Part shown: one piece after another, positions 1 to 64,000 of the stretch
Layout: each line of letters starts with the position of its first letter
Numbering within the stretch: the first letter of the stretch is position 1
Origin: a virus
Taxonomy: Duplodnaviria > Caudoviricetes
Length of the DNA stretch: 64,000 bases
IMG/VR virus record: IMGVR_UViG_3300028591_000099
Location: 96,982 to 160,981 of that record
Strand: one strand, 5' to 3'
The notes under the pieces: model-generated
Databases searched by the model: none
The model's input: only the letters and a program-made list of their open reading frames with translations
Told to the model about the DNA's origin: nothing
Position numbers and translations under genes: made by a program

Positions 1-2
1 TT

Positions 3-1454
3 AAGTATAATGGAACTACTTATACTCAATATTATCCAGTACTTGCGGCCGGGGGTAAAGAATGCCCTGTTGCCGATATGATGTTCTTGGATAAAGTCCA
101 AGTTACAGTTCGTCAAGTAGATGGAAAAACATTAGTGGACCACTATGGAATGCGACTAGTTCCAGACGCAAAATCTGCGGGGGACGACCAAGTATATATC
201 GGCGTAAGTGCTTTAAGAGTGCGTGCGAACGCAACTACTTCAGGTAGATTACATGGATATTGCCTTATGGGTGGTTATTACAACGTTCTTAAACGAATTG
301 AAAAAGCAGCGGCCGCAAATAAAGACTATGATTGATACCAAGTTGGCCCGTATCAATGGATTGCTGGAGTCGATGGTGTAGAATATAAAAAGGCCAGTGT
401 TGATAAACGCATTTTCAAAATTGAGAAAGATCCAGAATATGATTATCAATGGTCCTTAGATGGAAATCGCTACGGAGATAAATATGATGTTACCGTAATG
501 AGTGGTTTTGGAGATACTAAATTAATTGCTGATGGCTGAGAAGAGGTGTTAGCTGTTAATGGTTCATTATTCTACACCTATGACAATCAGCACTTTGCTC
601 TTGGGGTTGAAAAGAGTAGAGGTGTTGTTAACCAAGAGTTAGAAATGTCTTGTGTTACTGATAATAATGAAGTTATGGCTATTGGTATGACCTATGATGG
701 AAGATTAGAGTTCGCAAAAACTAAAGATATAGTTGCTAATATCAACAACTATTATGGTGCTGTTACTGGTGAATTTGGTATTATGAAAAATGGCGAAAAA
801 GCTGAATGAGGTAAAGAAGTATTTACAACTCAATATAATGATATTTCAGGAAGAACTATTATCGGTGAAGATAAAGAAGGAAATCCAATATCATTTAGTT
901 TAGCCGGAGTAACTGGTAGTACTGGATTAAGAGGTAAAGAATTATATGATTTATGTAAATCATTAGGTTTCTGGAATGCTATCTGCTTTGACGGTGGTGG
1001 TTCGGTATTCAGAAGAATAAATGGTGAAGTCGATATTTCAACTACTAGAAAAGTTAAAAATGCGGTTTTACTTTATAGAAGAAAGAAACAAGAAAAACCA
1101 GTTGAACCAGAGCCTGAACCAGAACCGGTTAATCCAACTCCAACAGAAGACTTAGAAAAATTAAAGGCTCAGATTGCAGAATTAGAAAGTAAAGTTAGCA
1201 ATTTAACAAGAAGTTTAAATGATGCTAACACTTTGCTAGAACAACGTAATAGTGAAATTGCGGTTAAAGAACAAGAACTTTCTAAAAAAGCAAAAGAAGC
1301 TGTAGAACTTGCTGAGGAATTAAGCAAGAGTGAAACAGAGTGCGGACAAGTAAAATCACAACTTAATCAAATGGAAGAACAATTATCCGTTGTAAAAAAT
1401 GATTTAACTACAGCCCAAACAAAAATCGCAAATGCTAAAGAAGCATTAAATTAA
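3..1454 (+). CDS. 5'-truncated cell-envelope hydrolase: SH3b-like region + phosphodiester glycosidase (NAGPA/DUF2233-like) domain + Pro/Glu linker + coiled coil; TGA=Trp
   Basis: ORF-track pieces 78-335, 546-809 and 1233-1454 share one frame and are separated only by TGA at 333, 537 and 807. Readthrough gives DYDWYQVGPYQWIAG, LAVNGS, GRTIIG and AICFDGGGS motifs. Confidence 0.8.
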
Positions 1455-1487
1455 TATAAGGGAGACTTCGGTCTCCCTATTTTTTAT
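1455..1487 (+). terminator. Rho-independent terminator
   Basis: AGGGAGAC-TTCG-GTCTCCCT hairpin followed by a T-run. Confidence 0.8.
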
Positions 1488-1498
1488 TATAAATAAAC

Positions 1499-1528
1499 TT
1501 GACACTAACAGAAATTTTGTGGTATAAT
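1499..1528 (+). promoter_or_regulatory. sigma-A/70-type promoter
   Basis: TTGACA-18 nt-TATAAT with extended -10 TG. Confidence 0.7.
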
Positions 1529-1648
1529 AATTATGTAAGTTAGGCCAAAATAAGATAATTTTGCCATAAGAAATTTTAAGAATATATGAGCGGGAATGGA
1601 ACCGCTTAGTAGGAAAAAGTTTACTTAAATGGAAGGAGAAAAAAGGAA

Positions 1649-2014
1649 ATGTATAACAGTTATGGAGCGTACCCAGCAAGTACGCCTTTTTACAATCCGC
1701 AATCATTTTTACAAAAACAAGAAGTTGTAAGAGTTAGCGGTCGAAATGGAGCAGAAGCATATCAAATGGCGCCAAATAGTAGTATACTACTTTTAGATGA
1801 AACTGCTCCAATAGTTTGGCTAAAAACAACGGACGGAGCGTCATATCCAACTATTACGGGATATGCTATCACCCCGGTCAAAACGCAAACCGCAATGGTG
1901 GAAGAGGACCACTATAAGGCATTAGAAGAAAGAATCGTAAAATTAGAGGAGGCTCTACATGACAAATCCAATGTTACAGATGCTAAGCCAACAATCAAGA
2001 CCATCAAACAATAA
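1649..2014 (+). CDS. Conserved hypothetical protein, gene 1 of a five-gene cassette
   Basis: RBS; VSGRNGAEAYQMAPNSSILLLDE motif recognised from Bacillota phage cassettes. Confidence 0.75.
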   Translation: MYNSYGAYPASTPFYNPQSFLQKQEVVRVSGRNGAEAYQMAPNSSILLLDETAPIVWLKTTDGASYPTITGYAITPVKTQTAMVEEDHYKALEERIVKLEEALHDKSNVTDAKPTIKTIKQ

Positions 2015-2207
2015 TATGATTGCGATGTTACAAAATTCAAAAAATCCTCAAGAACTTGTTCAAAATATGTTAGCAAATAATCCTCAAATAACTAACATTA
2101 TTAATCAATATGGTGGAGGAGACCCAAAGGCTGCGTTCTATGAATATGCTCGCCGCACAGGTCAAGACCCAGAGCAAGTTTTAACTATGTTAAAGAAAAT
2201 AATGTAG
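1959..2207 (+). CDS. Small Asn/Gln/Met-rich hypothetical protein, cassette gene 2
   Basis: GGAGG RBS; 82 aa ORF. Confidence 0.75.
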   Translation: MTNPMLQMLSQQSRPSNNNMIAMLQNSKNPQELVQNMLANNPQITNIINQYGGGDPKAAFYEYARRTGQDPEQVLTMLKKIM

Positions 2208-2258
2208 TCAATATTTAAGTAAACTTGACTACTGGATAATATAGGGAGGAAAAAATAA

Positions 2259-2921
2259 ATGGAAAATGGAAGTTTAAGTGCTAGTGATGTTGCTTTATTA
2301 AGTGATCGTGGCTATGGTTATGGTGATGGTATGTGAGGCGGCAATTCAATGATGTGGATTTTTGCTTTATTAATCTTAGCTGGCGGCGGTTTTGGTGGCT
2401 TTGGCGGAGGTTATGGTTACCATCCTCAGTATGCTACTCAAGATTTCGTACAGAATGGATTTAATTTCAATGATTTACAAGATCAGAACCGTGATATCTT
2501 AGGTGCTATCACTTCTGGAACAGCCCAGTCTGTAGCGGCTACTAATCAGTCATTCCACGATATTACAGCAACTTTATCTGATAAATATACTGAATTACAG
2601 AGAGATATTGCTGGTTTAGCAGTTGGTCAGGCTGGATTATTAGCTAAAGAAAATGAATGTTGCTGCTCTACTTTAAGAGCTATTGATGGCGTAAACTATA
2701 ATGCTGCTATGAATACAGCTGCTATCAATGCTAATACAACAGCACAAACTCAGAAAATTTTAGATGCTATTACTGGCAACAGAATGGCTGATATGCAGAA
2801 CCAAATTAACCAGTTGCAATTACAGCAAGCAGTTGCTGGTGTAGTTCGCTATCCAAGTGCAACTACATACACTTCTGGTTCTAATCCATTCTGCGGTTGC
2901 GGCTGCGGCGGTTCATTTTAA
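2259..2921 (+). CDS. Gly-rich N-terminal membrane / CCC-motif protein, cassette gene 3; TGA=Trp
   Basis: GGAGG RBS precedes ATG 2259. A TGA at 2334 (GDGM-W-GGNSMMWIF) joins it in frame to ORF 2349-2921. Confidence 0.8.
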
Positions 2922-2987
2922 TAGATAATATCAAGGGGGGCATATTGCCCCCTTATTTTTGAAGAAAAAAGTTTAGGAGGAAAGGTA

Positions 2988-3395
2988 ATGTTAGAAGTAT
3001 ATTCTAAAAATATCACAGTTGCGGAAGATGCCCCAATTGCATTAAATAATGTGGCTTTAGAAAAAGGATGCAGCACCTGTTTAAGAGGTGTCTCAACAAT
3101 CCAGTTAAATAAATGCGGCGTATATGAGGTTACAGTATCAGCATCTGCGGTTGCCGATGTTGCAGGTGTCATTTCAATCCAGTTAGAAAAGGATGGCGTG
3201 CTCCAGCCTCAAGCGATCTCATCAGCGACCGCCGCAGACACTACATCAATTAATCCATTAGGCTTCACAACTTTAGTTCAATCTCCAAGAGATAATAGTG
3301 CATGCCCATGTGCAGCGCCAACTACATTTGATATAGTTAATACAGGTGTTGCTGCTACTTATGATAGTATAGATGTTACAGTGGTAAGAATCTAA
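2988..3395 (+). CDS. Beta-rich (BclA-C/C1q-like) hypothetical protein, cassette gene 4
   Basis: AGGAGG RBS; GVYEVTVSAS strand pattern. Confidence 0.65.
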   Translation: MLEVYSKNITVAEDAPIALNNVALEKGCSTCLRGVSTIQLNKCGVYEVTVSASAVADVAGVISIQLEKDGVLQPQAISSATAADTTSINPLGFTTLVQSPRDNSACPCAAPTTFDIVNTGVAATYDSIDVTVVRI

Positions 3396-3396
3396 T

Positions 3397-3969
3397 ATGA
3401 CAGTTGAAGAGATTTATTCAAACCTAGCCGCACATATGATAAAAGGTCTTATGATACACGATCAAATGGTTGATTACTATTGCTTTTTGAACTTAAAAGG
3501 TTATGCGATGTGTCATAAGTATCACTATATTAGTGAAAATTGAGACTATATGAAATTAAAAAAGTATTATATTAAACATCATGGGAAATTAATTCCAGAA
3601 AAATCAATAGAAAATCCAAAAGTAATACCAAGTAATTGATATAGTCATATTAAGGCTGATGTAGATGTGTCTACTGTGCGGAATGGGGTAAAAACTGGTT
3701 TAGAAAAATGGGTAGCTTGAGAGACAGAAACTAAAGAGTTATATCAAAAAGCCTATAAAGATTTAATTGCTCTTGGCGCAGTCGCAGATGCTAATTTTAT
3801 ATGTTGCTTTATTGAAGGCGTTGACTGAGAATTAGTGCAAGCAGAGTCATTCCACTTAAAAAAGAAAATAGATGACTTTAGTATTAGTTCTATAACTGGC
3901 GACCAAGAATGAAAATATAAAAAATATTCTGAAAAAATAAGATCACTATTGGAATGTAGTGATGAGTAA
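3397..3969 (+). CDS. Helical, possibly ferritin-like protein (190 aa), cassette gene 5; TGA=Trp; missed by the ORF track
   Basis: ATG immediately after the previous TAA. Open to TAA 3967 apart from TGA at 3541, 3637, 3718, 3826 and 3910 (IPSNWY, KWVAWETETK). Confidence 0.85.
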
Positions 3970-3971
3970 AA

Positions 3972-4010
3972 ATAAGGGGGTTAGTTATAAAAATTAACCC
4001 CAATTTTTTT
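3972..4010 (+). terminator. Rho-independent terminator
   Basis: GGGGTTAGTT...AATTAACCCC hairpin plus T-run. Confidence 0.65.
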
Positions 4011-4012
4011 AT

Positions 4013-4042
4013 TTGACATTTCTAGAAAAAATATTGTATAAT
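4013..4042 (+). promoter_or_regulatory. sigma-A-type promoter of the ORF-Hsp20-tRNA(UCA) operon
   Basis: TTGACA (4013-4018), 18 nt spacer, TATAAT (4037-4042). Confidence 0.75.
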
Positions 4043-4066
4043 AAATATAGTAAAGGAGAAGGCAAT

Positions 4067-4243
4067 ATGGAGTTATATTTAGATGATTATGAACAGCTTA
4101 AAAAGGTAGAGAACTTCTTATTCAGATTAATCTATCCAGAGCCTTTTACTTTACACATTTTAATAGACGAGACCAAGGAGCATTTTAATTATACTACAGA
4201 GTATAATGATTTAGCGGGCGGCCTTGTGTTAGTCACTTTTTAG
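4067..4243 (+). CDS. Small hypothetical protein (58 aa)
   Basis: AAGGAG RBS before ATG 4067; the TTG start at 4013 overlaps the promoter. Confidence 0.6.
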   Translation: MELYLDDYEQLKKVENFLFRLIYPEPFTLHILIDETKEHFNYTTEYNDLAGGLVLVTF

Positions 4244-4255
4244 GAGGTATTTAAT

Positions 4256-4630
4256 ATGTTATTTGATTATGATTCATTTTTTGATTGGGATAGACCAGCT
4301 TATAGTTTTAGTCGTTCAGTACACGACATGCATCCATATTCTATTAAAACTTTAGAAGATAGAGTTGTATTGGTTCATAACATTGTTGGTGTTAAAGAAG
4401 AAGATATCAAGGTTGATATTGAAAGAACAGAGGATGGAAGAGACCGACTTGTTATTGAGGGTGTAACTCATAATGATGTATTGAATTATGATTATAAAAT
4501 TAATTCAAAATTTTATATTAAAGCTGATATGTTTAAAGATGTAACCTATTATGTTAAGGATGGCTTACTTTATATTGAATTATTCAAAAAAGAACCAGAA
4601 GTTACCAAATTAACTGTCAGAAAAGCATAG
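4256..4630 (+). CDS. Hsp20/alpha-crystallin small heat-shock protein
   Basis: AGGAGG RBS; VGVKEEDIKVDI and VKDGLLYIEL alpha-crystallin motifs. Confidence 0.8.
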   Translation: MLFDYDSFFDWDRPAYSFSRSVHDMHPYSIKTLEDRVVLVHNIVGVKEEDIKVDIERTEDGRDRLVIEGVTHNDVLNYDYKINSKFYIKADMFKDVTYYVKDGLLYIELFKKEPEVTKLTVRKA

Positions 4631-4655
4631 AGAACACAGAAGTTCTCTACTACAT

Positions 4656-4930
4656 AGGGGTGTCGGTTAATGGTAAGCTCGCGGACTTCAACCGCGTAAG
4701 CGTGCAATGGTGCCTTATTGTAGGGATATAATAAGTGGAGGCAATGATATCGGTGAAGACTAAACTGAAAAGCATGTTAATACCGAGGGAACGAAAGGCC
4801 CGTAGAGACTAGATAATTGCCCAGCTAGATCAGCTGAAGATATAGTCCAGACCACAAACAGTAATGGTAATGAAAATTATAGTGGCAAGCAAACCCGCCA
4901 ATCCCCGTTCGAATCGGGGCACCCCTGCCA
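4656..4930 (+). tRNA. tRNA-Trp with anticodon UCA (UGA-decoding), split by an intron; exons 4656-4688 and 4890-4930
   Basis: Acceptor stem AGGGGTG/CACCCCT, G73, encoded CCA, T-arm CCCCG-TTCGAAT-CGGGG. Spliced anticodon arm GCGGA-CTTCAAA-CCCGC. A1-U72 and G73 are bacterial Trp identity elements. Confidence 0.9.
4689..4889 (+). mobile_element. Group I self-splicing intron (201 nt, no ORF) between anticodon positions 34 and 35
   Basis: P3 GGCAAT/ATTGCC, P4 ATCGGTG/TACCGA, R element CGTAGAGACTA, S element AAGATATAGTCC (P7), GNRA-capped P2 and P9, terminal G 4889. Confidence 0.9.
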
Positions 4931-4970
4931 AGGAAGTAATCGGCGAATTAAGTCGAAAAATATATAAAAA

Positions 4971-5010
4971 AAAATAGGGAGAGTATAATTAAATACTCTC
5001 CCTATTTTTT
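4971..5010. terminator. Bidirectional terminator where the two transcription arms converge
   Basis: A-run, TAGGGAGAGTAT...ATACTCTCCCTA, T-run. Confidence 0.8.
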
Positions 5011-5598
5011 ATTTTCATGGTGTAAATCTTTCATATCTTCTGCAGAAACCAGAACTTCATCAAATGTGCGATCTACCTGATGTTGTTCATCTTCCTTGAC
5101 TATTGGTAATCTAATAGCTCTTTCATAATAAGAATCACCTTGAGCATTACCACCTAATTTATTATAGATATGATGTAAATCACTTAATGTATCGAATTGA
5201 TATTGAGTCATCCAACCTTGTGCGATATAGGCCTTACAAGCATTGATTAATTGAAATTTATAGAATTGAATATCTTGTTCTTTTAAAACTTTGAAATCTT
5301 CTTCAACAGCTTTTAAATCATCAACCGCTTCCCAATACATATCACGATAACGTTTAAACTCACTGCTAGTCTCATTCTTAAAATCATTAAAAGTTTTTTC
5401 AACACTATTTTTAAAGTCTTGGCACATTTCTCTAACAATAGATTCAACATGGTCGTGTAAGGCTTGTTGATCATACTTTTCAGCTTTACTCTCTTTTTCA
5501 TTATGCTGCTTAACAAGTGTATCTCAAATATATTTGACTAAAAAGCCTCCAAAAGCCACTAAAACGTAGCTTAAAATTGCATCTGCTGAAATATTCAT
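5002..5598 (-). CDS. Holin-like membrane protein (198 aa); TGA=Trp
   Basis: GAGGGGG RBS and ATG 5598; N-terminal hydrophobic helix AILSYVLVAFGGFLVKYI-W (TGA 5524); C-terminal YNKLGGN motif seen in lysis-cassette proteins. Confidence 0.65.
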
Positions 5599-5655
5599 AA
5601 TACAGAAACCCCCTCTCGTATCAATAGTTATAAAAAAGGCTTTAATGGTCTTATA

Positions 5656-6171
5656 TTACTCTGACCAATCAAAGCCTTCATTATTTATAACTGTGGTGCC
5701 TGCGGACGGCCGCATACATACGTGACTGCCAATACAGATAGCATCGCATTCATCTTGCGTTGCCTTTACTTGATACTGCTGGAGAACATATGCTTGTGCA
5801 TTACGTTTCTGATCTGGTCTTGTGCGACCTTTGATCTGTAATGTTGATTTTCAAGTAGAGGAAGGAACAACTATGACATTTTTATTTAACTCCACTGCAG
5901 TCTCAAGAACTACACCGAATACATTTGCTAATACTTTGAAGGTTTTCACATTATTTCCAACCGAGGACTGCAGTTGTATATCTTCAAAGGCAATTGTGTC
6001 TATATCTCACTCTTGGACTTTTTTGATTATAAAGTTGCGAATGGTGACTAAACGTTCACCAACCTCTTCTTGCTCGGTAGTAAGATGCCCTCAATCTTTA
6101 AGCTCGCCGTCAATAAAGATAGATCACCCGGATACACGACTCGCTTGATCCAGGGCTAAAAGTTTAGACAT
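5656..6171 (-). CDS. ruvC: RuvC-like Holliday junction resolvase (171 aa); TGA=Trp; missed by the ORF track
   Basis: LLALDQASRVSGW, IAFEDIQ, PSSTWK and DECDAICIG catalytic motifs; TGA at 6124, 6091, 6007 and 5851. Confidence 0.9.
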
Positions 6172-6173
6172 TA

Positions 6174-6719
6174 TTAATTAGAGGTTGAGCCAAAACCGCC
6201 TGTGCGGCTGCCGTTCGCATTGTCATCATCAACCAGACCATATGTCTTAATGATACCCTGGCCGATGACATCACCAGCTCTAAGAACAATATCAACCGGC
6301 GAGAAGTTGATAAACTGGAAGAAAATCTCACCTTCATTATCTGGATTATTATAATAATCGCTATCAATAATACCAATACCATTAGCAAGAATCATCCAGT
6401 AATTTAATGGAGTGGAACTGCGGACGGATAACTCAAGATACTTATCAGGATCAAGCTGGCACTTAACACCGGTCGGAACTAATGTCGGACGCAAACCAAG
6501 ATTCTTTGTTAAAGTTTTAAGATCTTTTAATCCATAAGGAATTTTATGAGCGAAATATCCATCAGCTTCATCCATAAGATTCCAAATAGATGGGACTACA
6601 GTATCTTTAGCCACTGCAAAGTCGTAGCCTGCTGAATTGGCGGTTGCCCGGACGGGTAAGCGGACAGCGCAGGCTTCTTGAGAACTCATATATTTACTAA
6701 CAATTTCAAACTTATTCAT
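6174..6719 (-). CDS. dut: dUTPase (trimeric)
   Basis: SAGYDF, RSS, GIIDSDYY and RTGGFGST motifs. Confidence 0.95.
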   Translation of the reverse strand: MNKFEIVSKYMSSQEACAVRLPVRATANSAGYDFAVAKDTVVPSIWNLMDEADGYFAHKIPYGLKDLKTLTKNLGLRPTLVPTGVKCQLDPDKYLELSVRSSTPLNYWMILANGIGIIDSDYYNNPDNEGEIFFQFINFSPVDIVLRAGDVIGQGIIKTYGLVDDDNANGSRTGGFGSTSN

Positions 6720-6729
6720 TATTTATCTC

Positions 6730-6981
6730 CTATAAATCATAATCTACTTCATAAACAGGTTTAATATGCTGAGAAGGTTCCTTTTCATCATTAAACTTTT
6801 TAACCAAGGTGACTTTATAATATTCATCAATAATTTCACCTTTAGCCTTACGAACCTTGTATTCAGAACTATATTTACCTAACTCAAACATAGAACTTGC
6901 TTTAGCTTCTTCAATTAACTTTTTAGCTTCTTCATCACTATCAACACGAAAAACTTCAGTTGTGCTTACTAAAAACTTCAT
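6730..6981 (-). CDS. Hypothetical protein
   Basis: ORF in tightly packed operon. Confidence 0.7.
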   Translation of the reverse strand: MKFLVSTTEVFRVDSDEEAKKLIEEAKASSMFELGKYSSEYKVRKAKGEIIDEYYKVTLVKKFNDEKEPSQHIKPVYEVDYDL

Positions 6982-7251
6982 TTAAATAGACTCTCTTTCT
7001 ATAACTGCAATATTTTTATTATATTTATCAACACCTTTAGTGTTAATTAATCGAGCTAACTGCTTAGTATAATATCTAGAACCGTATAAAATAACTTCAT
7101 TGGCATTATACTCATTGCAGGTAGCTGCGATTAGATTTGGCAATGATTCAACTGGCGCACGTCCAATTTCACGACTTGTGCCGTCATCATTGACTAAATA
7201 AACGCTCTGGTCATAATCAAATAGACCAAGTTTACATGTGACTACTGGCAT
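6982..7251 (-). CDS. Hypothetical protein
   Basis: ORF in operon; RBS. Confidence 0.7.
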   Translation of the reverse strand: MPVVTCKLGLFDYDQSVYLVNDDGTSREIGRAPVESLPNLIAATCNEYNANEVILYGSRYYTKQLARLINTKGVDKYNKNIAVIERESI

Positions 7252-7757
7252 TTTATTACCCCCTCATCATATTCAAAGAAATAGTATACATAAGAATTAT
7301 CTCCAATAGTGACCCAGCATTCTATAGCACCTTGGTCTGATAATTCAATACTTTTAATTTGGCCCAAGCTTTGAAGACATTCAATAACTTCATTCTCGAC
7401 TCTTGGAAGAATAGTAGGAACTTTTGCGGCATCTAATGGGATACTAACATCAAATAATGTATAATATTTACGCTCATTATTTAACAGCATATAATACTCA
7501 TGTTCTATTGGATTAACATAATCCTTGATGAGTTTAACTGCTTCATCAATTTGGTCTTGAGTATATTCTGGTGCCTTAGTCATAATGCCTTGATTTAACT
7601 CATATAGACTTACATCAAATGAAGTGCGGCCTTGGACCTCCCAGTTAGCACCATCCCATTTATATAAGGTATGAGTTTCTTCTACTAAAGCCAAATCTCC
7701 AACTTGATTGTTGGATTTTAATTTCATTAATATCTTGCTATTTGGTACTTTTATCAT
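7242..7757 (-). CDS. Hypothetical protein
   Basis: 171 aa ORF; GAGG RBS. Confidence 0.75.
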   Translation of the reverse strand: MIKVPNSKILMKLKSNNQVGDLALVEETHTLYKWDGANWEVQGRTSFDVSLYELNQGIMTKAPEYTQDQIDEAVKLIKDYVNPIEHEYYMLLNNERKYYTLFDVSIPLDAAKVPTILPRVENEVIECLQSLGQIKSIELSDQGAIECWVTIGDNSYVYYFFEYDEGVIKCQ

Positions 7758-7765
7758 ATTTACCT

Positions 7766-7990
7766 CTATTTATGTTTGCGATGTGCGTAGGCATTTTTTA
7801 AGGATAAAATACGCTTAACACGTTCATCGTATTCAGAAACCGGCATTTTAATATCAATATAAACCACACCATTATTATCTGGACTATATTCGATAACTGC
7901 GTTATCGACTGAGCCGGTCGGAAGATCTAATTCTTGCTCCACTACAAATGGGCGGAGAGGGTATATCCCATATTTATTTTCTCTATCCAT
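7766..7990 (-). CDS. Hypothetical protein
   Basis: ORF directly after a sigma-A promoter at about 7996-8025. Confidence 0.6.
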   Translation of the reverse strand: MDRENKYGIYPLRPFVVEQELDLPTGSVDNAVIEYSPDNNGVVYIDIKMPVSEYDERVKRILSLKNAYAHRKHK

Positions 7991-8032
7991 ATTATTATTA
8001 TAACATAAAAATAAAAAAAATGCAAGGAAAGA

Positions 8033-8179
8033 TTAAATCAATCCTTGCATTAAATTTAAGAACCAATAGAACATAACAATGAACCAATATCTAGCTAATT
8101 CATTATTATTATTTAATTCTTGTTTTACTCCTAAATATCCAGAGATAAGAACTAATAATGTTTTTATAAAATGTATCAT
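8033..8179 (-). CDS. Small membrane peptide (48 aa)
   Basis: ATG overlaps the nrdG stop; two hydrophobic stretches. Confidence 0.45.
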   Translation of the reverse strand: MIHFIKTLLVLISGYLGVKQELNNNNELARYWFIVMFYWFLNLMQGLI

Positions 8180-8667
8180 TAGAAGTCTACCCCCTTATAT
8201 CTAATTTGTTGATTGCGGCTGCCCCTTAGATGAAGCGAGACATCTCGCTGTTCCTCTAGGTAAGCCCCGTCTATTAATATATCAATGCACTCCAGCATCT
8301 GTTGTGCCTCTTTATCGATCGCCGCAACCATTTTTATTTGGTCTAAAGTGTATCCAGTCCAACAGAAGATCTTAATTGTTGGGAACTTATTTCTAACATG
8401 TCGTAATATATTGCAAGATAGTTTTCGATTATACCAAGCAAATGGCTCACCGCCAAGCAAACTGAAGTTTCTAAGCAAACCATTTGCGGTAATTGCTTTA
8501 TCAATGAGATCTAGATAGTTATCAGGAAGTAGTTCACCGCCTTCTGGATCCCAAGTTTGCGGGTTATGACAACCATGGCAGTGAAGTGGACAGCCCTGCA
8601 CCCAGAATGACGTGCATACACCTTCACCATCAACAAAGTCATCTTGAATTAAACCTGCATATTTCAT
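8179..8667 (-). CDS. nrdG: Anaerobic ribonucleotide reductase activating radical SAM enzyme
   Basis: GCPLHCHGCHN (CxxxCxxC), LGGEP and RGSRNQ motifs. Confidence 0.95.
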   Translation of the reverse strand: MKYAGLIQDDFVDGEGVCTSFWVQGCPLHCHGCHNPQTWDPEGGELLPDNYLDLIDKAITANGLLRNFSLLGGEPFAWYNRKLSCNILRHVRNKFPTIKIFCWTGYTLDQIKMVAAIDKEAQQMLECIDILIDGAYLEEQRDVSLHLRGSRNQQIRYKGVDF

Positions 8668-8668
8668 A

Positions 8669-10882
8669 TTACTTTCTCCAATTTGTTAGACTGTTAGAAT
8701 GCTTATATCTCATTTCAACTTCTTGCTGTTTACCTTTATTAAATGCTGTTGTGTAATTACCTGTTAAATAGCCAGTAACTCTACGCAGTCTTTGGATATT
8801 ATGGCTGCCACAAACTGGGCAAGTGTCATTCATCTCATCTGTGTAACCGCAATCAAGGCACGTATCATTTGGAACATTGATTGCGAAATATGGAATGTCT
8901 TTATCCATAGCGTAATTTACAATCTGCTCCAATGCATCAAGATTGTTTTTAGCACCAGAATCTAATTCAACATAAGTAATACAACCAGCATTACTGTATC
9001 CCGTTAATTGACTTTCAATATCAATTTTTTCGAATGGTGACATATGCTTCCAAACAGGAACATGAATACTGTTTGTAAAATACTCATTTTCAGAAACATT
9101 TGGAATAACACCATATTGTTCTTTGAACTTCTTCATAGCAGTATAACATAAGTTTTCTGCAGGAGTATAATATACTCCAAAGTTTAAATGATATTTCTTC
9201 TTAAATTCTGCACAACGCTTTTGGAATAATTCTTCAATTTCTTTAGCCATCATCATACCTTCATTATCGGTTTGATCGACACCCATTAAAATCTGTAAAG
9301 TCTCTGCCATACCAAGCTGGCCAATAACTAGAGTGCCATGTTTCATTGCAGAACGGATACCCTCTTCAGGTTTATACCCTAGCATTGTGCCATTTTCATA
9401 CATGAATTTTGCAGAATCTGGAGACTGGCTGCAAATCCATTCATAACGTTCGATTAACATATCTTTAGCTTCAGAAATCTTTTTATCCAAAAGATTCATA
9501 AAATTATCGCATAAATCACCAGATAACTCTTTAGCTTTCATAGCAAGAAATGGAAGTAAGATAGTTACTGGAGCAATATTGCCACGACCATCTTTGGTTT
9601 GCGGATTTGTGCCTGGTTCAGCATTGATATCGCTACCATTATACGTTCTGCACCCCATTGTTGAAACATAGGTTCTAGGATCATTACGATCATATCCGGC
9701 ATTCGTAGACCAATCAACATTAACATAGTTTGGATATAATCTCTGTGCGGTAGATTTTAATGCTAATCTAAATAAATCATAGTTTGGATCACCAGGTGCA
9801 CGGTTAACGCCTTTCATGCACTGGAAGATACCGCATGGGAAGATAGATGTTTTATGTAATTTACCTAAGCCTTCAATAGAAACGTTAAGAATTTCTTCAG
9901 TAACCATTCTACCTTCTGGAAGTGTGCATGTTCCATAGTTGATAGATGTAAATGGTAGCTGATTACCAGAACGTGATTGAAGTGTATTTAGATTATGATA
10001 CATACCTTCAACAGCCTGATGCACCTCACGTTTAGTCATATTCAAAGCATAATCATAAGCAACACAACGCGGATAATCTTCAATTGACATATCAGAATTA
10101 GCTTCAAATCCCATAAAGGAATCATCAACATAATCAATAGCATCTTTCCAATGTTTATAGAAAGATTTTCTGACATATGGGACCATAGTCCAATCTAAAT
10201 GGCTCGCACTGACGCCACCAAATTGCTGTAAAGACTGCAACTGGAAAATAACTGCTACGAGCTGGAATGCTGTGTTAACAGAATTAGCTGGTCTAACATC
10301 AGTTTGACGAGTATTGAAACCTTTAGCTAAAATATCATCAAATGGGATAGTTAAACAGTTATGCATACCAACAGCATAAGAATCTAAATCATGAATATAA
10401 ATATAATTATTTAAATGATTATTACGGGACATCTCTGACATACAATAGTCAAGGGCAAATTTTTTAGTTAAAGCACGATTGGCTTCACCCATGCGGCCGC
10501 CGAATGAATGCTCATCAACATTTGCATTTTGATTCTGAACATCACTGGCATCTAACTTACGAGCCACCTCTTGCATAAATTGTGTGTTGTGCTCACGAAC
10601 TCTATTACGTTCATAACGATACTGAATATAAGCACGAGCTACATCCTTACGCTTGCAGGACATCAGACCATTTTCAACAAGATCCTGGATCTCTTCAACA
10701 TTTAATTCGTGGTCAGAAGCTTCTGCTTGTTCTTCAACATATTCAGCGATATTTGCGGCTTTCGTCTCAGCATACTGTGAGATCTGGCCATCAACATCTT
10801 CAAAAGCGGCTAAAACCGCACGCTCAATTTTGCTCTTATCAAATTCTACGACAGAGCCATCTCTTTTAATAATTAATAACAT
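8669..10882 (-). CDS. nrdD: Anaerobic (class III) ribonucleoside-triphosphate reductase
   Basis: N-terminal ATP cone, MGCRT, C-terminal CxxC...CxxC and RVTGYL glycyl-radical motif. Confidence 0.97.
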   Translation of the reverse strand: MLLIIKRDGSVVEFDKSKIERAVLAAFEDVDGQISQYAETKAANIAEYVEEQAEASDHELNVEEIQDLVENGLMSCKRKDVARAYIQYRYERNRVREHNTQFMQEVARKLDASDVQNQNANVDEHSFGGRMGEANRALTKKFALDYCMSEMSRNNHLNNYIYIHDLDSYAVGMHNCLTIPFDDILAKGFNTRQTDVRPANSVNTAFQLVAVIFQLQSLQQFGGVSASHLDWTMVPYVRKSFYKHWKDAIDYVDDSFMGFEANSDMSIEDYPRCVAYDYALNMTKREVHQAVEGMYHNLNTLQSRSGNQLPFTSINYGTCTLPEGRMVTEEILNVSIEGLGKLHKTSIFPCGIFQCMKGVNRAPGDPNYDLFRLALKSTAQRLYPNYVNVDWSTNAGYDRNDPRTYVSTMGCRTYNGSDINAEPGTNPQTKDGRGNIAPVTILLPFLAMKAKELSGDLCDNFMNLLDKKISEAKDMLIERYEWICSQSPDSAKFMYENGTMLGYKPEEGIRSAMKHGTLVIGQLGMAETLQILMGVDQTDNEGMMMAKEIEELFQKRCAEFKKKYHLNFGVYYTPAENLCYTAMKKFKEQYGVIPNVSENEYFTNSIHVPVWKHMSPFEKIDIESQLTGYSNAGCITYVELDSGAKNNLDALEQIVNYAMDKDIPYFAINVPNDTCLDCGYTDEMNDTCPVCGSHNIQRLRRVTGYLTGNYTTAFNKGKQQEVEMRYKHSNSLTNWRK

Positions 10883-10986
10883 ATCGTTTCCTCCTAAGTA
10901 TTTAATATATGTTAAGGATTTTTCGATCCGTAAATTATATAACTTTTATCTTAAATATTTTATCCAAATCAGACCAAAGGAGGACA

Positions 10987-13900
10987 TTAGTCCTCCTCAT
11001 CAATTTCACCTTGTGCTCGATTTGATGTTAATAACACATCTCGACCATCATTATACAATGATTCGATCTTATACAACTGATGACCTTGACTATTACTATA
11101 TTTTTTCGGAGTAAAATTATCGCCCTGTCTAATACCCTGAACAACAATCATACTACCTCTATTGAACCAGCTACCTTCAATTTTATGCTTAACACCATCG
11201 GCACCTCTCGCAGATATTGTCTTATCAAATAATGCGAAATATTCTTTCGCAAATTTAACATCAACAACTCCAGTAGTTGTTAATAATGTTACTGTTGAAC
11301 GAACCTTATCTTTAGCAATACAAGTTCCGCAAATCTTATGTAATTTAAACTTCCTAATTTCATGACCGTTACGAGTCTTCCAAGATTCTAACACTATTGG
11401 AGTTTCTGGTAAACTGAAAAAATCTTCATAACCATATTTTTTATTATCCAATTTTGCCAACTCATGTTCATGATAATAGAAACATAATACTTCCATCTCC
11501 CATGCGGATAAAGACCCGGACGCATATTTAACCCAATCTTCTTTAAATATACTATCATTTAAATTTCTCAAAATTTCATCTTTATTTTCAGAAATCCACT
11601 GTCTAAATACATCCATCCATCCTTGATATACTTTGTCCCAATCTTTAACTGTCACCGTTGCATTACTTTGAATCAAATTATCATAACCAACTTCTGTTAA
11701 GAAATTAAATGCTCTTGTATCCAAATTATATAAAGTTTTTGAACTATTAATACAAACCTTTTTTAAATATCTATTAAACTCAAAAATACGACGAGCCATT
11801 ACCTGTTTATCATTATGTTCTGGCAATAAACCATGGGCAATTAACCCACTCATATTTTGTAAAGTTATACGTTTCTTTTTATCACAAGTTTCCCAAATAT
11901 ACCAAGCCATCACAAACTTGCGGTCTTCCATATTATCGAAAGCTCCGCCTTTAATCAAACTAATCATCGCTTGTTTATTCGGATGAACTTTTTCTATATA
12001 ATCTTTTGGAGAACTATATGGTCTATACTTAATCGTATTTTCAATAACCTCATCTCCAACATTCAACATACTCTTTAATCCAAAAAGTATCTGATTATTT
12101 TCAATATCTGGTTCAAAACCATAACCAGATTTATTAATATCAACTAAACTTACTTTAATACCAGCCGCACGGGTATCACCTAATGCTTTCGCCATCTTAC
12201 CATAAGCTGTTGAACCCCCACCAATTGATCCACTATTAACCGCTAAACATGCTGTATTCCAATAGATTGGATTAAAATGAGTCCCAATATATGCAGTCTG
12301 GAAACCAATAAATGAATATGCCAACGCATGAATAATACTAAATGAATAACCCATCTGCGGACCGACGCCATATTGCCATACATATCGGCCCAAATTTTCA
12401 GAACTTGCTTGTTTATAAATCTTTTCACGAAGTTCTGGAATCTTATTCATCTGTTTTTTACCAACTATTTTACGAGCCGCATTTGCTTCTCCTAGAGTAA
12501 AATGACAAATCTTATCATCCATCAACATTCTCATTAACTGTTCTTGGCTTGGCGGTACTCCATAAGATGATAAGAAATATGGCTCTAACGTTTTTTGCTC
12601 TTCAACTGTTAAACCAGCCTTCCGCATCTCCTCATACCACAATGAAATGTTATTTTTATATCTAACATATTTATCCATCGGAGTTTCTGCACCCCGTTCC
12701 GCAGTCATAAGTCTCATTAAACCATTTGTATCGGCTAATTCCAAAATATTTTTTGGTTTAATCTTCTTTGCGGCTTGTGCTCCAACCATTGAATCGAACT
12801 GGAAAATATTTAATACAGACCCTTCTTCGATGGCTTTCCACACCTTTTGGTCATCTAATGGTAACACTTCTGGATGAAAATACTTATCATATACTTCTTT
12901 TAAACTTAAATCAGGTTCAATTTCATTATTCTTTTGTAACAAATGAATTGCTTCAACTAATTTATCTTGAACATCTGTTACTAAGAAGTCAAACTTCGTC
13001 ATTCCCAATGATTCACACATATGAAGATCAAACTGTGTAATAATTTCACCATTCGGTGTCTTCATAAATGCTCCATACTCATATGGATCTTCATCGAAGA
13101 AAATTACACCTGATGCATGAGAACCACGCTGTTTAATTAACCCTTGAATACCAAACATAATCTCTAATAATCCAGGATAATTATTTACTTCCATGACAAA
13201 CTGCTGAACCGGATTACGATCTTTATCTGGATTCCCATACACAGTATCTTCTAATGTCCATAAGAAACCACGTTCAGATGGAATTAATGATGACATATAC
13301 TGTGCTTCATCAACGTCAATGCCATCTGGGAACTCATCACTTCGATAACCTCTACATGCTGTTAAAATCGCACTTTTTGTCGATTCAGTTCCAAAAGTCG
13401 CAATTAATGTGCAACCTAAATTCTCTCTTGCTAATTCTGATACACTTTTATCAAAATTTTTACCACGTTCTTCTTTAATCTTTTCAATAATAATCGGACG
13501 TTTTGATGGACATAAATCCAAATCAATATCACCTAATTCAATACGTTCTTTATTCAAATATCTAAAGAATGGCAAATTCCACTTAATCGGGTCAAGCTGC
13601 GTTACACCTAATAAATAATGATTTAATCCAGAACATGATGAACCACGTCCTGCACCAACCATACTTCCACATTCCCAGAACATATTAATATAATGCTGTA
13701 AAGTTACTGGATAACAAAACATATTTGTCTCAAGTTTTTCACCAATAACTCTTTTAATATCAGCTTCTTCCTCTAATCGAGAAAGATATGTATCATTATC
13801 TTTATCTAATTCTTTTAACTTCTTTAAACACTCATTAACCCAATATCTCTCATAAACATCATTTGACATTCTCATACTTTTGAGAATTGGGAATTTATTT

Positions 13901-14859
13901 AATGAATTATCCTCATATGGAGGGGCTGTTTCAACATGAACTCTCGGAATCTGCTGTTTATGTTGAATTGTATAATTCTCAATTTTATTATAAATATCCA
14001 TCGAGTTCGCACATAAATAATCATAATCAAACTCTTCGGATAAATGTTTTCTAATATCCTCTTCTGGTTGCAGATATGCATACTCATAGAATGAATCAAC
14101 TTCACGTTCTCCACCTTTTGAGTTCAAATATGCTTTATGAACATATCTATCTTCTTTTTTAAGATAATGTGCATCTGTCCCAACAACAATTTTACGATCA
14201 TATGCTCTCGCAATCGAAATCATTCTTTTATTAACTGCAACCTGCTCCGCTGACATGCCTGGTGCAATTTCACAATAAAAATCATCACCAAACAAATTAA
14301 TACAATACGTCATGAAACGATGAATATGCATTTTAATATCATAAACTGGTTGAGATGCTGATTCCGCTTTGACTAACTCTAAAATTGTTGATGACAATTC
14401 ACCACCAATACACGCCGAAGTCGCAATTAAATGACCCTTACCATATTTTTTAATAATATCCTCTAACTCTGAATACAAAGTTGGAACTCGTTCCAAACCA
14501 CGATCCATATAACTTTGCATCCAAGAATTTGAAGATAACTCACGTAACATTCTCCAACCAATTTTATCTTTACTAATTAAAATAAAATGATAATACTTTT
14601 GATTACGCTCCCGATCTGCTGTAAGATAAATCTCATTACCAATCGCTACCTTAAAATCTGGTTTAGATTTTTGAATCTCCTGTGCGTATAAATTAATTTC
14701 CGGTGCTGCTGAAAGACATTCATGATCTGTCAACGCAATGCCAGAAAGACCGAGTTCAATCGCTCGGTTAATCAAATCTTTGGGTTTATTAATACAATCA
14801 AGTAAACGAATGTTCGAATACATACTATGTGAATGAACTTCGAATCTTGGAACCATCAT
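10987..14859 (-). CDS. dnaE: DNA polymerase III alpha subunit
   Basis: PHP domain (HSH, TDH, DAHY), GRGS, DIDLD, HASG and KFDFL motifs. Confidence 0.97.
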   Translation of the reverse strand: MMVPRFEVHSHSMYSNIRLLDCINKPKDLINRAIELGLSGIALTDHECLSAAPEINLYAQEIQKSKPDFKVAIGNEIYLTADRERNQKYYHFILISKDKIGWRMLRELSSNSWMQSYMDRGLERVPTLYSELEDIIKKYGKGHLIATSACIGGELSSTILELVKAESASQPVYDIKMHIHRFMTYCINLFGDDFYCEIAPGMSAEQVAVNKRMISIARAYDRKIVVGTDAHYLKKEDRYVHKAYLNSKGGEREVDSFYEYAYLQPEEDIRKHLSEEFDYDYLCANSMDIYNKIENYTIQHKQQIPRVHVETAPPYEDNSLNKFPILKSMRMSNDVYERYWVNECLKKLKELDKDNDTYLSRLEEEADIKRVIGEKLETNMFCYPVTLQHYINMFWECGSMVGAGRGSSCSGLNHYLLGVTQLDPIKWNLPFFRYLNKERIELGDIDLDLCPSKRPIIIEKIKEERGKNFDKSVSELARENLGCTLIATFGTESTKSAILTACRGYRSDEFPDGIDVDEAQYMSSLIPSERGFLWTLEDTVYGNPDKDRNPVQQFVMEVNNYPGLLEIMFGIQGLIKQRGSHASGVIFFDEDPYEYGAFMKTPNGEIITQFDLHMCESLGMTKFDFLVTDVQDKLVEAIHLLQKNNEIEPDLSLKEVYDKYFHPEVLPLDDQKVWKAIEEGSVLNIFQFDSMVGAQAAKKIKPKNILELADTNGLMRLMTAERGAETPMDKYVRYKNNISLWYEEMRKAGLTVEEQKTLEPYFLSSYGVPPSQEQLMRMLMDDKICHFTLGEANAARKIVGKKQMNKIPELREKIYKQASSENLGRYVWQYGVGPQMGYSFSIIHALAYSFIGFQTAYIGTHFNPIYWNTACLAVNSGSIGGGSTAYGKMAKALGDTRAAGIKVSLVDINKSGYGFEPDIENNQILFGLKSMLNVGDEVIENTIKYRPYSSPKDYIEKVHPNKQAMISLIKGGAFDNMEDRKFVMAWYIWETCDKKKRITLQNMSGLIAHGLLPEHNDKQVMARRIFEFNRYLKKVCINSSKTLYNLDTRAFNFLTEVGYDNLIQSNATVTVKDWDKVYQGWMDVFRQWISENKDEILRNLNDSIFKEDWVKYASGSLSAWEMEVLCFYYHEHELAKLDNKKYGYEDFFSLPETPIVLESWKTRNGHEIRKFKLHKICGTCIAKDKVRSTVTLLTTTGVVDVKFAKEYFALFDKTISARGADGVKHKIEGSWFNRGSMIVVQGIRQGDNFTPKKYSNSQGHQLYKIESLYNDGRDVLLTSNRAQGEIDEED

Positions 14860-14883
14860 ATCATCCCCCTATCTATATATTTA

Positions 14884-14911
14884 TTATAACATATTTAATT
14901 TTGAAAGTCAA
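14884..14911 (-). promoter_or_regulatory. sigma-A promoter for dnaE; representative of more than 25 similar minus-strand promoters
   Basis: TTGACT-17 nt-TATAAT with extended -10 TG. The same pattern recurs at about 21415, 35975, 39320, 42040, 45985, 46695, 50650, 51715, 60135, 62870 and 63895. Confidence 0.75.
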
Positions 14912-14943
14912 AGGCGCGTGCGGCCCCCGATTAAACCGATCGG

Positions 14944-16155
14944 TTAAGGCTGGCGGCGCACAATAACTAATTTTTGACGAGCTCTTGTTACTGCCGTATA
15001 TAACCAACGTTTGTGGTCTTCACCCCAAGGAAAATCCTCTTCAAAGACTAGGACTTTATCCCATTCAGAACCCTGACTCTTATGTGCTGTAATCGCATAT
15101 CCATAGTCGAACTGATGCGGCTGCAGCACTTGCGGGATACGTCTAAAATTCTCTTTAGTTACTGTTGGTTCATGCGTTGTAAATAATTTATAATCTAAAT
15201 TTAAATCAGTAAATACTCCATCACCATATATAATAGCATCAGATTCTGGTGCATAGTGATCTGGCAAGAAGTCTGCTGACATAAAAGTTTTTATGTACTT
15301 TTTAGGCACAACATTTATCCTATTATTATCTGTATATACAATATTCTCTAAATAGCCAGTAAGGCCATTTACTAATACATCTCCAAGAGGGGTAATAGTA
15401 TCCCAGTCATTACGCAAACAAATAACTTTATCACCCTCCATAGGTTCATCACTATGGTCACCAAATATATAAGTTCTCATTAAGTCATTATAGAAATGTC
15501 TTGTAGAGTTTTTTGCAACAATAATTTGGTCTGCCCATTGTAACATACCACTAGTAACTTCATATGGGTCAATGATTTGAACTTCAGATCCTTTAAACTT
15601 ATGTAATGACTTACCCTCACGAATATCCATAGATATTCTAATAATCTCTGACTCTTGGGCTTGACGCATAATTTCATCTAGGAATACGTGCGGATGGTCG
15701 AGCACACCATTCGGTTCATTCAGAGGTGGTAGCTGCCCAGGGTCACCGAGTGCAATTACATGGATGTGATGGCTTAACAACAAGTCCCACATATCTTTTG
15801 GAAGCATTGAAACTTCATCAACTACAATTAATTTATATGGATATTCTAATGGACGTCGAGGCATATGGAAAAATGTCCCATCCCTACGAGGATAAGATTG
15901 ATATAATAACCGATGTGCCGTCATAGAATTTAAATTGCCCTTCTCTTGAAGAACTAAAGCTGCTTTGCCAGTATAAGAGATAAAACAAACATCATAAGGA
16001 GGAAGATTTAAAGCTTGTATAATAAAACTAACTAGCGTAGATTTACCAGAACCCGCATAACCACTAATACAAGTATATGGTTTATGCTGATTGTATCTCT
16101 GAACCGCTAGTTCAAGAGCTTCTTGTTGTTTCTCTGTTAAAATAATATCTTCCAT
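14944..16155 (-). CDS. RecD-like/Dda SF1B helicase
   Basis: GYAGSGKS, DEVSM, GDPGQL, TAHKSQGSE and YTAVTRA motifs. Confidence 0.92.
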   Translation of the reverse strand: MEDIILTEKQQEALELAVQRYNQHKPYTCISGYAGSGKSTLVSFIIQALNLPPYDVCFISYTGKAALVLQEKGNLNSMTAHRLLYQSYPRRDGTFFHMPRRPLEYPYKLIVVDEVSMLPKDMWDLLLSHHIHVIALGDPGQLPPLNEPNGVLDHPHVFLDEIMRQAQESEIIRISMDIREGKSLHKFKGSEVQIIDPYEVTSGMLQWADQIIVAKNSTRHFYNDLMRTYIFGDHSDEPMEGDKVICLRNDWDTITPLGDVLVNGLTGYLENIVYTDNNRINVVPKKYIKTFMSADFLPDHYAPESDAIIYGDGVFTDLNLDYKLFTTHEPTVTKENFRRIPQVLQPHQFDYGYAITAHKSQGSEWDKVLVFEEDFPWGEDHKRWLYTAVTRARQKLVIVRRQP

Positions 16156-16212
16156 AGTTCACCTCTTATATATATTATAACATATTTTATCAAAAAGAAC
16201 AAAAAAAGGAGA

Positions 16213-16428
16213 TTACTCTCCAGTTTTTTCGCTACTATCGCATGTGACTTGATACCACCACCAAGGATATTGTGGAGTAATACCCGGATTGGCCGGACGC
16301 CAATAATAATAGAGGCACATCTCTCCAGTTTTATCACATTTACCACATGGCAAATAATATTTACAAGTAGGATTATAATTTAATGTATATGAGGTAGAAG
16401 TCCCAGTTGTTGTTGTTTGATTTTCCAT
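16213..16428 (-). CDS. Small Cys-rich hypothetical protein
   Basis: GGAGG RBS before MENQ; CKYYLPCGKCDK. Confidence 0.55.
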   Translation of the reverse strand: MENQTTTTGTSTSYTLNYNPTCKYYLPCGKCDKTGEMCLYYYWRPANPGITPQYPWWWYQVTCDSSEKTGE

Positions 16429-16507
16429 ATTTACCTCCAAAATTTTCCAAAGGATTTTTTAATTGCGGCTACGGTGCGCACATTTGGCACCGGCCGGCCA
16501 CTGCTTA

Positions 16508-18247
16508 TTAGAAGTAATAAGCTTGCTTTCTAACAATATTATAATCTTCAATAATAATCTCAGGCCCATTATCCCAACCAGTATTACGCACGCATCTACC
16601 AACAATATCTAATATAGTGCATCCTTCACCAGGATATAAATTATCAAACTCATCTTGAGAACTCTTAAACTTAACTATTGATAAATTGTCTAGTAGGTTA
16701 ATTTTTAAAGTAGTGCCAAATAATTTAATATTATTTTTAGTTACTGAAACATTTTTAAATGCGATTAATGGCTCATCAACACCTTGGCCCCAAACATAAT
16801 CCGCATCCGCAATCTCCAAAATATCAGCAATATCAATTTTATTTGGTAGATATTCAATATCTACATTATATACTGGAGAGAAATCATAGTCTTTTAATAA
16901 GCCATTACTATAACTTAAAAATAAATCTACATTAGAATCAGGAATCGCAAGTCCAAGTGCATTATCATGACCTTGTGCAAGTGTGAAATAACCACTATCT
17001 AAAGCTAAATGTTGTAAAGACTCAACGCCCATTGATGGGTTATTCCGACCAGAACCTGCCCAAGTTAATTCGCCAGTCACATCATCAAAAGTCTTATTTA
17101 ATAACATAACTGGATGTCCATAAGTAGACATTAACTTATTTGCTACTAAGCCTGTAATTGACTTACTATCTTCTGTTGGTTCTTCTAATTTAATAAATAA
17201 AATCTTATTATCTAATAAATGCTGTGATTTGATTTGGAAATCAATATCTTCTGCAAGAGCATCTCTTAATTTGTTTTGACGATTTTTTACATTATTACAA
17301 ATACGACAAGATTGCTCAACTATAGTTTCAGTATCTCCAACTTTATGACCTCTTTTAGTGGATGGAACTAAAGTATAAGCACGATGATCTAAAAATGATT
17401 CAAATAAACATTGTTTTTCAACATTAGTGCCAACTCGTGTTACCGCATTAACTGCTGGTGCAATATACCAAGCAACACCAGTAGCAGTTAATCTGCCTTT
17501 TAATGAATACTCATTTTTAGCAACCATAGCTTTAATGAAAGGATTTTCGATATTAGCTAAACCTTTATTAACAATGCGTCTTGTTTCATAATCTTTAAGC
17601 TCCATAACATCAGCAATAATACCAAGAGCAGCAATATCTAACAAATCATTAGCATCTGTATCGCCTTTAAGATTATCAATATAAGAACAAAACTTATACA
17701 CCATACCAACGCCACTTAAACTCTTAGTAGGATAACCAGAATCTAATTGGTTATTTATTACGATAGCATCTTCTGAATAATAATCAGTATTATGGTGATC
17801 GATAATAATAAGATCTATACCATCATCTTTTAACTTCTTATGATATTCATATTCATTACTGCCTGCATCTGGGCAAACTACTAATTGCGGCTGAGCGGCA
17901 CTGATTTGATCCATCAATAAACCGTGACCCTTATCTTGATGTAAACCCCATTTTACATGGTTAACTGTAAATCCAGGGAACTTGCGATACATCCAGTTAA
18001 TAAAGAAAGCAGAGCTGGTATAACCATCGCAGTCCGCATCTACATTAACAAAAATATCATGCTCAGAACTGATATGCTTAATTAGACATTTTGCGGCCTC
18101 CGGCATGTTGCGTATCGTGGCCGGATCAATAATATCATTATCTGTTGTGTTCAAATAATGAATGGGGTCATCAATACCCCTATTTTTTAATATTCGAAAC
18201 AAGGCTGAACCTTGTGTATTTTCACTATCTATTACCTTATATTGCAT
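16508..18247 (-). CDS. recJ: ssDNA exonuclease RecJ (DHH family)
   Basis: DADCDG, IIDHH, GSGR and GH motifs. Confidence 0.92.
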   Translation of the reverse strand: MQYKVIDSENTQGSALFRILKNRGIDDPIHYLNTTDNDIIDPATIRNMPEAAKCLIKHISSEHDIFVNVDADCDGYTSSAFFINWMYRKFPGFTVNHVKWGLHQDKGHGLLMDQISAAQPQLVVCPDAGSNEYEYHKKLKDDGIDLIIIDHHNTDYYSEDAIVINNQLDSGYPTKSLSGVGMVYKFCSYIDNLKGDTDANDLLDIAALGIIADVMELKDYETRRIVNKGLANIENPFIKAMVAKNEYSLKGRLTATGVAWYIAPAVNAVTRVGTNVEKQCLFESFLDHRAYTLVPSTKRGHKVGDTETIVEQSCRICNNVKNRQNKLRDALAEDIDFQIKSQHLLDNKILFIKLEEPTEDSKSITGLVANKLMSTYGHPVMLLNKTFDDVTGELTWAGSGRNNPSMGVESLQHLALDSGYFTLAQGHDNALGLAIPDSNVDLFLSYSNGLLKDYDFSPVYNVDIEYLPNKIDIADILEIADADYVWGQGVDEPLIAFKNVSVTKNNIKLFGTTLKINLLDNLSIVKFKSSQDEFDNLYPGEGCTILDIVGRCVRNTGWDNGPEIIIEDYNIVRKQAYYF

Positions 18248-19350
18248 TACAACACTATCCTTTCATTAAATAATTTTAAGAAAATCTCTTTACCTCTATC
18301 TATTGGACTATCTTTATATCCTGTTATCATTTTTTTATCAAATATAAAACTAATCTTAACATAATTGTTATACTTAGAATAAATTTTTAATAAATTACGT
18401 TTAAGTTTTTTAAACTCATCATCGCCAATATCTTGAAACTGCCTATCAAGAGCGATTACGATTTCCCTAACGCCAGCTTCAATTAATAAATTAATTTGAT
18501 ATGCGGAAACATTGCTACCGCAACATGCAACAGAGATATCATTATCATGACCGAAATAAGTCTGGTATTTAAGACATGATTTCTCCCCTTCAAATATCAC
18601 TGCACGACCGGACGCCGCAATTGCCTTTTTAGCATTGTTAAAATTATATAAGTTCATACCAAGAGGATGATTATATAACATTCCATTAATAATTAACGGT
18701 CTATATTTGCCATAAAGCTCCGCATCTTCTCTACTTAAAGTTCTACCTCTAACTCCAACGAGTCTACTGTCTTTATCAAAGTGCGGAATAGTAATCTGAT
18801 TACCTCCTGGAAAATAACCTATTTTATTAAAATCTAAAACCTCTTGAGAAATACCTTCATTTAACCATGGTTCAAGTTTAACATCATAATTAAACACTGA
18901 TAGAATATTTTTATCATATGGTTTAAGTTTTACATCATAAGTCTTAACTTCAACCTGTTGAATGCGATCATAATTGCTAAATATAGCCCAATCTTCAAGT
19001 TCAGTCTTTTCACCTTCAATAATAAATGAACCTGAAATACCCAATCTGAAAGCAATTAATCTAATCGCATCGTTAAGGTTTAACTCTTGTTGTTTTTGAA
19101 TTGCGTAGACTTTAATACATAATTCAAAAATATCAAATGAATCATCGCCAGCAGTATAAGATTTAAATAATCCACTATTTTCGTAAAAATAGAGCTTGCG
19201 GCTGCCGACTCCAGGCGGATTATGGTCTATCGTCTCTGCAATAATACCAAATCCAGTATATTGAGGATTACCTCCCCACTCAAGCAGGAGGTCAAAAATA
19301 TCGCTTGTTGTTATTTGGTCTCTGACCTCTTGCTTGTCGTAATTAATCAT
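18247..19350 (-). CDS. DNA primase (Toprim)
   Basis: FEGEKS, ALDRQ and KDSPID motifs; adjacent to the helicase. Confidence 0.85.
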   Translation of the reverse strand: MINYDKQEVRDQITTSDIFDLLLEWGGNPQYTGFGIIAETIDHNPPGVGSRKLYFYENSGLFKSYTAGDDSFDIFELCIKVYAIQKQQELNLNDAIRLIAFRLGISGSFIIEGEKTELEDWAIFSNYDRIQQVEVKTYDVKLKPYDKNILSVFNYDVKLEPWLNEGISQEVLDFNKIGYFPGGNQITIPHFDKDSRLVGVRGRTLSREDAELYGKYRPLIINGMLYNHPLGMNLYNFNNAKKAIAASGRAVIFEGEKSCLKYQTYFGHDNDISVACCGSNVSAYQINLLIEAGVREIVIALDRQFQDIGDDEFKKLKRNLLKIYSKYNNYVKISFIFDKKMITGYKDSPIDRGKEIFLKLFNERIVL

Positions 19351-20875
19351 TATTAAATGCTCCTGGTTCTACTTTAATTTCGAAATCATCCATCTCAATT
19401 AACTGATATCTCCAGTCTGTGGCAAACATAGGATTGATTCTACAAGTTCCTAAATCTGCTTTACACCAAAGATAAATACCTTTGTATTGACCTCTACGGT
19501 TCTTATAAATAGATAATTTTAAATTAGGTTTATCAAATATATTTTGTTTCAATAAATTATCTAAAGAATCTAAATCTTTTTGAGTTACTGGCAATAAGAT
19601 ACTGCCATAGTCAATTTTATCAGCAATCGCCTTTGCGCCTCTCAATAAGTTTTGATCCGGGGTCTCTGATTCCTGATAATCAGCATTTAACTGTGTTGCT
19701 GATTCAATAAAAATTCCATATTTATTGCAAATATCTTTTAATCTAATAGATAACATAAATAATACGTTATCTTCTCTTAATCTAACTCCACCAGAACGTC
19801 TTGTAACTTCTTCCAAAATCTTCATTGAAGTATGAATATAATCATGGAATACATATTTTACTTGATGTTCACGAATACCTTTTTTAATACGATCTTCAAC
19901 ATCTTGCAAAGAGAAATCTGGTAACTCTTCTACATAAATTGGAGATTGTTTCAAAATTTCTGCGGCCTTGCGAACCCGATCGACTTCATCGCCTTCATAC
20001 TGATTATTAATGATATGTTCTTCATTAACTGAAGATAAAAAAGCTAACATCATTGTCTGAATTTCTTCTAATTCCTGCTCAGTTGAAATGTATAAACATG
20101 GTTCAGCAATACCATTACCAATCCAACCTAACATATCATCATAAATCATATCTGCCCCAATATAGCAACAATCGGCGATCATAGATCTGGACTTGCCAAC
20201 ACCCGTAGGCGCAGACCGCAAATAAAACTTCTTTAATCTCGCACCACGAGTAACTCTATTGATAAATTTTCCATATAAAGGTGAACCTACTTCTGGATAC
20301 ATCATTAATCGATCAATTAAAGCATCAATACCCTCACCAGCTTGATGTGTATTTCCAAAAGTATCACTTACGCAATCTAATCGAATACTATCAACAATAG
20401 CATCAACCTTATCTGCAATTTGAGTTAAAGTTAAATTATCTAATTGATCCTCTTGTAACTGTAATTTCTTCGTATCTAATTCATCTGGATCATAAATAAA
20501 CCTAACATCAATTCCATATGAATCATATGCTCTTAAAAGAGTCATTTTCTTCATTTTGTTATAATAAAAGTCAAATGCTGATGGGATGGCTTTTTCAGCA
20601 ACACTTTTTAACCATTCTTCACCTTTGTTTGTTTCAAAAACAGCTTGACTTTTCGGCTTATTTGCTAAAAAATCGCAAATACTTTCAATTGAGATTTTTT
20701 CAGCACCTAATTCGTATATTTTATAAATTGCTCCAAAAACAACTTTATGAAAATCTGTAACAAAATCTTCTTCAGTAATAGTATATTTATCAGTCTCATC
20801 AAGTAGTTCTGGTTTTATAAATACACTACCAATTACTTGAACTATTGCAATTTGATCTACATATTTACTGCTCAT
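19343..20875 (-). CDS. dnaB: DnaB-like replicative helicase
   Basis: APTGVGKS, STEQ, HDYI, ATQLN and KNRRG motifs. Confidence 0.92.
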   Translation of the reverse strand: MSSKYVDQIAIVQVIGSVFIKPELLDETDKYTITEEDFVTDFHKVVFGAIYKIYELGAEKISIESICDFLANKPKSQAVFETNKGEEWLKSVAEKAIPSAFDFYYNKMKKMTLLRAYDSYGIDVRFIYDPDELDTKKLQLQEDQLDNLTLTQIADKVDAIVDSIRLDCVSDTFGNTHQAGEGIDALIDRLMMYPEVGSPLYGKFINRVTRGARLKKFYLRSAPTGVGKSRSMIADCCYIGADMIYDDMLGWIGNGIAEPCLYISTEQELEEIQTMMLAFLSSVNEEHIINNQYEGDEVDRVRKAAEILKQSPIYVEELPDFSLQDVEDRIKKGIREHQVKYVFHDYIHTSMKILEEVTRRSGGVRLREDNVLFMLSIRLKDICNKYGIFIESATQLNADYQESETPDQNLLRGAKAIADKIDYGSILLPVTQKDLDSLDNLLKQNIFDKPNLKLSIYKNRRGQYKGIYLWCKADLGTCRINPMFATDWRYQLIEMDDFEIKVEPGAFNND

Positions 20876-21395
20876 CAGAATCTCCTTGATCTAAATCTAA
20901 AAAAGAAAATAATTTGCGGCGTCGCGTTTTCCGAACGGGCTCAGGTATCGTAATTTCAATAACTTTTGGTTCATAACGCTCTAAAATCTTAGGTGCATTA
21001 TTTTGATTAGCTAACCATATAGAATAATAATAGTTATACGCATCATTATAAATATGCGGGACTATACCAATAGAACCATTTGATTTATCTATTGGGTTAT
21101 GCTTAATTTCATACCAATATTTTAATGCTCTTAAAATACCACTGTAAGTATATTCATATTCAGTATGGTATTTCTCAATTAATTTCTTAGTTGTGACGTA
21201 ATTATAAGTTTTACCAAATAAATTTTTACAGTATTCAAAAAGGGCCTCTAAATCTCGTTCTTCTTGAGTTTTTTCTTGTTCTGCTTTTTCAAAACAAGCC
21301 TTATGCCAATATCTGCGGCTTTTGATAATATATTCCTCAATACTAGCATCAAACGTCAACCCGCATCCGGGGCATTTAACCATATGTTTCGGCAT
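20865..21395 (-). CDS. Zn-finger protein upstream of dnaB (possible helicase loader)
   Basis: CPGC...HKAC; position in operon. Confidence 0.6.
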   Translation of the reverse strand: MPKHMVKCPGCGLTFDASIEEYIIKSRRYWHKACFEKAEQEKTQEERDLEALFEYCKNLFGKTYNYVTTKKLIEKYHTEYEYTYSGILRALKYWYEIKHNPIDKSNGSIGIVPHIYNDAYNYYYSIWLANQNNAPKILERYEPKVIEITIPEPVRKTRRRKLFSFLDLDQGDSDEQ

Positions 21396-21474
21396 AGAGT
21401 CCTCCTTACTATTATTATAACATAATAAAATAAAAAAGTCAACTCCTCTTTGAGGAGGAGCTGACTCTCTATTA

Positions 21475-22446
21475 TTACTTCATTAAAGTGTTTTTAATTT
21501 CATCAACAATAAGATAGACAAATTCGGCCTGATCTCTAGTTGTTTCAGAAACCTTTTTACCTTTACCTAAGTATTTATCTACAATTTCAACAATCTTTGT
21601 CCCTGCAGATGGATTCTTTTGCATGATAGCTCCTGTAATTGTCTGGAACTCACTCATTAATGCATCATAATCATAAGTCGGTGCAATTACATCAGCCACA
21701 CGATCGTTTGTAACAAACTTATTGTTGGTTTCAGCAGCTTCCTTATCAATTGCTTTATTTAATGCTTCAACTAAGGCGTCATAAGTAAATGGAATTTCAG
21801 GTTCAATATATTTAAATCTACAACCTGTATCAACAGAACCATCTAATGAACGAAGAATTAATTTACGTTCACCATTTACGATATCTGCACAAGCATAAAT
21901 ATCAGCCATGCCTTTAACAATTTCATTAACAGAACGCTGGGCGGTTGGAATCATTTGATTATATTCAGTGCCATCTTTGCGTTTAAATGTCTTATCCGCA
22001 GAGTGGGAAATAAAACATACAGCATATCCAAGTTGGGTGATGATACGGAAAGAATCCTCAAACTCTTTCTTATATTTAGACCAACCATTTGTAGACCAGC
22101 CTCCATCGCCAATGTTTTCAATACCCAACTGACTACAAATATATTTTTCACAAAGTGAAGCAGCAACATCTACTGTATCAACAATAATTGACTTATATAC
22201 TTTCTGAACTTCTGGTTTCTTAAGTTCACGTAATACCTGCTTAAATTCACCCCAAGTAGTAATATCTTGAGCAATAACTCCAGGTAATGCATTATAACCT
22301 CTTTCAAAAGCAAGAATTAATGCACCTGGAAACTGGCTACCAAAGGTAGTTTTACCTACCTTCGGTACTCCATATACATATGTAATATAACCAGATAAAT
22401 CTCTTGATACTTTATGAGGCTCAATAGCGAGAAGATTTATAGCCAT
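21475..22446 (-). CDS. AAA_24 / Sak4-like ATPase (ssDNA annealing or recombination)
   Basis: YGVPKVGKTT, FERG, VDTVD and ISH motifs. Confidence 0.85.
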   Translation of the reverse strand: MAINLLAIEPHKVSRDLSGYITYVYGVPKVGKTTFGSQFPGALILAFERGYNALPGVIAQDITTWGEFKQVLRELKKPEVQKVYKSIIVDTVDVAASLCEKYICSQLGIENIGDGGWSTNGWSKYKKEFEDSFRIITQLGYAVCFISHSADKTFKRKDGTEYNQMIPTAQRSVNEIVKGMADIYACADIVNGERKLILRSLDGSVDTGCRFKYIEPEIPFTYDALVEALNKAIDKEAAETNNKFVTNDRVADVIAPTYDYDALMSEFQTITGAIMQKNPSAGTKIVEIVDKYLGKGKKVSETTRDQAEFVYLIVDEIKNTLMK

Positions 22447-22458
22447 ATTTGCCTCCTA

Positions 22459-23433
22459 TTAGAAATTAAATTCTGCTGTCTTCGGTGTGCTTGCGGTGCT
22501 GGTTGAACTGATCGCATTAGGCCCCGCCGCACGACTTGCCTTATACTCATCAGATCTCTGCTTAATCTCAGCCAGACTATTTTCTCTTGCCTGAGCTGCA
22601 GCCTTCAAATCTTCAAATGTAATTGTTTCTTCTAATCCAAATTCATACGGTTCAGAAGCTGCCCAAGTAATTACATAATCTCTATTGGAACTCTGAACTT
22701 CTCTAACAGAATCTTCACCAAATGCAGATTCTTCATGAATATATCTTGTAATCTGCTCAGAAACGATCTGGCCTCTAACCTTTGTGAATACCGGATTCTT
22801 CGGAGATGCTTCAAGTCCAACAAAATAACTAATCGCATTCGGATTAATTGCAGAGAACTCAACCGGCATCATATCATTTCTAAAATTGAAAATTCTGCCA
22901 TTAATAATCGCCTTTGCTGGAGATGTTACATTTCCATGATCATCTTCAACTGCATCTCTTTCAGAAACACCAACGATAACAATATCAGTTTCAAAAGTAC
23001 TTCTCTGTTTTTCATTTTCACTAATTGAATTTACGACATGAACAAATCCACCCTCATTTCTCTTAACAGAAACAAGTTCTTCTGCTCCGTTTCTATCAGA
23101 ATAGAATTCATTCAAACCAATCGCAGAATCAACTCTCAATTTGGCCGCATTATCCTTAACATCTGGATCTGTATAACAACCAATTTTCTTATCAATAATT
23201 GACTTTAAAGTCGTAAATGTTGCATTTTCCTTACCCTGAGCAGTTGTTGCTGTTACATAAGTAAAATGAACTGGAACAATATTGGTTTTTGCATCATTTG
23301 TTGCAATTTCAATATTTCCACTAATGAATTCAGTACCCGGCTTTTTAGAATTCGGTCCAGATACCTTTAATTCAAGACTGTGCTGGTATAAAACCCCTTC
23401 TAAATGTGTTGTGTTAATCATTCTTTTCTTCAT
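22459..23433 (-). CDS. Putative single-stranded DNA-binding protein
   Basis: OB-like strand pattern, C-terminal EFNF tail, next to the Sak4-like gene. Confidence 0.6.
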   Translation of the reverse strand: MKKRMINTTHLEGVLYQHSLELKVSGPNSKKPGTEFISGNIEIATNDAKTNIVPVHFTYVTATTAQGKENATFTTLKSIIDKKIGCYTDPDVKDNAAKLRVDSAIGLNEFYSDRNGAEELVSVKRNEGGFVHVVNSISENEKQRSTFETDIVIVGVSERDAVEDDHGNVTSPAKAIINGRIFNFRNDMMPVEFSAINPNAISYFVGLEASPKNPVFTKVRGQIVSEQITRYIHEESAFGEDSVREVQSSNRDYVITWAASEPYEFGLEETITFEDLKAAAQARENSLAEIKQRSDEYKASRAAGPNAISSTSTASTPKTAEFNF

Positions 23434-23444
23434 AACATTTCTCC

Positions 23445-23792
23445 TTAATCAATACTATAATTTCTACCTTTTTCACTAATAGCATAAACAATTGGATCTT
23501 TACCAATCTTCTCAACAAAACCATCATTCACAAGTTTTCTTAATGTTCCAGATACTGCTCTTGACGACATAAACAAACCTTCTGCGATGTCTTTTGCTTT
23601 CGCCATTTTTATATTATTATCCTGCATATATTTCAGAATAACTTTACCATTATCGGTGATTTCAGGTTTTTCTACAACTTCGTTTTTCAGAATCTCAAGA
23701 TATGCTTCTACATTATCTGTCATAATCGTTTTTGTAAACTTTTCATCATGATTCATTAAACTTTCAATAAATTTTAAGAACTCTTCTTTCAT
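23445..23792 (-). CDS. Winged-helix DNA-binding protein
   Basis: AKDIAEGLFMSSRAVSGTLRKLVNDGFVEK. Confidence 0.8.
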   Translation of the reverse strand: MKEEFLKFIESLMNHDEKFTKTIMTDNVEAYLEILKNEVVEKPEITDNGKVILKYMQDNNIKMAKAKDIAEGLFMSSRAVSGTLRKLVNDGFVEKIGKDPIVYAISEKGRNYSID

Positions 23793-23892
23793 AAAAATAT
23801 CCTTTCAATTCCTGTATTATTATTATAACAAATTTTTTAATAATTAGCAACAAATAAACCATAAGGGTGGAGTTGACCTCCACCCTAGGTTT

Positions 23893-25248
23893 TTACAGAA
23901 TATAATTTAAGATGAACAAGAGATCACTTACTAGAATAATAGGATGAACCTCTTTAATTTTACCTTTACATAATTTTACAAATGTATAAGACCAGAAGCC
24001 AAGCATAATACCATTTGTAATACCGTATGTGAGAGCCATTGGAACGCTCGCAAATGTTGCTGGAATAGCTTCTTCAAGGTTATCCCATTCAATCTCTTTA
24101 AGAGGTGCCATCATCATGACAGCTACTACAATAAGTGCCGGGGCGGTTGCTGCGGACGGAATACCGCTAACAAAACCTGCGAAAGGCATGCTAAGTAAGA
24201 AGCAAATTGCTACGATTACAGAAACTAAACCTGTGCGGCCGCCGGCTCCGATACCGGCTGCGGATTCGACATATGTTGTAGTAGACGAGGTGCCGATCAC
24301 TGCGCCGATAGGTGTAGCGATCGCATCAGCAAACAGCGCACGATCCATTTTAGAAGCCATGCCCTTAGTTTGCTCCATATTATTCAAATCCTCTTCAGAG
24401 AAAATACCACTGACCTTACCGGTGCCAATAAATGTGCCAATAGTATCAAATAAATCAGATAGTGAGAATGAAAGAATACCAATTAATGTAGGAATAAGAT
24501 TTTTAATATTACTGAACACTTCTGGTAAGCCTTTTGTAATTGGCGTACCAAACCATTGCATATATGCACCCCAAGCTTCACCTACGCTATAACTCGTAGA
24601 GAAATTTGTAACTCCAAGCGGAACTCCTACTGCTGCCGCAATAATAATACCGATCAAAATTGCACCAGTTACATTCTTTAAAAGTAAGAAAATTGTTAAT
24701 CCTAAACCGATTAAGAATACAACTAATACCTGCCAAGAAATAGCAGTATTAATTGCTGGAATACCGAAATTGAAATGAACCAATCCAATATTGCATAATG
24801 CAATAAAAGCAATAAACATACCAATACCAGCACCAATTGCGTTCTGTAATGTCTTTGGAATAGCCGTGATAATATATTTACGAATATTCGTGACGGTAAT
24901 AATAACATTAATAATACCAGACAGTAAGACAACTGCGATAATACCTTCTGGACTTAAACCAACAAGATATGCAGTATAACCAGCCAGAATGTTAGCAGCA
25001 GTATTATTAAGTCCTAAACCAGGAGCAGCAGCATATGGAATATTAGCGATTAAGCCAAGCAACAATGTGCTAATTGCAGAAGCAAGAATCGTGGCGATGA
25101 ACATCGCACCTGGTGCCCCAAATCCTGTAAGAGTTGCCGGATTGACTACGATAATATACGCCATTGCGGCAAAGGTGGTTAAACCAGCAAGAACTTCACG
25201 AGAAACTGTAGTATTATTGTCTTTTAAATGAAATAATTTTTCTAACAT
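23893..25248 (-). CDS. NCS2/AzgA-family guanine-hypoxanthine permease (PbuG-like)
   Basis: EVLAGLTTF, APGLGLN, FDTIGT, TYVESAAGI and GGRTGL motifs. Confidence 0.92.
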   Translation of the reverse strand: MLEKLFHLKDNNTTVSREVLAGLTTFAAMAYIIVVNPATLTGFGAPGAMFIATILASAISTLLLGLIANIPYAAAPGLGLNNTAANILAGYTAYLVGLSPEGIIAVVLLSGIINVIITVTNIRKYIITAIPKTLQNAIGAGIGMFIAFIALCNIGLVHFNFGIPAINTAISWQVLVVFLIGLGLTIFLLLKNVTGAILIGIIIAAAVGVPLGVTNFSTSYSVGEAWGAYMQWFGTPITKGLPEVFSNIKNLIPTLIGILSFSLSDLFDTIGTFIGTGKVSGIFSEEDLNNMEQTKGMASKMDRALFADAIATPIGAVIGTSSTTTYVESAAGIGAGGRTGLVSVIVAICFLLSMPFAGFVSGIPSAATAPALIVVAVMMMAPLKEIEWDNLEEAIPATFASVPMALTYGITNGIMLGFWSYTFVKLCKGKIKEVHPIILVSDLLFILNYIL

Positions 25249-26511
25249 TTACTTATCTTCCTTCTCTTTTAAAATTAAGTTTAATAATACGCCAACTACC
25301 ATAGAGAGTGCTGTACCGCTGAAAGAATTGGATAAAAACCATATTCCACTAATACCAATCGTTAATACCGCACAAATAATTAACGTATTTTTAGAATCAT
25401 TAATATCCACAGAATGTAAAGTGGATAAACCACTTTTTATAATAAAACCATAAAGTATCATACTGCATCCTCCAAAGACACAGCTTGGAATACTATTAAT
25501 AAATGCTTGAACTGGAGTGATAAAACTAAGACTACCCAACAATAAAGCCGCAACGGTAATTACGCGAACTGAAGCCACTCGGCTAAAACCAGTTGTGGCA
25601 ATAGATTCTCCATAAGAAGTATTCGGTAATCCACATAATATAGTTCCTAAAAGAGATGCTGTGCCATCACCAATTAATGTTTTATCTAAACCAGGAGTCT
25701 TCGTTAAATCTGTTCCAATAATATTTGATAATACTTTATGATCGCTAATATGCTCTAACATAGCACAGATTGCGACTGGAGCAAATAACACAATTGTCTG
25801 AATAACAACGGAGAGATTTAAGGATTTTATATCCCATGTCAAAAAGGTGAAATCTGGCAAACTTAATATTGATATTCTACTAAAAACCGAAAAATCAATC
25901 ATTTTATAGCCAAAGATTGTTAATAAAATGCACACGATATATCCGAACAGTAGTCCAATTAAGAATGGGATAGTCTTTAAGAATCCTTTACAATAATGAG
26001 AACTAATCGCAATTACTAACATTGTAAGTAATGCTACGATAATTCCGATATTACTGTGTTCTCCCTCTACTGAAACATATGTGGGAATAAAAGTTGCTAA
26101 ATTGGCTCCAATTACAATAGTAACTGCTCCAATAATTGCTGGAGGAAAGATTTTATTAATTGCATTTACCCCTTTGGCTTTAACAAGTAAACCAAATAAT
26201 AAATAAATTAATGCAATAACAATACCACCAACCGCAACCGCAGTATAACCGCCAATCGCAAGTGCTCCTATAACAGCACTACAGGTAGCCCCACTACTGG
26301 AAATAAACATTGGACTTGAGAACCTGGTGATTAATTGATATAATAATGTGCCACAGCAGGCTCCAAATAAACAAGAACTAACTGGTGTCCCGCAGATATT
26401 GGCAATTAATACTGTTGCCACAAAAACTGCCAATAGCTGTTGAAGGGCATAAAGAAATAATTCTTTAAATGTCCGGGGAGTGTCGTGAATATTATAAATT
26501 AAATTATTCAT
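25249..26511 (-). CDS. NCS2 uracil permease (UraA/PyrP-like)
   Basis: LQQLLAVF, EHISDH, GDG and PNTSYGES motifs; AGGAGG RBS before MNNLIY. Confidence 0.92.
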   Translation of the reverse strand: MNNLIYNIHDTPRTFKELFLYALQQLLAVFVATVLIANICGTPVSSCLFGACCGTLLYQLITRFSSPMFISSSGATCSAVIGALAIGGYTAVAVGGIVIALIYLLFGLLVKAKGVNAINKIFPPAIIGAVTIVIGANLATFIPTYVSVEGEHSNIGIIVALLTMLVIAISSHYCKGFLKTIPFLIGLLFGYIVCILLTIFGYKMIDFSVFSRISILSLPDFTFLTWDIKSLNLSVVIQTIVLFAPVAICAMLEHISDHKVLSNIIGTDLTKTPGLDKTLIGDGTASLLGTILCGLPNTSYGESIATTGFSRVASVRVITVAALLLGSLSFITPVQAFINSIPSCVFGGCSMILYGFIIKSGLSTLHSVDINDSKNTLIICAVLTIGISGIWFLSNSFSGTALSMVVGVLLNLILKEKEDK

Positions 26512-26791
26512 TATCTTCCTCCTTATATATTTCAAACTCAATTAAATTCATAATAGCATAACTTGCTAAATCTTTAAAAGTATCTTCTAAGGATTCAAAA
26601 TCATTATGTCCTCCTTTAATAAGATTTGTAGCTCTACTTAACTTATTATGAAGAGGGACTAAACCAGAAATTGGCCCAAGAGTATGATATAATACCCCAA
26701 AGCTATCTCCATAGTTGGCATTTTTCTTTTCATAAAGATCTGCCATTGATGTTGCTATTTCTCGAAAACGCTCAACTTTATTCACAGCCAA
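26504..26791 (-). CDS. DUF1599 (nucleotide modification-associated) protein
   Basis: KKNANYGDSF and ESLEDTFKDLASYAIM motifs. Confidence 0.85.
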   Translation of the reverse strand: MAVNKVERFREIATSMADLYEKKNANYGDSFGVLYHTLGPISGLVPLHNKLSRATNLIKGGHNDFESLEDTFKDLASYAIMNLIEFEIYKEEDNE

Positions 26792-27323
26792 GATTTGCTA
26801 CCTCCTGGTTAAACTCTGGAGCAATTTTTTTCATATATTCAATAACATCTCCAATATTATTCACTAAAATTCCTGATTCTTTAATACATCCCACAACATA
26901 TAAATTTTGATAAGAATATTGCTGTTCACAAATATCTGCGGCCGCACCCATATCTTTAGCTTCACTATGTGTGCGAGAACATTCTCTATTATCGGTGCAA
27001 ATACCAATAATATATTTATGGTCTCCTCTGCGGATTTTTTCTCTCATAACACCGATTTCAGCACATGTCCCACTAGGTAATACATCACCATCAATGCACG
27101 CAATTAATACATCTGTATTATCAAGACGAGCGTTGTCTCCATCAGCAATTAATTTTGAGCCAGCAAATTTCTTTTTTCCTTCGATTCCATTAATTTCTGT
27201 ATTTTCGATAGGTGAGTATAAATCAATACCAGGAAAGACTTTTCTTATCCTATCTGCCCAGATAGTATTTCTATAATAATCTCCTTCATAGAAAATACTA
27301 CCAGCTAAATATACTTTCATCAT
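26778..27323 (-). CDS. Nucleoside 2-deoxyribosyltransferase family protein
   Basis: KVYLAG, GTCAEIG and NLYVVG motifs. Confidence 0.85.
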   Translation of the reverse strand: MMKVYLAGSIFYEGDYYRNTIWADRIRKVFPGIDLYSPIENTEINGIEGKKKFAGSKLIADGDNARLDNTDVLIACIDGDVLPSGTCAEIGVMREKIRRGDHKYIIGICTDNRECSRTHSEAKDMGAAADICEQQYSYQNLYVVGCIKESGILVNNIGDVIEYMKKIAPEFNQEVANLGCE

Positions 27324-27335
27324 ATATTTTCTCCT

Positions 27336-27602
27336 TTATATTGTACCGCCGAATCCAAGGCATTTACATCCAATAACTTCTAAAAATTCATCTATATCAT
27401 CAAAATAAGCATTATTATTATTGTAATCAGATGTTTGTAAAAAATCATTATATGAAATTATTTGTATTGAATATCCATAGGCATATGCTTTTACTTGCAT
27501 AGCTTCTGGATTTTTACAAACAAAAATTGCTTTATCTTTTTCACATAATTCCATAATTTTTTTAGTTTTTCCAGACCCAGCTGGACCTATAATTTTAACC
27601 AT
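27336..27602 (-). CDS. Small P-loop protein
   Basis: GPAGSGKT and FDDID. Confidence 0.65.
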   Translation of the reverse strand: MVKIIGPAGSGKTKKIMELCEKDKAIFVCKNPEAMQVKAYAYGYSIQIISYNDFLQTSDYNNNNAYFDDIDEFLEVIGCKCLGFGGTI

Positions 27603-28566
27603 TTAATTCTCCATCCTTGTTGCCTTGAGTGCTATTAAATCCTCAAGCGGTACTATCATAAAAATCAATCCAATAACGTTCTCTTTCATTTAATTTATTT
27701 CGAGAACATTCTTCTAAAATTTCATACATAAAATTTTCTGGACCAAGTGTTTTCATTTCAGTGTAAAATCTATTATTTCAAGACCCAATTCCAAGACCAG
27801 CTTTTATATGGTCTCTAAATCTATTTCTAATATCAACAGACTGTCCAATATAACACTGTCCTGAATGGATATTAGTAATCTTATAAATGCCACAATATGT
27901 TTTTCCAGTAGGAGTTAACCTACCAAGTAAATCCATAGTTGGTTTTTTATAATATACTTCCCATATAACTTTATTAACCGGTAATGGGTCACATTTTAAC
28001 TCTTTTACAACTTCTTTTAAACACTTAATATCTCATAACTCATCTTCTGAAATTTTAATTTTATAAAAATCTTTTTGATTTTCTTCTAAAATTCTGCGTT
28101 TATCCGCTTCAATGGCTGCGGCCTGCTTGCTTTTTAAGTCAGCAAGTTCTTCTTGTTTAAGGGTAATTTTACCAATTAATTTAGCCAATTCAGCAGCATT
28201 TTCTTCAACTAATTTTAAATACTGTTTCTTATATTCTTCTTCGGCTTTTTGATATTTTGCTCCCGCAATTTCAGCAGCCTGAGACATCCGTTCTTGCATT
28301 AAATCATAAGATTTTTTATATATTTCATTAGCCGCCACTGTTGCTTGCGAACTAATTTGCTTAATGTCTTCATTAAGTGAGACCTTTTGACGTTCTAATG
28401 CTCGATTTTCAGTCTCCGCAGAAGCGATATCCGCAGTCAATTTATTTCATTCTTGTTTTAATTGCCCATTAATTTTAACTTGTTCAATATCTTGCTTATG
28501 CTTTGGAATAAGATATATTACTAATAAAACTAATGCAGCAATAATACCTATTCAAATATATTGCAT
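27595..28566 (-). CDS. Membrane-anchored coiled-coil GIY-YIG nuclease (323 aa); TGA=Trp
   Basis: ATG 28566, N-terminal hydrophobic helix, coiled coil (ORF 28033-28440), CGIYKITN...YIGQS...R...H; TGA at 28552, 28447, 28033, 27778 and 27643. Confidence 0.85.
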
Positions 28567-28636
28567 AATCTGTTCCTAATAAATAGGGGTAGGTCTCTAC
28601 CCCGCCTACCCCTTGTTTTTATTTATTTATTTATAA

Positions 28637-28903
28637 TTATTCAGCTTCTTCAGCATCTGGGTCAAATGCCATACCTTCAGCTGTTAAGCTCAGTAACTTA
28701 ATAGCCTTATGAGAACCGTCATCTAATTCGACTTCAGCCGGTGTACGAACGCCGAGACCCTTTCTCTGAATTGCACTAGTGAAGATACCATCAACGGAAC
28801 GCTTCTCAAGTCCCAGAGCAGCTGCAACATCAGCAGCAGTTAAATCTTCACCATTGTGTGCCTTTAAATAGTCAAATACTTTTCTTGAATTTTCTTTCAT
28901 CAT
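28637..28903 (-). CDS. HTH DNA-binding protein
   Basis: LTAADVAAALGLEKRSVDG. Confidence 0.75.
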   Translation of the reverse strand: MMKENSRKVFDYLKAHNGEDLTAADVAAALGLEKRSVDGIFTSAIQRKGLGVRTPAEVELDDGSHKAIKLLSLTAEGMAFDPDAEEAE

Positions 28904-28983
28904 GTTAAATTTTCTCCTTTATTAATATATCTCTGTAAAAATTATAGCACAAATTTTTTATCTAAATCAACCTATATGAGAAA

Positions 28984-29169
28984 TTAGCCGAGTATATCTT
29001 GGACAATAGTGTCAATTTCTTCTAAATCCCACAAAGTTAGCTGATATTCGGCAATTATCGCGGTGATAGCAGTAGCAAAAGTTTCGTAATCGCTGTCACC
29101 GTTTTGCATACCTTTTTCTAGGTTGGCGATCATTTCCGCTATATGTTGTTTATCTGCTATGCTTGCCAT
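28984..29169 (-). CDS. Hypothetical protein
   Basis: AAGGAG RBS; own promoter. Confidence 0.65.
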   Translation of the reverse strand: MASIADKQHIAEMIANLEKGMQNGDSDYETFATAITAIIAEYQLTLWDLEEIDTIVQDILG

Positions 29170-29203
29170 ATCTGCTCCTTAATTTTTACATTTATATTAT
29201 ACA

Positions 29204-31168
29204 TTATTTTTTTATAGGTGTCAAAAATTTTTCAATAAACTCTTTTTCCGAAACGATCGGAATACCGAGCTTTTTCGCAGTCAAATTTTTAGAAGAGGAA
29301 GAGGTAGTATCGTTATTGATTAAATAGTTTGTTTTCGAACTTACAGAGCCAGATACATGGCCACCTTGAGCCTCAATCGCAGCCTGTAATTCACTTCTAT
29401 TCTTAAACTCGGTCAACTTGCCTGTAACGCAAACTGTAATGCCATCAAGAGTTAAATCAGTATTACTCACTTCTGGGACATCTTCTACATTCATAAAATC
29501 ATAATATAATTTAGTAGCATATCTATCATAATCATATTCTAATAAACTACTGGATTTTTCAGGTCCGAAACCATCCCATTGCGAAAAATCAAATTGATTA
29601 TCAACTAATGTTAATAATTCTGCGTAGGTTTTAATATGTTTACAAATTTCTTTAGCAACATTTAAACCAATTAATGGAATACCAATAGCAGAAATAAAAT
29701 TTGGTAATGAACATTTGCGAGATTCTTCAATCGCATTTAAGATATTGGCTACTGACTTTTCACCAAAACCAGGCATATGTGCCCAGGCGACTTTGTGGTC
29801 TTTTAACTTGTAAATATCATACGGAGTAGAAATCCATTCATTGTCAATTAACTTTTCTAAAGTTGCTTTTGAAAGACCTTTAATATCTAATCCTTTTTTA
29901 CCGCAGAAATGGTCTAATTGATTAATTAATTTACCATCGCAATTTGGATTAGTGCAAATTAATGTTTTTACACCATCTGCGGATGTGGAGATTGCGGTTG
30001 GTGCTTCACAGATCGGACAAACCTGGGGGATACCGATCGGTTCACCCTCGGCCGCAGTATCAGCTTCTAAAATCTGAGGAATAATTAAATTAGCCTTAAA
30101 AATCCTTACGTTTTGCCCAACTACTGGATTTTTTAGAACATTTTCCATAACACTTAAGTTATGCAAACTCGCTCTCTCAACAATAGAACCATCTAGTTCT
30201 ACTGGAGTGAATACTGCAACAGGAGTTAATACCCCAGTTCTACCCATAGTCCAATCAATATTCTGTAATTCAGAATCTACAACTTCGACTTCTGGCTTCC
30301 AAGCAATACCATTTTTAAAATGATGACTTGTTGCACCTAATGATTTACCATATTCAATATCGTCATATTTCCAAACAATACCATCACATGGATAATTATC
30401 ATAACTCAAAAGAGCATTGTTAATATTACTCAAATCATCAATTGTTGTTGTAGAAGAAATAGCATGATATTTAACAACTTCAAACCCAATACTATTTGCT
30501 TCGTAGAGATTCTTTGATAACATTTTATAAGAACCACCTTCAATGACATCCCAAACAACAAATGATAGCCTACGTCTTTTTACAAAAGACATATCTAAAA
30601 CATTCAATGCCCCGGCCGCAGCATTACGAGGATTTTTAAACTCGCCATTTTTATTAACCAATTCAAAATCTGAATATTTAATAATAGCTTCACCATCAAC
30701 AATATATTCTCTCCAAATTGGAATTGTTAGTGGAACATTTAAAAAGTGTTTAACATGCTCAGTAATATCAGTACCCTGATACCCATTACCTCTAGTATTA
30801 GCAGAAACTAACTTACCCTCATTATATTTTAAACGAACAGATAGTCCGTCTAGTTTAATCATAGCAAGAGCTTCTTTATTTCTTATAAAAGATTTAATTT
30901 CTGCAATATCATGACATTTGTCTAAACTCAACATTGGTTTAGGTGTAATATCAACCTTCGTTAAGCCTGGTAATACTGGTGCTCCAACAGAATAGTTAGG
31001 ACTGCCAGAGTAAATGCATCCAGTTTTCTCCTCTAAATCATGGAGCATTTCGCATTTTAAATCATACTCTTGGTCACTCATAATAGGAGTATCAGTATTA
31101 TAATATGCATAACTTGCCTTATTTAAATCTTCTATAAGACCTAAAAGAACAAAAATATCATACTCCAT
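29204..31168 (-). CDS. ligA: NAD-dependent DNA ligase
   Basis: KLDG, TRGNG, NPRNAAAG, Zn finger, HhH and BRCT. Confidence 0.97.
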   Translation of the reverse strand: MEYDIFVLLGLIEDLNKASYAYYNTDTPIMSDQEYDLKCEMLHDLEEKTGCIYSGSPNYSVGAPVLPGLTKVDITPKPMLSLDKCHDIAEIKSFIRNKEALAMIKLDGLSVRLKYNEGKLVSANTRGNGYQGTDITEHVKHFLNVPLTIPIWREYIVDGEAIIKYSDFELVNKNGEFKNPRNAAAGALNVLDMSFVKRRRLSFVVWDVIEGGSYKMLSKNLYEANSIGFEVVKYHAISSTTTIDDLSNINNALLSYDNYPCDGIVWKYDDIEYGKSLGATSHHFKNGIAWKPEVEVVDSELQNIDWTMGRTGVLTPVAVFTPVELDGSIVERASLHNLSVMENVLKNPVVGQNVRIFKANLIIPQILEADTAAEGEPIGIPQVCPICEAPTAISTSADGVKTLICTNPNCDGKLINQLDHFCGKKGLDIKGLSKATLEKLIDNEWISTPYDIYKLKDHKVAWAHMPGFGEKSVANILNAIEESRKCSLPNFISAIGIPLIGLNVAKEICKHIKTYAELLTLVDNQFDFSQWDGFGPEKSSSLLEYDYDRYATKLYYDFMNVEDVPEVSNTDLTLDGITVCVTGKLTEFKNRSELQAAIEAQGGHVSGSVSSKTNYLINNDTTSSSSKNLTAKKLGIPIVSEKEFIEKFLTPIKK

Positions 31169-31170
31169 AA

Positions 31171-31437
31171 TTAACTATGATATTCTGATTTAACTAACCA
31201 GAATTTCTTTCTCCCATCTTTAAACATTACTGCATGGTCATCATACCAACCACGGTCCATTTTCTTAATTGCGGCTTCCGCTTCATCTCTATTCCTAAAA
31301 ACTAAATCACGATGAAAATGCATATTGCCATGATAGCCACTAGACTCCTGAGGGTCATATGCCCATGTATTTAAATCTTTTAATATCTGCTTTTCCGATT
31401 TACTACAATGATATACTGTATAATTAATGTTATGCAT
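31171..31437 (-). CDS. Hypothetical protein
   Basis: AAGGAG RBS. Confidence 0.7.
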   Translation of the reverse strand: MHNINYTVYHCSKSEKQILKDLNTWAYDPQESSGYHGNMHFHRDLVFRNRDEAEAAIKKMDRGWYDDHAVMFKDGRKKFWLVKSEYHS

Positions 31438-31501
31438 AATATGTTACTCCTTTACATATTTATTATAACATATTTTTTATAAAAAGAAAAGGTATATATT
31501 T

Positions 31502-31699
31502 TTATACCTTTTCTAATGCATCTTTTAACTCTTTTAATGGTATATAATACTCTAACAGCATTCTATCATCTTCATCACTATCATGATAAGGAAAGAATGG
31601 AATTCGAAGTATTAAATTGTTGTCTGTAATTTCATGAGAAGGATATAGTTTATCAAAAGCCGTTCCAGTAAATTGTTCAACTTTTACAATATTGATCAT
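31502..31699 (-). CDS. Hypothetical protein
   Basis: ORF after gyrA. Confidence 0.55.
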   Translation of the reverse strand: MINIVKVEQFTGTAFDKLYPSHEITDNNLILRIPFFPYHDSDEDDRMLLEYYIPLKELKDALEKV

Positions 31700-31702
31700 A
31701 TA

Positions 31703-34024
31703 TTACACCTTTGAGACTGATTGAATCCTATCTTTAATAGCAATATTACCTGCGGCCTGGCGTCCTAAAAGCGGAATATCGCTAGCTGAAATGCAGATTG
31801 ATTTGGATAATCCAATTACAAGAACCGAGTCTGTGTCATCAACAAGAGCAGCCGCCGCAATATCATCACCTTTATGACAAGTTACGCCTTTACCAGCTCT
31901 ACGCTGAATAACTAACTCTGTTGGAGCGATCTTTTTAACTAACCCGCCAACAGTAAATACAGCTAAGTTATCATTACCATTTCTGACAACCAAAGAAGTA
32001 ACTACTTCATCGCCATCATTTAGTGTAATACCCTTAACTCCAGAAGTCGCTCTAGAAGTTGGAGTAATTTCACTTGAATTAAACTTAATGCACATACCTT
32101 TTTTGGTGAGAATCATTAATGGTTCATCTTTAATTAATGAAACATTAACTAATGCATCATCATCTCTTAAACTAATTGCGGCAATGCCTGTCTTCTTTTT
32201 AGTCTTTGTATATTCATCTAAAGAGGTCTTTTTAACTAAACCCTGTTTTGTTGTGAACAATACATATTTTGCATCTGTATCTTTATAAATTGAGTATATA
32301 ACAGATGGGATTTCATTATTATCCATCTGAATAAGTGTTTTAATTGGGACACCTTTTGTAGTATTAGTGCCTTCTGGGATATCATTAACTGGTAATCTAT
32401 ACATATTACCCTTATTAGAGAAAATCATCATTGAATCAACGGTATTTGTTCTAATAACAGAATTAACAATATCATCAGTAGTTTTTACACCCTTACCGCC
32501 TCTACGCTGTGTGCGGAAAGAGGTTGCCGGAATACGCTTAATTAAACCAGAATCTGTCATAATTACAACAACTTTTTCTGGTTCAACATATGCGACTTCC
32601 TTATCTTCTTTTTTAACAGAAATTTGCGTTAATTCAGTACGACGAGCATCTCCATATTTTTTAACAATAGCAGCTAAATTATCCTTAATAGTTTGGAACT
32701 GCTTATCTGGAGAATTAAGCCAAATATGAATATTTCCAATTGTTGTTAAAAGTTCTTTATGCTCATTTTGAACTTCAACTTTTTCCAAATTGGCTAAACT
32801 ACTTAATCTCATTGCTAAGATTGCTTTAGCTTGACCTTCTGTGAATTTATACTGGATCTGTAATGCAGTATTAGCTGCGGCAGCAGATGCACTCTTTTTA
32901 ATTAATGCAATGATATTATCAATATCTTCAAGTGCCTTTAGTAAACCTTCAACGATTTCTAATCTCGCTTTAGCTTTCTCTAACTCAAAATTCTTAACAT
33001 TCTTTAAGCACTCCAAGTTATAATCAACATAAATCCTACAACAATCTTTAAGATTTAACTCTGTTGGAGTTTTACTAACAAGTGCTACCTGATTATAAGA
33101 GAAACTGGATTGTAAACTTGTTTTTGCAAATAAATTATTTACAATATATCCAATATCTCTATCACATTCAATAACGATTCTAACACCTTTTTTATTAGTT
33201 TCATCATGAACATCTATGATACCCTCAATCTCTTCAGCAAGAGCACCAATTTCATTCATAATGGTTTCAACAGAAACCCCATAAGGAATTTCGTAGAAAA
33301 CAATATGATTTTTCTTTTCAATAGTATACTTACCACGAACTTTAACAGTACCATGACCAGTTTTCATAATTGATGGAATATCATCTTTATTGATAACTAC
33401 TCCACCAGTTGGAAAGTCTGGACCTGGCAATGTCGGTTCTTTACCATCAATATAATCATTAATAGCTTGAGCTACTTCCCCTAAATTATGTGGTGCCCAA
33501 GAACAGGCCATCGCAACGCCAATACCACTATTTGGATTGCATAACAAGTTAGGGAATATGGATGGTAAGGATACCGGCTCTTCCATAGTCTCATCATAGT
33601 TAGGAATGAAAGCTACCGCATTTTTCTTAATTCCATCCAAAAGTCCATCTTCAGCAATTTTAGCCAATCTTGCTTCTGCGTAACGTGCGGCCGCAGGTCC
33701 ATCACCTACAATATTACCATTATTACCATGCCAATCAATTAATGGATAACGCATAATCCAATCCTGGGATAAACGAGCCATTGCCCCATAGATTGAACTA
33801 TCACCATGCGGATGAAGTTTACCCATTACGTCACCGACAATACGAGCTGCCTTAACATGCGGTTTTGAAGATGAACGCCCTTCAATAAGACATGAGTATA
33901 AAATACGCTTTGCTACTGGTTTAAGGCCATCTACTGCAGACGGGATTGCTCGATCGGTATTAACGGCAACCGCATACTCGATGAAGTTTGTATGTAATTC
34001 ATTATAAATATCATTATTCTGCAT
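31703..34024 (-). CDS. gyrA: Type II topoisomerase subunit A (GyrA/ParC)
   Basis: DGLKPV, HPHGD, AAARY, GPDFPTGG and GyrA-box QRRGGKG. Confidence 0.95.
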   Translation of the reverse strand: MQNNDIYNELHTNFIEYAVAVNTDRAIPSAVDGLKPVAKRILYSCLIEGRSSSKPHVKAARIVGDVMGKLHPHGDSSIYGAMARLSQDWIMRYPLIDWHGNNGNIVGDGPAAARYAEARLAKIAEDGLLDGIKKNAVAFIPNYDETMEEPVSLPSIFPNLLCNPNSGIGVAMACSWAPHNLGEVAQAINDYIDGKEPTLPGPDFPTGGVVINKDDIPSIMKTGHGTVKVRGKYTIEKKNHIVFYEIPYGVSVETIMNEIGALAEEIEGIIDVHDETNKKGVRIVIECDRDIGYIVNNLFAKTSLQSSFSYNQVALVSKTPTELNLKDCCRIYVDYNLECLKNVKNFELEKAKARLEIVEGLLKALEDIDNIIALIKKSASAAAANTALQIQYKFTEGQAKAILAMRLSSLANLEKVEVQNEHKELLTTIGNIHIWLNSPDKQFQTIKDNLAAIVKKYGDARRTELTQISVKKEDKEVAYVEPEKVVVIMTDSGLIKRIPATSFRTQRRGGKGVKTTDDIVNSVIRTNTVDSMMIFSNKGNMYRLPVNDIPEGTNTTKGVPIKTLIQMDNNEIPSVIYSIYKDTDAKYVLFTTKQGLVKKTSLDEYTKTKKKTGIAAISLRDDDALVNVSLIKDEPLMILTKKGMCIKFNSSEITPTSRATSGVKGITLNDGDEVVTSLVVRNGNDNLAVFTVGGLVKKIAPTELVIQRRAGKGVTCHKGDDIAAAALVDDTDSVLVIGLSKSICISASDIPLLGRQAAGNIAIKDRIQSVSKV

Positions 34025-35948
34025 TATACAAACCTCCTTCTTCACTATGATTCTTAATATATTCTTTTCTTAAACTAGCACTCGAACCCATTAAAGTTTC
34101 AAATAATTCATCTGCTTTTTGGACATCTTCAATAGTGATTTGTTTAATGATTCGATTATTTGGATCAGTTAATGTCTCTTCTGTTTCTTCAACAGACATT
34201 TCACCAAGACCTTTTAATCTATTAACCTGATATTTGCCATCTTTATGAGCTGCTTTAAACTCCTCTAAAGCAGTATCATCTTTTAAATATTTGTATCCTT
34301 TATTACCTCCAAGAGTGATCTTATATAGTGGTGGTACACCAGCATAAATATATCCATCTTGGATTAATTGAGGACAGAAGTTCCAAATAAATGTGTAAAA
34401 CAAATTTTTAATATGGCTACCATCAACATCGGCATCAGATTCAATAATAATCTTGCCATATCTTAAGTCCTCTGGTTTATAAGTAATTTTCATTGTTTTT
34501 GTATCTACTGTTAAACCAAAAGCGTCAATCATAGTCATAATTTCAGCGTTTTTCTGAATTTTATCTAAAGTTGCTTTTTGAGTATTAAGAATCTTACCTC
34601 TTACTGGCATGACTGCTTGGAATGAATTATCTCTTGCGAGTTTGAGATTACCAGATGCACTATCGCCCTCTGTAATATAAATCTCACAATCTTTACGAGG
34701 TTTACCCTTGCAATCCGCAAGTTTAGAATCAAATTTCAATGCTTTTTCTTTTTTCTTAACTTGTGCCCTAGCATTATCGCGAGCCTTTTTAGCAGCTTCT
34801 CTCGCTTTACGTGCGTTAATGGCTTTATCCGCAATTAATTTAACTTCTTTTTCATTACTAATCATCCAAGAGTTTAGAGCATCAATGATAGCTCTTGTAA
34901 AAGGTCCCATATCAATCTTTGTGATACGAGATTTAACTTGAGCATCATATGCTACTCCTGGTGCAGTAATATTAAATATAACATACAGGCCTTCTTGTAA
35001 ATCATCGCCTGTAAGATTTTCATCTTTATCTTTTAACCATTTTTTATCTTTAAAGAATTTATTAAACTCTCTTGTTAAAATGGTTTTAACTTGAGTAATA
35101 TGCTGTCCTGACTCTGTTAAACCAGTATTAACATATGGGATGATGGTGGAACCATAAGATGAGGTATAAGTCATTACCATATCCATCTTATTCTTACCAT
35201 CGGCAAAATTCATAGTTAAACGATTATTAATTAACTCTTTACCTTTAACTGCTTCATCAACCAAATCATTAATACCATTTTTAGAAATAAAAGTATCTTT
35301 AATACCATTATTATCTAAATTAATAGTTAAACCTGGGCATAAAGCTGTTATAGTTTTGCAAAGAGTTTTAATTTTATTAATTTCAACCTCTGTATGAGTA
35401 AAAAATTCTTCTGATGGTCTCCAGCAAACTCTTGTTCCAGTATCGTATCCAGTTAATTCATTACAAGTACCGCTTTCTCTTTCATCGAAAACACCTTCAA
35501 GAAAACGACAATTTTCAAATTGGTTATCTCTAATAGTTGTAACAGTTAACCAATGAGATAAATATGTAGTAATTTTACTACCAATACCAAAAGAGCCGAG
35601 AGATGTTCCTTCATAAGTTCCATCTTCACGATATTTTCCAGATGTGTTTAACACGCTAAAAGCGGCTTCAAGGATTGTTTTTCCATCTTCTCTGAATGAA
35701 TTAGGAATAAAACCTTGTCCATAATCTCGAACAGTGACTATATCTTTCTCAATTTTTAAATCAATTCGATTACCATGCCCTAATCTATATTCATCAATAG
35801 AGTTAGACAAAATTTCAACTAAAAGCTGTGTTGCATATGTAGTATCTCCACAATATACTCCTGGTCTTAGTCGAGTAAATTCAAGTGGCGATAAAGATTC
35901 AATACTTGACTCATCGTATAAAGTTTTATCTACTTTTTTAGTCGCCAT
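34014..35948 (-). CDS. gyrB: Type II topoisomerase subunit B (GyrB/ParE)
   Basis: GHKL ATPase, EGDSA, RGKILN, DADVDGSHI and KGLGEM motifs. Confidence 0.95.
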   Translation of the reverse strand: MATKKVDKTLYDESSIESLSPLEFTRLRPGVYCGDTTYATQLLVEILSNSIDEYRLGHGNRIDLKIEKDIVTVRDYGQGFIPNSFREDGKTILEAAFSVLNTSGKYREDGTYEGTSLGSFGIGSKITTYLSHWLTVTTIRDNQFENCRFLEGVFDERESGTCNELTGYDTGTRVCWRPSEEFFTHTEVEINKIKTLCKTITALCPGLTINLDNNGIKDTFISKNGINDLVDEAVKGKELINNRLTMNFADGKNKMDMVMTYTSSYGSTIIPYVNTGLTESGQHITQVKTILTREFNKFFKDKKWLKDKDENLTGDDLQEGLYVIFNITAPGVAYDAQVKSRITKIDMGPFTRAIIDALNSWMISNEKEVKLIADKAINARKAREAAKKARDNARAQVKKKEKALKFDSKLADCKGKPRKDCEIYITEGDSASGNLKLARDNSFQAVMPVRGKILNTQKATLDKIQKNAEIMTMIDAFGLTVDTKTMKITYKPEDLRYGKIIIESDADVDGSHIKNLFYTFIWNFCPQLIQDGYIYAGVPPLYKITLGGNKGYKYLKDDTALEEFKAAHKDGKYQVNRLKGLGEMSVEETEETLTDPNNRIIKQITIEDVQKADELFETLMGSSASLRKEYIKNHSEEGGLYNAE

Positions 35949-36060
35949 TTTCTGTCTCCTTTACTTATCATTATTATTATATCAAAAATAATAAAAAATG
36001 TCAAGATTTTTTGTCCTGACATAGTTTTTATAATTGGATTACTTTTTTATTTACTAAAAT

Positions 36061-36531
36061 CTAATTCTGAATTGTAGGAGTTAATATTCCAGTAGCCAAC
36101 TTGTCGGCTATTTCATTACCTTCAATACCAATATGACCAGAACATTTAATTAAATTAATATAATGATTACCATCATTTAATAACTTGTATCCATACTGTA
36201 TTAGATCTAGGTTCTCCACGTCTTTACCACCTGGTCTTTGCCAATTATTACGTTCCCAACTTTGTGCCCAAACAGTAAGAGCCATTAAAGCATATTGTGA
36301 ATCTGTATAAACGTCTGGCTGTTCCCAAGGATCTTGAGTTCCATATTTTTCAATAACTTTTATAATAGCTGATAGTTCCATTCTATTATTAGTTGTATTG
36401 TTAACTTGTTCTGAATACATATCTATAATATCGCCCAGTTCATTATATACAACAAAACCAAAACCGCCTACATTGTCGGCTCCTTTAGTATTATTAATTC
36501 TTGTAGATCCATCAGTATATATAGTATACAT
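36061..36531 (-). CDS. rnhA: Ribonuclease HI
   Basis: YTDGS, TNNRMEL, TDSQY and GNEIADKLA motifs. Confidence 0.95.
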   Translation of the reverse strand: MYTIYTDGSTRINNTKGADNVGGFGFVVYNELGDIIDMYSEQVNNTTNNRMELSAIIKVIEKYGTQDPWEQPDVYTDSQYALMALTVWAQSWERNNWQRPGGKDVENLDLIQYGYKLLNDGNHYINLIKCSGHIGIEGNEIADKLATGILTPTIQN

Positions 36532-36648
36532 TAATTAAAAACTCCTTTTGTTTTTGTTTTTGTTGTTTTTGAGCGATTGTGGTAATAAAATTGTATCGAA
36601 AATTTTTTTGTTTGTCAAATTTGCGGCTGGCGGTTTAACCGATCGGCA

Positions 36649-37203
36649 TTAGCGGTCGCCGCATAAAGTTTTTATATCTCTAATGTTATATCCATATTGA
36701 CTAAGCCAGCAAGAAGCATCAGGTCTAAAAGGGTAATATTCAGAACAATCTATTATATGTGACGAATCTCAATTATATTCATTACATATATCCTTACAAA
36801 ATAATTGTAATTTTAACAATACCTCAGCCGCATAAGCTGGATCATCATCCTTTTCACAAATACAGAGATGAATATAGTTATCATTTCAAACTTGCATATC
36901 TGCTGGATGTGTCTCTACAGTAGCGATATCATTGTTATTTAAAAGACCAATAAAGTAATGATAATTATAACTACGATGGATATGATTTCAATCATTGTTA
37001 TTAAAATTATATCCAATAAGCGACATTAAAATATCATATTTTGAATCACTTTTGGAGGGTTGCACGTAAGTCTTTAAGTATGGTGTTTTAACCCCAGAAG
37101 AGTGAATCATAATACCAACTGGATTAATATGTTTATTAATAGCATATTGAGTGCTATTTGTCGCTAAGCATTTGATTGGTTCTTGATTTTCTCATTTTTG
37201 CAT
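36649..37203 (-). CDS. N-acetylmuramoyl-L-alanine amidase (Amidase_2)-like protein, 184 aa, possibly degenerate; TGA=Trp; missed by the ORF track
   Basis: CLATNS, GIMIHSSG, YVQP, NDWNHI, HYFIG and ICE motifs; TGA at 37192, 36988, 36886 and 36769. Confidence 0.8.
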
Positions 37204-37585
37204 GAAATTCGTCCTTATCTCTAATATATTCATATAAATTTAGTTTAAGAACTGCTAATTGATGCTTAGCAATTTCTAAATCATTATTTAATAAACTTAT
37301 TTGGCGATAAAGCATTTTTGCTTCATATGATTTTGGATTAAAATGTTTGCTGTTTTTAATAGAATAATAGTATTGCTTTAACGCTTGTAATTTAATTTTT
37401 AAGTCATCTCTATATGTTTTAGCCGCTTGAATTTGTGCCCGCATTTCTGCGATAGTGCCCCCAATTAACGCACTTTCAAAATCCCGATCTTCGTCAGCAC
37501 AGCGTGCTTCGCCTTTGAAAACTCGGCCTAGACTATCAGTGACAGAACAAGTGGCATATCCATTTTCATAAGTAAAAATAGGCAT
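37154..37585 (-). CDS. Hypothetical protein
   Basis: GAGGAGG RBS before MPIFTY. Confidence 0.7.
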   Translation of the reverse strand: MPIFTYENGYATCSVTDSLGRVFKGEARCADEDRDFESALIGGTIAEMRAQIQAAKTYRDDLKIKLQALKQYYYSIKNSKHFNPKSYEAKMLYRQISLLNNDLEIAKHQLAVLKLNLYEYIRDKDEFHAKMRKSRTNQMLSDK

Positions 37586-37859
37586 AGTATAAACCTCCTC
37601 ATATTTATTATAACAAAAAATAAAAAATAACGCCAAAAAGGCCGGTCGGAAAACCAGCTTTTGTAAAGAAGTATTAAAATGGGATTATTTATTTAGGCGG
37701 ACTGCGGTTGCCTGTCTGAGCGGAGATTATCCCTGGATTTGGTAACGCCCTATATTCGGCAGCCGCATCCGATCCCCACACCCAGGCCGCAAACAAAGTG
37801 CATAAAAACACAAATAACCATGCAAAAAATAAGATAAAGAATAAAATCATTACTTACTC

Positions 37860-38075
37860 CTACTCTTGGAATAAACCATTGTTAAACTTTCTAAAAAATC
37901 GTTTAACATCTTTTTCATCATAACATTCATAATGATTGACTTCAGTTTTACAATAAGGACAATATAACTTCTTTAAATGCCCCCTCCCTCGTTGAGATGC
38001 TTGATTTCTCCAAACATTTAAACCTCGATTACCACAATGGGTGCAATAAAACTCGTGATATTCTAAATGTGCCAT
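37860..38075 (-). CDS. Small Zn-ribbon protein
   Basis: CTHC...HLKKLYCPYC. Confidence 0.7.
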   Translation of the reverse strand: MAHLEYHEFYCTHCGNRGLNVWRNQASQRGRGHLKKLYCPYCKTEVNHYECYDEKDVKRFFRKFNNGLFQE

Positions 38076-38261
38076 ACAATAAAATCACCTTTACCTTTCT
38101 AATTATATTATATCAAAAAATTGTAAATTTTTCAAATAAACCTCAAAGATGCTCGGTAGTCAGTTATTTCACTGTTTAATCTCGATAACTATTTTATATA
38201 TTCCTCTTATATATTATATCATATATTTTATAAAAAATAAAAGGGAGAACCGAAGTTCTCC

Positions 38262-39290
38262 CTAAATATCAGCAATTTGTTCTTTAAATAAGTTTGCACG
38301 AATTGGATTTCTCAGTTTCCGCATTGCCTTAGCTTCAATTTGGCGAGCACGTTCTCTTGTGACGCCAAGAGCTGTTCCAATATCTTCAAGAGTTTTACCT
38401 ACTCCATCATCAAATCCAAATCGCATAATAATTACTGTCTTTTCTCTCTCGGATAATGAATCAAGTAAGTCCATAACGGCTTCTTTTTTCATACTTTCTT
38501 TAGCAACTTGCTCTGGAGTTTTTGTGTTTAAATCTGGGATAATTTCAGTTAAATCTCCATCCTCATCATCTCCAATAGGTTTGTCTAAAGAAATGGGATT
38601 GCGATACGAATCAAGATATAACTGGACTTTTTCGGCAGTTAAATCAGTTTCTTTGGCAATTTCTTCTAAAGTTGGCTCTCTGTGAAGAGATTGTGCCAAA
38701 ATAGCTTTTGCTTTATTGATTTTGCTCATTGCTTCAACAACATGAACCGGAGTTCTAATCAATCTACTCTGGTCTGCGATCGCACGCGAAATCGCCTGCC
38801 GCACCCAATAAGTGGCATATGTAGAAAACTTAAATCCTTTAGTATAATCATATTTGTCTGCGGCCTTGACTAATCCCATATTGCCCTCTTGGATTAAATC
38901 AAGAAAAGTTAAACTACTTTTGCCAATATATTTTTTAGCAATAGAGGCAACTAATCGTAAATTAGATTCAACTAATTTATTTTTAGCATCAGTATCGCCA
39001 TCTGCAATTTTTTTGGCTAAATATAATTCCTGTTCTGGACTCAATAGAGGAATAGTATGAATTTGACGCATATAGATAGTGACAGAATTACTAGAACCAG
39101 AAAATCTTAAATCATCATTAGAATCTTCATCAAAATCAGATAACACAATTTCAATACCTCTATCATAGAGATATTCATATGCTTTTTCAATATCTTCTTC
39201 ATCAGAGAAAGTATCTGTAATAACAGAATCTTGAATGACACCATTCGTAGCATTAGCAATTAATTGTTCTATCGTTTTTTCAAATTCCAT
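38262..39290 (-). CDS. RpoD/SigA-like sigma-70 factor
   Basis: [29 protein letters not shown] and TRERARQIE motifs. Confidence 0.95.
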
Positions 39291-39354
39291 TTTTAATTCC
39301 TCTTTTCCTTTTCCATTATTATTATAACATATTATTTTTTATTTTTCAAATAAT

Positions 39355-40161
39355 TTAAAATTTCCAATTAGTTTCAATTTCGTTAATAAGTTCACCTTTT
39401 GATAAAGATTTTGGACCTACCGTATATTGGATATATGGAAAAGTTAATTGATTTATATATTGCACAAATTCTTCATTTGAGATATTAGAATTATTTTTTA
39501 AAAAATAATTGCTTGAAACAGCCCTATTTAAATCAAGGGATGCTTTTCCAGCATTCCCACCAACTCTTTGGACTCGAAAATCTGCTTTATCTTTAGAAGT
39601 AAACGAAAATAAAGAACAAGTTGTTTTAAATTGTATTTTTTGTCTAGGAGTATTTTCTTTTTTCCAAACTTGAAAAACACAGGGAACAGATATTGTTTTT
39701 TTGTCTTTTAATAAAAAATAAGCATCTTTTAAGATAATTTCATTATGTAGATGAAAATTTAAATTTAAATTATTTTGAACGGATGGCTTTTTAAATGATA
39801 ATGGTAAAATAAAGGCTATTGTATCACAAAAACTTGCTGATTCATTAAAAAATTTTATAGCTAGTGAATTTTGTTCTCCAAATGGAGGATTGCCGCATAC
39901 TAAAATATTATTTCCTTTAAATTGATGTTTATCCAAAGTCAACCAATCCGCTTGAGTGATATTATCTGCACCGGGTGCAATATCAAAAGATAAGCAATTA
40001 GGAAGTTTTCGGGAAAAATTTCCAGTTCCTGCACTAGGTTCAATAATACAATCATATTCATTTAAATTTAAAATATCTAAACAAGTATCAACAATTTGAT
40101 CTGGAGTATAAAATCTATCTAAAGTATCTTTTTGTCCATTACTTTTGGTTTCTCTTGGCAT
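39355..40161 (-). CDS. Amino (N6-adenine/N4-cytosine) DNA methyltransferase
   Basis: FYTP, IEPSAGTG and GNPPF motifs. Confidence 0.85.
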   Translation of the reverse strand: MPRETKSNGQKDTLDRFYTPDQIVDTCLDILNLNEYDCIIEPSAGTGNFSRKLPNCLSFDIAPGADNITQADWLTLDKHQFKGNNILVCGNPPFGEQNSLAIKFFNESASFCDTIAFILPLSFKKPSVQNNLNLNFHLHNEIILKDAYFLLKDKKTISVPCVFQVWKKENTPRQKIQFKTTCSLFSFTSKDKADFRVQRVGGNAGKASLDLNRAVSSNYFLKNNSNISNEEFVQYINQLTFPYIQYTVGPKSLSKGELINEIETNWKF

Positions 40162-40696
40162 TTAATTCCTCCTCTGAAATTTTATATTTTGGCAAAATTT
40201 CTTTGTGCATATTAGTATTGTTAATAGAGCACTGCCATCTTTTTTGAGTTTTATGGTCTCTTTTGCCATTTACGGTTATGATTTGATTAGTATTATTTCT
40301 CCAATAATCTACGCATTCTTTTCTTAGAGCTGTCCATTTATTATCATCTTTTGGATCATTTGAAACATTATTTAAAGCATTTTTGAACAATGTTTCAAAA
40401 TCTTTTAGTGGCATAAAATACTTTTTCCATTCATTTGCTGGAATATATAAAATATGAATTTCATCAGAAGTATCTGTGTAATAATCTAAAAACATATAAA
40501 AATCCTCTTCTATAGAGGCTTGACGGAATAAATCTGCTAAATCAACAGCATTTCCTTTTTTTATGTGTTTAATAGAAACTGGATGCCCATTTAATTCTCC
40601 ATCCCATTTACTTGTATATGAAGAATTTAATATAACATTATATTGCCCAGCAATATATTTTTCAAAATCAAAACCATGTTTTTGTCTTTCTGGCAT
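40139..40696 (-). CDS. Putative PD-(D/E)xK restriction-endonuclease-like protein
   Basis: HGFDFE...WD...VSIK pattern; overlaps the methyltransferase. Confidence 0.5.
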   Translation of the reverse strand: MPERQKHGFDFEKYIAGQYNVILNSSYTSKWDGELNGHPVSIKHIKKGNAVDLADLFRQASIEEDFYMFLDYYTDTSDEIHILYIPANEWKKYFMPLKDFETLFKNALNNVSNDPKDDNKWTALRKECVDYWRNNTNQIITVNGKRDHKTQKRWQCSINNTNMHKEILPKYKISEEELNAKRNQK

Positions 40697-40724
40697 TTTT
40701 ATTTTCTCCTTATATTATATTACA

Positions 40725-40964
40725 TTAAATTTCTTTGAGTAAATCTTGATTAATAAATAGGCAATCATCCATAGGATGAATGGAAAGACCGATATATTCA
40801 TCTGGCATTTTTGCAATTCTTTCCAAAAGAAGATTATCATTTTTAATCACGTATTCTTTGAAATCTTCATCATCAATAGTTTCTTCATTTTCTCGCAGAA
40901 ACTGTTCTACATAATCTCGATGAATCACAAACTCATCACCGTTGTTATAAATAATTCCATTCAT
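40725..40964 (-). CDS. Hypothetical protein
   Basis: ORF with RBS and promoter. Confidence 0.6.
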   Translation of the reverse strand: MNGIIYNNGDEFVIHRDYVEQFLRENEETIDDEDFKEYVIKNDNLLLERIAKMPDEYIGLSIHPMDDCLFINQDLLKEI

Positions 40965-41108
40965 AATATCACCTATCCTTTTCTATAATAATTATAACAA
41001 ATTTTTTATAAAAAATCAATAAGTGATACATTTACCTAAAATTTTTGCTATGAGCGGAAAGTTGGCGGCAACGGCCGTTTACGCTGGCAAAAAAAAATAA
41101 GAGGGGAA

Positions 41109-41372
41109 CTAGTCCCCTCTTTTTGGAAGTATTTTTAAATCTACATCACTTTCATCAATAGATGATTGTAGTGATTCAAACCTACGATAATCGGCCGCTT
41201 TATATCCCTCAATGCGTGTTTTAAAACCAGCAACATGAACTTTACCTTTACTTAATCTATGACGCTGATGTTCATAGATGGTATTATCATCTGCCCACAC
41301 ATTTTTAATAATAGAGAATTTGCGATTGGCCTTATGCCAGTCATTACGGCGTCGTTCTGCTTTATTTCGCAT
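41109..41372 (-). CDS. Basic hypothetical protein
   Basis: GGAGG RBS. Confidence 0.65.
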   Translation of the reverse strand: MRNKAERRRNDWHKANRKFSIIKNVWADDNTIYEHQRHRLSKGKVHVAGFKTRIEGYKAADYRRFESLQSSIDESDVDLKILPKRGD

Positions 41373-41415
41373 ATAAATACCTCCATATATCTAGTGTATA
41401 TTACACGTTATAATC

Positions 41416-41770
41416 TGGTGGAGGTGACGGGTATCGAACCCGTGTCCGCAATATCTATTCAATTTCGTATCTTTATCCACAGCTTACCAAGAGATGTCTT
41501 AAGCACATATATTTCTTGGGTGTTTTATGTGCGGCAGCCCGTTAAACCGACCGGATTAACCACCGGGCGCAAGTTAATTCGGCTTACTTTTGGGGGGTTT
41601 ACAATCTAGCAGGCAAAAGTAACCTGGTAAGAAGGGGCGAAGAAATTTTTAACCTTCGCAATAATATTTTTAACAAAATTTGCGTTTATATTTATTTTTT
41701 AGTCTATAAGGTGGACCAATCCGCTGCAACTACATCTTTCAATACCACGTCGAATCCAAAATACACCCCC
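41416..41770 (-). ncRNA. ssrA: tmRNA
   Basis: 5' GGGGGTGTATTTTGGATTCGAC, 3' GGACACGGGTTCGATACCCGTCACCTCCACCA, G3-U70; internal tag frame ANFVKNIIAKVKNFFAPSYQVTFAC*. Confidence 0.95.
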
Positions 41771-41773
41771 ATA

Positions 41774-42034
41774 TTATCAAAAGTTAGAAAAATCTAATAA
41801 ATCTGAATCTTCATCTCCAGTCCAAATTTTTTCAACTTTTGCTTGCCATCCAATTTCAGGATAAAAATCAGAAAATACATAATTATACAGTATATCTCCA
41901 ACCTCATTCCAACTTTCTGGGTTATCAGTTAAATTATGCACATCTAACCAAACCTCTAAGGCTTGCCGCAAATCTATTTCATCTATTGGAATTACTGCCA
42001 ATAGTTCTAAAATAACACTATTTAAATCTCTCAT
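41774..42034 (-). CDS. Hypothetical acidic protein ending TGA-TAA
   Basis: ORF after a promoter; tandem stop codons. Confidence 0.65.
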
Positions 42035-42069
42035 ATTTATATTATATCAAATAAAAAATTAACAGTCAA

Positions 42070-42573
42070 TTATTTAGAGTATATATTGGCGATAGTAGAT
42101 GCCGCATAAGAATCTGGTTTAATCGCATAATCATATCCCATTGCGGATACCCAGCCTTCTAATTCTTTAATCAAATCTTTTGAAGGACCAGTAGTTCCAA
42201 TATCTAAATGAATTGATAAATTAACTTTTTCCAAAATTGTAGCATCTCTTTCTAATAGAGAAGAGGTAATTAAGTCTGTTGTGTCAATAGATAATTGAGT
42301 TTCAGTATATAGTTTAGTCCTTAAATCTTGAATGGCTGGATGATCTAATTTTTTATAAAAATAAATACCGCCATTACCAACTCTATGAACGACAATCGCT
42401 AAAACAAAATGAGTAGAACGATATGTCATTGAATCTGTTCCAATAGATAGTCTATATTCATATTTTGGATTTTGATTAACATAATCAATAATAATATCCA
42501 ACATCTCATCTAAAGTCATCCATATATGATTGGCATTTTGAAACTTTGTATTTTTATCAATCTTTAATTCCAT
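42070..42573 (-). CDS. RNase H-like YkuK (DUF458) family protein
   Basis: IGTDS, HRVGNGG, IHLDIG and IKPDSYAAS motifs. Confidence 0.85.
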   Translation of the reverse strand: MELKIDKNTKFQNANHIWMTLDEMLDIIIDYVNQNPKYEYRLSIGTDSMTYRSTHFVLAIVVHRVGNGGIYFYKKLDHPAIQDLRTKLYTETQLSIDTTDLITSSLLERDATILEKVNLSIHLDIGTTGPSKDLIKELEGWVSAMGYDYAIKPDSYAASTIANIYSK

Positions 42574-42593
42574 ATACTCACCTCAAATAAAAA

Positions 42594-42667
42594 TGGCACC
42601 CGGACTAGGACTCGAACCCAGATCAAGGAGGTTGGAGCTCCCTATGCTGCCATTACACCATCCGGAT
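42594..42667 (-). tRNA. tRNA-Trp (CCA)
   Basis: Cloverleaf; loop CTCCAAC; A1-U72, G73, CCA end. Confidence 0.9.
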
Positions 42668-42885
42668 AAAAGTGCCCCCAACCAGCTGAGGGGTCTTGTT
42701 TAAGTTTAACGTCTAGAGCTGGATATTAGATCGCCATTATTTTTACAACGATTTACCTTATAGGTTATGGTGTAAGGATAATCGTGAACCCATATAAAGT
42801 GCGGAGCACAACCTCCGCAAGCAGGGTGTTTCCCCTGGAGTTCCCCGACTTTATGCAATCCACACTTCGGTATCGGGTGGTGGGA

Positions 42886-43169
42886 TTATTTAATACAATC
42901 TCTTATAATACGCTCATAGAGCAAATGATCATAAGAGTCTAGCTCGTTCCAACTAACGACTCCAGTTTTATATGGCTTCGCAATACCAGTCCAATCATAA
43001 TACGTGTTATCAATTTTTAAGAGAAAATGTCCGTTAACTTGGTCATATACAATGTCGCCTTCTGGAAAACGAGCTTTTAAAATAACAGCAAAATAGAAAC
43101 AATTTCCATTAAGCCAGTTATTATCTTTAGGAAATCTACGCTTTATAAATTCACATACTTCATTCATAT
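42886..43169 (-). CDS. Hypothetical protein
   Basis: Likely start MNEVCEF; the upstream part of the track ORF is tRNA sequence; GNCFYFA motif. Confidence 0.6.
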
Positions 43170-43181
43170 GGTAATTCTCTA

Positions 43182-43257
<76 letters not shown>

Positions 43258-43258
43258 A

Positions 43259-43334
43259 TGGTGCAAATTACTGGGCTTGAACCAGTGACCTATTGCTTGT
43301 AAGGCAATTGCTCTCCCAACTGAGCTAAACTTGC
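43259..43334 (-). tRNA. tRNA-Val (TAC)
   Basis: Cloverleaf; loop CTTACAA. Confidence 0.9.
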
Positions 43335-43492
43335 ATATAATCCCGGTTTTTGGGTCTTGTGGGCACCGGGAGAACCCAATGGGCGAGTAACGATTTTATG
43401 ACCTCTTAATTCGCCACGGGTTTGGATAGTTTTCCTTCTATATAATTGCGCTGGCCGCTAAAACCGATCTCATAAGCGGCCAGCGCAGATTA

Positions 43493-43984
43493 TTACTTAG
43501 GAAGATCTGTGCAGAAATAAATGCCTTCTGACTCTCCCAGAACTTCCTTAGCAATGTCCTGATATAGTGTTGAGACATTGCCATTGATATCATTCAGTTG
43601 ATCATTATAGAACTGAACAACCTCATTTTTAAATACAACATAATTAAATGAATTTGAAGAAACTCCATCAATTGTCATTCCATAAGAATAAGCAGGATTA
43701 CCTTCAAAAGCAGTAGCAATTAGAGCAGCTCTGGAAGCTGTTGGTTTATTAGCTGGAATAACAGTAGTTTTTAATACAACACTTCCAAAAGCCTTCTCTG
43801 CTGGCAGTAATTGAGCAATAGCATCAGCCTTTGCTGCATTTTCAACATACATCTTAACTTCAATTTCACCTTCATCATATTCAATATGAATATCCGGGTC
43901 TTTACCAAATAAAGCTTCAAGCTTACGGTAATAAGTAACCCATGGTGCAGACAAATTAAAATTTACATTTAATTTTCTTGGCAT
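43493..43984 (-). CDS. Conserved hypothetical phage protein
   Basis: AAGGAG RBS; VVFKNEVVQFYND. Confidence 0.75.
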   Translation of the reverse strand: MPRKLNVNFNLSAPWVTYYRKLEALFGKDPDIHIEYDEGEIEVKMYVENAAKADAIAQLLPAEKAFGSVVLKTTVIPANKPTASRAALIATAFEGNPAYSYGMTIDGVSSNSFNYVVFKNEVVQFYNDQLNDINGNVSTLYQDIAKEVLGESEGIYFCTDLPK

Positions 43985-44004
43985 TTATAATCTCCTTTTT
44001 CTCT

Positions 44005-44046
44005 TGGTGTGTTTGCGGGAATTGCACCCACAATACTACTAACACA
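44005..44046 (-). ncRNA. tRNA-like minihelix (acceptor stem + T-arm + CCA only)
   Basis: TGTGTT-AGTAGTATT-GTGGG-TGCAATT-CCCGC-AAACAC-A-CCA directly 3' of tRNA-Lys. Confidence 0.5.
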
Positions 44047-44048
44047 TT

Positions 44049-44123
44049 TGGTGACCTGAGTGAGGATTGAACTCACGACCCATTGATTAAAAGTCAATTG
44101 CTCTACCACTGAGCTACCAAGTC
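44049..44123 (-). tRNA. tRNA-Lys (TTT)
   Basis: Cloverleaf; loop CTTTTAA. Confidence 0.9.
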
Positions 44124-44127
44124 ATTT

Positions 44128-44201
44128 TGGTAGGAAGTGCGAGAATTGAACTCACATTACGCGATTATCAGTCGCGTGTTCTACCATTGAACTAACCTCC
44201 T
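44128..44201 (-). tRNA. tRNA-Ile (GAT)
   Basis: Cloverleaf; loop CTGATAA. Confidence 0.9.
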
Positions 44202-44204
44202 ATA

Positions 44205-44293
44205 TGGCGCTCGCTAAAGGATTCGAACCTTTGCGCCGTTGCCGACCTCCCGGTTTTCAAGACCGGTCCCTTCAACCACTTGGGTAAGCGAGC
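44205..44293 (-). tRNA. tRNA-Ser (TGA anticodon)
   Basis: Long variable arm; loop CTTGAAA. Confidence 0.9.
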
Positions 44294-44296
44294 ATA

Positions 44297-44381
44297 TGGT
44301 GGAGGGGGACAGATTCGAACTGCCGAACCCAGGGGGAGATGATTTACAGTCACCAGCGTTTAGCCACTTCGCTACCCCTCC
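44297..44381 (-). tRNA. tRNA-Tyr (GTA)
   Basis: Loop CTGTAAA. Confidence 0.9.
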
Positions 44382-44384
44382 ATA

Positions 44385-44475
44385 TGGCGTGCGGTCTGGG
44401 ATTTGAACCCAGGCGCCGGAAACCCGACCTAAGGCCTTAGCAGGGCCTCCTCTTCGACCTCTTGAGTAACCGCAC
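44385..44475 (-). tRNA. tRNA-Ser (GCT)
   Basis: Long variable arm; loop CTGCTAA. Confidence 0.9.
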
Positions 44476-44476
44476 A

Positions 44477-44881
44477 TTAACTATTTTTCGATAAAATTAA
44501 GAAAGGCATATCATATAAATAAATATCCTTATCTTCAATAGAAAATATATTAATATCTCCATCTTTTTTTAATGATAAACTATTTCCCCATAGCATTAAA
44601 ATAGGGGTGCCATCTTTTTGAAATATTACAATAACTTTATTACCTTCCTTATAAGCATTACTGATTTCGTATTTCCAAACATCAGAAAAATCTGAAAGAA
44701 TAAAATTATTAGCAATATCCTCATCATAACACAAGAATGGCTGGCCGCAAATTGTGATACTTCGACCACTTGCAGAGATAGATATCCAACCCATATCAGA
44801 ATTAAAACTAATAATAGGCTCATTAAATTTAAACTCTAATGTTTTGAAGCCATCAGGCTTATACAAAATAATATGTTTCAT
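44477..44881 (-). CDS. Hypothetical protein within the tRNA array
   Basis: AGGAG RBS before MKHIIL. Confidence 0.6.
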   Translation of the reverse strand: MKHIILYKPDGFKTLEFKFNEPIISFNSDMGWISISASGRSITICGQPFLCYDEDIANNFILSDFSDVWKYEISNAYKEGNKVIVIFQKDGTPILMLWGNSLSLKKDGDINIFSIEDKDIYLYDMPFLILSKNS

Positions 44882-44892
44882 AATTCTCCTAT

Positions 44893-44969
44893 TGGAGGTA
44901 CCGGTCAGATTCGAACTGACGAATACGGAGGTTGCAGCTCCGCTCCTTAAGCCACTTGGATACGGTACC
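44893..44969 (-). tRNA. tRNA-Cys (GCA)
   Basis: Loop CTGCAAC; U73. Confidence 0.9.
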
Positions 44970-44971
44970 AT

Positions 44972-45048
44972 TGGTGCATCTTCTGAGATTCGAACTCAGA
45001 CTGCGTTGATTTTGAGTCAACTTCCTCTACCTGTTGGGATAAAGATGC
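44972..45048 (-). tRNA. tRNA-Leu (CAA), short variable loop
   Basis: Loop CTCAAAA. Confidence 0.85.
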
Positions 45049-45051
45049 ATA

Positions 45052-45128
45052 TGGTGCGTCGAGTGGGATTCGAACCCACAAACTACAGTTTCTAAGACTG
45101 CATGCTATACCAGTTCGCGTATCGACGC
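45052..45128 (-). tRNA. tRNA-Leu (TAG), short variable loop
   Basis: Loop CTTAGAA. Confidence 0.85.
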
Positions 45129-45152
45129 AAATTGGGATTAAATCCCAAAATA

Positions 45153-45287
45153 TTATTCAGATTGTTCTAATGCTCTAATTTGTCTCTGAACTTTCTTCAA
45201 AACTCCAGGAGCTTCAAGATATTTGCCTCTAGACTTAATACGTTTTTCTCTCATCTTCAAAGTTGCCAGCTTAACTTCTTTACCCAT
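45153..45287 (-). CDS. Small basic peptide
   Basis: AAGGAG RBS before MGKEVK. Confidence 0.55.
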   Translation of the reverse strand: MGKEVKLATLKMREKRIKSRGKYLEAPGVLKKVQRQIRALEQSE

Positions 45288-45308
45288 TATACAATCTCCT
45301 TTTACTTT

Positions 45309-45386
45309 TGGGTTGAAGGACGGGACTCGAACCCGCAAATACTAGGGCCACAACCTAGCGCGTCTACCAATTGCGCCACCTCCAAC
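45309..45386 (-). tRNA. tRNA-His (GTG)
   Basis: Loop TTGTGGC; G-1:C73. Confidence 0.9.
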
Positions 45387-45389
45387 ATA

Positions 45390-45463
45390 TGGAGTCGGTA
45401 GCGGGGATCGAACCCGTATCATCAGCTTGGAAGGCTGAGGCTCTACCATTGAACTATACCGAC
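45390..45463 (-). tRNA. tRNA-Gly (TCC)
   Basis: Loop CTTCCAA. Confidence 0.9.
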
Positions 45464-45481
45464 ATATAAGAAGAGCGTATG

Positions 45482-45943
45482 TTAATAGCTCACATACGCC
45501 CAAACTTCATAATCCGGATCTTCCAGATATTTAATTACTTCATCTTTTGCATCCCAGAATGATTTCATATAACCAACCGAGAAGGAGTATCCTAATTGCG
45601 GGCCTACATCAAATGTTGCATCATACCATTTTTCATAAGTCGCAATTAACATTTTATCTCTTTTGGTTAAGACCTCATCCCCGAAATCCTCAGGCATATT
45701 TTCATATTTATTGAAAGCATCCCAGATTTCATCGAGATAATCTCCAATAGGGACAAGTTTTTCGATTAAACCCATCCATTCATCAATAGTAATTTCTCGA
45801 TTTAAGTCCGGTTCATTACCAGAAAGGCCAAGTGCATATACAAGTTCCCAGCTTTTCCGACCATAACAAAGTTCGTTGTCATAGCAATCTTCATCGGTAT
45901 AAGCATTTTTCTTTCTCCAATAGACACCAAAATCTAATCCCAT
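45482..45943 (-). CDS. Hypothetical acidic protein (MGLD start)
   Basis: RBS and promoter. Confidence 0.75.
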   Translation of the reverse strand: MGLDFGVYWRKKNAYTDEDCYDNELCYGRKSWELVYALGLSGNEPDLNREITIDEWMGLIEKLVPIGDYLDEIWDAFNKYENMPEDFGDEVLTKRDKMLIATYEKWYDATFDVGPQLGYSFSVGYMKSFWDAKDEVIKYLEDPDYEVWAYVSY

Positions 45944-46022
45944 AATTTACACCTTCCTTTCTTTAAACTTTTTCTTTCCTTACATTATTATTATAATATA
46001 TTTTTTAATATTTTTCAAATAG

Positions 46023-46096
46023 TGGAGCGGATAACCGGTTATGCTCCGGTGCTTAAACATTGGCAATGTTTCGTACTGCTATTATACGATACCCGC
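46023..46096 (-). tRNA. tRNA-Gly (GCC) with non-canonical D and T loops
   Basis: Loop TTGCCAA; T-loop AGCATAA; D-loop lacks GG. Confidence 0.8.
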
Positions 46097-46098
46097 AT

Positions 46099-46173
46099 TG
46101 GTCCTCGGAGGTGGAGTCGAACCACCGATAAGCCCTTATAAGGGGCCCGGTATAACCGTTTACCTACCCGAGG
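46099..46173 (-). tRNA. tRNA-Ile (TAT)
   Basis: Loop CTTATAA; A73. Confidence 0.85.
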
Positions 46174-46176
46174 ATA

Positions 46177-46264
46177 TGGTGCACATGGTGGGACTTGAAC
46201 CCACACGCTTTTTAAGAGCAAGGGATTTTAAGTCCCTCGTGTCTACCTATTCCACCACACGTGC
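46177..46264 (-). tRNA. tRNA-Leu (TAA)
   Basis: Long variable arm; loop CTTAAAA. Confidence 0.9.
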
Positions 46265-46267
46265 ATG

Positions 46268-46343
46268 TGGCGGTCAGCATAGGAGTTGAACCTATCTAAG
46301 ACGGTTTAACAGACCGTTGCCGCAACCGCTGGGCTAGCTGACC
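46268..46343 (-). tRNA. tRNA-Asn (GTT)
   Basis: Loop CTGTTAA. Confidence 0.88.
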
Positions 46344-46346
46344 AAA

Positions 46347-46423
46347 TGGCGGTCCCGATGGGATTTGAACCCACGATCTCCTCCGTGACAGGGAGGCATG
46401 TTAGACCACTACACCACGAGACC
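46347..46423 (-). tRNA. tRNA-Asp (GTC)
   Basis: Loop CTGTCAC. Confidence 0.9.
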
Positions 46424-46426
46424 ACT

Positions 46427-46502
46427 TGGCTGAGGCGGCTGGATTTGAACCAGCGAAATGCGGGAGTCAAAGTCCCGTGCCTTACCGCTTGGCTACGCCC
46501 CA
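46427..46502 (-). tRNA. tRNA-Gln (TTG)
   Basis: Loop CTTTGAC. Confidence 0.9.
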
Positions 46503-46507
46503 ATATC

Positions 46508-46581
46508 TGGTGCCGGATGAGAGAATCGAACTCCCATTCGATGATTACAAGTCAACTGTTCTACCATTAGACTAATCCGGC
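46508..46581 (-). tRNA. tRNA-Thr (TGT)
   Basis: Loop CTTGTAA. Confidence 0.9.
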
Positions 46582-47176
46582 ATAGAATGGAAAAGACCGT
46601 TTTGAGGAGCATCGCTCCCTTGGATTTACCCTTTGCGGAACGGTCTAGAACCAATGTAAGTTAAAGTGTAAGAGAGGATTTCTTTTCCTTACATTATTAT
46701 TATATCAAATTTTTTTAATATAATCAATTAATATTTCAATAACTTCGGTGTGCAGTTTCAATCACACGCATCTACTGTGGGTTGCATAGACTTTATTAAT
46801 TTATCACTGGCGTGACCTGCCTCGGTGTCAATTCACCTATATATATCGCAATTTGCAACATCTAACTTATTGCGGCAGGAGTGATACCAGCGCTGTGTTC
46901 ACCCCACAGATGTCCCACGTACGTAGCCTCTATTGTCTTATTGGCTTTTAATGCTTGCCTACGAAGCTATCATTCTTTCGCAAGTTCGCGGTTACTCATC
47001 GTAATCGCCTCGCTTTATTCTTCTTCTAAAATCTTTTCTAGTTTTCTTCTTCCAATAACGCCATGCTTTTGGATTGTTCTTAACCCAACATGCATAGTTT
47101 CGATCAAATTTATCTTCAAAAGTTGCTTTTTTGTGAATATTACTTTTATGGGACATATTATATCCCTCCCTTCTTA

Positions 47177-47929
47177 TTAGAAGGTAATCACCTCACAATT
47201 CACCTTATGGCTATATACGGTACAAGCATCCATAGCAACAATGCCATCATCTTTAAATGGGGAGAAATGGGCTTTATCGCCTTTCTTTTTAGGAAATTCA
47301 ACTCCATAATGATGAAGATTCGCGTGTCCCCAAGAGGTATGCCAATGGCCGCACCAAATAGTTTTACCAGGCTCTTTAATACCATTAGCCCAAGCTGCCA
47401 TACCGTTAATCCAGGTTGCGTCTTTCCACTCACGAATAGAAGCATTACGCCAATTTAAATCATATGCGATTGGGGAAACATTATATTCCCCGACCGCATA
47501 ACACGGAATCCAACCATGCACGAAGATATTGTCGCCAACTTCGGCATAAAATTGACAATTATATAGATATTCTTTCCAAGGGTCGAAATGTTTCATGACA
47601 AATATTGCCTCATCAGTATCATCGATTTCGGTTAGATCTCTTGCGGTTCTTATCGTACCATTATTAATATCGTATGTGTGTCCGAAACCACGCTCAATCA
47701 TATCCTGCATAAGCAACTCATGATTACCAAGGATTAAAATCTTATTATCATTAGGCAAAGAGTTAACAAATTCAAGGCACTGTTTTGCGGCTGGGCCTCT
47801 GTCGAACAGATCACCCAGAGATACAAATACATGATCTGGATTTGTCTTGTCATAACCCGCATCCGCAAGTGCTTTACACATTTCATCATAAAATCCGTGA
47901 ACATCGGCTACTACGAAATATTTCTTCAT
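47177..47929 (-). CDS. Calcineurin-like metallophosphoesterase
   Basis: DVHG, GDLFDRG, GNHE and GHWH motifs. Confidence 0.9.
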   Translation of the reverse strand: MKKYFVVADVHGFYDEMCKALADAGYDKTNPDHVFVSLGDLFDRGPAAKQCLEFVNSLPNDNKILILGNHELLMQDMIERGFGHTYDINNGTIRTARDLTEIDDTDEAIFVMKHFDPWKEYLYNCQFYAEVGDNIFVHGWIPCYAVGEYNVSPIAYDLNWRNASIREWKDATWINGMAAWANGIKEPGKTIWCGHWHTSWGHANLHHYGVEFPKKKGDKAHFSPFKDDGIVAMDACTVYSHKVNCEVITF

Positions 47930-48034
47930 ATTTGTTCTCTCCTTTCCTATTACATAATAATTATATCATAATTTTTATAAAAAGTAAAAAAAACTCCTCA
48001 CCGCTAAAAGGTGAGGAGTTTAAAACTATTTTTA

Positions 48035-49312
48035 TTATTCAGAAAGACCATTATCCCAATTTAATGGTAATACAATGTTTTCATCTTCTAAATCAGCCGG
48101 AATTAAAACTAAGTTGCCGATAGATGCATCTTCTTTTTCAAATACCATATTTTCAGAAACTTCTAATGCCATTGTATCTGCTTTTGGATAATTAGCTGCT
48201 TTATCATAAACAATTGGAGCACAAGGAACTACAACTCTAGAGTCACCAGCCTTACCCGTTACTGTTCCAGAAGTAATAATTTTACCACCATTTAAAGTAG
48301 CCTTACCAGCACGGATAACAATACCAGCACCACCAATTGCTTTAATAGTACCACCATTCATTGTAAAGTTACATCCACCTGGCATATAAACACCATTTGC
48401 TACCCAACCAGCAGATTGAATTGTGCTTACTAATTCACCATCATTCATAACGATTTCAATTGGTAATTGTTCACGAACGCCTTCAGATTCTTTTGTAGTT
48501 AAATTACCATTAGCATCAACTCATCTAGAGCCATTGCCACCAATAGCACAATTGTCTATACCTTTAATAGTGCCGCCATTGATTTCTAAAGAAGCACCAT
48601 CTGTAATATTAACACCATATTCTTGAGCTGTTACTGCACCACCATTAACGACAACAGCAGAACCTTCTCCAGTAGCACCAAGACCATTTAAACCAGTGCT
48701 AATAACTGAGCCACTTTCTAATACAACCTTACCACCATGTCTTGCGACAATAGAACGACCAGTAGTTCTTAATTCACCGCCATTGCCTTGAATTGTTAAA
48801 GAACCACCATCAACAACAATAGCAGATTCTTGACCAGATAATGAATGATCAGCTAAATCTAATACTACATCTGCGCCGGCAGGTATGACGACCGGTTCAG
48901 CACCAAGCGCAAGATCAGCACCTAATTTTACAACACCAGTTTCAACTAATGCTGCTTTTAATGAACTTTCATCAGAAACTCCCTTACTTGCATCAGCAAT
49001 AGCTTGTGCAATAAGAGCTTTGATTTCTGATTGACCCATAGGGATAATTTCATCTTTCCAAGAAAGACCTTCTTCACCTTTAACTGCGATTTGTCCAATT
49101 CTTGCTTCTTCTAAGCCTGGTAATTCATATGCTTCAGTTTCCGCAAAATATGGGAGATCAAGCCACGCAGTTTCACCATCACCAATTTTCATTTTATTAG
49201 TGTCTGTTTCAACTCCTGGCTCAGCCAATAATAATACCGGATTTGCTTCGGCCCACTCTGCTGCAGTGCCTCTGCGTAGACGAATACGTGTTTTTAATGT
49301 AATTTCTGCCAT
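48035..49312 (-). CDS. Tail-fibre/adhesin-like protein (Mtd_N-like N-terminus + beta-helix repeats), 425 aa; TGA=Trp
   Basis: RRGTAAEWAEANPVL...ETDTNKMKIGDG; ORFs 48521-49312 and 48035-48448 are in frame and joined through TGA 48521. Confidence 0.75.
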
Positions 49313-49324
49313 AATATCTCCTTC

Positions 49325-49576
49325 CTATTGAACATCTCCGCCGTCTCAAATGTAAGATTGTTCCTCACTCGGTTCTGAAGAAGAAGAAGAGCCTGATGAT
49401 TTTTTAATCTCTTTTCATTCTCCATCACCATTTAGAATATATTCTTTACTATTTTCAATGATAAAACATTTACTACCCATTCTTGTAGCACGGAGGTCCA
49501 CTTTTTCGAGTTCTTCTGCTTTATCGCAAACAAATTTTTTGACACCTAAACTACTGCCTTGAATTATAGATATCAT
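49325..49576 (-). CDS. Small virion-associated-like protein (83 aa); TGA=Trp; missed by the ORF track
   Basis: AGGAGG RBS; MGSKCFII...YILNGDGEWKE; TGA at 49415 and 49346. Confidence 0.75.
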
Positions 49577-49699
49577 AAAACGTCCTCCTTTTATACCTCA
49601 AATATAATAAAAATAAGGGCAGGTTTATTATCTTGGCCTGCCCTTAATAGATTTTTTTATTTAAATAAAAAAAATAACCCTTACGGGTTAGATTTTTAA

Positions 49700-50640
49700 T
49701 AATGGCTGAGAGATTGACCTTATTTAACTTCATCCTATGCGGTTGGCCGCACGTTCTCACACTTACTGTTTCCAGAAGTAGAAGTCATGGACTCTAGTCT
49801 TGCGAAGACTAGTAGACTCTTACGTAGTTCATTATAACTTTCCGTTCATTACCCAACCTCTTGGAAGAGTTCAATACATCCCTGCATTTATTGACGATAA
49901 TTAATTGTATTCGTTCACTCTATAACTTGCGGTCTAGTGGTGTCTCCATATCTCAGGAGAATAAGTCCATTTTTCTGAAACTACGTCCAGCACACTTTTG
50001 CTTCCCTAGTAAATATAATAGTTCTTTTGCGGAGAACCTTTTGTTCTAATCAAAAGTGTTTATCCGGATTTCCTGTACGATGAGGTGCTGGTTTGGACTC
50101 CGTACCTTTTGGATACAGCCCATCCATCACCGCACTGTTTTCGTGCCACCTACTCACTTCAATGTTAATACACAGGATTTCACCTAGCATACTATCGCAT
50201 TGATGATACCAACGCTAACCTTTGGCTGTGTTTACGTCGGCTACTAACCCAAGTTATCAGTAGTTTCCTACCTTATTCTCCACATCATCAGGTGAAGACC
50301 ACTACATACACCACTTATCCTGCACGTCAAAGTGGGCGAGTGAAACTTGAATTACCTTTCTGTGAAATTCTCTTTTGGAGAATCGCAGGGCACCGGGCGG
50401 TCCCTACTTTAGCCTATCACTAGGTTATCCTAAAGCACCGAAGGCGTGCTAGAACTTTCTGCCGAACCCAGGGTCGCGACGTGGACGCAGTTCTTATTGA
50501 CCCCATTGCCTTCAACGTAAGCTGAAGGCGCATATATGCAAACACCATAACCCTGGTGGATAAAGGGGGTAATTATTTTACAGTAGTTATTACCATTCTA
50601 CCAACCTCCGCCTAGAAAGAGGAAATTTAAAATTCAGCTT
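49700..50640 (-). ncRNA. Large (about 940 nt) structured ncRNA candidate, ROOL/GOLLD-like
   Basis: Own TTGACA/TAAAAT promoter (about 50648-50676) and terminator (about 49667-49695); GC-rich, many hairpins, no credible ORF, next to tRNAs. Confidence 0.55.
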
Positions 50641-50683
50641 ACTTATATATTTTAACAAAATTTTTTTATTTTGTCAAAGTCTA

Positions 50684-50760
50684 TGGTCGGAGATATAGGA
50701 TTTGAACCTATGACCCCTTGATCCCAAATCAAGTGCTCTACCAAACTGAGCCAATCCCCG
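50684..50760 (-). tRNA. tRNA-Pro (TGG)
   Basis: Loop TTTGGGA; C1-G72. Confidence 0.9.
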
Positions 50761-50994
50761 ATTTCCCAAAAGGGATGCACTTTACTTCGCTTTTTTTGGT
50801 ATAGCGTTTTCCGCTCATTCATGCCACATATCTCATAAGAGCCGGTGGTAGTTTAAGTGCTAAATCCGTGTTAACGCTGCAGACCTTTAATGGCGCCCCA
50901 TGCCTTCCAATATAGATAGGATATTTTTTATATATCCTTATCTTGTATATTAATTTTAACAAAATTTTTTTATTTTGTCAAAATTTTTTTTCTA

Positions 50995-51070
50995 TGGTGA
51001 CGTATACGGGATTCGAACCCATGAATGCCGCCGTGAAAGGGCGGAGTGTTAACCGTTTCACCAATACGCC
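50995..51070 (-). tRNA. tRNA-Glu (TTC)
   Basis: Loop CTTTCAC. Confidence 0.9.
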
Positions 51071-51071
51071 A

Positions 51072-51148
51072 TGGTTCCAGGGATGGGATTCGAACCCACG
51101 TCAACCTGGTTATGAGCCAGGACTGGAACCTACTCCAGTCACCCTGGG
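51072..51148 (-). tRNA. tRNA-Met (CAT), initiator-like
   Basis: Loop CTCATAA; C1xA72 mismatch. Confidence 0.85.
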
Positions 51149-51161
51149 ATATTTTGAACTA

Positions 51162-51700
51162 TTGGTAGCTATCCAGTTTAGGTTTACGTAGACCGACTCC
51201 CTGGACCTAGCTAAGCCTGCACACCGCGTCAAGGTTGTTCAATTCGTGCAGGTACCAAGTGTTCGCCTAAGGGACTGACCGGGTCGATTTATCTCACTCT
51301 TACTAAGGTCGCGATCCTGACCGTTCATTTCAGATAACCACTACTAACTTGGCAGGTCTATATGATTATAATTATATAAGCCCTCACTTTTAACAAATGT
51401 GACCAATTTGCGGCCGCACGCTACGGCCCGAGTGAGAAATCGAGGCGGTATATTATTGAACCTCAGTCACTTGCGCTTGTTGGTTAATGCGATCGGCTAT
51501 ACCTACCGCCGCAAACCTCTTATAAAGTAGATACGGCTTAGATTCCTTTCTACGGATTCCAGTATTTTTCTATGTCCGAAATTTCCAAGGTCATGACTCC
51601 TCGTAACTTCTGGTACTGTTGTATAGTGCTCATCTCTCGCACTTCCGCGGACTTGCGGTGAATCACTCTGGAGGCCAGCCCAGTTGATCTTGCCATATCT
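51162..51700 (-). ncRNA. Second large (about 540 nt) non-coding RNA candidate
   Basis: GC-rich block without a credible ORF between a sigma-A promoter (about 51716-51744) and tRNA-Met. Confidence 0.45.
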
Positions 51701-51730
51701 TTACCTTACATATATATTATATAATATTTT

Positions 51731-52147
51731 TTAAGAATTTTCAAATGGAAGGATTTCATAGCTATCTGCTAATAAATATTGCCCTGGTTCCATTTTCTGA
51801 TTAAAGTAGAAGCAAAGATTATTTTTATCTAAAGCATCTATAGAATAACAAGAATTCCAATCTGGATCTTTATTAATAACTACACAAGGTGCTTTATTAT
51901 TTTTGAAATCTTCTTTTGAAAAGGAAGAATTGCCCTGATAATGCCAGTCAGACTCTGGAGTCAAAACAGCATAATTAAAATCTACGAAAATTGTCGCATA
52001 TCCTTCTACATATTGACCGTAAACCTCACCAGCATTATGCTCGTAAGGACGGTCATTCCAATCATCGCCCCAATAATCATCACAATTATCATTTCCAAGA
52101 GCGAACCGAATGATATTGCCTTTAACTTCAAAATCAATAATCTTCAT
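51731..52147 (-). CDS. Hypothetical protein
   Basis: YWGDDWNDRPYEHNAG motif; RBS. Confidence 0.75.
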   Translation of the reverse strand: MKIIDFEVKGNIIRFALGNDNCDDYWGDDWNDRPYEHNAGEVYGQYVEGYATIFVDFNYAVLTPESDWHYQGNSSFSKEDFKNNKAPCVVINKDPDWNSCYSIDALDKNNLCFYFNQKMEPGQYLLADSYEILPFENS

Positions 52148-52208
52148 AGATCTTTTTCTCCTTACATTATTATTATATAATATTTTTTAATAATAATCAA
52201 TTAAGGAA

Positions 52209-52655
52209 TTAATTATCGTGATTGTCTTTTGGTTTTAAGCCAATAGTAGAGGAATCTGTTCCAGATTCAGAAGAACTTCCATCTGTTGGATTTTCACTAC
52301 TACTATCAGTATTAGAACTACTACTACTTTGAGAAGAGTTGTCTTCATGTAAGATAAAAGTAATAACAAAATAATTGTCTGTGTCTCTAATAAACTCAAT
52401 AGATGCTCTATCAAGTTGTAAAGAGTGAATACTAACGCCCTCTCTATACAAAATATTGTATACGCCAGTTTCACCAATATGCACTTCTTCCCCATTTATT
52501 TTGAGAATTGTTCCTGGATAAGTTTTTATTTGGATTTCATCACAGTAAATATTTTCAAAGCATTCCCCAGAAATGAGCTTTTCGGCGTTGATATCCGGGG
52601 AGTTCAAAAACTGTTTGTCATCTTCATTATAATATCTAATTTGTTTTACTATCAT
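52209..52655 (-). CDS. Hypothetical protein with Ser-rich tail
   Basis: IHIGETGVY-type motif; RBS. Confidence 0.65.
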   Translation of the reverse strand: MIVKQIRYYNEDDKQFLNSPDINAEKLISGECFENIYCDEIQIKTYPGTILKINGEEVHIGETGVYNILYREGVSIHSLQLDRASIEFIRDTDNYFVITFILHEDNSSQSSSSSNTDSSSENPTDGSSSESGTDSSTIGLKPKDNHDN

Positions 52656-52767
52656 TGCGAAAAGTCCTTTCTATAAAAAAAGAATAGAGAGTATAGGCTC
52701 TCTATTGAAAGAAGGGGATTTCTTTCTATAATTATTATACAATAATTTTTTTTCTTTAGTCAAATTT

Positions 52768-53427
52768 CTAATAATTAATTGAAGAAAATAAACTAATTCC
52801 ATTAAAATCTACATAAGCAACGCGAGAATCCCAGTTATCATATACCATAAACATAGTTTTAGTTAATCCTAAGTTTTCCCTTTTATGGCATATTTTGAAA
52901 TCAGTATATCCGCAAATAGTAATCGAATGATGTTCATAATATGAGCGGCCATCATTTGCTAAAGATAAAATTACTGGTCTGCCGTTATTAATTGCGTTTT
53001 TAATAGTTTTATCATCATATCCTATAATTTTACCATATCTTGCTACAGTATTTTGTTTTAAGCCAAAATAAGATAATGCTTCGTCAAAAATCTTTTTAGT
53101 AAAAAATGGAATTGTCCCATAGGTTTTTCCATTATAAAAATACTTTTTTGCTATTTGCTCTACTCCTTTATAAATAAAAGGAATAGTGAGTTGTAAATGC
53201 TGCCTTTTAGAAAGGTAATAAAGGCAAGTTGTAATGCACGTTAAAGTGCAATCACCATCTTCGCCATAATTATTTTGAAGAAGAGGATCTACGGGCAATA
53301 ATTTTTGATCTACTACTTCAACTCGATCAATACCACTATCTAAAGAATAAAGATAGTCACGGATATTGGAATCATCAAGTCGTTTTGCGAAGAACTCATT
53401 GTTTGTCTTATTAAACATATATTTCAT
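52768..53427 (-). CDS. C39-like cysteine peptidase
   Basis: Q...DC, GRPVIL, HHSITICGY and VYDNW motifs. Confidence 0.7.
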   Translation of the reverse strand: MKYMFNKTNNEFFAKRLDDSNIRDYLYSLDSGIDRVEVVDQKLLPVDPLLQNNYGEDGDCTLTCITTCLYYLSKRQHLQLTIPFIYKGVEQIAKKYFYNGKTYGTIPFFTKKIFDEALSYFGLKQNTVARYGKIIGYDDKTIKNAINNGRPVILSLANDGRSYYEHHSITICGYTDFKICHKRENLGLTKTMFMVYDNWDSRVAYVDFNGISLFSSINY

Positions 53428-53499
53428 CTCCTTCGGTTATCTTAAAGTTTGGGTCAGAAATATTGTTTATTTTTACCCAAAAAAGAAAGCGTTAACTGA

Positions 53500-54246
53500 T
53501 TACCAGTTAACGCAAACATCTATGCCATCCGGCCAATCATATATAAAATCACCTGTATCAACAACAATACCAGTGCCTAAACTAAACTCTAATAGCGTGC
53601 CTTTTGGATACCAATCGAAATTGGCTGCTATCATGACATATGGACCCAGCATTTTGCATCCATCATCTCTAATCCAATAGGGATAATTTATCTCATCATA
53701 TCCAAGGTCACGCATCATAGCAATACAATAAGACATATCAAGATTATAATAGCTCTCACGATGACCCCATTCATCAAAATAAATACCGCCAGAACAAGTT
53801 AATTTACCACCGCCTGATGGATAGGTATAACTTGGTTTTGGAGCCGGGGGGATATACTCTGTTTCCATTAAGTCATCGCCAGAAAGGATATACTCTACAT
53901 CATCAATTGTGGTGATATAGTTATTTTTAGACCCAACAGCAGAGATATATACCTCATCGTTAAGAGAGAAAGTGATTGCGGCGGTTGCGTCAACTGATCG
54001 GGCAATCGCCCCATCAGTTGCATACATAGTCATCTCATATGGAATAAAGGTCTCACCTTTAATACGTCTTATATCTGGTTTTTTGAGTTCAAAAAGTACC
54101 GGCTGCCGCAACTCTAATTGGAGGGCTGGTTCAAGTTTATCCGCAGGCGGAAGTGAAAACATGGATAATATCAATACAATTTCGCAGATTAAACAACCAG
54201 CCACACCAATTAAAGTGAGATCTCTAATTATTCTACGCTCGCTCAT
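53500..54246 (-). CDS. Membrane-anchored protein with 3D/RlpA-like C-terminal domain (putative cell-wall enzyme)
   Basis: N-terminal TM helix; GTLLEFSLGTGIVVDTG...DVCVNW. Confidence 0.6.
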   Translation of the reverse strand: MSERRIIRDLTLIGVAGCLICEIVLILSMFSLPPADKLEPALQLELRQPVLFELKKPDIRRIKGETFIPYEMTMYATDGAIARSVDATAAITFSLNDEVYISAVGSKNNYITTIDDVEYILSGDDLMETEYIPPAPKPSYTYPSGGGKLTCSGGIYFDEWGHRESYYNLDMSYCIAMMRDLGYDEINYPYWIRDDGCKMLGPYVMIAANFDWYPKGTLLEFSLGTGIVVDTGDFIYDWPDGIDVCVNW

Positions 54247-54248
54247 GA

Positions 54249-54557
54249 TTACAAACCAAGTCTGGCCATCAACTCACGAACATTTTCACGCTCTGTATCG
54301 GAGATCTCAGCTGCCGGCGCAACCACCACTACATCACTTTCATCAAAATTACGTCCAGTATTATAACTTAATTTAGTTGTATCAACTGTTTCTACTGGAG
54401 TTTTAGGACATGTCATAGACAATGCGATCTGCACACGCTCACCACCATCATCTGCCCAGACATAAATCTTTTTATCAACTTCACCAATAAAATCTGTGCC
54501 AAAAGCCGCTTTAATCTTATTAATTACTTCAATTTTTGCGTTATTACCTCTTGCCAT
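54249..54557 (-). CDS. Conserved hypothetical protein
   Basis: GAGG RBS. Confidence 0.7.
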   Translation of the reverse strand: MARGNNAKIEVINKIKAAFGTDFIGEVDKKIYVWADDGGERVQIALSMTCPKTPVETVDTTKLSYNTGRNFDESDVVVVAPAAEISDTERENVRELMARLGL

Positions 54558-54592
54558 ATTTATTTACCTCTTAATATATTATATCATATTTT

Positions 54593-55981
54593 TTAATTTT
54601 CTGCTAGATATTCGTCATAACAATCTTGACAATAGTAACGATCGGCTTCTTCGCACCAGAACATATTATCACTATGGAAGATTTCTCCGCAACCAGGACA
54701 TTCCATATAGTTGTCTCTATAGCAGTCTTCGCAAACATATACTTGTGCTCTGTCAATCCACCGAGCATCATCAGCTCGAATAACAATACCACAATCGTCG
54801 CATCGGACATAGTCATTATCAATACAACATTCTTCACAGAGCATTACACTAGGCTCTTTAATTTTATGCTCCCCGCAACAAAGGCAGGGAACACTTGACC
54901 CGATAGTGAAATGGGGGTGAAGATTTCCATTCACTGATCTCCAAGTTTTTTGCCAAGCATAGTATGGTTTAGTATAATAACTTGAATGTAATAAATCATT
55001 ATAATGAAGACTATCGGGAGCGTCTTCAACAACATCATCCATTTTATCAATGCCATTAATAAAAACATATCTATCAGGAAGGTTAAAAGCATCATCGCCA
55101 AAACTGCTAACACCTGTCAAATATTTATTATGCCAATTACTCCATTGAGTATAGCCATTACCCCAGCCCCAAACTGGAGGATCGTCTCTTTTTCGATCTA
55201 ATCTATCGTATTCCAATAAAACATTATTTAAAATCTCTTTAGAAAAGAACGGATATTGCCGGCCCGCAAATAAAGCATCTCTTTTATCGGAGCAAAAAAG
55301 TAACATACGCCATTTTTTATTATTCCATAAAACAGTTTCGGGAAATCTAGGCAATTTAATTGGTTTATGCTCGCTTTTGATATAGCAACAAATAGTTGAA
55401 CTATCTAGCATATAAGACAAATTACCTGCCCTATATTGCCCATCAAGAGCATGACAACTACGCCAATTAAAGGTATTTTCACTACTGGAGAGATAATCTA
55501 AAGGGTGAACGGAAAAACATAAAATACCATTAATTTTTCCTGCTTGAATTAAACGGCTGGCCGCAGTTTGAAGTTTATCTAATTGCTCTGGGTCTTGAAT
55601 GAAAAACTTAAAAGCTTTTGAAATCTTTGTCCCTGGTTGAATAACAATATCGTTTCTACAATATTTTTCAATAGTTGCATTAGAAAAAAAGTTATCACTA
55701 TTAAGTCTTATAAAGTCATATAATCCAGGAGTTTGAGCAATTAAAGTATAATTTTCATCTATAAACTCTCCCAGTTTTTCTTTACGCTCTTGTTCTTCAA
55801 TATCTACTTCAATATGTCCTACTTCATAAATTAATTTTCCTTTGAACAAATTAATAAAATCTTGCTTATTATCATACCATTTATTGATAATTGCGTCTAA
55901 TTTTATATCATCAATACCTTGAGAATATTCAATAACTTGTTTAATCTGTTTTTTGATTGCCTGTAAATTTATCTCTGTCAT
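54593..55981 (-). CDS. Hypothetical protein with SVHPLDY/WRSCH core and C-terminal Zn ribbons
   Basis: Paralogous to 58455-60104; CxxC repeats. Confidence 0.75.
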   Translation of the reverse strand: MTEINLQAIKKQIKQVIEYSQGIDDIKLDAIINKWYDNKQDFINLFKGKLIYEVGHIEVDIEEQERKEKLGEFIDENYTLIAQTPGLYDFIRLNSDNFFSNATIEKYCRNDIVIQPGTKISKAFKFFIQDPEQLDKLQTAASRLIQAGKINGILCFSVHPLDYLSSSENTFNWRSCHALDGQYRAGNLSYMLDSSTICCYIKSEHKPIKLPRFPETVLWNNKKWRMLLFCSDKRDALFAGRQYPFFSKEILNNVLLEYDRLDRKRDDPPVWGWGNGYTQWSNWHNKYLTGVSSFGDDAFNLPDRYVFINGIDKMDDVVEDAPDSLHYNDLLHSSYYTKPYYAWQKTWRSVNGNLHPHFTIGSSVPCLCCGEHKIKEPSVMLCEECCIDNDYVRCDDCGIVIRADDARWIDRAQVYVCEDCYRDNYMECPGCGEIFHSDNMFWCEEADRYYCQDCYDEYLAEN

Positions 55982-57020
55982 ATTTACTTAATCTCTTTCT
56001 ACAAGTAGGACAATACGCTTCATCTGGTTTTTTTGGGTCTATCTCGAATGGCTCTCCGCAGAATAAACACCATTCTACGCCCCCTGCCGCCGCACATGTA
56101 TGACAGCAGTATCCGCTACCGCCTTGTTTAAGTTTTACTTCAAGAATATCTTTGTATGGGAAATTTTTCCTACACTTACAGCACTTATATTTTGCGTCTT
56201 TTGTTGCGAAAGATGCTATGTCAAAATATAATTCATCATCCATATCAGCATACGGTCCATAATAAGAAGTAGGAAAATAATCCCAATCGTAACCATAAGA
56301 TAAAGAGGGAATATATTCAAATGCTGGAATATCCTTTGCAGTTAACATTCGTTTAACTTTTTCAATAGTTGCGAACATTTGTCCAACAAAAAGGATTTCA
56401 GAAGTTGTATGTTCGTCTCTATATCCAATAGACAAATTAACTCCAGCTACTTCCCAAGACGGGCATAATTCACAAATATCACTAAATGAACCAAAAGCTG
56501 TGACGAAACCGAATGATTCAATATATTTTTCAAACTCTGGATTATTGCAACTATAAAATACGCAATCATTAGAGTTGCGTCTATCTAATTGAATAATATA
56601 TCTTAAATCAGAAAATGGGCAAGGTAAATCTGCTAGCATTCCCGCTCCAACACAACCAATCTCTTCATCTGTCGTGAAAATAATGTGCGGGCGAAGATCT
56701 GATTTAATAATTTGAAGAATACTAAAAACTCCGGCTCTATCATCTGCTCCCATACCAGTGGGAGACCACATCACGTTTTTAGTTCTATCGTAATAAACTT
56801 CAAGAGCTGGCTGAGCAAAAACTGTATCCATATGAGCGACTAAAGCAACTGGAATATCTCCTATCGCAACTAAAAAGTTCTCGTCATATATAACATTATC
56901 ATAATGTTTTTTTAGAAACTTGTATAATACTCTTTGTAAAGATTTTTGGTCTACTCCAACTATATTAGTCATTAACTGAAGTTCATTGTTAGTTAATGTT
57001 CTCAAGTTCCACTCCTCCAT
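55941..57020 (-). CDS. M28/M20-family zinc peptidase with C-terminal Zn ribbons
   Basis: AHMDTV, GADDRAG, DEEIG, QLDR and EHT motifs. Confidence 0.8.
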   Translation of the reverse strand: MEEWNLRTLTNNELQLMTNIVGVDQKSLQRVLYKFLKKHYDNVIYDENFLVAIGDIPVALVAHMDTVFAQPALEVYYDRTKNVMWSPTGMGADDRAGVFSILQIIKSDLRPHIIFTTDEEIGCVGAGMLADLPCPFSDLRYIIQLDRRNSNDCVFYSCNNPEFEKYIESFGFVTAFGSFSDICELCPSWEVAGVNLSIGYRDEHTTSEILFVGQMFATIEKVKRMLTAKDIPAFEYIPSLSYGYDWDYFPTSYYGPYADMDDELYFDIASFATKDAKYKCCKCRKNFPYKDILEVKLKQGGSGYCCHTCAAAGGVEWCLFCGEPFEIDPKKPDEAYCPTCRKRLSKYDRDKFTGNQKTD

Positions 57021-57052
57021 TCTTTTACATATATATTATACTATATTTTTTA

Positions 57053-57841
57053 TTATTTTTCAATAGGAGAAACAATTTCTTCGGTTGGATTTGGGAATAA
57101 ATCTGGATTTGCTAACTTAAAATAAGTCCAGCATAAATGGCAGGAGCCCCCAGACATACAACGCTGACGGCAAGATAAACGTCTTTCAGCTAAATCTGGT
57201 GGTATCATACGATTAATTGCGGGAGAACCTAAGTCTTCAACTAAAAGATCTAAACGGGTGGACCAATGTTTATCTAAAGCATATGTTTTGAATAATGCTT
57301 GTTCTCGTTGAATTGGGCATGGCTCAAACTCAAAAACTTCGATATATCCTTCATAATTGTCAACATCTTCTGGTCTAATCCACTGGCCGCAAACTCCATC
57401 AGAATGAGGAAGTGTGTGGTTATAGGCTACTGTTGGAATTGTTCTTAATTTAATATCTAAATCTAAGGTATGTTTTAAATCAAAAAAGAGGGGAATACCA
57501 ACATATGCATATTCAGCACCAAGATTCATCATACCCTCAAGATCCCAATATGATTGTGCTTCCAGAGCCAAGAAAAAGCGTAACTCTAATTCTTTTGCCT
57601 TTTGAGCGGTCGCAATATCGGCACAATTAAGAATTAAATTATTATTAGCAAGATGATTAAAGCGAGTTATCTCAGACCAATCATATTCAGACCTATCCAT
57701 TGGGGGGAATAATATGAGAGGCTTATCTGGATATAAATGAGCCAAATCAGGAATTGTTGCCCTGTCTCTATAATCTATTCTAATCTCATCTGCCTGTTGG
57801 AGAAAACGGGCAGGTAATCTACTTCTTAAACAATACTTCAT
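57053..57841 (-). CDS. Hypothetical protein (TIM-barrel/U32-like, C-terminal Cys cluster)
   Basis: WIRPED; CRQRC...CHLC. Confidence 0.6.
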   Translation of the reverse strand: MKYCLRSRLPARFLQQADEIRIDYRDRATIPDLAHLYPDKPLILFPPMDRSEYDWSEITRFNHLANNNLILNCADIATAQKAKELELRFFLALEAQSYWDLEGMMNLGAEYAYVGIPLFFDLKHTLDLDIKLRTIPTVAYNHTLPHSDGVCGQWIRPEDVDNYEGYIEVFEFEPCPIQREQALFKTYALDKHWSTRLDLLVEDLGSPAINRMIPPDLAERRLSCRQRCMSGGSCHLCWTYFKLANPDLFPNPTEEIVSPIEK

Positions 57842-58017
57842 AAAAAATACCTCTTTTATATATTATAGCATAAAAAAATACCCAAAGCAATTTTTGTTTG
57901 CGCCGGTCGGTGAGCACGATCGGGGCCGCCGCACTGAAAGCCACATTTACGAGAAAAAAACCGACCGGAAAAGCAACCGCCGCATTTGCCATAAAAAAAA
58001 AGAGCATATGCTCTTTT

Positions 58018-58389
58018 TTATCTAGTGAAGGCAACGAGTTTACGAGCCTTAGTGTCATCAGTTGCCGGAATAACAACCTCAGTTTTAGTAGCACGGCCAG
58101 ACTTTACAAGAGCATTGGCTCTGTAAATAACCTTGTTAACAGTCGTATCCTCGTCCGCAAGAGCAGCAAGAATATCGGCACCAGTCATCGGTTCATCAGT
58201 TAAGACAGCATATACTGCGTCCATAAGCGGGTCACCTTCAGCTGCTTTCTTAGCCGCGTTCTCTCTAGCCTTTTCAGCCTTATGGTCGAGAGCAGCAATT
58301 TCCTTATCGCAGAAAGCGATAGCATCAGCAGTAACACCATCCAGAGTTTTGAAGTAATTGAACCAGTCTTTCTTAGTCATTTTAGTCAT
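58018..58389 (-). CDS. Hypothetical protein with C-terminal HTH-like region
   Basis: RBS; MTKKDWF...KEIAALD. Confidence 0.7.
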   Translation of the reverse strand: MTKMTKKDWFNYFKTLDGVTADAIAFCDKEIAALDHKAEKARENAAKKAAEGDPLMDAVYAVLTDEPMTGADILAALADEDTTVNKVIYRANALVKSGRATKTEVVIPATDDTKARKLVAFTR

Positions 58390-58454
58390 AGTTTTAATTT
58401 CCTTTCCTTTTTACATTTTTATTATAAACTATTTTTTTTAATTTTTCAAATAAA

Positions 58455-60104
58455 TTATTCACACAGTGGAAGTGGTTTCTTACCAGGAGCCCAGTTAGAA
58501 CAGCCCCAATCATCGCACATATTCTGAATATCTTTTAATACATCTTCTTTAATATCAGATTTATAAACAATAAAGGTTGTTCTATTATGTGTTCCCCAGT
58601 AATTAGAGTATTTTACTAAAATAGTATATAAATCTTTGAAGTAATAAGAATAATCCCTTTTCATAGAAGAATATATAGTATGATAAATTGGTAAATTGTA
58701 TAACCAAGCATCATTAAAGACTTCTTCGGAGATACAGCCTTCATTATTAACCACATCTTTCAGACTGTCATCTACGATATATAAAGTGCCGCAATTTTCT
58801 CTATGATGATATTCTTCTTCTAACGGGCAAAATTGAGCGTATTCTTCCCAGCAATAACGGCAATAAGTTGAGCCATCTAATTCATATGCGTCATCTTCAT
58901 CTTCAATGGTATCACCGCAGTTATCGCAGTGTAAATAATAAGCACAATCACTACAAATCAGACATCCTTCATCTTCCAAATCGTCAATAGAAACAGCCTG
59001 ACCGCAATACATACATTCAGTCTGTCCTGAATAATGAGTATGAATAGTCTTGGGATGATTTAATCCTAATTTACAAGAAACTTTGGTGTTATTGTTAAAG
59101 TCATTATACATAACATCAGTGGAGAAATTTAAATGAGCCAGTAATTCTCCAGTTTCTTTGTCCCAAATATCAAAATAATCATAATCAACTTTTTGAGTAT
59201 AAGTATCTTTATTATACTGCCAGCCCATATTAGTATATGCTAATTCAGCCAGCCACTCAACGAGAATCTCATCAAAAGTGCTGTTGATATAAGGATAACC
59301 TTTTACAGAACAAATAGCATCTTCTTTGACAATAAATAAATTACGCCATTTTTTGCTATTCCATTCGTTATTAAAAAACTGAAGGTTGTCGCTACCTTTT
59401 AAATAAGCAACTACAACATACGGAGAGTTCATCATCTCAACTGTTCCCATACGATACTGACCTTCATTCATCCAGTTCATACAAGAATCCCAGCCATAAG
59501 TATTATCACTCATAGTCATATAATCCAATGGATGAATGGATAAACAAAGTGTGCCTTTTAATCTTTTCTGATTTAGAATACGGGAATGCTCTAATCTAAA
59601 CTCTTCAAATCCTTCTAAGTGAAAAATCTGAGCGATTTTGGCAAGGATACGAATAGGTTTACATCCGTGATTAACAGTTAATTTTTTGCCATCTGGAAGC
59701 GGAATAGAAAAAGTATCATCTCCAAATTTATTACGAGCTAAATTTGGAACAGAAACCAACTTGTTTAGATTAGAATATATACTCCAATCATCGTGTTCAC
59801 AACGATAATCATTTGAAAAACTATAAAAAATATCGCAAAAGTTTCTCATTTTTCCATATCCTAAGGACCTAGACAATTCATCTTCAATTTCCTCAATCGG
59901 TTTTTCATAAAAAATCTCTTTTTCAATGATAAACTGATTTCCTAAAAGACGATAAAGTGTCTGCTTTTCTTCATCCCAAAAGCGTAAAATACGAGAAAGA
60001 CTTGCTTGTTCGATATTTCTATTTACGCGTTCGACTCCAGCATAAGCATCAACATACCTTTCAATTAAATCTTTATCAGAAAGTTGTTCGAATAACTGTC
60101 CCAT
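58455..60104 (-). CDS. Hypothetical protein with SIHPLDY/WDSCM core and Zn ribbons
   Basis: Paralogous to 54593-55981. Confidence 0.75.
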   Translation of the reverse strand: MGQLFEQLSDKDLIERYVDAYAGVERVNRNIEQASLSRILRFWDEEKQTLYRLLGNQFIIEKEIFYEKPIEEIEDELSRSLGYGKMRNFCDIFYSFSNDYRCEHDDWSIYSNLNKLVSVPNLARNKFGDDTFSIPLPDGKKLTVNHGCKPIRILAKIAQIFHLEGFEEFRLEHSRILNQKRLKGTLCLSIHPLDYMTMSDNTYGWDSCMNWMNEGQYRMGTVEMMNSPYVVVAYLKGSDNLQFFNNEWNSKKWRNLFIVKEDAICSVKGYPYINSTFDEILVEWLAELAYTNMGWQYNKDTYTQKVDYDYFDIWDKETGELLAHLNFSTDVMYNDFNNNTKVSCKLGLNHPKTIHTHYSGQTECMYCGQAVSIDDLEDEGCLICSDCAYYLHCDNCGDTIEDEDDAYELDGSTYCRYCWEEYAQFCPLEEEYHHRENCGTLYIVDDSLKDVVNNEGCISEEVFNDAWLYNLPIYHTIYSSMKRDYSYYFKDLYTILVKYSNYWGTHNRTTFIVYKSDIKEDVLKDIQNMCDDWGCSNWAPGKKPLPLCE

Positions 60105-60182
60105 TCCTAATCACTCCTTTTTCTTTTTACATATATATTATATAATAATTTTTATAAAAAATCAAAGGCTAACCCTCAGGGG

Positions 60183-60365
60183 CTAGCCTTGATCGTCTTC
60201 ATCATCTTTAGCATCCAGATTAATTACGTGAATAGTCTTTTTCACAGTGTCATCTAAGAGCATTGCAATCATATCTTCCAAATCGCCGATTCTCCGATTG
60301 ATCCAAATGATCTGAAGCTCCTGGAGAATAATCCCAACGATTAGCACAATGGTAATTGTATCCAT
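60183..60365 (-). CDS. Small membrane protein
   Basis: N-terminal hydrophobic helix; operon packing. Confidence 0.6.
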   Translation of the reverse strand: MDTITIVLIVGIILQELQIIWINRRIGDLEDMIAMLLDDTVKKTIHVINLDAKDDEDDQG

Positions 60366-60596
60366 TTACTCTGCGGTCCTCCCTGTTTTTGCGAGGATAT
60401 ACTGAATATCATCGTCTGTAATATCCAGAGTAGAAACACCAACAGCATCGCACGCCGCACGCAAACTACCTTCATCATAAGTATTTATATAATCGATTAC
60501 ATCTTCAAGTTTCTGTTGGTGCATGGCATATAGATTAAACGCCATACGCTCTGCAGAACTATTTCTATATCCAGGAGGGTCAATACCGAACTTCAT
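60366..60596 (-). CDS. Hypothetical protein
   Basis: Operon packing. Confidence 0.6.
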   Translation of the reverse strand: MKFGIDPPGYRNSSAERMAFNLYAMHQQKLEDVIDYINTYDEGSLRAACDAVGVSTLDITDDDIQYILAKTGRTAE

Positions 60597-60597
60597 A

Positions 60598-60783
60598 CTA
60601 AAAACCCTCCTCTAATGTAGCCTTTAAAATCTTTTCAATACGGTCATCTTCTAAGTAGAAAAAATCACCCCGATAATCCCAGTTAATATTCAGCAATAAC
60701 TGCCAAAACCGCAAATCCGGATATTTATGCCAAAGTTTATTTAGAGTCGCGGTTATTTCATCAATACGTTTAGGATCTCTCAT
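60598..60783 (-). CDS. DUF1040-like protein
   Basis: MRDPKRI...W..YPDLRFWQL...FFYLEDD. Confidence 0.7.
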   Translation of the reverse strand: MRDPKRIDEITATLNKLWHKYPDLRFWQLLLNINWDYRGDFFYLEDDRIEKILKATLEEGF

Positions 60784-61060
60784 AAACACCTCCGTCATAA
60801 ATATCTTTCAGCACTCTTGGCAGTCCATTTTTGAAGAAATTATCCACAAAAGAATTATGAAGAGCATACGCGGCTTCTCGAGATGGGGCAGAACCGATAA
60901 TAATCCAATTTCCATTATAGAAATGCGGACTGCGGAAGCCGACTTCATACTCCCACTCACGGTCAAAGACCGCAGCAGTATCTAATTCCCAATCGGGACC
61001 TTTGGTATTCAAAACCAATCTTTGGCTATAATCGTTTATCATATTAAACCAATCAATCAT
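60770..61060 (-). CDS. Hypothetical protein
   Basis: AAGGAG RBS. Confidence 0.6.
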   Translation of the reverse strand: MIDWFNMINDYSQRLVLNTKGPDWELDTAAVFDREWEYEVGFRSPHFYNGNWIIIGSAPSREAAYALHNSFVDNFFKNGLPRVLKDIYDGGVYERS

Positions 61061-61070
61061 ATATGTCTCC

Positions 61071-61781
61071 TTACTTAATAACAGAACATCTTGTCAATAC
61101 GGTCTGATTAACACCTCGATACTGACGATGGTCTTTAACGGTGCCACGCATATGGTATTCAATGCCAGCTTCTAAAGTTTTAGTAGATGCACTCCACACA
61201 TACACATTACCATCTACGTCATGCATAATATGGAGGGAACTTGTGCCATAGTATCCTTCAACAGGGATAACTTTATCAATCGTCAGTCGTAAGTCAAGAC
61301 GATCGCCGATTTCTCCAACATACTGGCTTGTAGAATCGCCATATTTCAGATGATTCATAAATGCTTCAACAGCCATTTCATCTACAGTTTCGCCATCTTT
61401 GGAAGCTGTTTCCCAAGTCAGCTGTGCAGTAGACACACCGGCCGGAATATCAATCGGCACAGTCTCTGTGGAAGCTGTATACCAGCCCCATTTTTTATTA
61501 TATCTGCATTCATCTTTAGCCTTAAACCAGTCAAGATTAGGATAAGTTTCGCCATAATAGATAGTGATATAACCTTCATCAAAACCAAGAGAGTGTTTAT
61601 AATTAGGCTTAATCGCAAGTTCAGGATGGAGTTTATTCCACTCCCAATCACTATACCAACGAACTTGCTTATTAGCTCCAGCCGCAGTTTTGATATTTAC
61701 ATAAGTCCGTCCATTCTGCGTATACGGTTCAGTTAAAATTTCACACTTCTGATAGCTTAATGCTACTGGCATATATATCAC
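61071..61781 (-). CDS. Hypothetical protein with C-terminal OB-fold-like region
   Basis: SQYVGEIGDR...GTVKDH...YRGVNQTVLTRC. Confidence 0.7.
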   Translation of the reverse strand: MIYMPVALSYQKCEILTEPYTQNGRTYVNIKTAAGANKQVRWYSDWEWNKLHPELAIKPNYKHSLGFDEGYITIYYGETYPNLDWFKAKDECRYNKKWGWYTASTETVPIDIPAGVSTAQLTWETASKDGETVDEMAVEAFMNHLKYGDSTSQYVGEIGDRLDLRLTIDKVIPVEGYYGTSSLHIMHDVDGNVYVWSASTKTLEAGIEYHMRGTVKDHRQYRGVNQTVLTRCSVIK

Positions 61782-61849
61782 CTCTATCTTTCTTTACATT
61801 ATTATTATATAATATTTTTAATAAAAAATCAATTAGTGATACAAAAAAA

Positions 61850-62182
61850 CTATCCTCTTGTATCGTATTTACTACAATGGCCGCTGACACATTTCATATC
61901 ACCAATATATGGCTCCCAGTGTGCAATAAATCTCTTTAATTTACCAGTTTCGGAACGCCACATTTTGTAATTATCATGCTTTAATTCATCGCAATTACAA
62001 TGGCCTGGTTCGTAATATGTGGATAAAACATAATCGCATTCCGCAACCATATCCCGCAGGTTCCAATTTTCTGTCTGTTCGGAAAAACTCGTGCCGATTG
62101 TATTATGCTCGTAGCAAAGATCCCACATAATTTCGTTATATTTACGTAAAGCCGAAGCGAGTTGTTTATCTGTTGGTTTCAT
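61850..62182 (-). CDS. Hypothetical protein
   Basis: Likely start MKPTDK. Confidence 0.6.
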   Translation of the reverse strand: MKPTDKQLASALRKYNEIMWDLCYEHNTIGTSFSEQTENWNLRDMVAECDYVLSTYYEPGHCNCDELKHDNYKMWRSETGKLKRFIAHWEPYIGDMKCVSGHCSKYDTRG

Positions 62183-62330
62183 AGTTATTGCCCCTTTCCA
62201 CCTCATTGCGTAATGCTTTGATTGCATATTCTATCATTTGCGGATTGATTGTGCCAACAAACAACCAATTCTCTTTGTCGATTTCACCATACATTTCTTC
62301 AAAGGCTCTTAAAGCATCTTCTTGTGTCAT
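62166..62330 (-). CDS. Small hypothetical protein (54 aa)
   Basis: ATG overlaps the upstream TGA (ATGA); AGGAG RBS. Confidence 0.5.
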   Translation of the reverse strand: MTQEDALRAFEEMYGEIDKENWLFVGTINPQMIEYAIKALRNEVERGNNYETNR

Positions 62331-62557
62331 TCTTCTCTCCTTTCCGCTCGGCTACAGAAGTCATCGGCTTTTCTGACTGGTTCATATGGTTCGATAACAC
62401 AGACATGATGCTCTTTCCCGTTCCACGAATAGTTCGTTTTATACCATTTGCAATCCTTACACCGCACCACTTGGACAAAATCGTCTCTTTTCAGCCGATT
62501 AATAATTTCGTCTATGTCTATTTTCACCTCAATCGGTACTTTTAATTGCATTGCCAA
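62327..62557 (-). CDS. Small Cys-rich protein (VVRCKDCK...DDFCS)
   Basis: Motif common in early regions of Bacillota phages; ends in TGA. Confidence 0.65.
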   Translation of the reverse strand: MAMQLKVPIEVKIDIDEIINRLKRDDFVQVVRCKDCKWYKTNYSWNGKEHHVCVIEPYEPVRKADDFCSRAERREE

Positions 62558-62850
62558 TCTCCTTCTTCTCTAATTACTGCCCATGAGCAGAACGTGTTAT
62601 CATTTCTCTCAATACTTCCAGCCATCGGACATCCAAGCGTTGTTTTTTCTGGATTGAATTTGCAATATTTGCACCTAATTACGGGCACGGCATCCACGGT
62701 AGGTTCAGAATCGACGCATAGTTTTTCGACAATCTCGACCGCTTCATGTATACCGAGATGCCACGATAGATTGACCTTATTTGCATACCACGGAGAACAT
62801 TTCAATTCGGATATGCTTTCTTTCACTTCGTCCGCGTTTATCAGTCTCAT
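62542..62850 (-). CDS. MRLID-type hypothetical protein with Cys cluster
   Basis: MRLINAD...PTVDAVPVIRCKYCK. Confidence 0.7.
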   Translation of the reverse strand: MRLINADEVKESISELKCSPWYANKVNLSWHLGIHEAVEIVEKLCVDSEPTVDAVPVIRCKYCKFNPEKTTLGCPMAGSIERNDNTFCSWAVIREEGDWQCN

Positions 62851-62936
62851 ATTTATTACCTCTTACAATATAATTATAACATATTTTTAATAAAAAATAA
62901 AAAAAGAGGAGCTTTACACTCCTCTATATATTCCTA

Positions 62937-63281
62937 CTACTCGGCTACAGTGTAAGCAACCTTGATTTTACCCTTGCCAGTGCCCTCAACCTTGACGACA
63001 CCGTCAGCATCACGGAGCAGTCTAGCTGCTTTCTGATTGGAGATATTGAAGGCTTCCATAACATCGGCGATAGAAACAGTTCCACGTTCTGCGACGAAGT
63101 TAGCAACATCTTCCAGGGCACCCTGACGAGCAATCTGAGCCTTGGTCGGCTTATCAGATTTCTTGCCAGCCGGGCGAACGGACTTCAGAGCACGCTCAAC
63201 CAGGAAGTTGAAGTCTTCAGCGGTCAGGTTTTCATAGTTCATAGCGTTAATGCGGTCAGAGATAGTCATCTTGTTAGTCAT
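62937..63281 (-). CDS. Hypothetical HTH-like protein
   Basis: RBS; SIADVMEAFNISNQKAARLL. Confidence 0.65.
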   Translation of the reverse strand: MTNKMTISDRINAMNYENLTAEDFNFLVERALKSVRPAGKKSDKPTKAQIARQGALEDVANFVAERGTVSIADVMEAFNISNQKAARLLRDADGVVKVEGTGKGKIKVAYTVAE

Positions 63282-63516
63282 AAAGTTTACACCATTCCTT
63301 TCTTAGCCATTCGGCTTATCTGTTAAACTTTTTTCTTTGTAAGGCTTTTCCTTTCCTTACATTATTATTTTATCAAATTTTTTTTAGATTTTCAATTAGA
63401 TGTTTCTCATATCTAATTGGTGGTTGCGGAGTAAGGATTTTTTTATTCCCTTCCTTACATTATTATTATATTATAATTTTTTTAGAAGTTCAACTGCGGT
63501 TCCTCTTAACTACCGA

Positions 63517-63867
63517 TTAGGATTCCGCATTGGCTTTGTAGGTTTTCCAGAAGTCAGATTCAACGATAAATTTGTTGAGATCTGAATCCATATGACGTCC
63601 GCCCGCAAACATACCACTATAGATTATATCATGCGGGGTGTAGACATATTCGAAATCACGCTCTGGATATTTGCGATCATGGAAAGCAATCCAGAAGTAG
63701 GCTTCAATACCAGAATTATCATCATACGGCTCTAAAGATTGTTTCGTGATTTCCATCTCAAAGCGACCGTCGAACACATCATTTTTAATCTGGTCATTTA
63801 TCGTATGCACAGTGTTATAAACATCTTCGAGGATACGCTCGCGTTCTTTTTCCAATTTTCTCAACAT
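63517..63867 (-). CDS. Hypothetical protein
   Basis: RBS and promoter. Confidence 0.65.
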   Translation of the reverse strand: MLRKLEKERERILEDVYNTVHTINDQIKNDVFDGRFEMEITKQSLEPYDDNSGIEAYFWIAFHDRKYPERDFEYVYTPHDIIYSGMFAGGRHMDSDLNKFIVESDFWKTYKANAES

Positions 63868-64000
63868 CTTTTATCACCTATCCTTCCTTACATTATTATT
63901 ATAACAAATTTTTAATAAAAAATAAAATAAAGAGCCACACAATTAGTTGAAATGGCTCTTGTCAGTTGGGTCATAGTTTTCTATATCGATATTCTCAATC

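Follow-up and report, generated by a model that had tools for sequence, protein, structure and literature searches.

The window analyzed here is a stretch of 64,000 nucleotides that forms the final 64 kb, or right-hand 40%, of an IMG/VR phage record of 160,981 bp (IMGVR_UViG_3300028591_000099). The genome has a G+C content of 35%, and its first and last 100 nt are identical at 99 of 100 positions; it is labeled in IMG/VR as linear and 93% complete, and it is probably the complete, ~161-kb genome of a tailed phage. The nearest named relatives by portal (35%), RuvC (33–38%), and DnaE (about 40%) are Phass-1 and SPbeta-like or Enterococcus VRE9/EF1-type phages. In the late genes that were scanned with Pfam and PHROGs, no terminase was recognized.

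Nine genes in the window contain a total of 26 in-frame TGA codons, an inventory given in an earlier note on this DNA and matched exactly by the list of open reading frames under code 4. Three of these genes lie on the plus strand. The first (3–1454) belongs to a late gene of 635 aa (genome positions 96528–98435), of which the window includes only the 3′ part; its product has a NAGPA phosphodiester-glycosidase domain and weakly matches an endolysin PHROG, and there are three TGA codons in the window and five in the whole gene. The others are a late-strand gene (2259–2921; phrog_16490; one TGA, one TGG) and the final gene of the plus-strand late module (3397–3969; five TGA, one TGG), neither of which has an assigned function. 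The minus-strand genes are a 198-aa protein (5002–5598; one TGA, at W25), a RuvC-type Holliday-junction resolvase (5656–6171; PF02075, phrog_827; four TGA, one TGG), a free-standing GIY-YIG homing endonuclease (27595–28566; PF01541, homing-endonuclease phrogs; five TGA, two TGG) around which no intron RNA was detected, an Amidase_2 protein (N-acetylmuramoyl-L-alanine amidase; 36649–37233; PF01510; four TGA, one TGG), a tail-fiber-like protein with an Mtd_N domain and a beta-helix (48035–49312; tail-fiber phrogs; one TGA, five TGG), and an 83-aa ORF upstream of the fiber gene (49325–49576; two TGA, no TGG) for which no family was found in Pfam or PHROGs. The identities first proposed for the RuvC, GIY-YIG, amidase, and fiber genes are therefore backed by Pfam/PHROGs; the 198-aa protein, previously termed holin-like, does have a single N-terminal hydrophobic segment but matches no named family.

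Between the RuvC and amidase genes lies a block of TGA-free replication and nucleotide-metabolism genes (6174–35948, minus strand), which encodes an NrdG-like protein, NrdD, DnaE, a helicase, a DHH/RecJ-like protein, DnaB, a permease, LigA, GyrA, and GyrB, and is interrupted solely by the GIY-YIG gene. As had been noted, NrdD, GyrA, GyrB, DnaB, LigA, and DnaE are all uninterrupted in code 11, and DnaE has 19 TGG and no TGA codons. Just one candidate TGA stop was found in the window, in a small early-strand gene (41777–42034, minus strand) where TAA comes immediately after it. The confinement of TGA to nine genes holds inside the window and fails genome-wide, where there are about 180 in-frame TGA codons in at least 41 genes, with virion, lysis, resolvase, homing-endonuclease, and fiber genes among them, because the window covers only the last 64 kb of the phage.

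Across the whole genome, the 53 genes of the plus-strand late module contain 161 TGA and 138 TGG codons, as compared with no TGA and 196 TGG in 60 minus-strand genes (Fisher p 1.5e-46). Six further minus-strand genes are exceptions to the strand pattern (RuvC, amidase, fiber, homing endonuclease, a transmembrane protein, and one small ORF), with 17 TGA and 11 TGG codons; their difference from the 60 other genes of that strand (Fisher p 1.6e-18) indicates that the TGA pattern is not due to chance. The TGA to TGG ratios of 4–5 to 1 that had been pointed out in single genes are correct as counts, but do not depart from the 54% average of the late module (binomial p 0.23–0.46). Within that module, one block of head genes has no TGA and 24 TGG codons (P 9e-9 assuming uniform usage), and thus the set of late genes differs from the set of TGA-bearing genes. 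TGA use is uneven within the module, from 0/24 in the head genes to 16/16 in two tail genes (chi-square p 4e-4). Coding density, a comparison suggested in the earlier note and measured here as the fraction covered by ORFs of 150 aa or more, rises in the late module from 0.54 under code 11 to 0.92 under code 4, with only 0.56 under code 15 as a control; coverage of the minus-strand module is 0.66, 0.72, and 0.70 under codes 11, 4, and 15, respectively.

The residue encoded by TGA was assessed from homologs and relatives. In RuvC, the TGA in the PSSTWK motif (residue 107) is aligned with W in 131/131 distant homologs, and the TGA in the SGW motif (residue 16) with W in 57, Y in 56, and F in 13; at the three TGA sites other than residue 107, W, Y, or F predominate, where the background frequency of W is 2%. 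In the amidase, W82 of the NDWNHI motif is W in 9/10 homologs and W116 in 10/10, so that the tryptophan positions recognized from the motifs are borne out by a tally of Trp or other aromatic residues at the sites in both proteins. When compared with TGA-type relatives, TGA in the phage is opposite TGA 39 times and TGG 10 times, TGG in the phage is opposite TGA 18 times (its most frequent replacement), and there are 28 TGA/TGG swaps in all. In comparison with TAG-recoded relatives, the phage TGA is opposite TAT in 15/26 cases and TGG in 8/26. The reading of TGA as Gly (code 25, as in an Absconditabacteria or Gracilibacteria host) was considered and rejected, given that Gly is not among the common residues at the four RuvC sites or at the amidase sites. 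Taken together, the alignments provide good support for the reading of TGA as Trp, and with the codon counts they support the earlier proposal that late-function genes use TGA for Trp and replication genes are TGA-free.

A candidate decoder lies among these genes at 4656–4930 (plus strand), where ARAGORN, run with its intron option, identified a tRNA(UCA) with a 201-nt intron after U34. The 5′ exon (4656–4688) extends from A1 to U34, and the 3′ exon (4890–4930) extends from C35 to an encoded CCA and provides G73 and the U72 that pairs with A1. The locus falls within the span of the earlier note and was overlooked there; it is missed as a tRNA by Rfam and by ARAGORN run without the intron option. 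After splicing, the sequence is called tRNA(tca), and has Trp-type acceptor features (A1-U72, G73) and an ordinary 7/5 cloverleaf. The locus is conserved: when the phage and its relatives are spliced in silico, 16/16 sequences are called tRNA(tca), and the acceptor, anticodon, and T stems co-vary across the 16 tRNAs, including the anticodon stem, which spans both exons. This stem has an A31-C39 mismatch in the phage, where most relatives have U-A. In one relative (L015), the UCA tRNA has a long variable arm. No further tRNA(UCA) was found in the genome; the ordinary tRNA-Trp(CCA), last in the phage tRNA array (42594–42667, minus strand), shares 61% identity with the spliced tRNA(UCA).

The tRNA lies in an expression unit of its own, ordered as terminator, consensus promoter, TGA-free ORF, tRNA, and terminator. 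A terminator-like hairpin (3977–4001, plus strand) closes the late module, and is followed by a perfect sigma-70/SigA-type consensus promoter (TTGACA, 18 nt, TATAAT; 4013–4042, plus strand) located 643 nt upstream of the tRNA; a promoter with at most one mismatch is present at about equal distance in 10/15 related loci. The interval between promoter and tRNA contains a TGA-free 124-aa ORF (4256–4630, plus strand) with a weak Hsp20 PHROG match (E 1.7e-4) and no match in Pfam. A two-way terminator hairpin of 18 pairs (4969–5010) separates the tRNA unit from the converging minus-strand genes. Because the promoter is of the consensus host type, the decoder may be made early. The earlier note had suggested a search elsewhere in the genome for genes of release factor 1 (RF1) or tryptophanyl-tRNA synthetase (TrpRS); the phage has neither, nor any other RF gene, and no factor that would relieve competition by RF2 was found.

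The intron in the anticodon loop (4689–4889, plus strand) is predicted to be of the self-splicing group I type, from an Rfam match and a conserved fold. The match to Intron_gpI (RF00028) is 34.9 bits (E 6.5e-7, in a search of 1.2 kb), which is below the gathering score of 50; in the relatives, no RF00028 match was obtained at E 0.01 (65-kb search, with the stricter filters applied to long input). The splice junctions are U4688 | C4689 and G4889 | C4890, which puts U at the end of the 5′ exon and G at the end of the intron; no other junction would place a G there, and predicted exon ligation restores a cloverleaf tRNA in 16/16 sequences. The fold comprises 61 pairs with 98% of cells paired, as compared with 31–41% when the partners are slid, and 23 pairs are changed on both sides, including pairs in P3, P7, P8, and P9 (0/500 shuffles match). 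The core helices are present in the order P3-P4-P5-P6-P7-P3′-P8-P7′-P9 with the P3/P7 pseudoknot, along with a GUAGAGACUAGA-type J8/7-P7 stretch. No conserved P1 helix or guide sequence was definable by hand on the intron alignment.

Group I introns are known from the anticodon loops of bacterial tRNAs, including the cyanobacterial tRNA-Leu(UAA) and the Azoarcus tRNA-Ile. The intron described here resembles them in its small size (about 200 nt), in the exon end (U) and intron end (G), in the P3–P9 core and J8/7-P7 stretch, and in an anticodon stem built from two exons, and it shares with the tRNA-Leu(UAA) intron the insertion after U34. It differs in that the intron-bearing tRNA is a phage opal suppressor, and in that its Rfam score is below the gathering threshold and its self-splicing is predicted.

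The recoding itself belongs to a published gut-phage class and is not new in kind. TGA-recoded late genes have been described from the “Agate” phages of gut Firmicutes (Borges et al., bioRxiv 10.1101/2021.08.26.457843; Nat Microbiol 2022); the earlier note had likewise pointed to stop-codon recoding of late genes in gut phages. The present genome is in the Agate size class (154 ± 27 kb; Borges et al., 10.1101/2021.08.26.457843), and also shares a cattle or other gut source, structural and lysis modules, dispersed along the genome, in which TGA is read as Trp, a standard code in replication genes, a scarcity of TGA stops, a homing endonuclease with TGA bias amid the early genes, a transmembrane protein of the lysis region that is recoded, and sister genomes with code 15 or code 11; this likeness is one of genome features. 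Related Enterococcus and Bacillus phages differ in having the standard code, and Phass-1 (the proposed Phassvirus, with recoded late genes and a predicted Clostridia host) differs in that it reads TAG as Gln and has three intact tRNA-Sup(CUA) genes (PMC10607447).

The feature beyond the published pattern is a TGA-reading tRNA that is split by a predicted self-splicing intron. A TGA suppressor tRNA was detected in only 35% of the code-4 genomes surveyed, and an intron-split one was not described (Borges et al., 10.1101/2021.08.26.457843), in contrast to the intron-split suppressor of this phage. In two Jade phages, a code-change operon encodes TrpRS, RF1, and tRNA-Sup(UCA) (Borges et al., Fig. 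S6); here too a standard-coded unit adjoining lysis genes provides the UGA decoder, but it lacks TrpRS and RF1 and consists only of the small TGA-free ORF and the intron-bearing tRNA. Theta (HDV-like) ribozymes adjoin suppressor tRNAs in recoded gut phages, with a proposed role in the code switch (PMC10879173), and are a further instance in which a phage suppressor tRNA matures in physical association with a catalytic RNA. These ribozymes flank the tRNA-Sup(CUA) of code-15 phages and none were found with code 4 (PMC10879173), whereas in the present phage a group I intron interrupts the anticodon loop of a UGA-reading tRNA.

The phage probably infects ruminant-gut Firmicutes. That the host reads TGA as a stop (code 11), as the earlier note proposed, is supported only indirectly, by several features of the phage. 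An early gene outside the window ends in ...AWFTKI-TGA and its paralog in ...AWFTKI-TAA, and the phage supplies its own tRNA(UCA). In sister lineages, the same RuvC gene is instead recoded from TAG to Gln. The amidase acts, by family, on peptidoglycan and has bacterial homologs in MAGs of ruminant Clostridia, and the hosts of the nearest named phages are Enterococcus, Bacillus, and Staphylococcus. A Mycoplasma/Spiroplasma-type phage, with TGA in all gene classes and never as a stop, was considered and rejected, as neither pattern was found.

A code-4 host (e.g., Mollicutes-like) that the phage simply follows, with the TGA-free early genes as a recently acquired module, would explain the efficient reading of 15–16 TGA codons in one ORF in the absence of an anti-RF2 factor, and the lack of RF or TrpRS genes agrees with it. 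It is nevertheless very improbable, in light of the 60 genes with 196 TGG and no TGA, the stop function of TGA in the early paralog pair, the retention of a phage-borne tRNA(UCA) in relatives, the existence of TAG-recoded sisters, a peptidoglycan amidase with bacterial homologs in walled Clostridia, and the standard-code Firmicutes hosts predicted for the Agate type (Borges et al., 10.1101/2021.08.26.457843). Another residue at TGA (Gly as in code 25, or Sec/Cys), pseudogenes, or programmed readthrough could draw on the “SeC” label of the tRNA, a name that ARAGORN gives to any tca anticodon, and on the long variable arm in L015. Such readings are scarcely credible given that W, Y, or F rather than G or C are opposite TGA, and that the tRNA(UCA) has A1-U72, G73, and an ordinary cloverleaf; gene decay is excluded by the conservation of about 180 TGA sites across relatives.

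The likely explanation, in our assessment, is an Agate-like phage of a host that stops at TGA, in which the phage’s own intron-split tRNA decodes late TGA codons as Trp. Host RNA polymerase would transcribe the pre-tRNA(UCA), the intron would remove itself, and host TrpRS would charge the spliced tRNA. Once sufficient tRNA(UCA) is present, UGA would be read as Trp, and only then would full-length protein be made from the TGA-bearing genes, one of which opens the late module and is annotated in PHROGs as sigma-like; from that point, any early gene with a TGA stop would undergo readthrough. Proteins encoded with 15–16 TGA codons require near-complete suppression.

The hypothesis of UGA as a translational lock, raised in the earlier note, has already been published (Borges et al., 10.1101/2021.08.26.457843) and is compatible with the data. 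The alternative, in which there is no lock, is that after gain of the suppressor TGG drifted to TGA (G to A) wherever translation follows the appearance of the tRNA, while genes translated earlier were kept free of TGA by purifying selection; the pattern would then passively record when genes are expressed. Borges et al. (10.1101/2021.08.26.457843) also put forward this route to recoding. The 28 free TGA/TGG swaps among relatives, a TGA share in the nine genes that does not differ from the late-module mean, the 35% G+C genome, and the strong host-type promoter ahead of the tRNA are in keeping with the absence of a lock. This alternative is possible but rather doubtful, given the heterogeneity of the late module (0/24 in head genes, 16/16 in two tail genes; chi-square p 4e-4), the independent TAG recoding of the same RuvC gene in a sister lineage, and the recoding of the same gene classes (lysis, tail, homing endonuclease) in Agate phages. 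Considering distribution only, the neutral reading fits equally well, as TGA builds up wherever translation follows the presence of the suppressor, and the early-looking promoter of the tRNA weakens a simple scheme of late unlocking. For the biology of this phage, a translational lock by UGA is plausible; the ordering may be an evolved timing device or a by-product of the time at which each gene is translated.

Genome-wide gene calling that allowed only TAA and TAG as stops, with a codon-usage score, places most in-frame TGA codons in a + strand late module (genome 22.9-101.6 kb), where 35 of 53 genes carry at least one (161 TGA, 138 TGG). Six - strand genes also bear TGA (17 TGA, 11 TGG), and the remaining 60 - strand genes have none against 196 TGG; both the late module and the six genes differ from these 60 (Fisher p 1.5e-46 and 1.6e-18, respectively). 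The earlier note had described 26 in-frame TGA codons over nine ORFs, and the code-4 counts (TGA read as Trp) match it exactly; the confinement to nine genes holds inside the window but not genome-wide, where the late module is far larger. The nine genes are a window effect, the true contrast is module-wide, and the window holds only the tail end of a very large recoded region. The comparison of codes 4 and 11 that the note had proposed gave a rise in late-module coverage (ORFs of at least 150 aa) from 0.54 to 0.92 in code 4, against 0.56 in a TAG-readthrough control, while the coverage of the - strand module is nearly constant across codes. As the note stated, NrdD, DnaE (19 TGG), DnaB, LigA, GyrA, and GyrB are whole in code 11; the same holds for a helicase and a DHH/RecJ-like protein.

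Pfam and PHROGs agree with the assignments of the RuvC gene (window 5656-6171), the GIY-YIG homing endonuclease (27595-28566), the Amidase_2 protein (36649-37233), and the Mtd_N/beta-helix fibre (48035-49312), and they place a NAGPA domain in the gene at the left window edge (3-1454), which in its full genome version has 635 aa and 5 TGA. The protein called holin-like (5002-5598) matches no named family, but does have one N-terminal hydrophobic segment. In RuvC, the amidase, and the gene at 3397-3969, the reported TGA:TGG ratios of 4-5:1 are correct as counts, but the excess is no different from the late-module mean of 54%. Two code-4 extensions (window 42070-42681 and 44477-45079) were rejected as spurious, as both read into tRNA genes, and the gene at 41777-42034 terminates in TGA-TAA, its code-4 extension being an artefact.

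TGA usage within the late module is itself uneven (chi-square p 4e-4). The head genes at genome 27428-33222 and 36537-37819 (in L002, a stretch of the same genome), which include the portal, are TGA-free with 24 TGG (P 9e-9 under uniform usage), all 16 Trp codons of the two tail genes at genome 83059-86682 and 88310-89560 are TGA, and certain ORFs hold 15-16 TGA each. The late module opens with a gene (genome 22922-23992, +; L002:3922-4992) that has 4 TGA and 1 TGG and matches phrog_5767, labeled "sigma factor" (E 7.5e-47), a label that a Pfam search of this gene did not support. Given TGA codons in a gene so labeled, late transcription itself may depend on the suppressor. A k-mer search upstream of the + strand late genes revealed no convincing shared late-promoter motif.

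The residue encoded by TGA was addressed with homologs and related loci, the latter a set of 23 from IMG/VR obtained with the RuvC protein as query. Among 132 RuvC homologs of at least 140 aa from an exhaustive HMMER search, the TGA of the PSSTWK motif falls opposite Trp in 131 of 131 sequences and that of SGW opposite W (57), Y (56), or F (13); of the other two sites, one has Y 35, W 34, and F 12 and the last is mostly Y/F, over a Trp background of 2%. In ten amidase homologs, W116 is present in all ten and the Trp of NDWNHI in nine, so that the note's placement of TGA on motif Trp positions is borne out. In eight representative TGA-type relatives, TGA of this phage lies opposite TGA 39 times and TGG 10 times, and its TGG lies opposite TGA 18 times, the commonest replacement; in TAG-recoded relatives, the 26 TGA positions correspond to TAT (15) and TGG (8). 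These alignments do not support a reading of TGA as Gly, Cys, or Sec; the assignment to Trp stands firm, as does the late bias. PDB sequence searches with the RuvC and amidase queries returned no usable homolog. One of two small Cys-rich paralogs (window 62309-62569 and 62542-62862, both -) has a TGA five codons ahead of its TAA, where either a stop or Trp is possible.

All of the tRNA genes detected without an intron option, 22 by ARAGORN and one by Rfam, lie within the window, as does a tmRNA, and none of these 23 has the anticodon UCA. The 23rd, missed by ARAGORN (window 46026-46096, -; Rfam 47 bits; atypical T loop), was considered as a suppressor and is actually a tRNA-Gly(GCC). The note had also suggested a search for RF1 or TrpRS genes, and a genome search for RF or TrpRS genes found that neither is encoded. 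With its intron option, ARAGORN predicts a tRNA with anticodon tca at window 4656-4930, interrupted after position 34 by a 201-nt intron (4689-4889). Because this predicted self-splicing intron splits the anticodon, the decoder is invisible to ARAGORN without the option and to the Rfam tRNA model. Spliced in silico, the RNA is 74 nt long with A1-U72, G73, an anticodon loop of CUUCAAA, and an encoded CCA. An A1-U72 pair together with G73 characterizes bacterial tRNA-Trp. The arrangement is kept at the same place in 15 related loci, all 16 in silico spliced sequences are called tRNA(tca), and across them there is covariation in the acceptor, T, and anticodon stems, the last of which is formed from both exons. 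An earlier candidate, a tRNA-Trp(CCA) that has a U11-A24 pair and might read UGA as the Hirsh suppressor does, was abandoned after confirmation of the tRNA(UCA). In one relative (IMGVR_UViG_3300021387_000299, 178 kb), the syntenic site is occupied by an intron-less tRNA(UCA) of 95 nt (L015:11620-11714, -) that has G1-C72, G73, and a variable arm of the long type, and the RuvC gene of this relative retains TGA at the same Trp positions.

The Rfam group I model matches the intron at window 4694-4871 with 34.9 bits (E 6.5e-7), under the gathering score of 50. There is no match at gathering score over the rest of the genome, none in three loci from relatives that are TAG-type or distant, and none in six TGA-type relative loci under the stricter filters for long inputs; the group I call thus comes from one sub-threshold match together with covariation. 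In an alignment of eight distinct introns, the group I helix order and the P3/P7 pseudoknot fit, with 61 pairs of which 98% of cells are paired (31-41% with slid partners), and with changes on both sides in 23 pairs, a number matched by 0 of 500 shuffles; no conserved P1 helix emerged from the alignment. At the splice junction the exon ends 3′ in U and the intron in G, and every alternative junction for this product would deprive the intron of its terminal G. Exact matches to the intron core occur in 13 IMG/VR contigs, nearly all of the same clade.

The decoder appears to have its own expression unit. A terminator-like hairpin closes the late module (window 3977-4001) and is followed by a perfect TTGACA-18-TATAAT promoter (4013-4042), a TGA-free ORF of 124 aa with a weak Hsp20 PHROG match, the pre-tRNA, and a two-way terminator (4969-5010). 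In 10 of the 15 related loci, a promoter that deviates by no more than one base stands at a similar distance. This unit, with its host-type promoter, adjoins the lysis genes, and the decoder is conserved through the rumen phage clade. The unit structure and promoter suggest that unmodified host polymerase probably transcribes the decoder, which fits a code switch and gives no delay on its own.

The source record (160,981 bp, G+C ~35%) is a single IMG/VR virus of which the window comprises bases 96,982-160,981; 99 of 100 positions are identical between its first and last 100 nt, so the assembly is probably closed, although the IMG/VR entry describes a linear sequence of 93% completeness. It is distant from all of the nearest named phages, which are Enterococcus VRE9/EF1/H1-type and SPbeta-like phages (DnaE ~40%, RuvC 37-38%) and Phass-1, a TAG-recoded phage of the human gut (portal 35%, RuvC 33%) (PMC10607447). 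Bacterial homologs of the amidase come from metagenome-assembled genomes of gut Clostridia of goat and roe deer. The replication block contains a xanthine/uracil permease family gene (window 23893-25248, -; PF00860, E 2e-42), an auxiliary gene uncommon in phages, and a GOLLD-like large RNA (window 49703-50135, -; 79.5 bits, under the gathering score of 150) is placed between the fibre gene pair and a tRNA-Pro/Glu/Met group.

A peptidoglycan amidase in the phage argues against a wall-less host that uses code 4. Several code-11 ORFs in the early cassettes of the left arm, outside the window, end in TGA, and two early paralogs (in L001, another stretch of this genome) end at the same residue, one as ...AWFTKI-TGA (genome 6699-7049, -) and the other as ...AWFTKI-TAA (10431-10790, -), so that TGA is a stop there. 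Standard-code hosts would also be expected to yield sister lineages that recode different stop codons, and five related contigs (L026-L030; e.g., L027:10001-10495) have in-frame TAG at Gln positions of RuvC (LLALD-q, FEDI-q-LQ), with ORF coverage that increases in code 15 (TAG read as Gln) and not in code 4; none of them showed a suppressor tRNA less than 10 kb from its RuvC gene. On this indirect evidence, a code-11 host is likely.

The observation of the earlier note is confirmed, and its interpretation is partly supported, a code-11 host being likely; that UGA would act as a translational lock is a hypothesis already published by Borges et al. (bioRxiv 10.1101/2021.08.26.457843), who describe TGA- and TAG-recoded gut phages with predicted standard-code Firmicutes and Bacteroidetes hosts, find that structural and lysis genes hold most of the recoding, and propose that it prevents premature late expression. 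Their Agate clade resembles this phage in genome size (154 ± 27 kb), with cattle among its sources, standard-code replication genes, recoded modules dispersed along the genome, an early-region homing endonuclease biased to TGA, and close relatives with other codes. Agate's endonuclease is described as intron-borne, whereas the GIY-YIG gene here is taken as free-standing, its surroundings having yielded no intron RNA. Block-wise dual coding is also treated by Mgcod, and Phass-1 is a relative recoded via TAG. On its own, the dual-code pattern contributes little, being one more clear instance of a phenomenon already in print. The new feature would be the predicted group I intron in an opal-decoding tRNA, and its added value would be mechanistic; the literature searched described no recoded phage whose suppressor tRNA is split by an intron. 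A precedent for the coupling of catalytic RNA to the maturation of a suppressor is given by theta ribozymes next to tRNA-Sup(CUA) (PMC10879173), although no such ribozymes were found with code 4.

A genetic-code switch gated by RNA catalysis is a tentative reading, and one that is less likely than not. The sole UGA decoder would form only once the intron leaves the anticodon loop, and the timing of TGA-gene translation would be set by the splicing rate or by guanosine supply. The gated genes would comprise the sigma-like first late gene, the resolvase, and the lysis and tail genes; early proteins ending in TGA would be extended by the same event, making the switch two-way, and read-through damage would be buffered by the phage tmRNA (window 41416-41770, -; Rfam 101 bits) and by the Hsp20-like ORF transcribed with the decoder. 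The predicted tmRNA tag has 25 residues and ends in TAG, without the usual ALAA-type end; that the tmRNA relieves stalls from read-through of host TGA stops is speculation. A small construct of promoter, ORF, and pre-tRNA would suit testing in a laboratory Firmicute, and the TAG to Gln recoding of the same RuvC gene in relatives offers a natural comparison for selection on the recoding of particular genes. The split decoder offers a specific answer to why suppressor tRNAs seem to be "missing" from some recoded phages: suppressors were found in 35% of code-4 genomes, with non-canonical tRNAs suspected (Borges et al., bioRxiv 10.1101/2021.08.26.457843), and, if the reading is true, intron-split suppressors would account for some of the other 65%, where surveys detected none.

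Follow-up and report, generated by a model that had tools for sequence, protein, structure and literature searches.

The window analysed here is a stretch of 64 kb that forms the last part of a 160,981-bp viral record, whose estimated completeness is 93% and whose ends overlap by ~100 bp. Its nearest public DNA and RNA matches come from sheep gut (rumen-type) metagenomes. A tRNA gene whose halves lie 201 nt apart was located at positions 4656-4930 of the plus strand by a motif check and by ARAGORN. The 5' exon (4656-4688, plus strand), delimited with ARAGORN in intron mode and by the pair counts of the acceptor and anticodon stems, contains one acceptor strand, the D arm, the 5' strand of the anticodon stem (GCGGA) and C32 U33 U34. 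The 3' exon (4890-4930, plus strand; motif check and ARAGORN intron mode) starts with C35 A36 A37 A38 and completes the anticodon stem with its 3' strand, CCCGC; next come a variable loop of 4 nt and the T arm (4903-4919), then the other acceptor strand, G73 at 4927 and an encoded CCA (4928-4930). The acceptor stem pairs AGGGGTG (4656-4662) with CACCCCT (4920-4926). All tRNA and intron elements that had been named in an earlier note on this DNA were found in place by the motif check.

The prediction that standard tRNA finders would miss this gene proved right. In its default mode ARAGORN passed over the gene: the 22 tRNAs and the one tmRNA that it listed all belong to the minus strand at 41-51 kb; the Rfam tRNA model gave no match at 4656-4930 either. 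When introns were allowed, ARAGORN reported a 74-nt tRNA(tca) with a 201-nt intron between gactt and caaac, both in the region and in the whole genome. This was the sole tca tRNA genome-wide, a second one being absent from the genome in all ARAGORN searches, intron mode included. A tRNA of the minus-strand array that ARAGORN had missed (46026-46096) was considered as a second hidden suppressor and was rejected because its anticodon is GCC. By its predicted anticodon, the tRNA at 4656-4930 is the only opal suppressor found in the phage.

Relatives of the locus were retrieved from IMG/VR with the 124-aa Hsp20-like protein that is encoded upstream of the tRNA. This yielded 14 loci, at each of which (14/14) a tRNA(tca) lies immediately downstream of the Hsp20-like gene. 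Across these diverged relatives the exons preserve a complete cloverleaf. An intron of ~196-322 nt is present at 11/14 loci and absent at 3/14 (L009, L010 and L014). The predicted spliced tRNA of the window is a complete cloverleaf with anticodon UCA, A1-U72, G73, G18 G19 and a TTCGAAT T loop, and its anticodon loop would read CUUCAAA. The anticodon stem has one mismatch, A31·C39, at the place of U31-A39 in most relatives. As the same A31/A38/C39 combination recurs in an unrelated phage tRNA(UCA) (L031), the mismatch is probably tolerated. In bacteria A1-U72 and G73 are identity elements for TrpRS. They are present in the window tRNA and in nearly all relatives; in the near-identical contig (L001/L002) G1 is found instead of A1, in L002 as G1·U72. 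Among 18 array tRNAs compared, A1-U72 plus G73 is shared with tRNA-Trp(CCA) only. The spliced tRNA is 59% identical to this tRNA-Trp(CCA) of the phage itself, an identity so low that the suppressor is not a recent copy of it. ARAGORN assigns no isotype to the spliced tRNA.

The 201 nt between the exons (4689-4889, plus strand) were identified as an ORF-less group I intron by Rfam RF00028, helix layout, covariation and the guide table. The Rfam group I model bore out the earlier identification in part: Intron_gpI (RF00028) matched at 4694-4871 with an E-value of 4.3e-7 locally and 2.1e-8 genome-wide, the only such match in the genome, and its score of 34.9 bits did not reach the gathering score of 50. 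In the survey of Williams (2020; bioRxiv 10.1101/2020.01.27.920355) tRNA introns were accepted from ~18-20 bits, because the Rfam seed contains no bacterial sequence. There is no ORF in the window intron, so that no homing-endonuclease gene lies within its 201 nt. The helix layout on the plus strand consists of P1 (4688-4691/4707-4710, with U4688·G4710), P2 (4714-4721/4728-4735), P3 (GGCAAT/ATTGCC, 4740-4745/4816-4821), P4 (4750-4754/4782-4786), P5 (4758-4760/4776-4778), P6 (4787-4789/4799-4801), P7 (4807-4811/4843-4847), P8 (4822-4826/4832-4836) and P9 (4852-4855/4882-4885). The guide AUG-GUG occupies 4707-4712. The R element (~4801-4811), the S element (4837-4848) and the terminal G (4889) were placed by the motif check.

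The structure of the tRNA and of P1-P9 was drawn on an alignment of 10 intron alleles and covariation was assessed. Standard pairs were found in 94% of the cells, compared with 34-45% when the 3' partners were slid by 1-3 columns, and 29 pairs were altered on both sides, an agreement far above chance. The observed covariation score was matched by none of 500 shuffles, a control that overstates the significance since the alleles are related; the slid controls and the double changes are free of that weakness. Compensatory changes occurred in P2, P3, P5, P7, P8, P9 and P9a, for instance GGCAAU/AUUGCC versus GGUGAU/AUCACC in P3, GACUA/UAGUC versus GAGUA/UACUC in P7 and CCAC/GUGG versus CUAC/GUAG in P9. 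P3, P5, P7, P8, P9 and P9a were 90-100% paired, and P4 and P6 were invariant. A conserved P3-P9 core with the P3/P7 pseudoknot is thus kept through compensatory changes. The U-1·G wobble (U4688·G4710) was present in 10/10 alleles, and G was the last intron base in all ten. The compensatory pairing together with the invariant U-1·G and terminal G argues for selection on the ribozyme. The intron alone was not predicted to fold more stably than shuffled sequence (z -0.39), so the case for it is comparative, not thermodynamic. Judged by these sequence comparisons the element is a group I intron, for which guanosine-dependent self-splicing is predicted. The RF00028 match, ARAGORN in intron mode and the covariation agree with the original reading of the locus as a Trp-type tRNA(UCA) split by a group I intron.

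The intron is situated between U34 and C35 of a CUU-NNN loop, which is site class 3Ug. The triplet CAA occurs at 4689-4691 and again at 4890-4892, that is, at both junctions. The intron-less alleles (L009, L010 and L014) have at this locus an uninterrupted tRNA(tca) of 72 nt whose loop reads CUUCAAC, and the one of L009 (3400-3470) scored 62.1 bits with the Rfam tRNA model. These natural alleles indicate that the exons join as CUU + CAA, in agreement with the UCA anticodon that had been predicted for the spliced product. A cut after U4688 and after G4889 is the sole choice that obeys the group I rule of a U at -1 and a last G. According to the guide table, a single hexamer of the pattern xxx-GNG stands directly before P2 in every member. 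Its GNG pairs with the exon end CUU, the first G forming a wobble with U34. The triplet before GNG is xUG in 19/19 tRNA(UCA) genes, and fits both the first bases of the intron, CAA (P1 extension), and the CAA of the 3' exon (P10). The base facing the first base of the 3' exon is G in all 19 UCA genes (exon CAA), U in the one phage tRNA-Leu(UAA) gene (exon AAA, guide UUU) and U in two tRNA-Ile(UAU) genes (exon AUA, guide UAU). Guide and 3' exon thus change together from one tRNA type to the next, which independently confirms the 3' splice site. The repeated CAA, which the earlier note had treated as a boundary that may slide, is explained by the shared P1-extension/P10 guide: xUG requires CAA at both places, and the repeat is no coincidence. 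P1 is weak in the clade of the window, where GUG puts U33 opposite U; with the guide AUG-GUG of the window P1 has only three base pairs.

For a transcript check, the assembled contigs of three sheep-rumen metatranscriptome runs and one DNA run were compared with 4000-5700. Contigs from the RNA libraries crossed the 5' site (X8, 4474-4792, no differences) and the 3' site (X2, 4835-4933). The 4688-4890 joint was present in no contig; such contigs cannot show a 74-nt tRNA, and the RNA libraries may contain DNA. Both splice sites were bridged without differences by DNA contigs of a public run and the same gene was present in an independent IMG/VR contig, which excludes an assembly artefact.

A small operon ends with the tRNA as its last cistron. 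Upstream in the unit a terminator lies at 3977-4001. It is followed on the plus strand by a sigma-70-type promoter (4013-4042; TTGACA-18 nt-TATAAT, a 12/12 match, extended by a TG right before the second hexamer), and in most relatives a TTGAC(A/T)/TGTATAAT-like pair was seen by eye at the same place. The perfect promoter pattern occurs at 29 sites genome-wide against 0.65 expected: the early region (6-23 kb) has 20 of them and the replication block seven, a further one immediately precedes the sigma-like gene, and a single one falls within the virion block (23-98 kb). The first gene of the operon is a conserved 58-aa ORF (4067-4243, plus strand), which is found with its Shine-Dalgarno sequence in all relatives. 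The second is the Hsp20-like ORF (4256-4630, plus strand; 124 aa, without in-frame TGA), which was identified with PF00011 at 18.5 bits, under the cut-off of 20.8, and with phrog_432 (Hsp20), which agrees. Between this gene and the tRNA lies a hairpin with a 9-bp stem (4627-4650). Similar sequence is found upstream of the tRNA in relatives, and the hairpin is a possible processing site. A bidirectional intrinsic terminator (4969-5010; 18-bp stem, T runs on both strands) closes the operon as well as the converging minus-strand genes. Of this order (promoter, 58-aa ORF, Hsp20-like gene, hairpin, tRNA, terminator) the two ORFs and the tRNA are present in all relatives. The arrangement suggests that the suppressor precursor would be made early by the host RNA polymerase. 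The sigma-like factor would then be made in full length only after the suppressor has matured, and expression of the late genes would depend on that factor. Maturation of the suppressor is a plausible place for a delay; no observation points to splicing as the slow step.

In the plus-strand block at ~23-101 kb 93-99% of the sequence is open when TGA is read through, versus 66-92% under code 11, and ORFs of 2575, 2321 and 1726 codons exist under code 4 only. The plus-strand ORFs of >=150 aa in this block contain 156 in-frame TGAs and end with TAA or TAG. The minus-strand replication block contains no in-frame TGA except in three genes. The count of 26 in-frame TGAs given in the earlier note equals that of the code-4 ORF list, where they are spread over nine window genes. 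Counting virion and lysis genes plus a few others, in-frame UGAs amount to ~180. PHROGs provided names for a sigma factor (four TGAs), the terminase large subunit and the portal protein in the virion block, and Pfam gave no match for eight virion-block proteins. The RuvC-like resolvase gene (5656-6171, minus strand; PF02075, phrog_827) contains 4 in-frame TGAs. The residue encoded by one of these, X107, aligns with an invariant Trp (TWKS) in 19/19 homologues, which bears out the reading of TGA as Trp. X16, X27 and X55 correspond to Trp in close homologues and to Tyr, Phe or His in distant ones. A tally of TGA versus TGG codons in local orthologues was mixed, the sites being too few and the genes diverged, and the amidase-like gene (4 TGAs) had no match in a PDB sequence search. 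These alignments support UGA as a Trp codon in the recoded genes. Neither an RF-1-domain protein nor a class-Ib synthetase (TrpRS) was found in the genome; in the absence of the latter, charging must fall to the host TrpRS.

The intron-less sister phages are equally recoded, with for instance 3-4 TGAs in RuvC. In a wider search the P4-P7 core pattern was run against IMG/VR and retrieved 32 contigs. About 28 of these 32 are tRNA(UCA) genes from several lineages, with a 5' exon ending in CUU and a 3' exon starting with CAA, and their introns measure either 196-226 nt or, when an ORF is included, 591-805 nt. The one intron ORF that was tested, that of L019, belongs to the PD-(D/E)XK endonuclease family PF11645 (E 2.7e-17) and has a Shine-Dalgarno sequence just upstream. 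We take PF11645 to be the family of I-Ssp6803I, the PD-(D/E)XK homing endonuclease of the Synechocystis tRNA-fMet group I intron. The remaining contigs comprise two tRNA-Ile(UAU) genes (one on a 485-kb contig), one tRNA-Leu(UAA) gene (L038) and one whose context was not assigned. Among bacterial genomes, mostly of Patescibacteria but also other MAGs, this core pattern was found in introns of tRNA-Asp, Thr, Met, Tyr and Asn genes, and none of the 80 bacterial matches examined is a tRNA(UCA). The cyanobacterial matches lie outside tRNA genes, as judged by the lack of an ARAGORN call and by inspection of the flanks by eye, which argues against a direct tie to the classical tRNA-Leu intron. With blastn against GenBank phages only core matches of ~55 nt were obtained, one of them in Atu_ph07. 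The two crAss-like matches examined (cr111_1, Kolpuevirus) fall between the genes for a GIY-YIG endonuclease and a DnaB helicase and are outside tRNA. The intron-less recoded sisters, the endonuclease-bearing versions and the ordinary-tRNA hosts together point to a mobile intron family with ORF-less remnants.

We consider it very probable that the locus encodes a Trp-type opal suppressor tRNA(UCA) split by an ORF-less group I intron, and that the intron is a tolerated mobile remnant and not a regulator. The operon would be transcribed by the host RNA polymerase. In the folded intron, the guide AUG-GUG would pair with the exon end CUU through the U34·G wobble and with the intron's own first bases CAA, and guanosine would attack directly after U34. 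The same guide bases would subsequently hold the CAA of the 3' exon (P10), and the exons would be ligated after G4889 to give the loop CUUCAAA. After processing of its ends, the tRNA would be charged by the host TrpRS, which would recognize A1-U72, G73, C35 and A36. It would then put Trp at the ~180 in-frame UGAs of the virion and lysis genes and of a few others, among which is the sigma-factor-like gene with its four UGAs. Most likely the intron represents a degenerate mobile element, tolerated because it is competent for splicing, rather than a regulatory device. The RF00028 score below gathering, the weak P1, the A31·C39 mismatch and the G1 of L001/L002 speak against this explanation.

Since the 201 nt sit within the anticodon, the tRNA would be usable only after removal of the intron, as was claimed at the outset. 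From this it had been proposed that splicing could act as a gate which delays lysis and packaging. More generally, slow or conditional splicing of the pre-tRNA, depending on GTP, Mg2+ or a phage factor, might time the translation of UGA-containing mRNAs, and the intron would have been kept for this timing. The anatomy of the gene, which makes the suppressor unusable before splicing, fits such a role, as do the weak P1 in this clade and the retention of the intron at 11/14 sister loci. The operon promoter has a host-type consensus like that of the early genes, and the sigma-factor-like gene with its four UGAs is just behind another such promoter, so that a post-transcriptional delay could matter. 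However, three sister phages have the intron-less allele at the same locus with the same recoded genes. The core is moreover common to endonuclease-bearing introns, to introns of ordinary phage tRNA-Leu and tRNA-Ile genes and to introns of many bacterial tRNAs, and the sequence gives no sign of a sensor. To our knowledge, the group I tRNA introns studied so far splice in minutes or faster, which also counts against a timer. The proposal of a gate finds no support in these observations, and a timing role of the intron is unlikely. A more specific version, in which pre-tRNA and the UGA-laden sigma-like mRNA are made together and the folding or splicing of the ribozyme is the slow step by which the intron sets the delay from early to late, seems improbable. 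If true, a self-splicing RNA would be the clock of a genetic-code switch.

That the gene is dead, because it does not splice or does not function as a tRNA, with UGA being read by a host suppressor, by near-cognate tRNA-Trp(CCA) or with the help of a co-infecting phage, is very improbable. The A31·C39 mismatch, the weak P1, the RF00028 score under gathering and the absence of a spliced read from the RNA contigs, which cannot show a 74-nt tRNA, would agree with it. Against it, the core helices keep their pairing by compensatory changes while U-1·G and the last G of the intron never vary, the exons retain a full cloverleaf across diverged relatives and the A31/A38/C39 loop recurs in an unrelated lineage; the ~180 in-frame UGAs also need a decoder, for which no other candidate is encoded. 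Charging of the tRNA(UCA) with another amino acid than Trp, such as Gly (as in code 25), Cys or Arg, could be read from an anticodon base 34 unlike that of tRNA-Trp, from the 59% identity to the phage's tRNA-Trp(CCA) and from the missing ARAGORN isotype, and is the most improbable reading of all given the TGA on an invariant Trp in 19/19 RuvC homologues, the three further sites with Trp in close relatives and the A1-U72 plus G73 held in common only with tRNA-Trp(CCA) among the 18 array tRNAs compared.

The suppressor split by a tolerated intron, as preferred here, joins elements that are each known already: group I introns residing in tRNA genes, and suppressor tRNAs of phages. Mollicutes and mitochondria, which have no release factor 2 and apply code 4 to all their genes, read both UGA and UGG with a Trp-type tRNA that carries U34; here the phage would bring a split tRNA gene into a host that is most likely on the standard code. 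The Synechocystis tRNA-fMet intron is resembled in that related phage tRNA(UCA) genes hold the 591-805-nt versions, of which the L019 ORF is a PF11645 member, whereas the window intron has no ORF and its site is 34/35, not the fMet site. With the cyanobacterial and plastid tRNA-Leu(UAA) intron (Leu.3Ug, IC3; Williams, 2020) the window intron shares the site after U34 in a CUU-NAA loop, the U-1·G, the terminal G, a short P1/P10 with one shared guide, a size of ~200 nt and the lack of an ORF, and the intron of the phage tRNA-Leu(UAA) gene L038 has the same core motif. It differs in that the host gene is a phage stop-codon suppressor and not a cellular sense tRNA, and in that the guide is xUG, which fits the exon CAA, and not UUU; the subgroup likeness consists of the shared core motif only. 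Trp, suppressors and phages are not mentioned by Williams (2020). The 'enigmatic' introns described in tRNA genes of Lak megaphages, which vary between closely related genomes (Devoto et al., 2019; PMC6784885), differ in that they reside in tRNA-Tyr, tRNA-Thr and others, and were neither classed as group I nor tied to a suppressor.

Recoded gut phages (Yutin et al., 2021, PMC7886860; Borges et al., 2021, bioRxiv 10.1101/2021.08.26.457843) likewise encode a tRNA(UCA), use TGA for Trp mostly in virion and lysis genes and keep the standard code in replication genes; unlike the one described here, their suppressors were found as uninterrupted genes. In both surveys many recoded genomes were without a detectable suppressor, and for code 4 it was detected in 35% (Borges et al., 2021). 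This was explained by host suppressors or by very odd tRNAs, and undetectable tRNAs were suggested; an intron in a suppressor tRNA was not mentioned (Yutin et al., 2021; Borges et al., 2021). A full-text literature search, with subscription journals mostly outside its scope, yielded no account of a phage suppressor tRNA interrupted by a group I intron.

A suppressor was thus found in only about a third of the TGA-recoded genomes surveyed, and here an ordinary-looking tRNA is masked by an intron, the practical effect of which is that the suppressor becomes invisible to default tRNA finders. As 11/14 loci of the clade are intron-split and ~28/32 contigs of the wider search have an intron-split tRNA(UCA), finders in intron mode combined with a group I model should recover many of the 'missing' suppressors. 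Genetic codes and genes of gut and rumen phages would then be predicted more accurately. The predicted dependence of the suppressor on ribozyme activity would make the question of timing a testable one, and a homing-type intron family appears to reside mainly in the gene that defines the genetic code of the phage.

Outside the window, in the whole 160,981-bp phage record (G000:C1), a sigma-factor-like gene was found at G000:C1:22852-23992 (corresponding to L016:51-992; PHROGs sigma factor, E 1.6e-40), which contains four in-frame TGAs. A consensus host-type promoter is located directly 5' of this gene, and such promoters are nearly absent in the virion block downstream of it. Taken together, this suggests that late transcription has to await the suppressor tRNA.

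The suppressor tRNA gene is positioned far away from the 23-gene tRNA array. It belongs to an operon of its own (window 4013-5010), in which a perfect sigma-70-type promoter is followed by a 58-aa ORF, an Hsp20-like gene and the tRNA, and this unit is kept in all 14 relatives. The start of the intron, CAACCGCG, repeats the anticodon arm's 3' half. Because of this repeat, the precursor can form an alternative hairpin, CGCGG-ACUUCAA-CCGCG (window 4680-4696), in which the splice site would be displayed in an anticodon-like loop. Among the relatives two to five of its pairs are retained. Two relatives (L013:3379-3773 and L015) carry about 120 nt extra within the loop of P6, a helix of the group I intron, which brings the total intron length to 322 nt. 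Group I introns with the same core also split sense tRNA genes of other phages, i.e. tRNA-Ile(UAU) in L035 and L039 and tRNA-Leu(UAA) in L038; L039 is a megaphage-sized contig of 485 kb.

An intron-split tRNA(UCA) with a long variable arm was observed in another phage lineage (L018, L019, L020, L028, L030, L032 and L037; 3' exons). This arm, which is absent from the window's suppressor tRNA, consists of a 4-5-bp stem and a 7-nt loop, CUCCAAA or CUCCAAC. By its sequence the stem-loop is a copy of a tRNA-Trp anticodon arm with CCA, possibly serving as a decoy for the tryptophanyl-tRNA synthetase.

The tRNA array is bordered by a phage-encoded tmRNA (window 41416-41770, minus strand; Rfam 101.2 bits), for which ARAGORN gave a tag of 25 residues ending in QVTFAC. 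A tmRNA is likewise present in L018. A tRNA-Gly(GCC) with the odd T loop AGCAUAA was recognized by Rfam (window 46026-46096, minus strand; 47 bits) and was undetected by ARAGORN.

The early region (G000:C1:1-23000) contains 30 ORFs with a length of 80 aa or more, nine of which terminate at TGA under code 11. Read-through of these nine would be expected as soon as the suppressor is functional.
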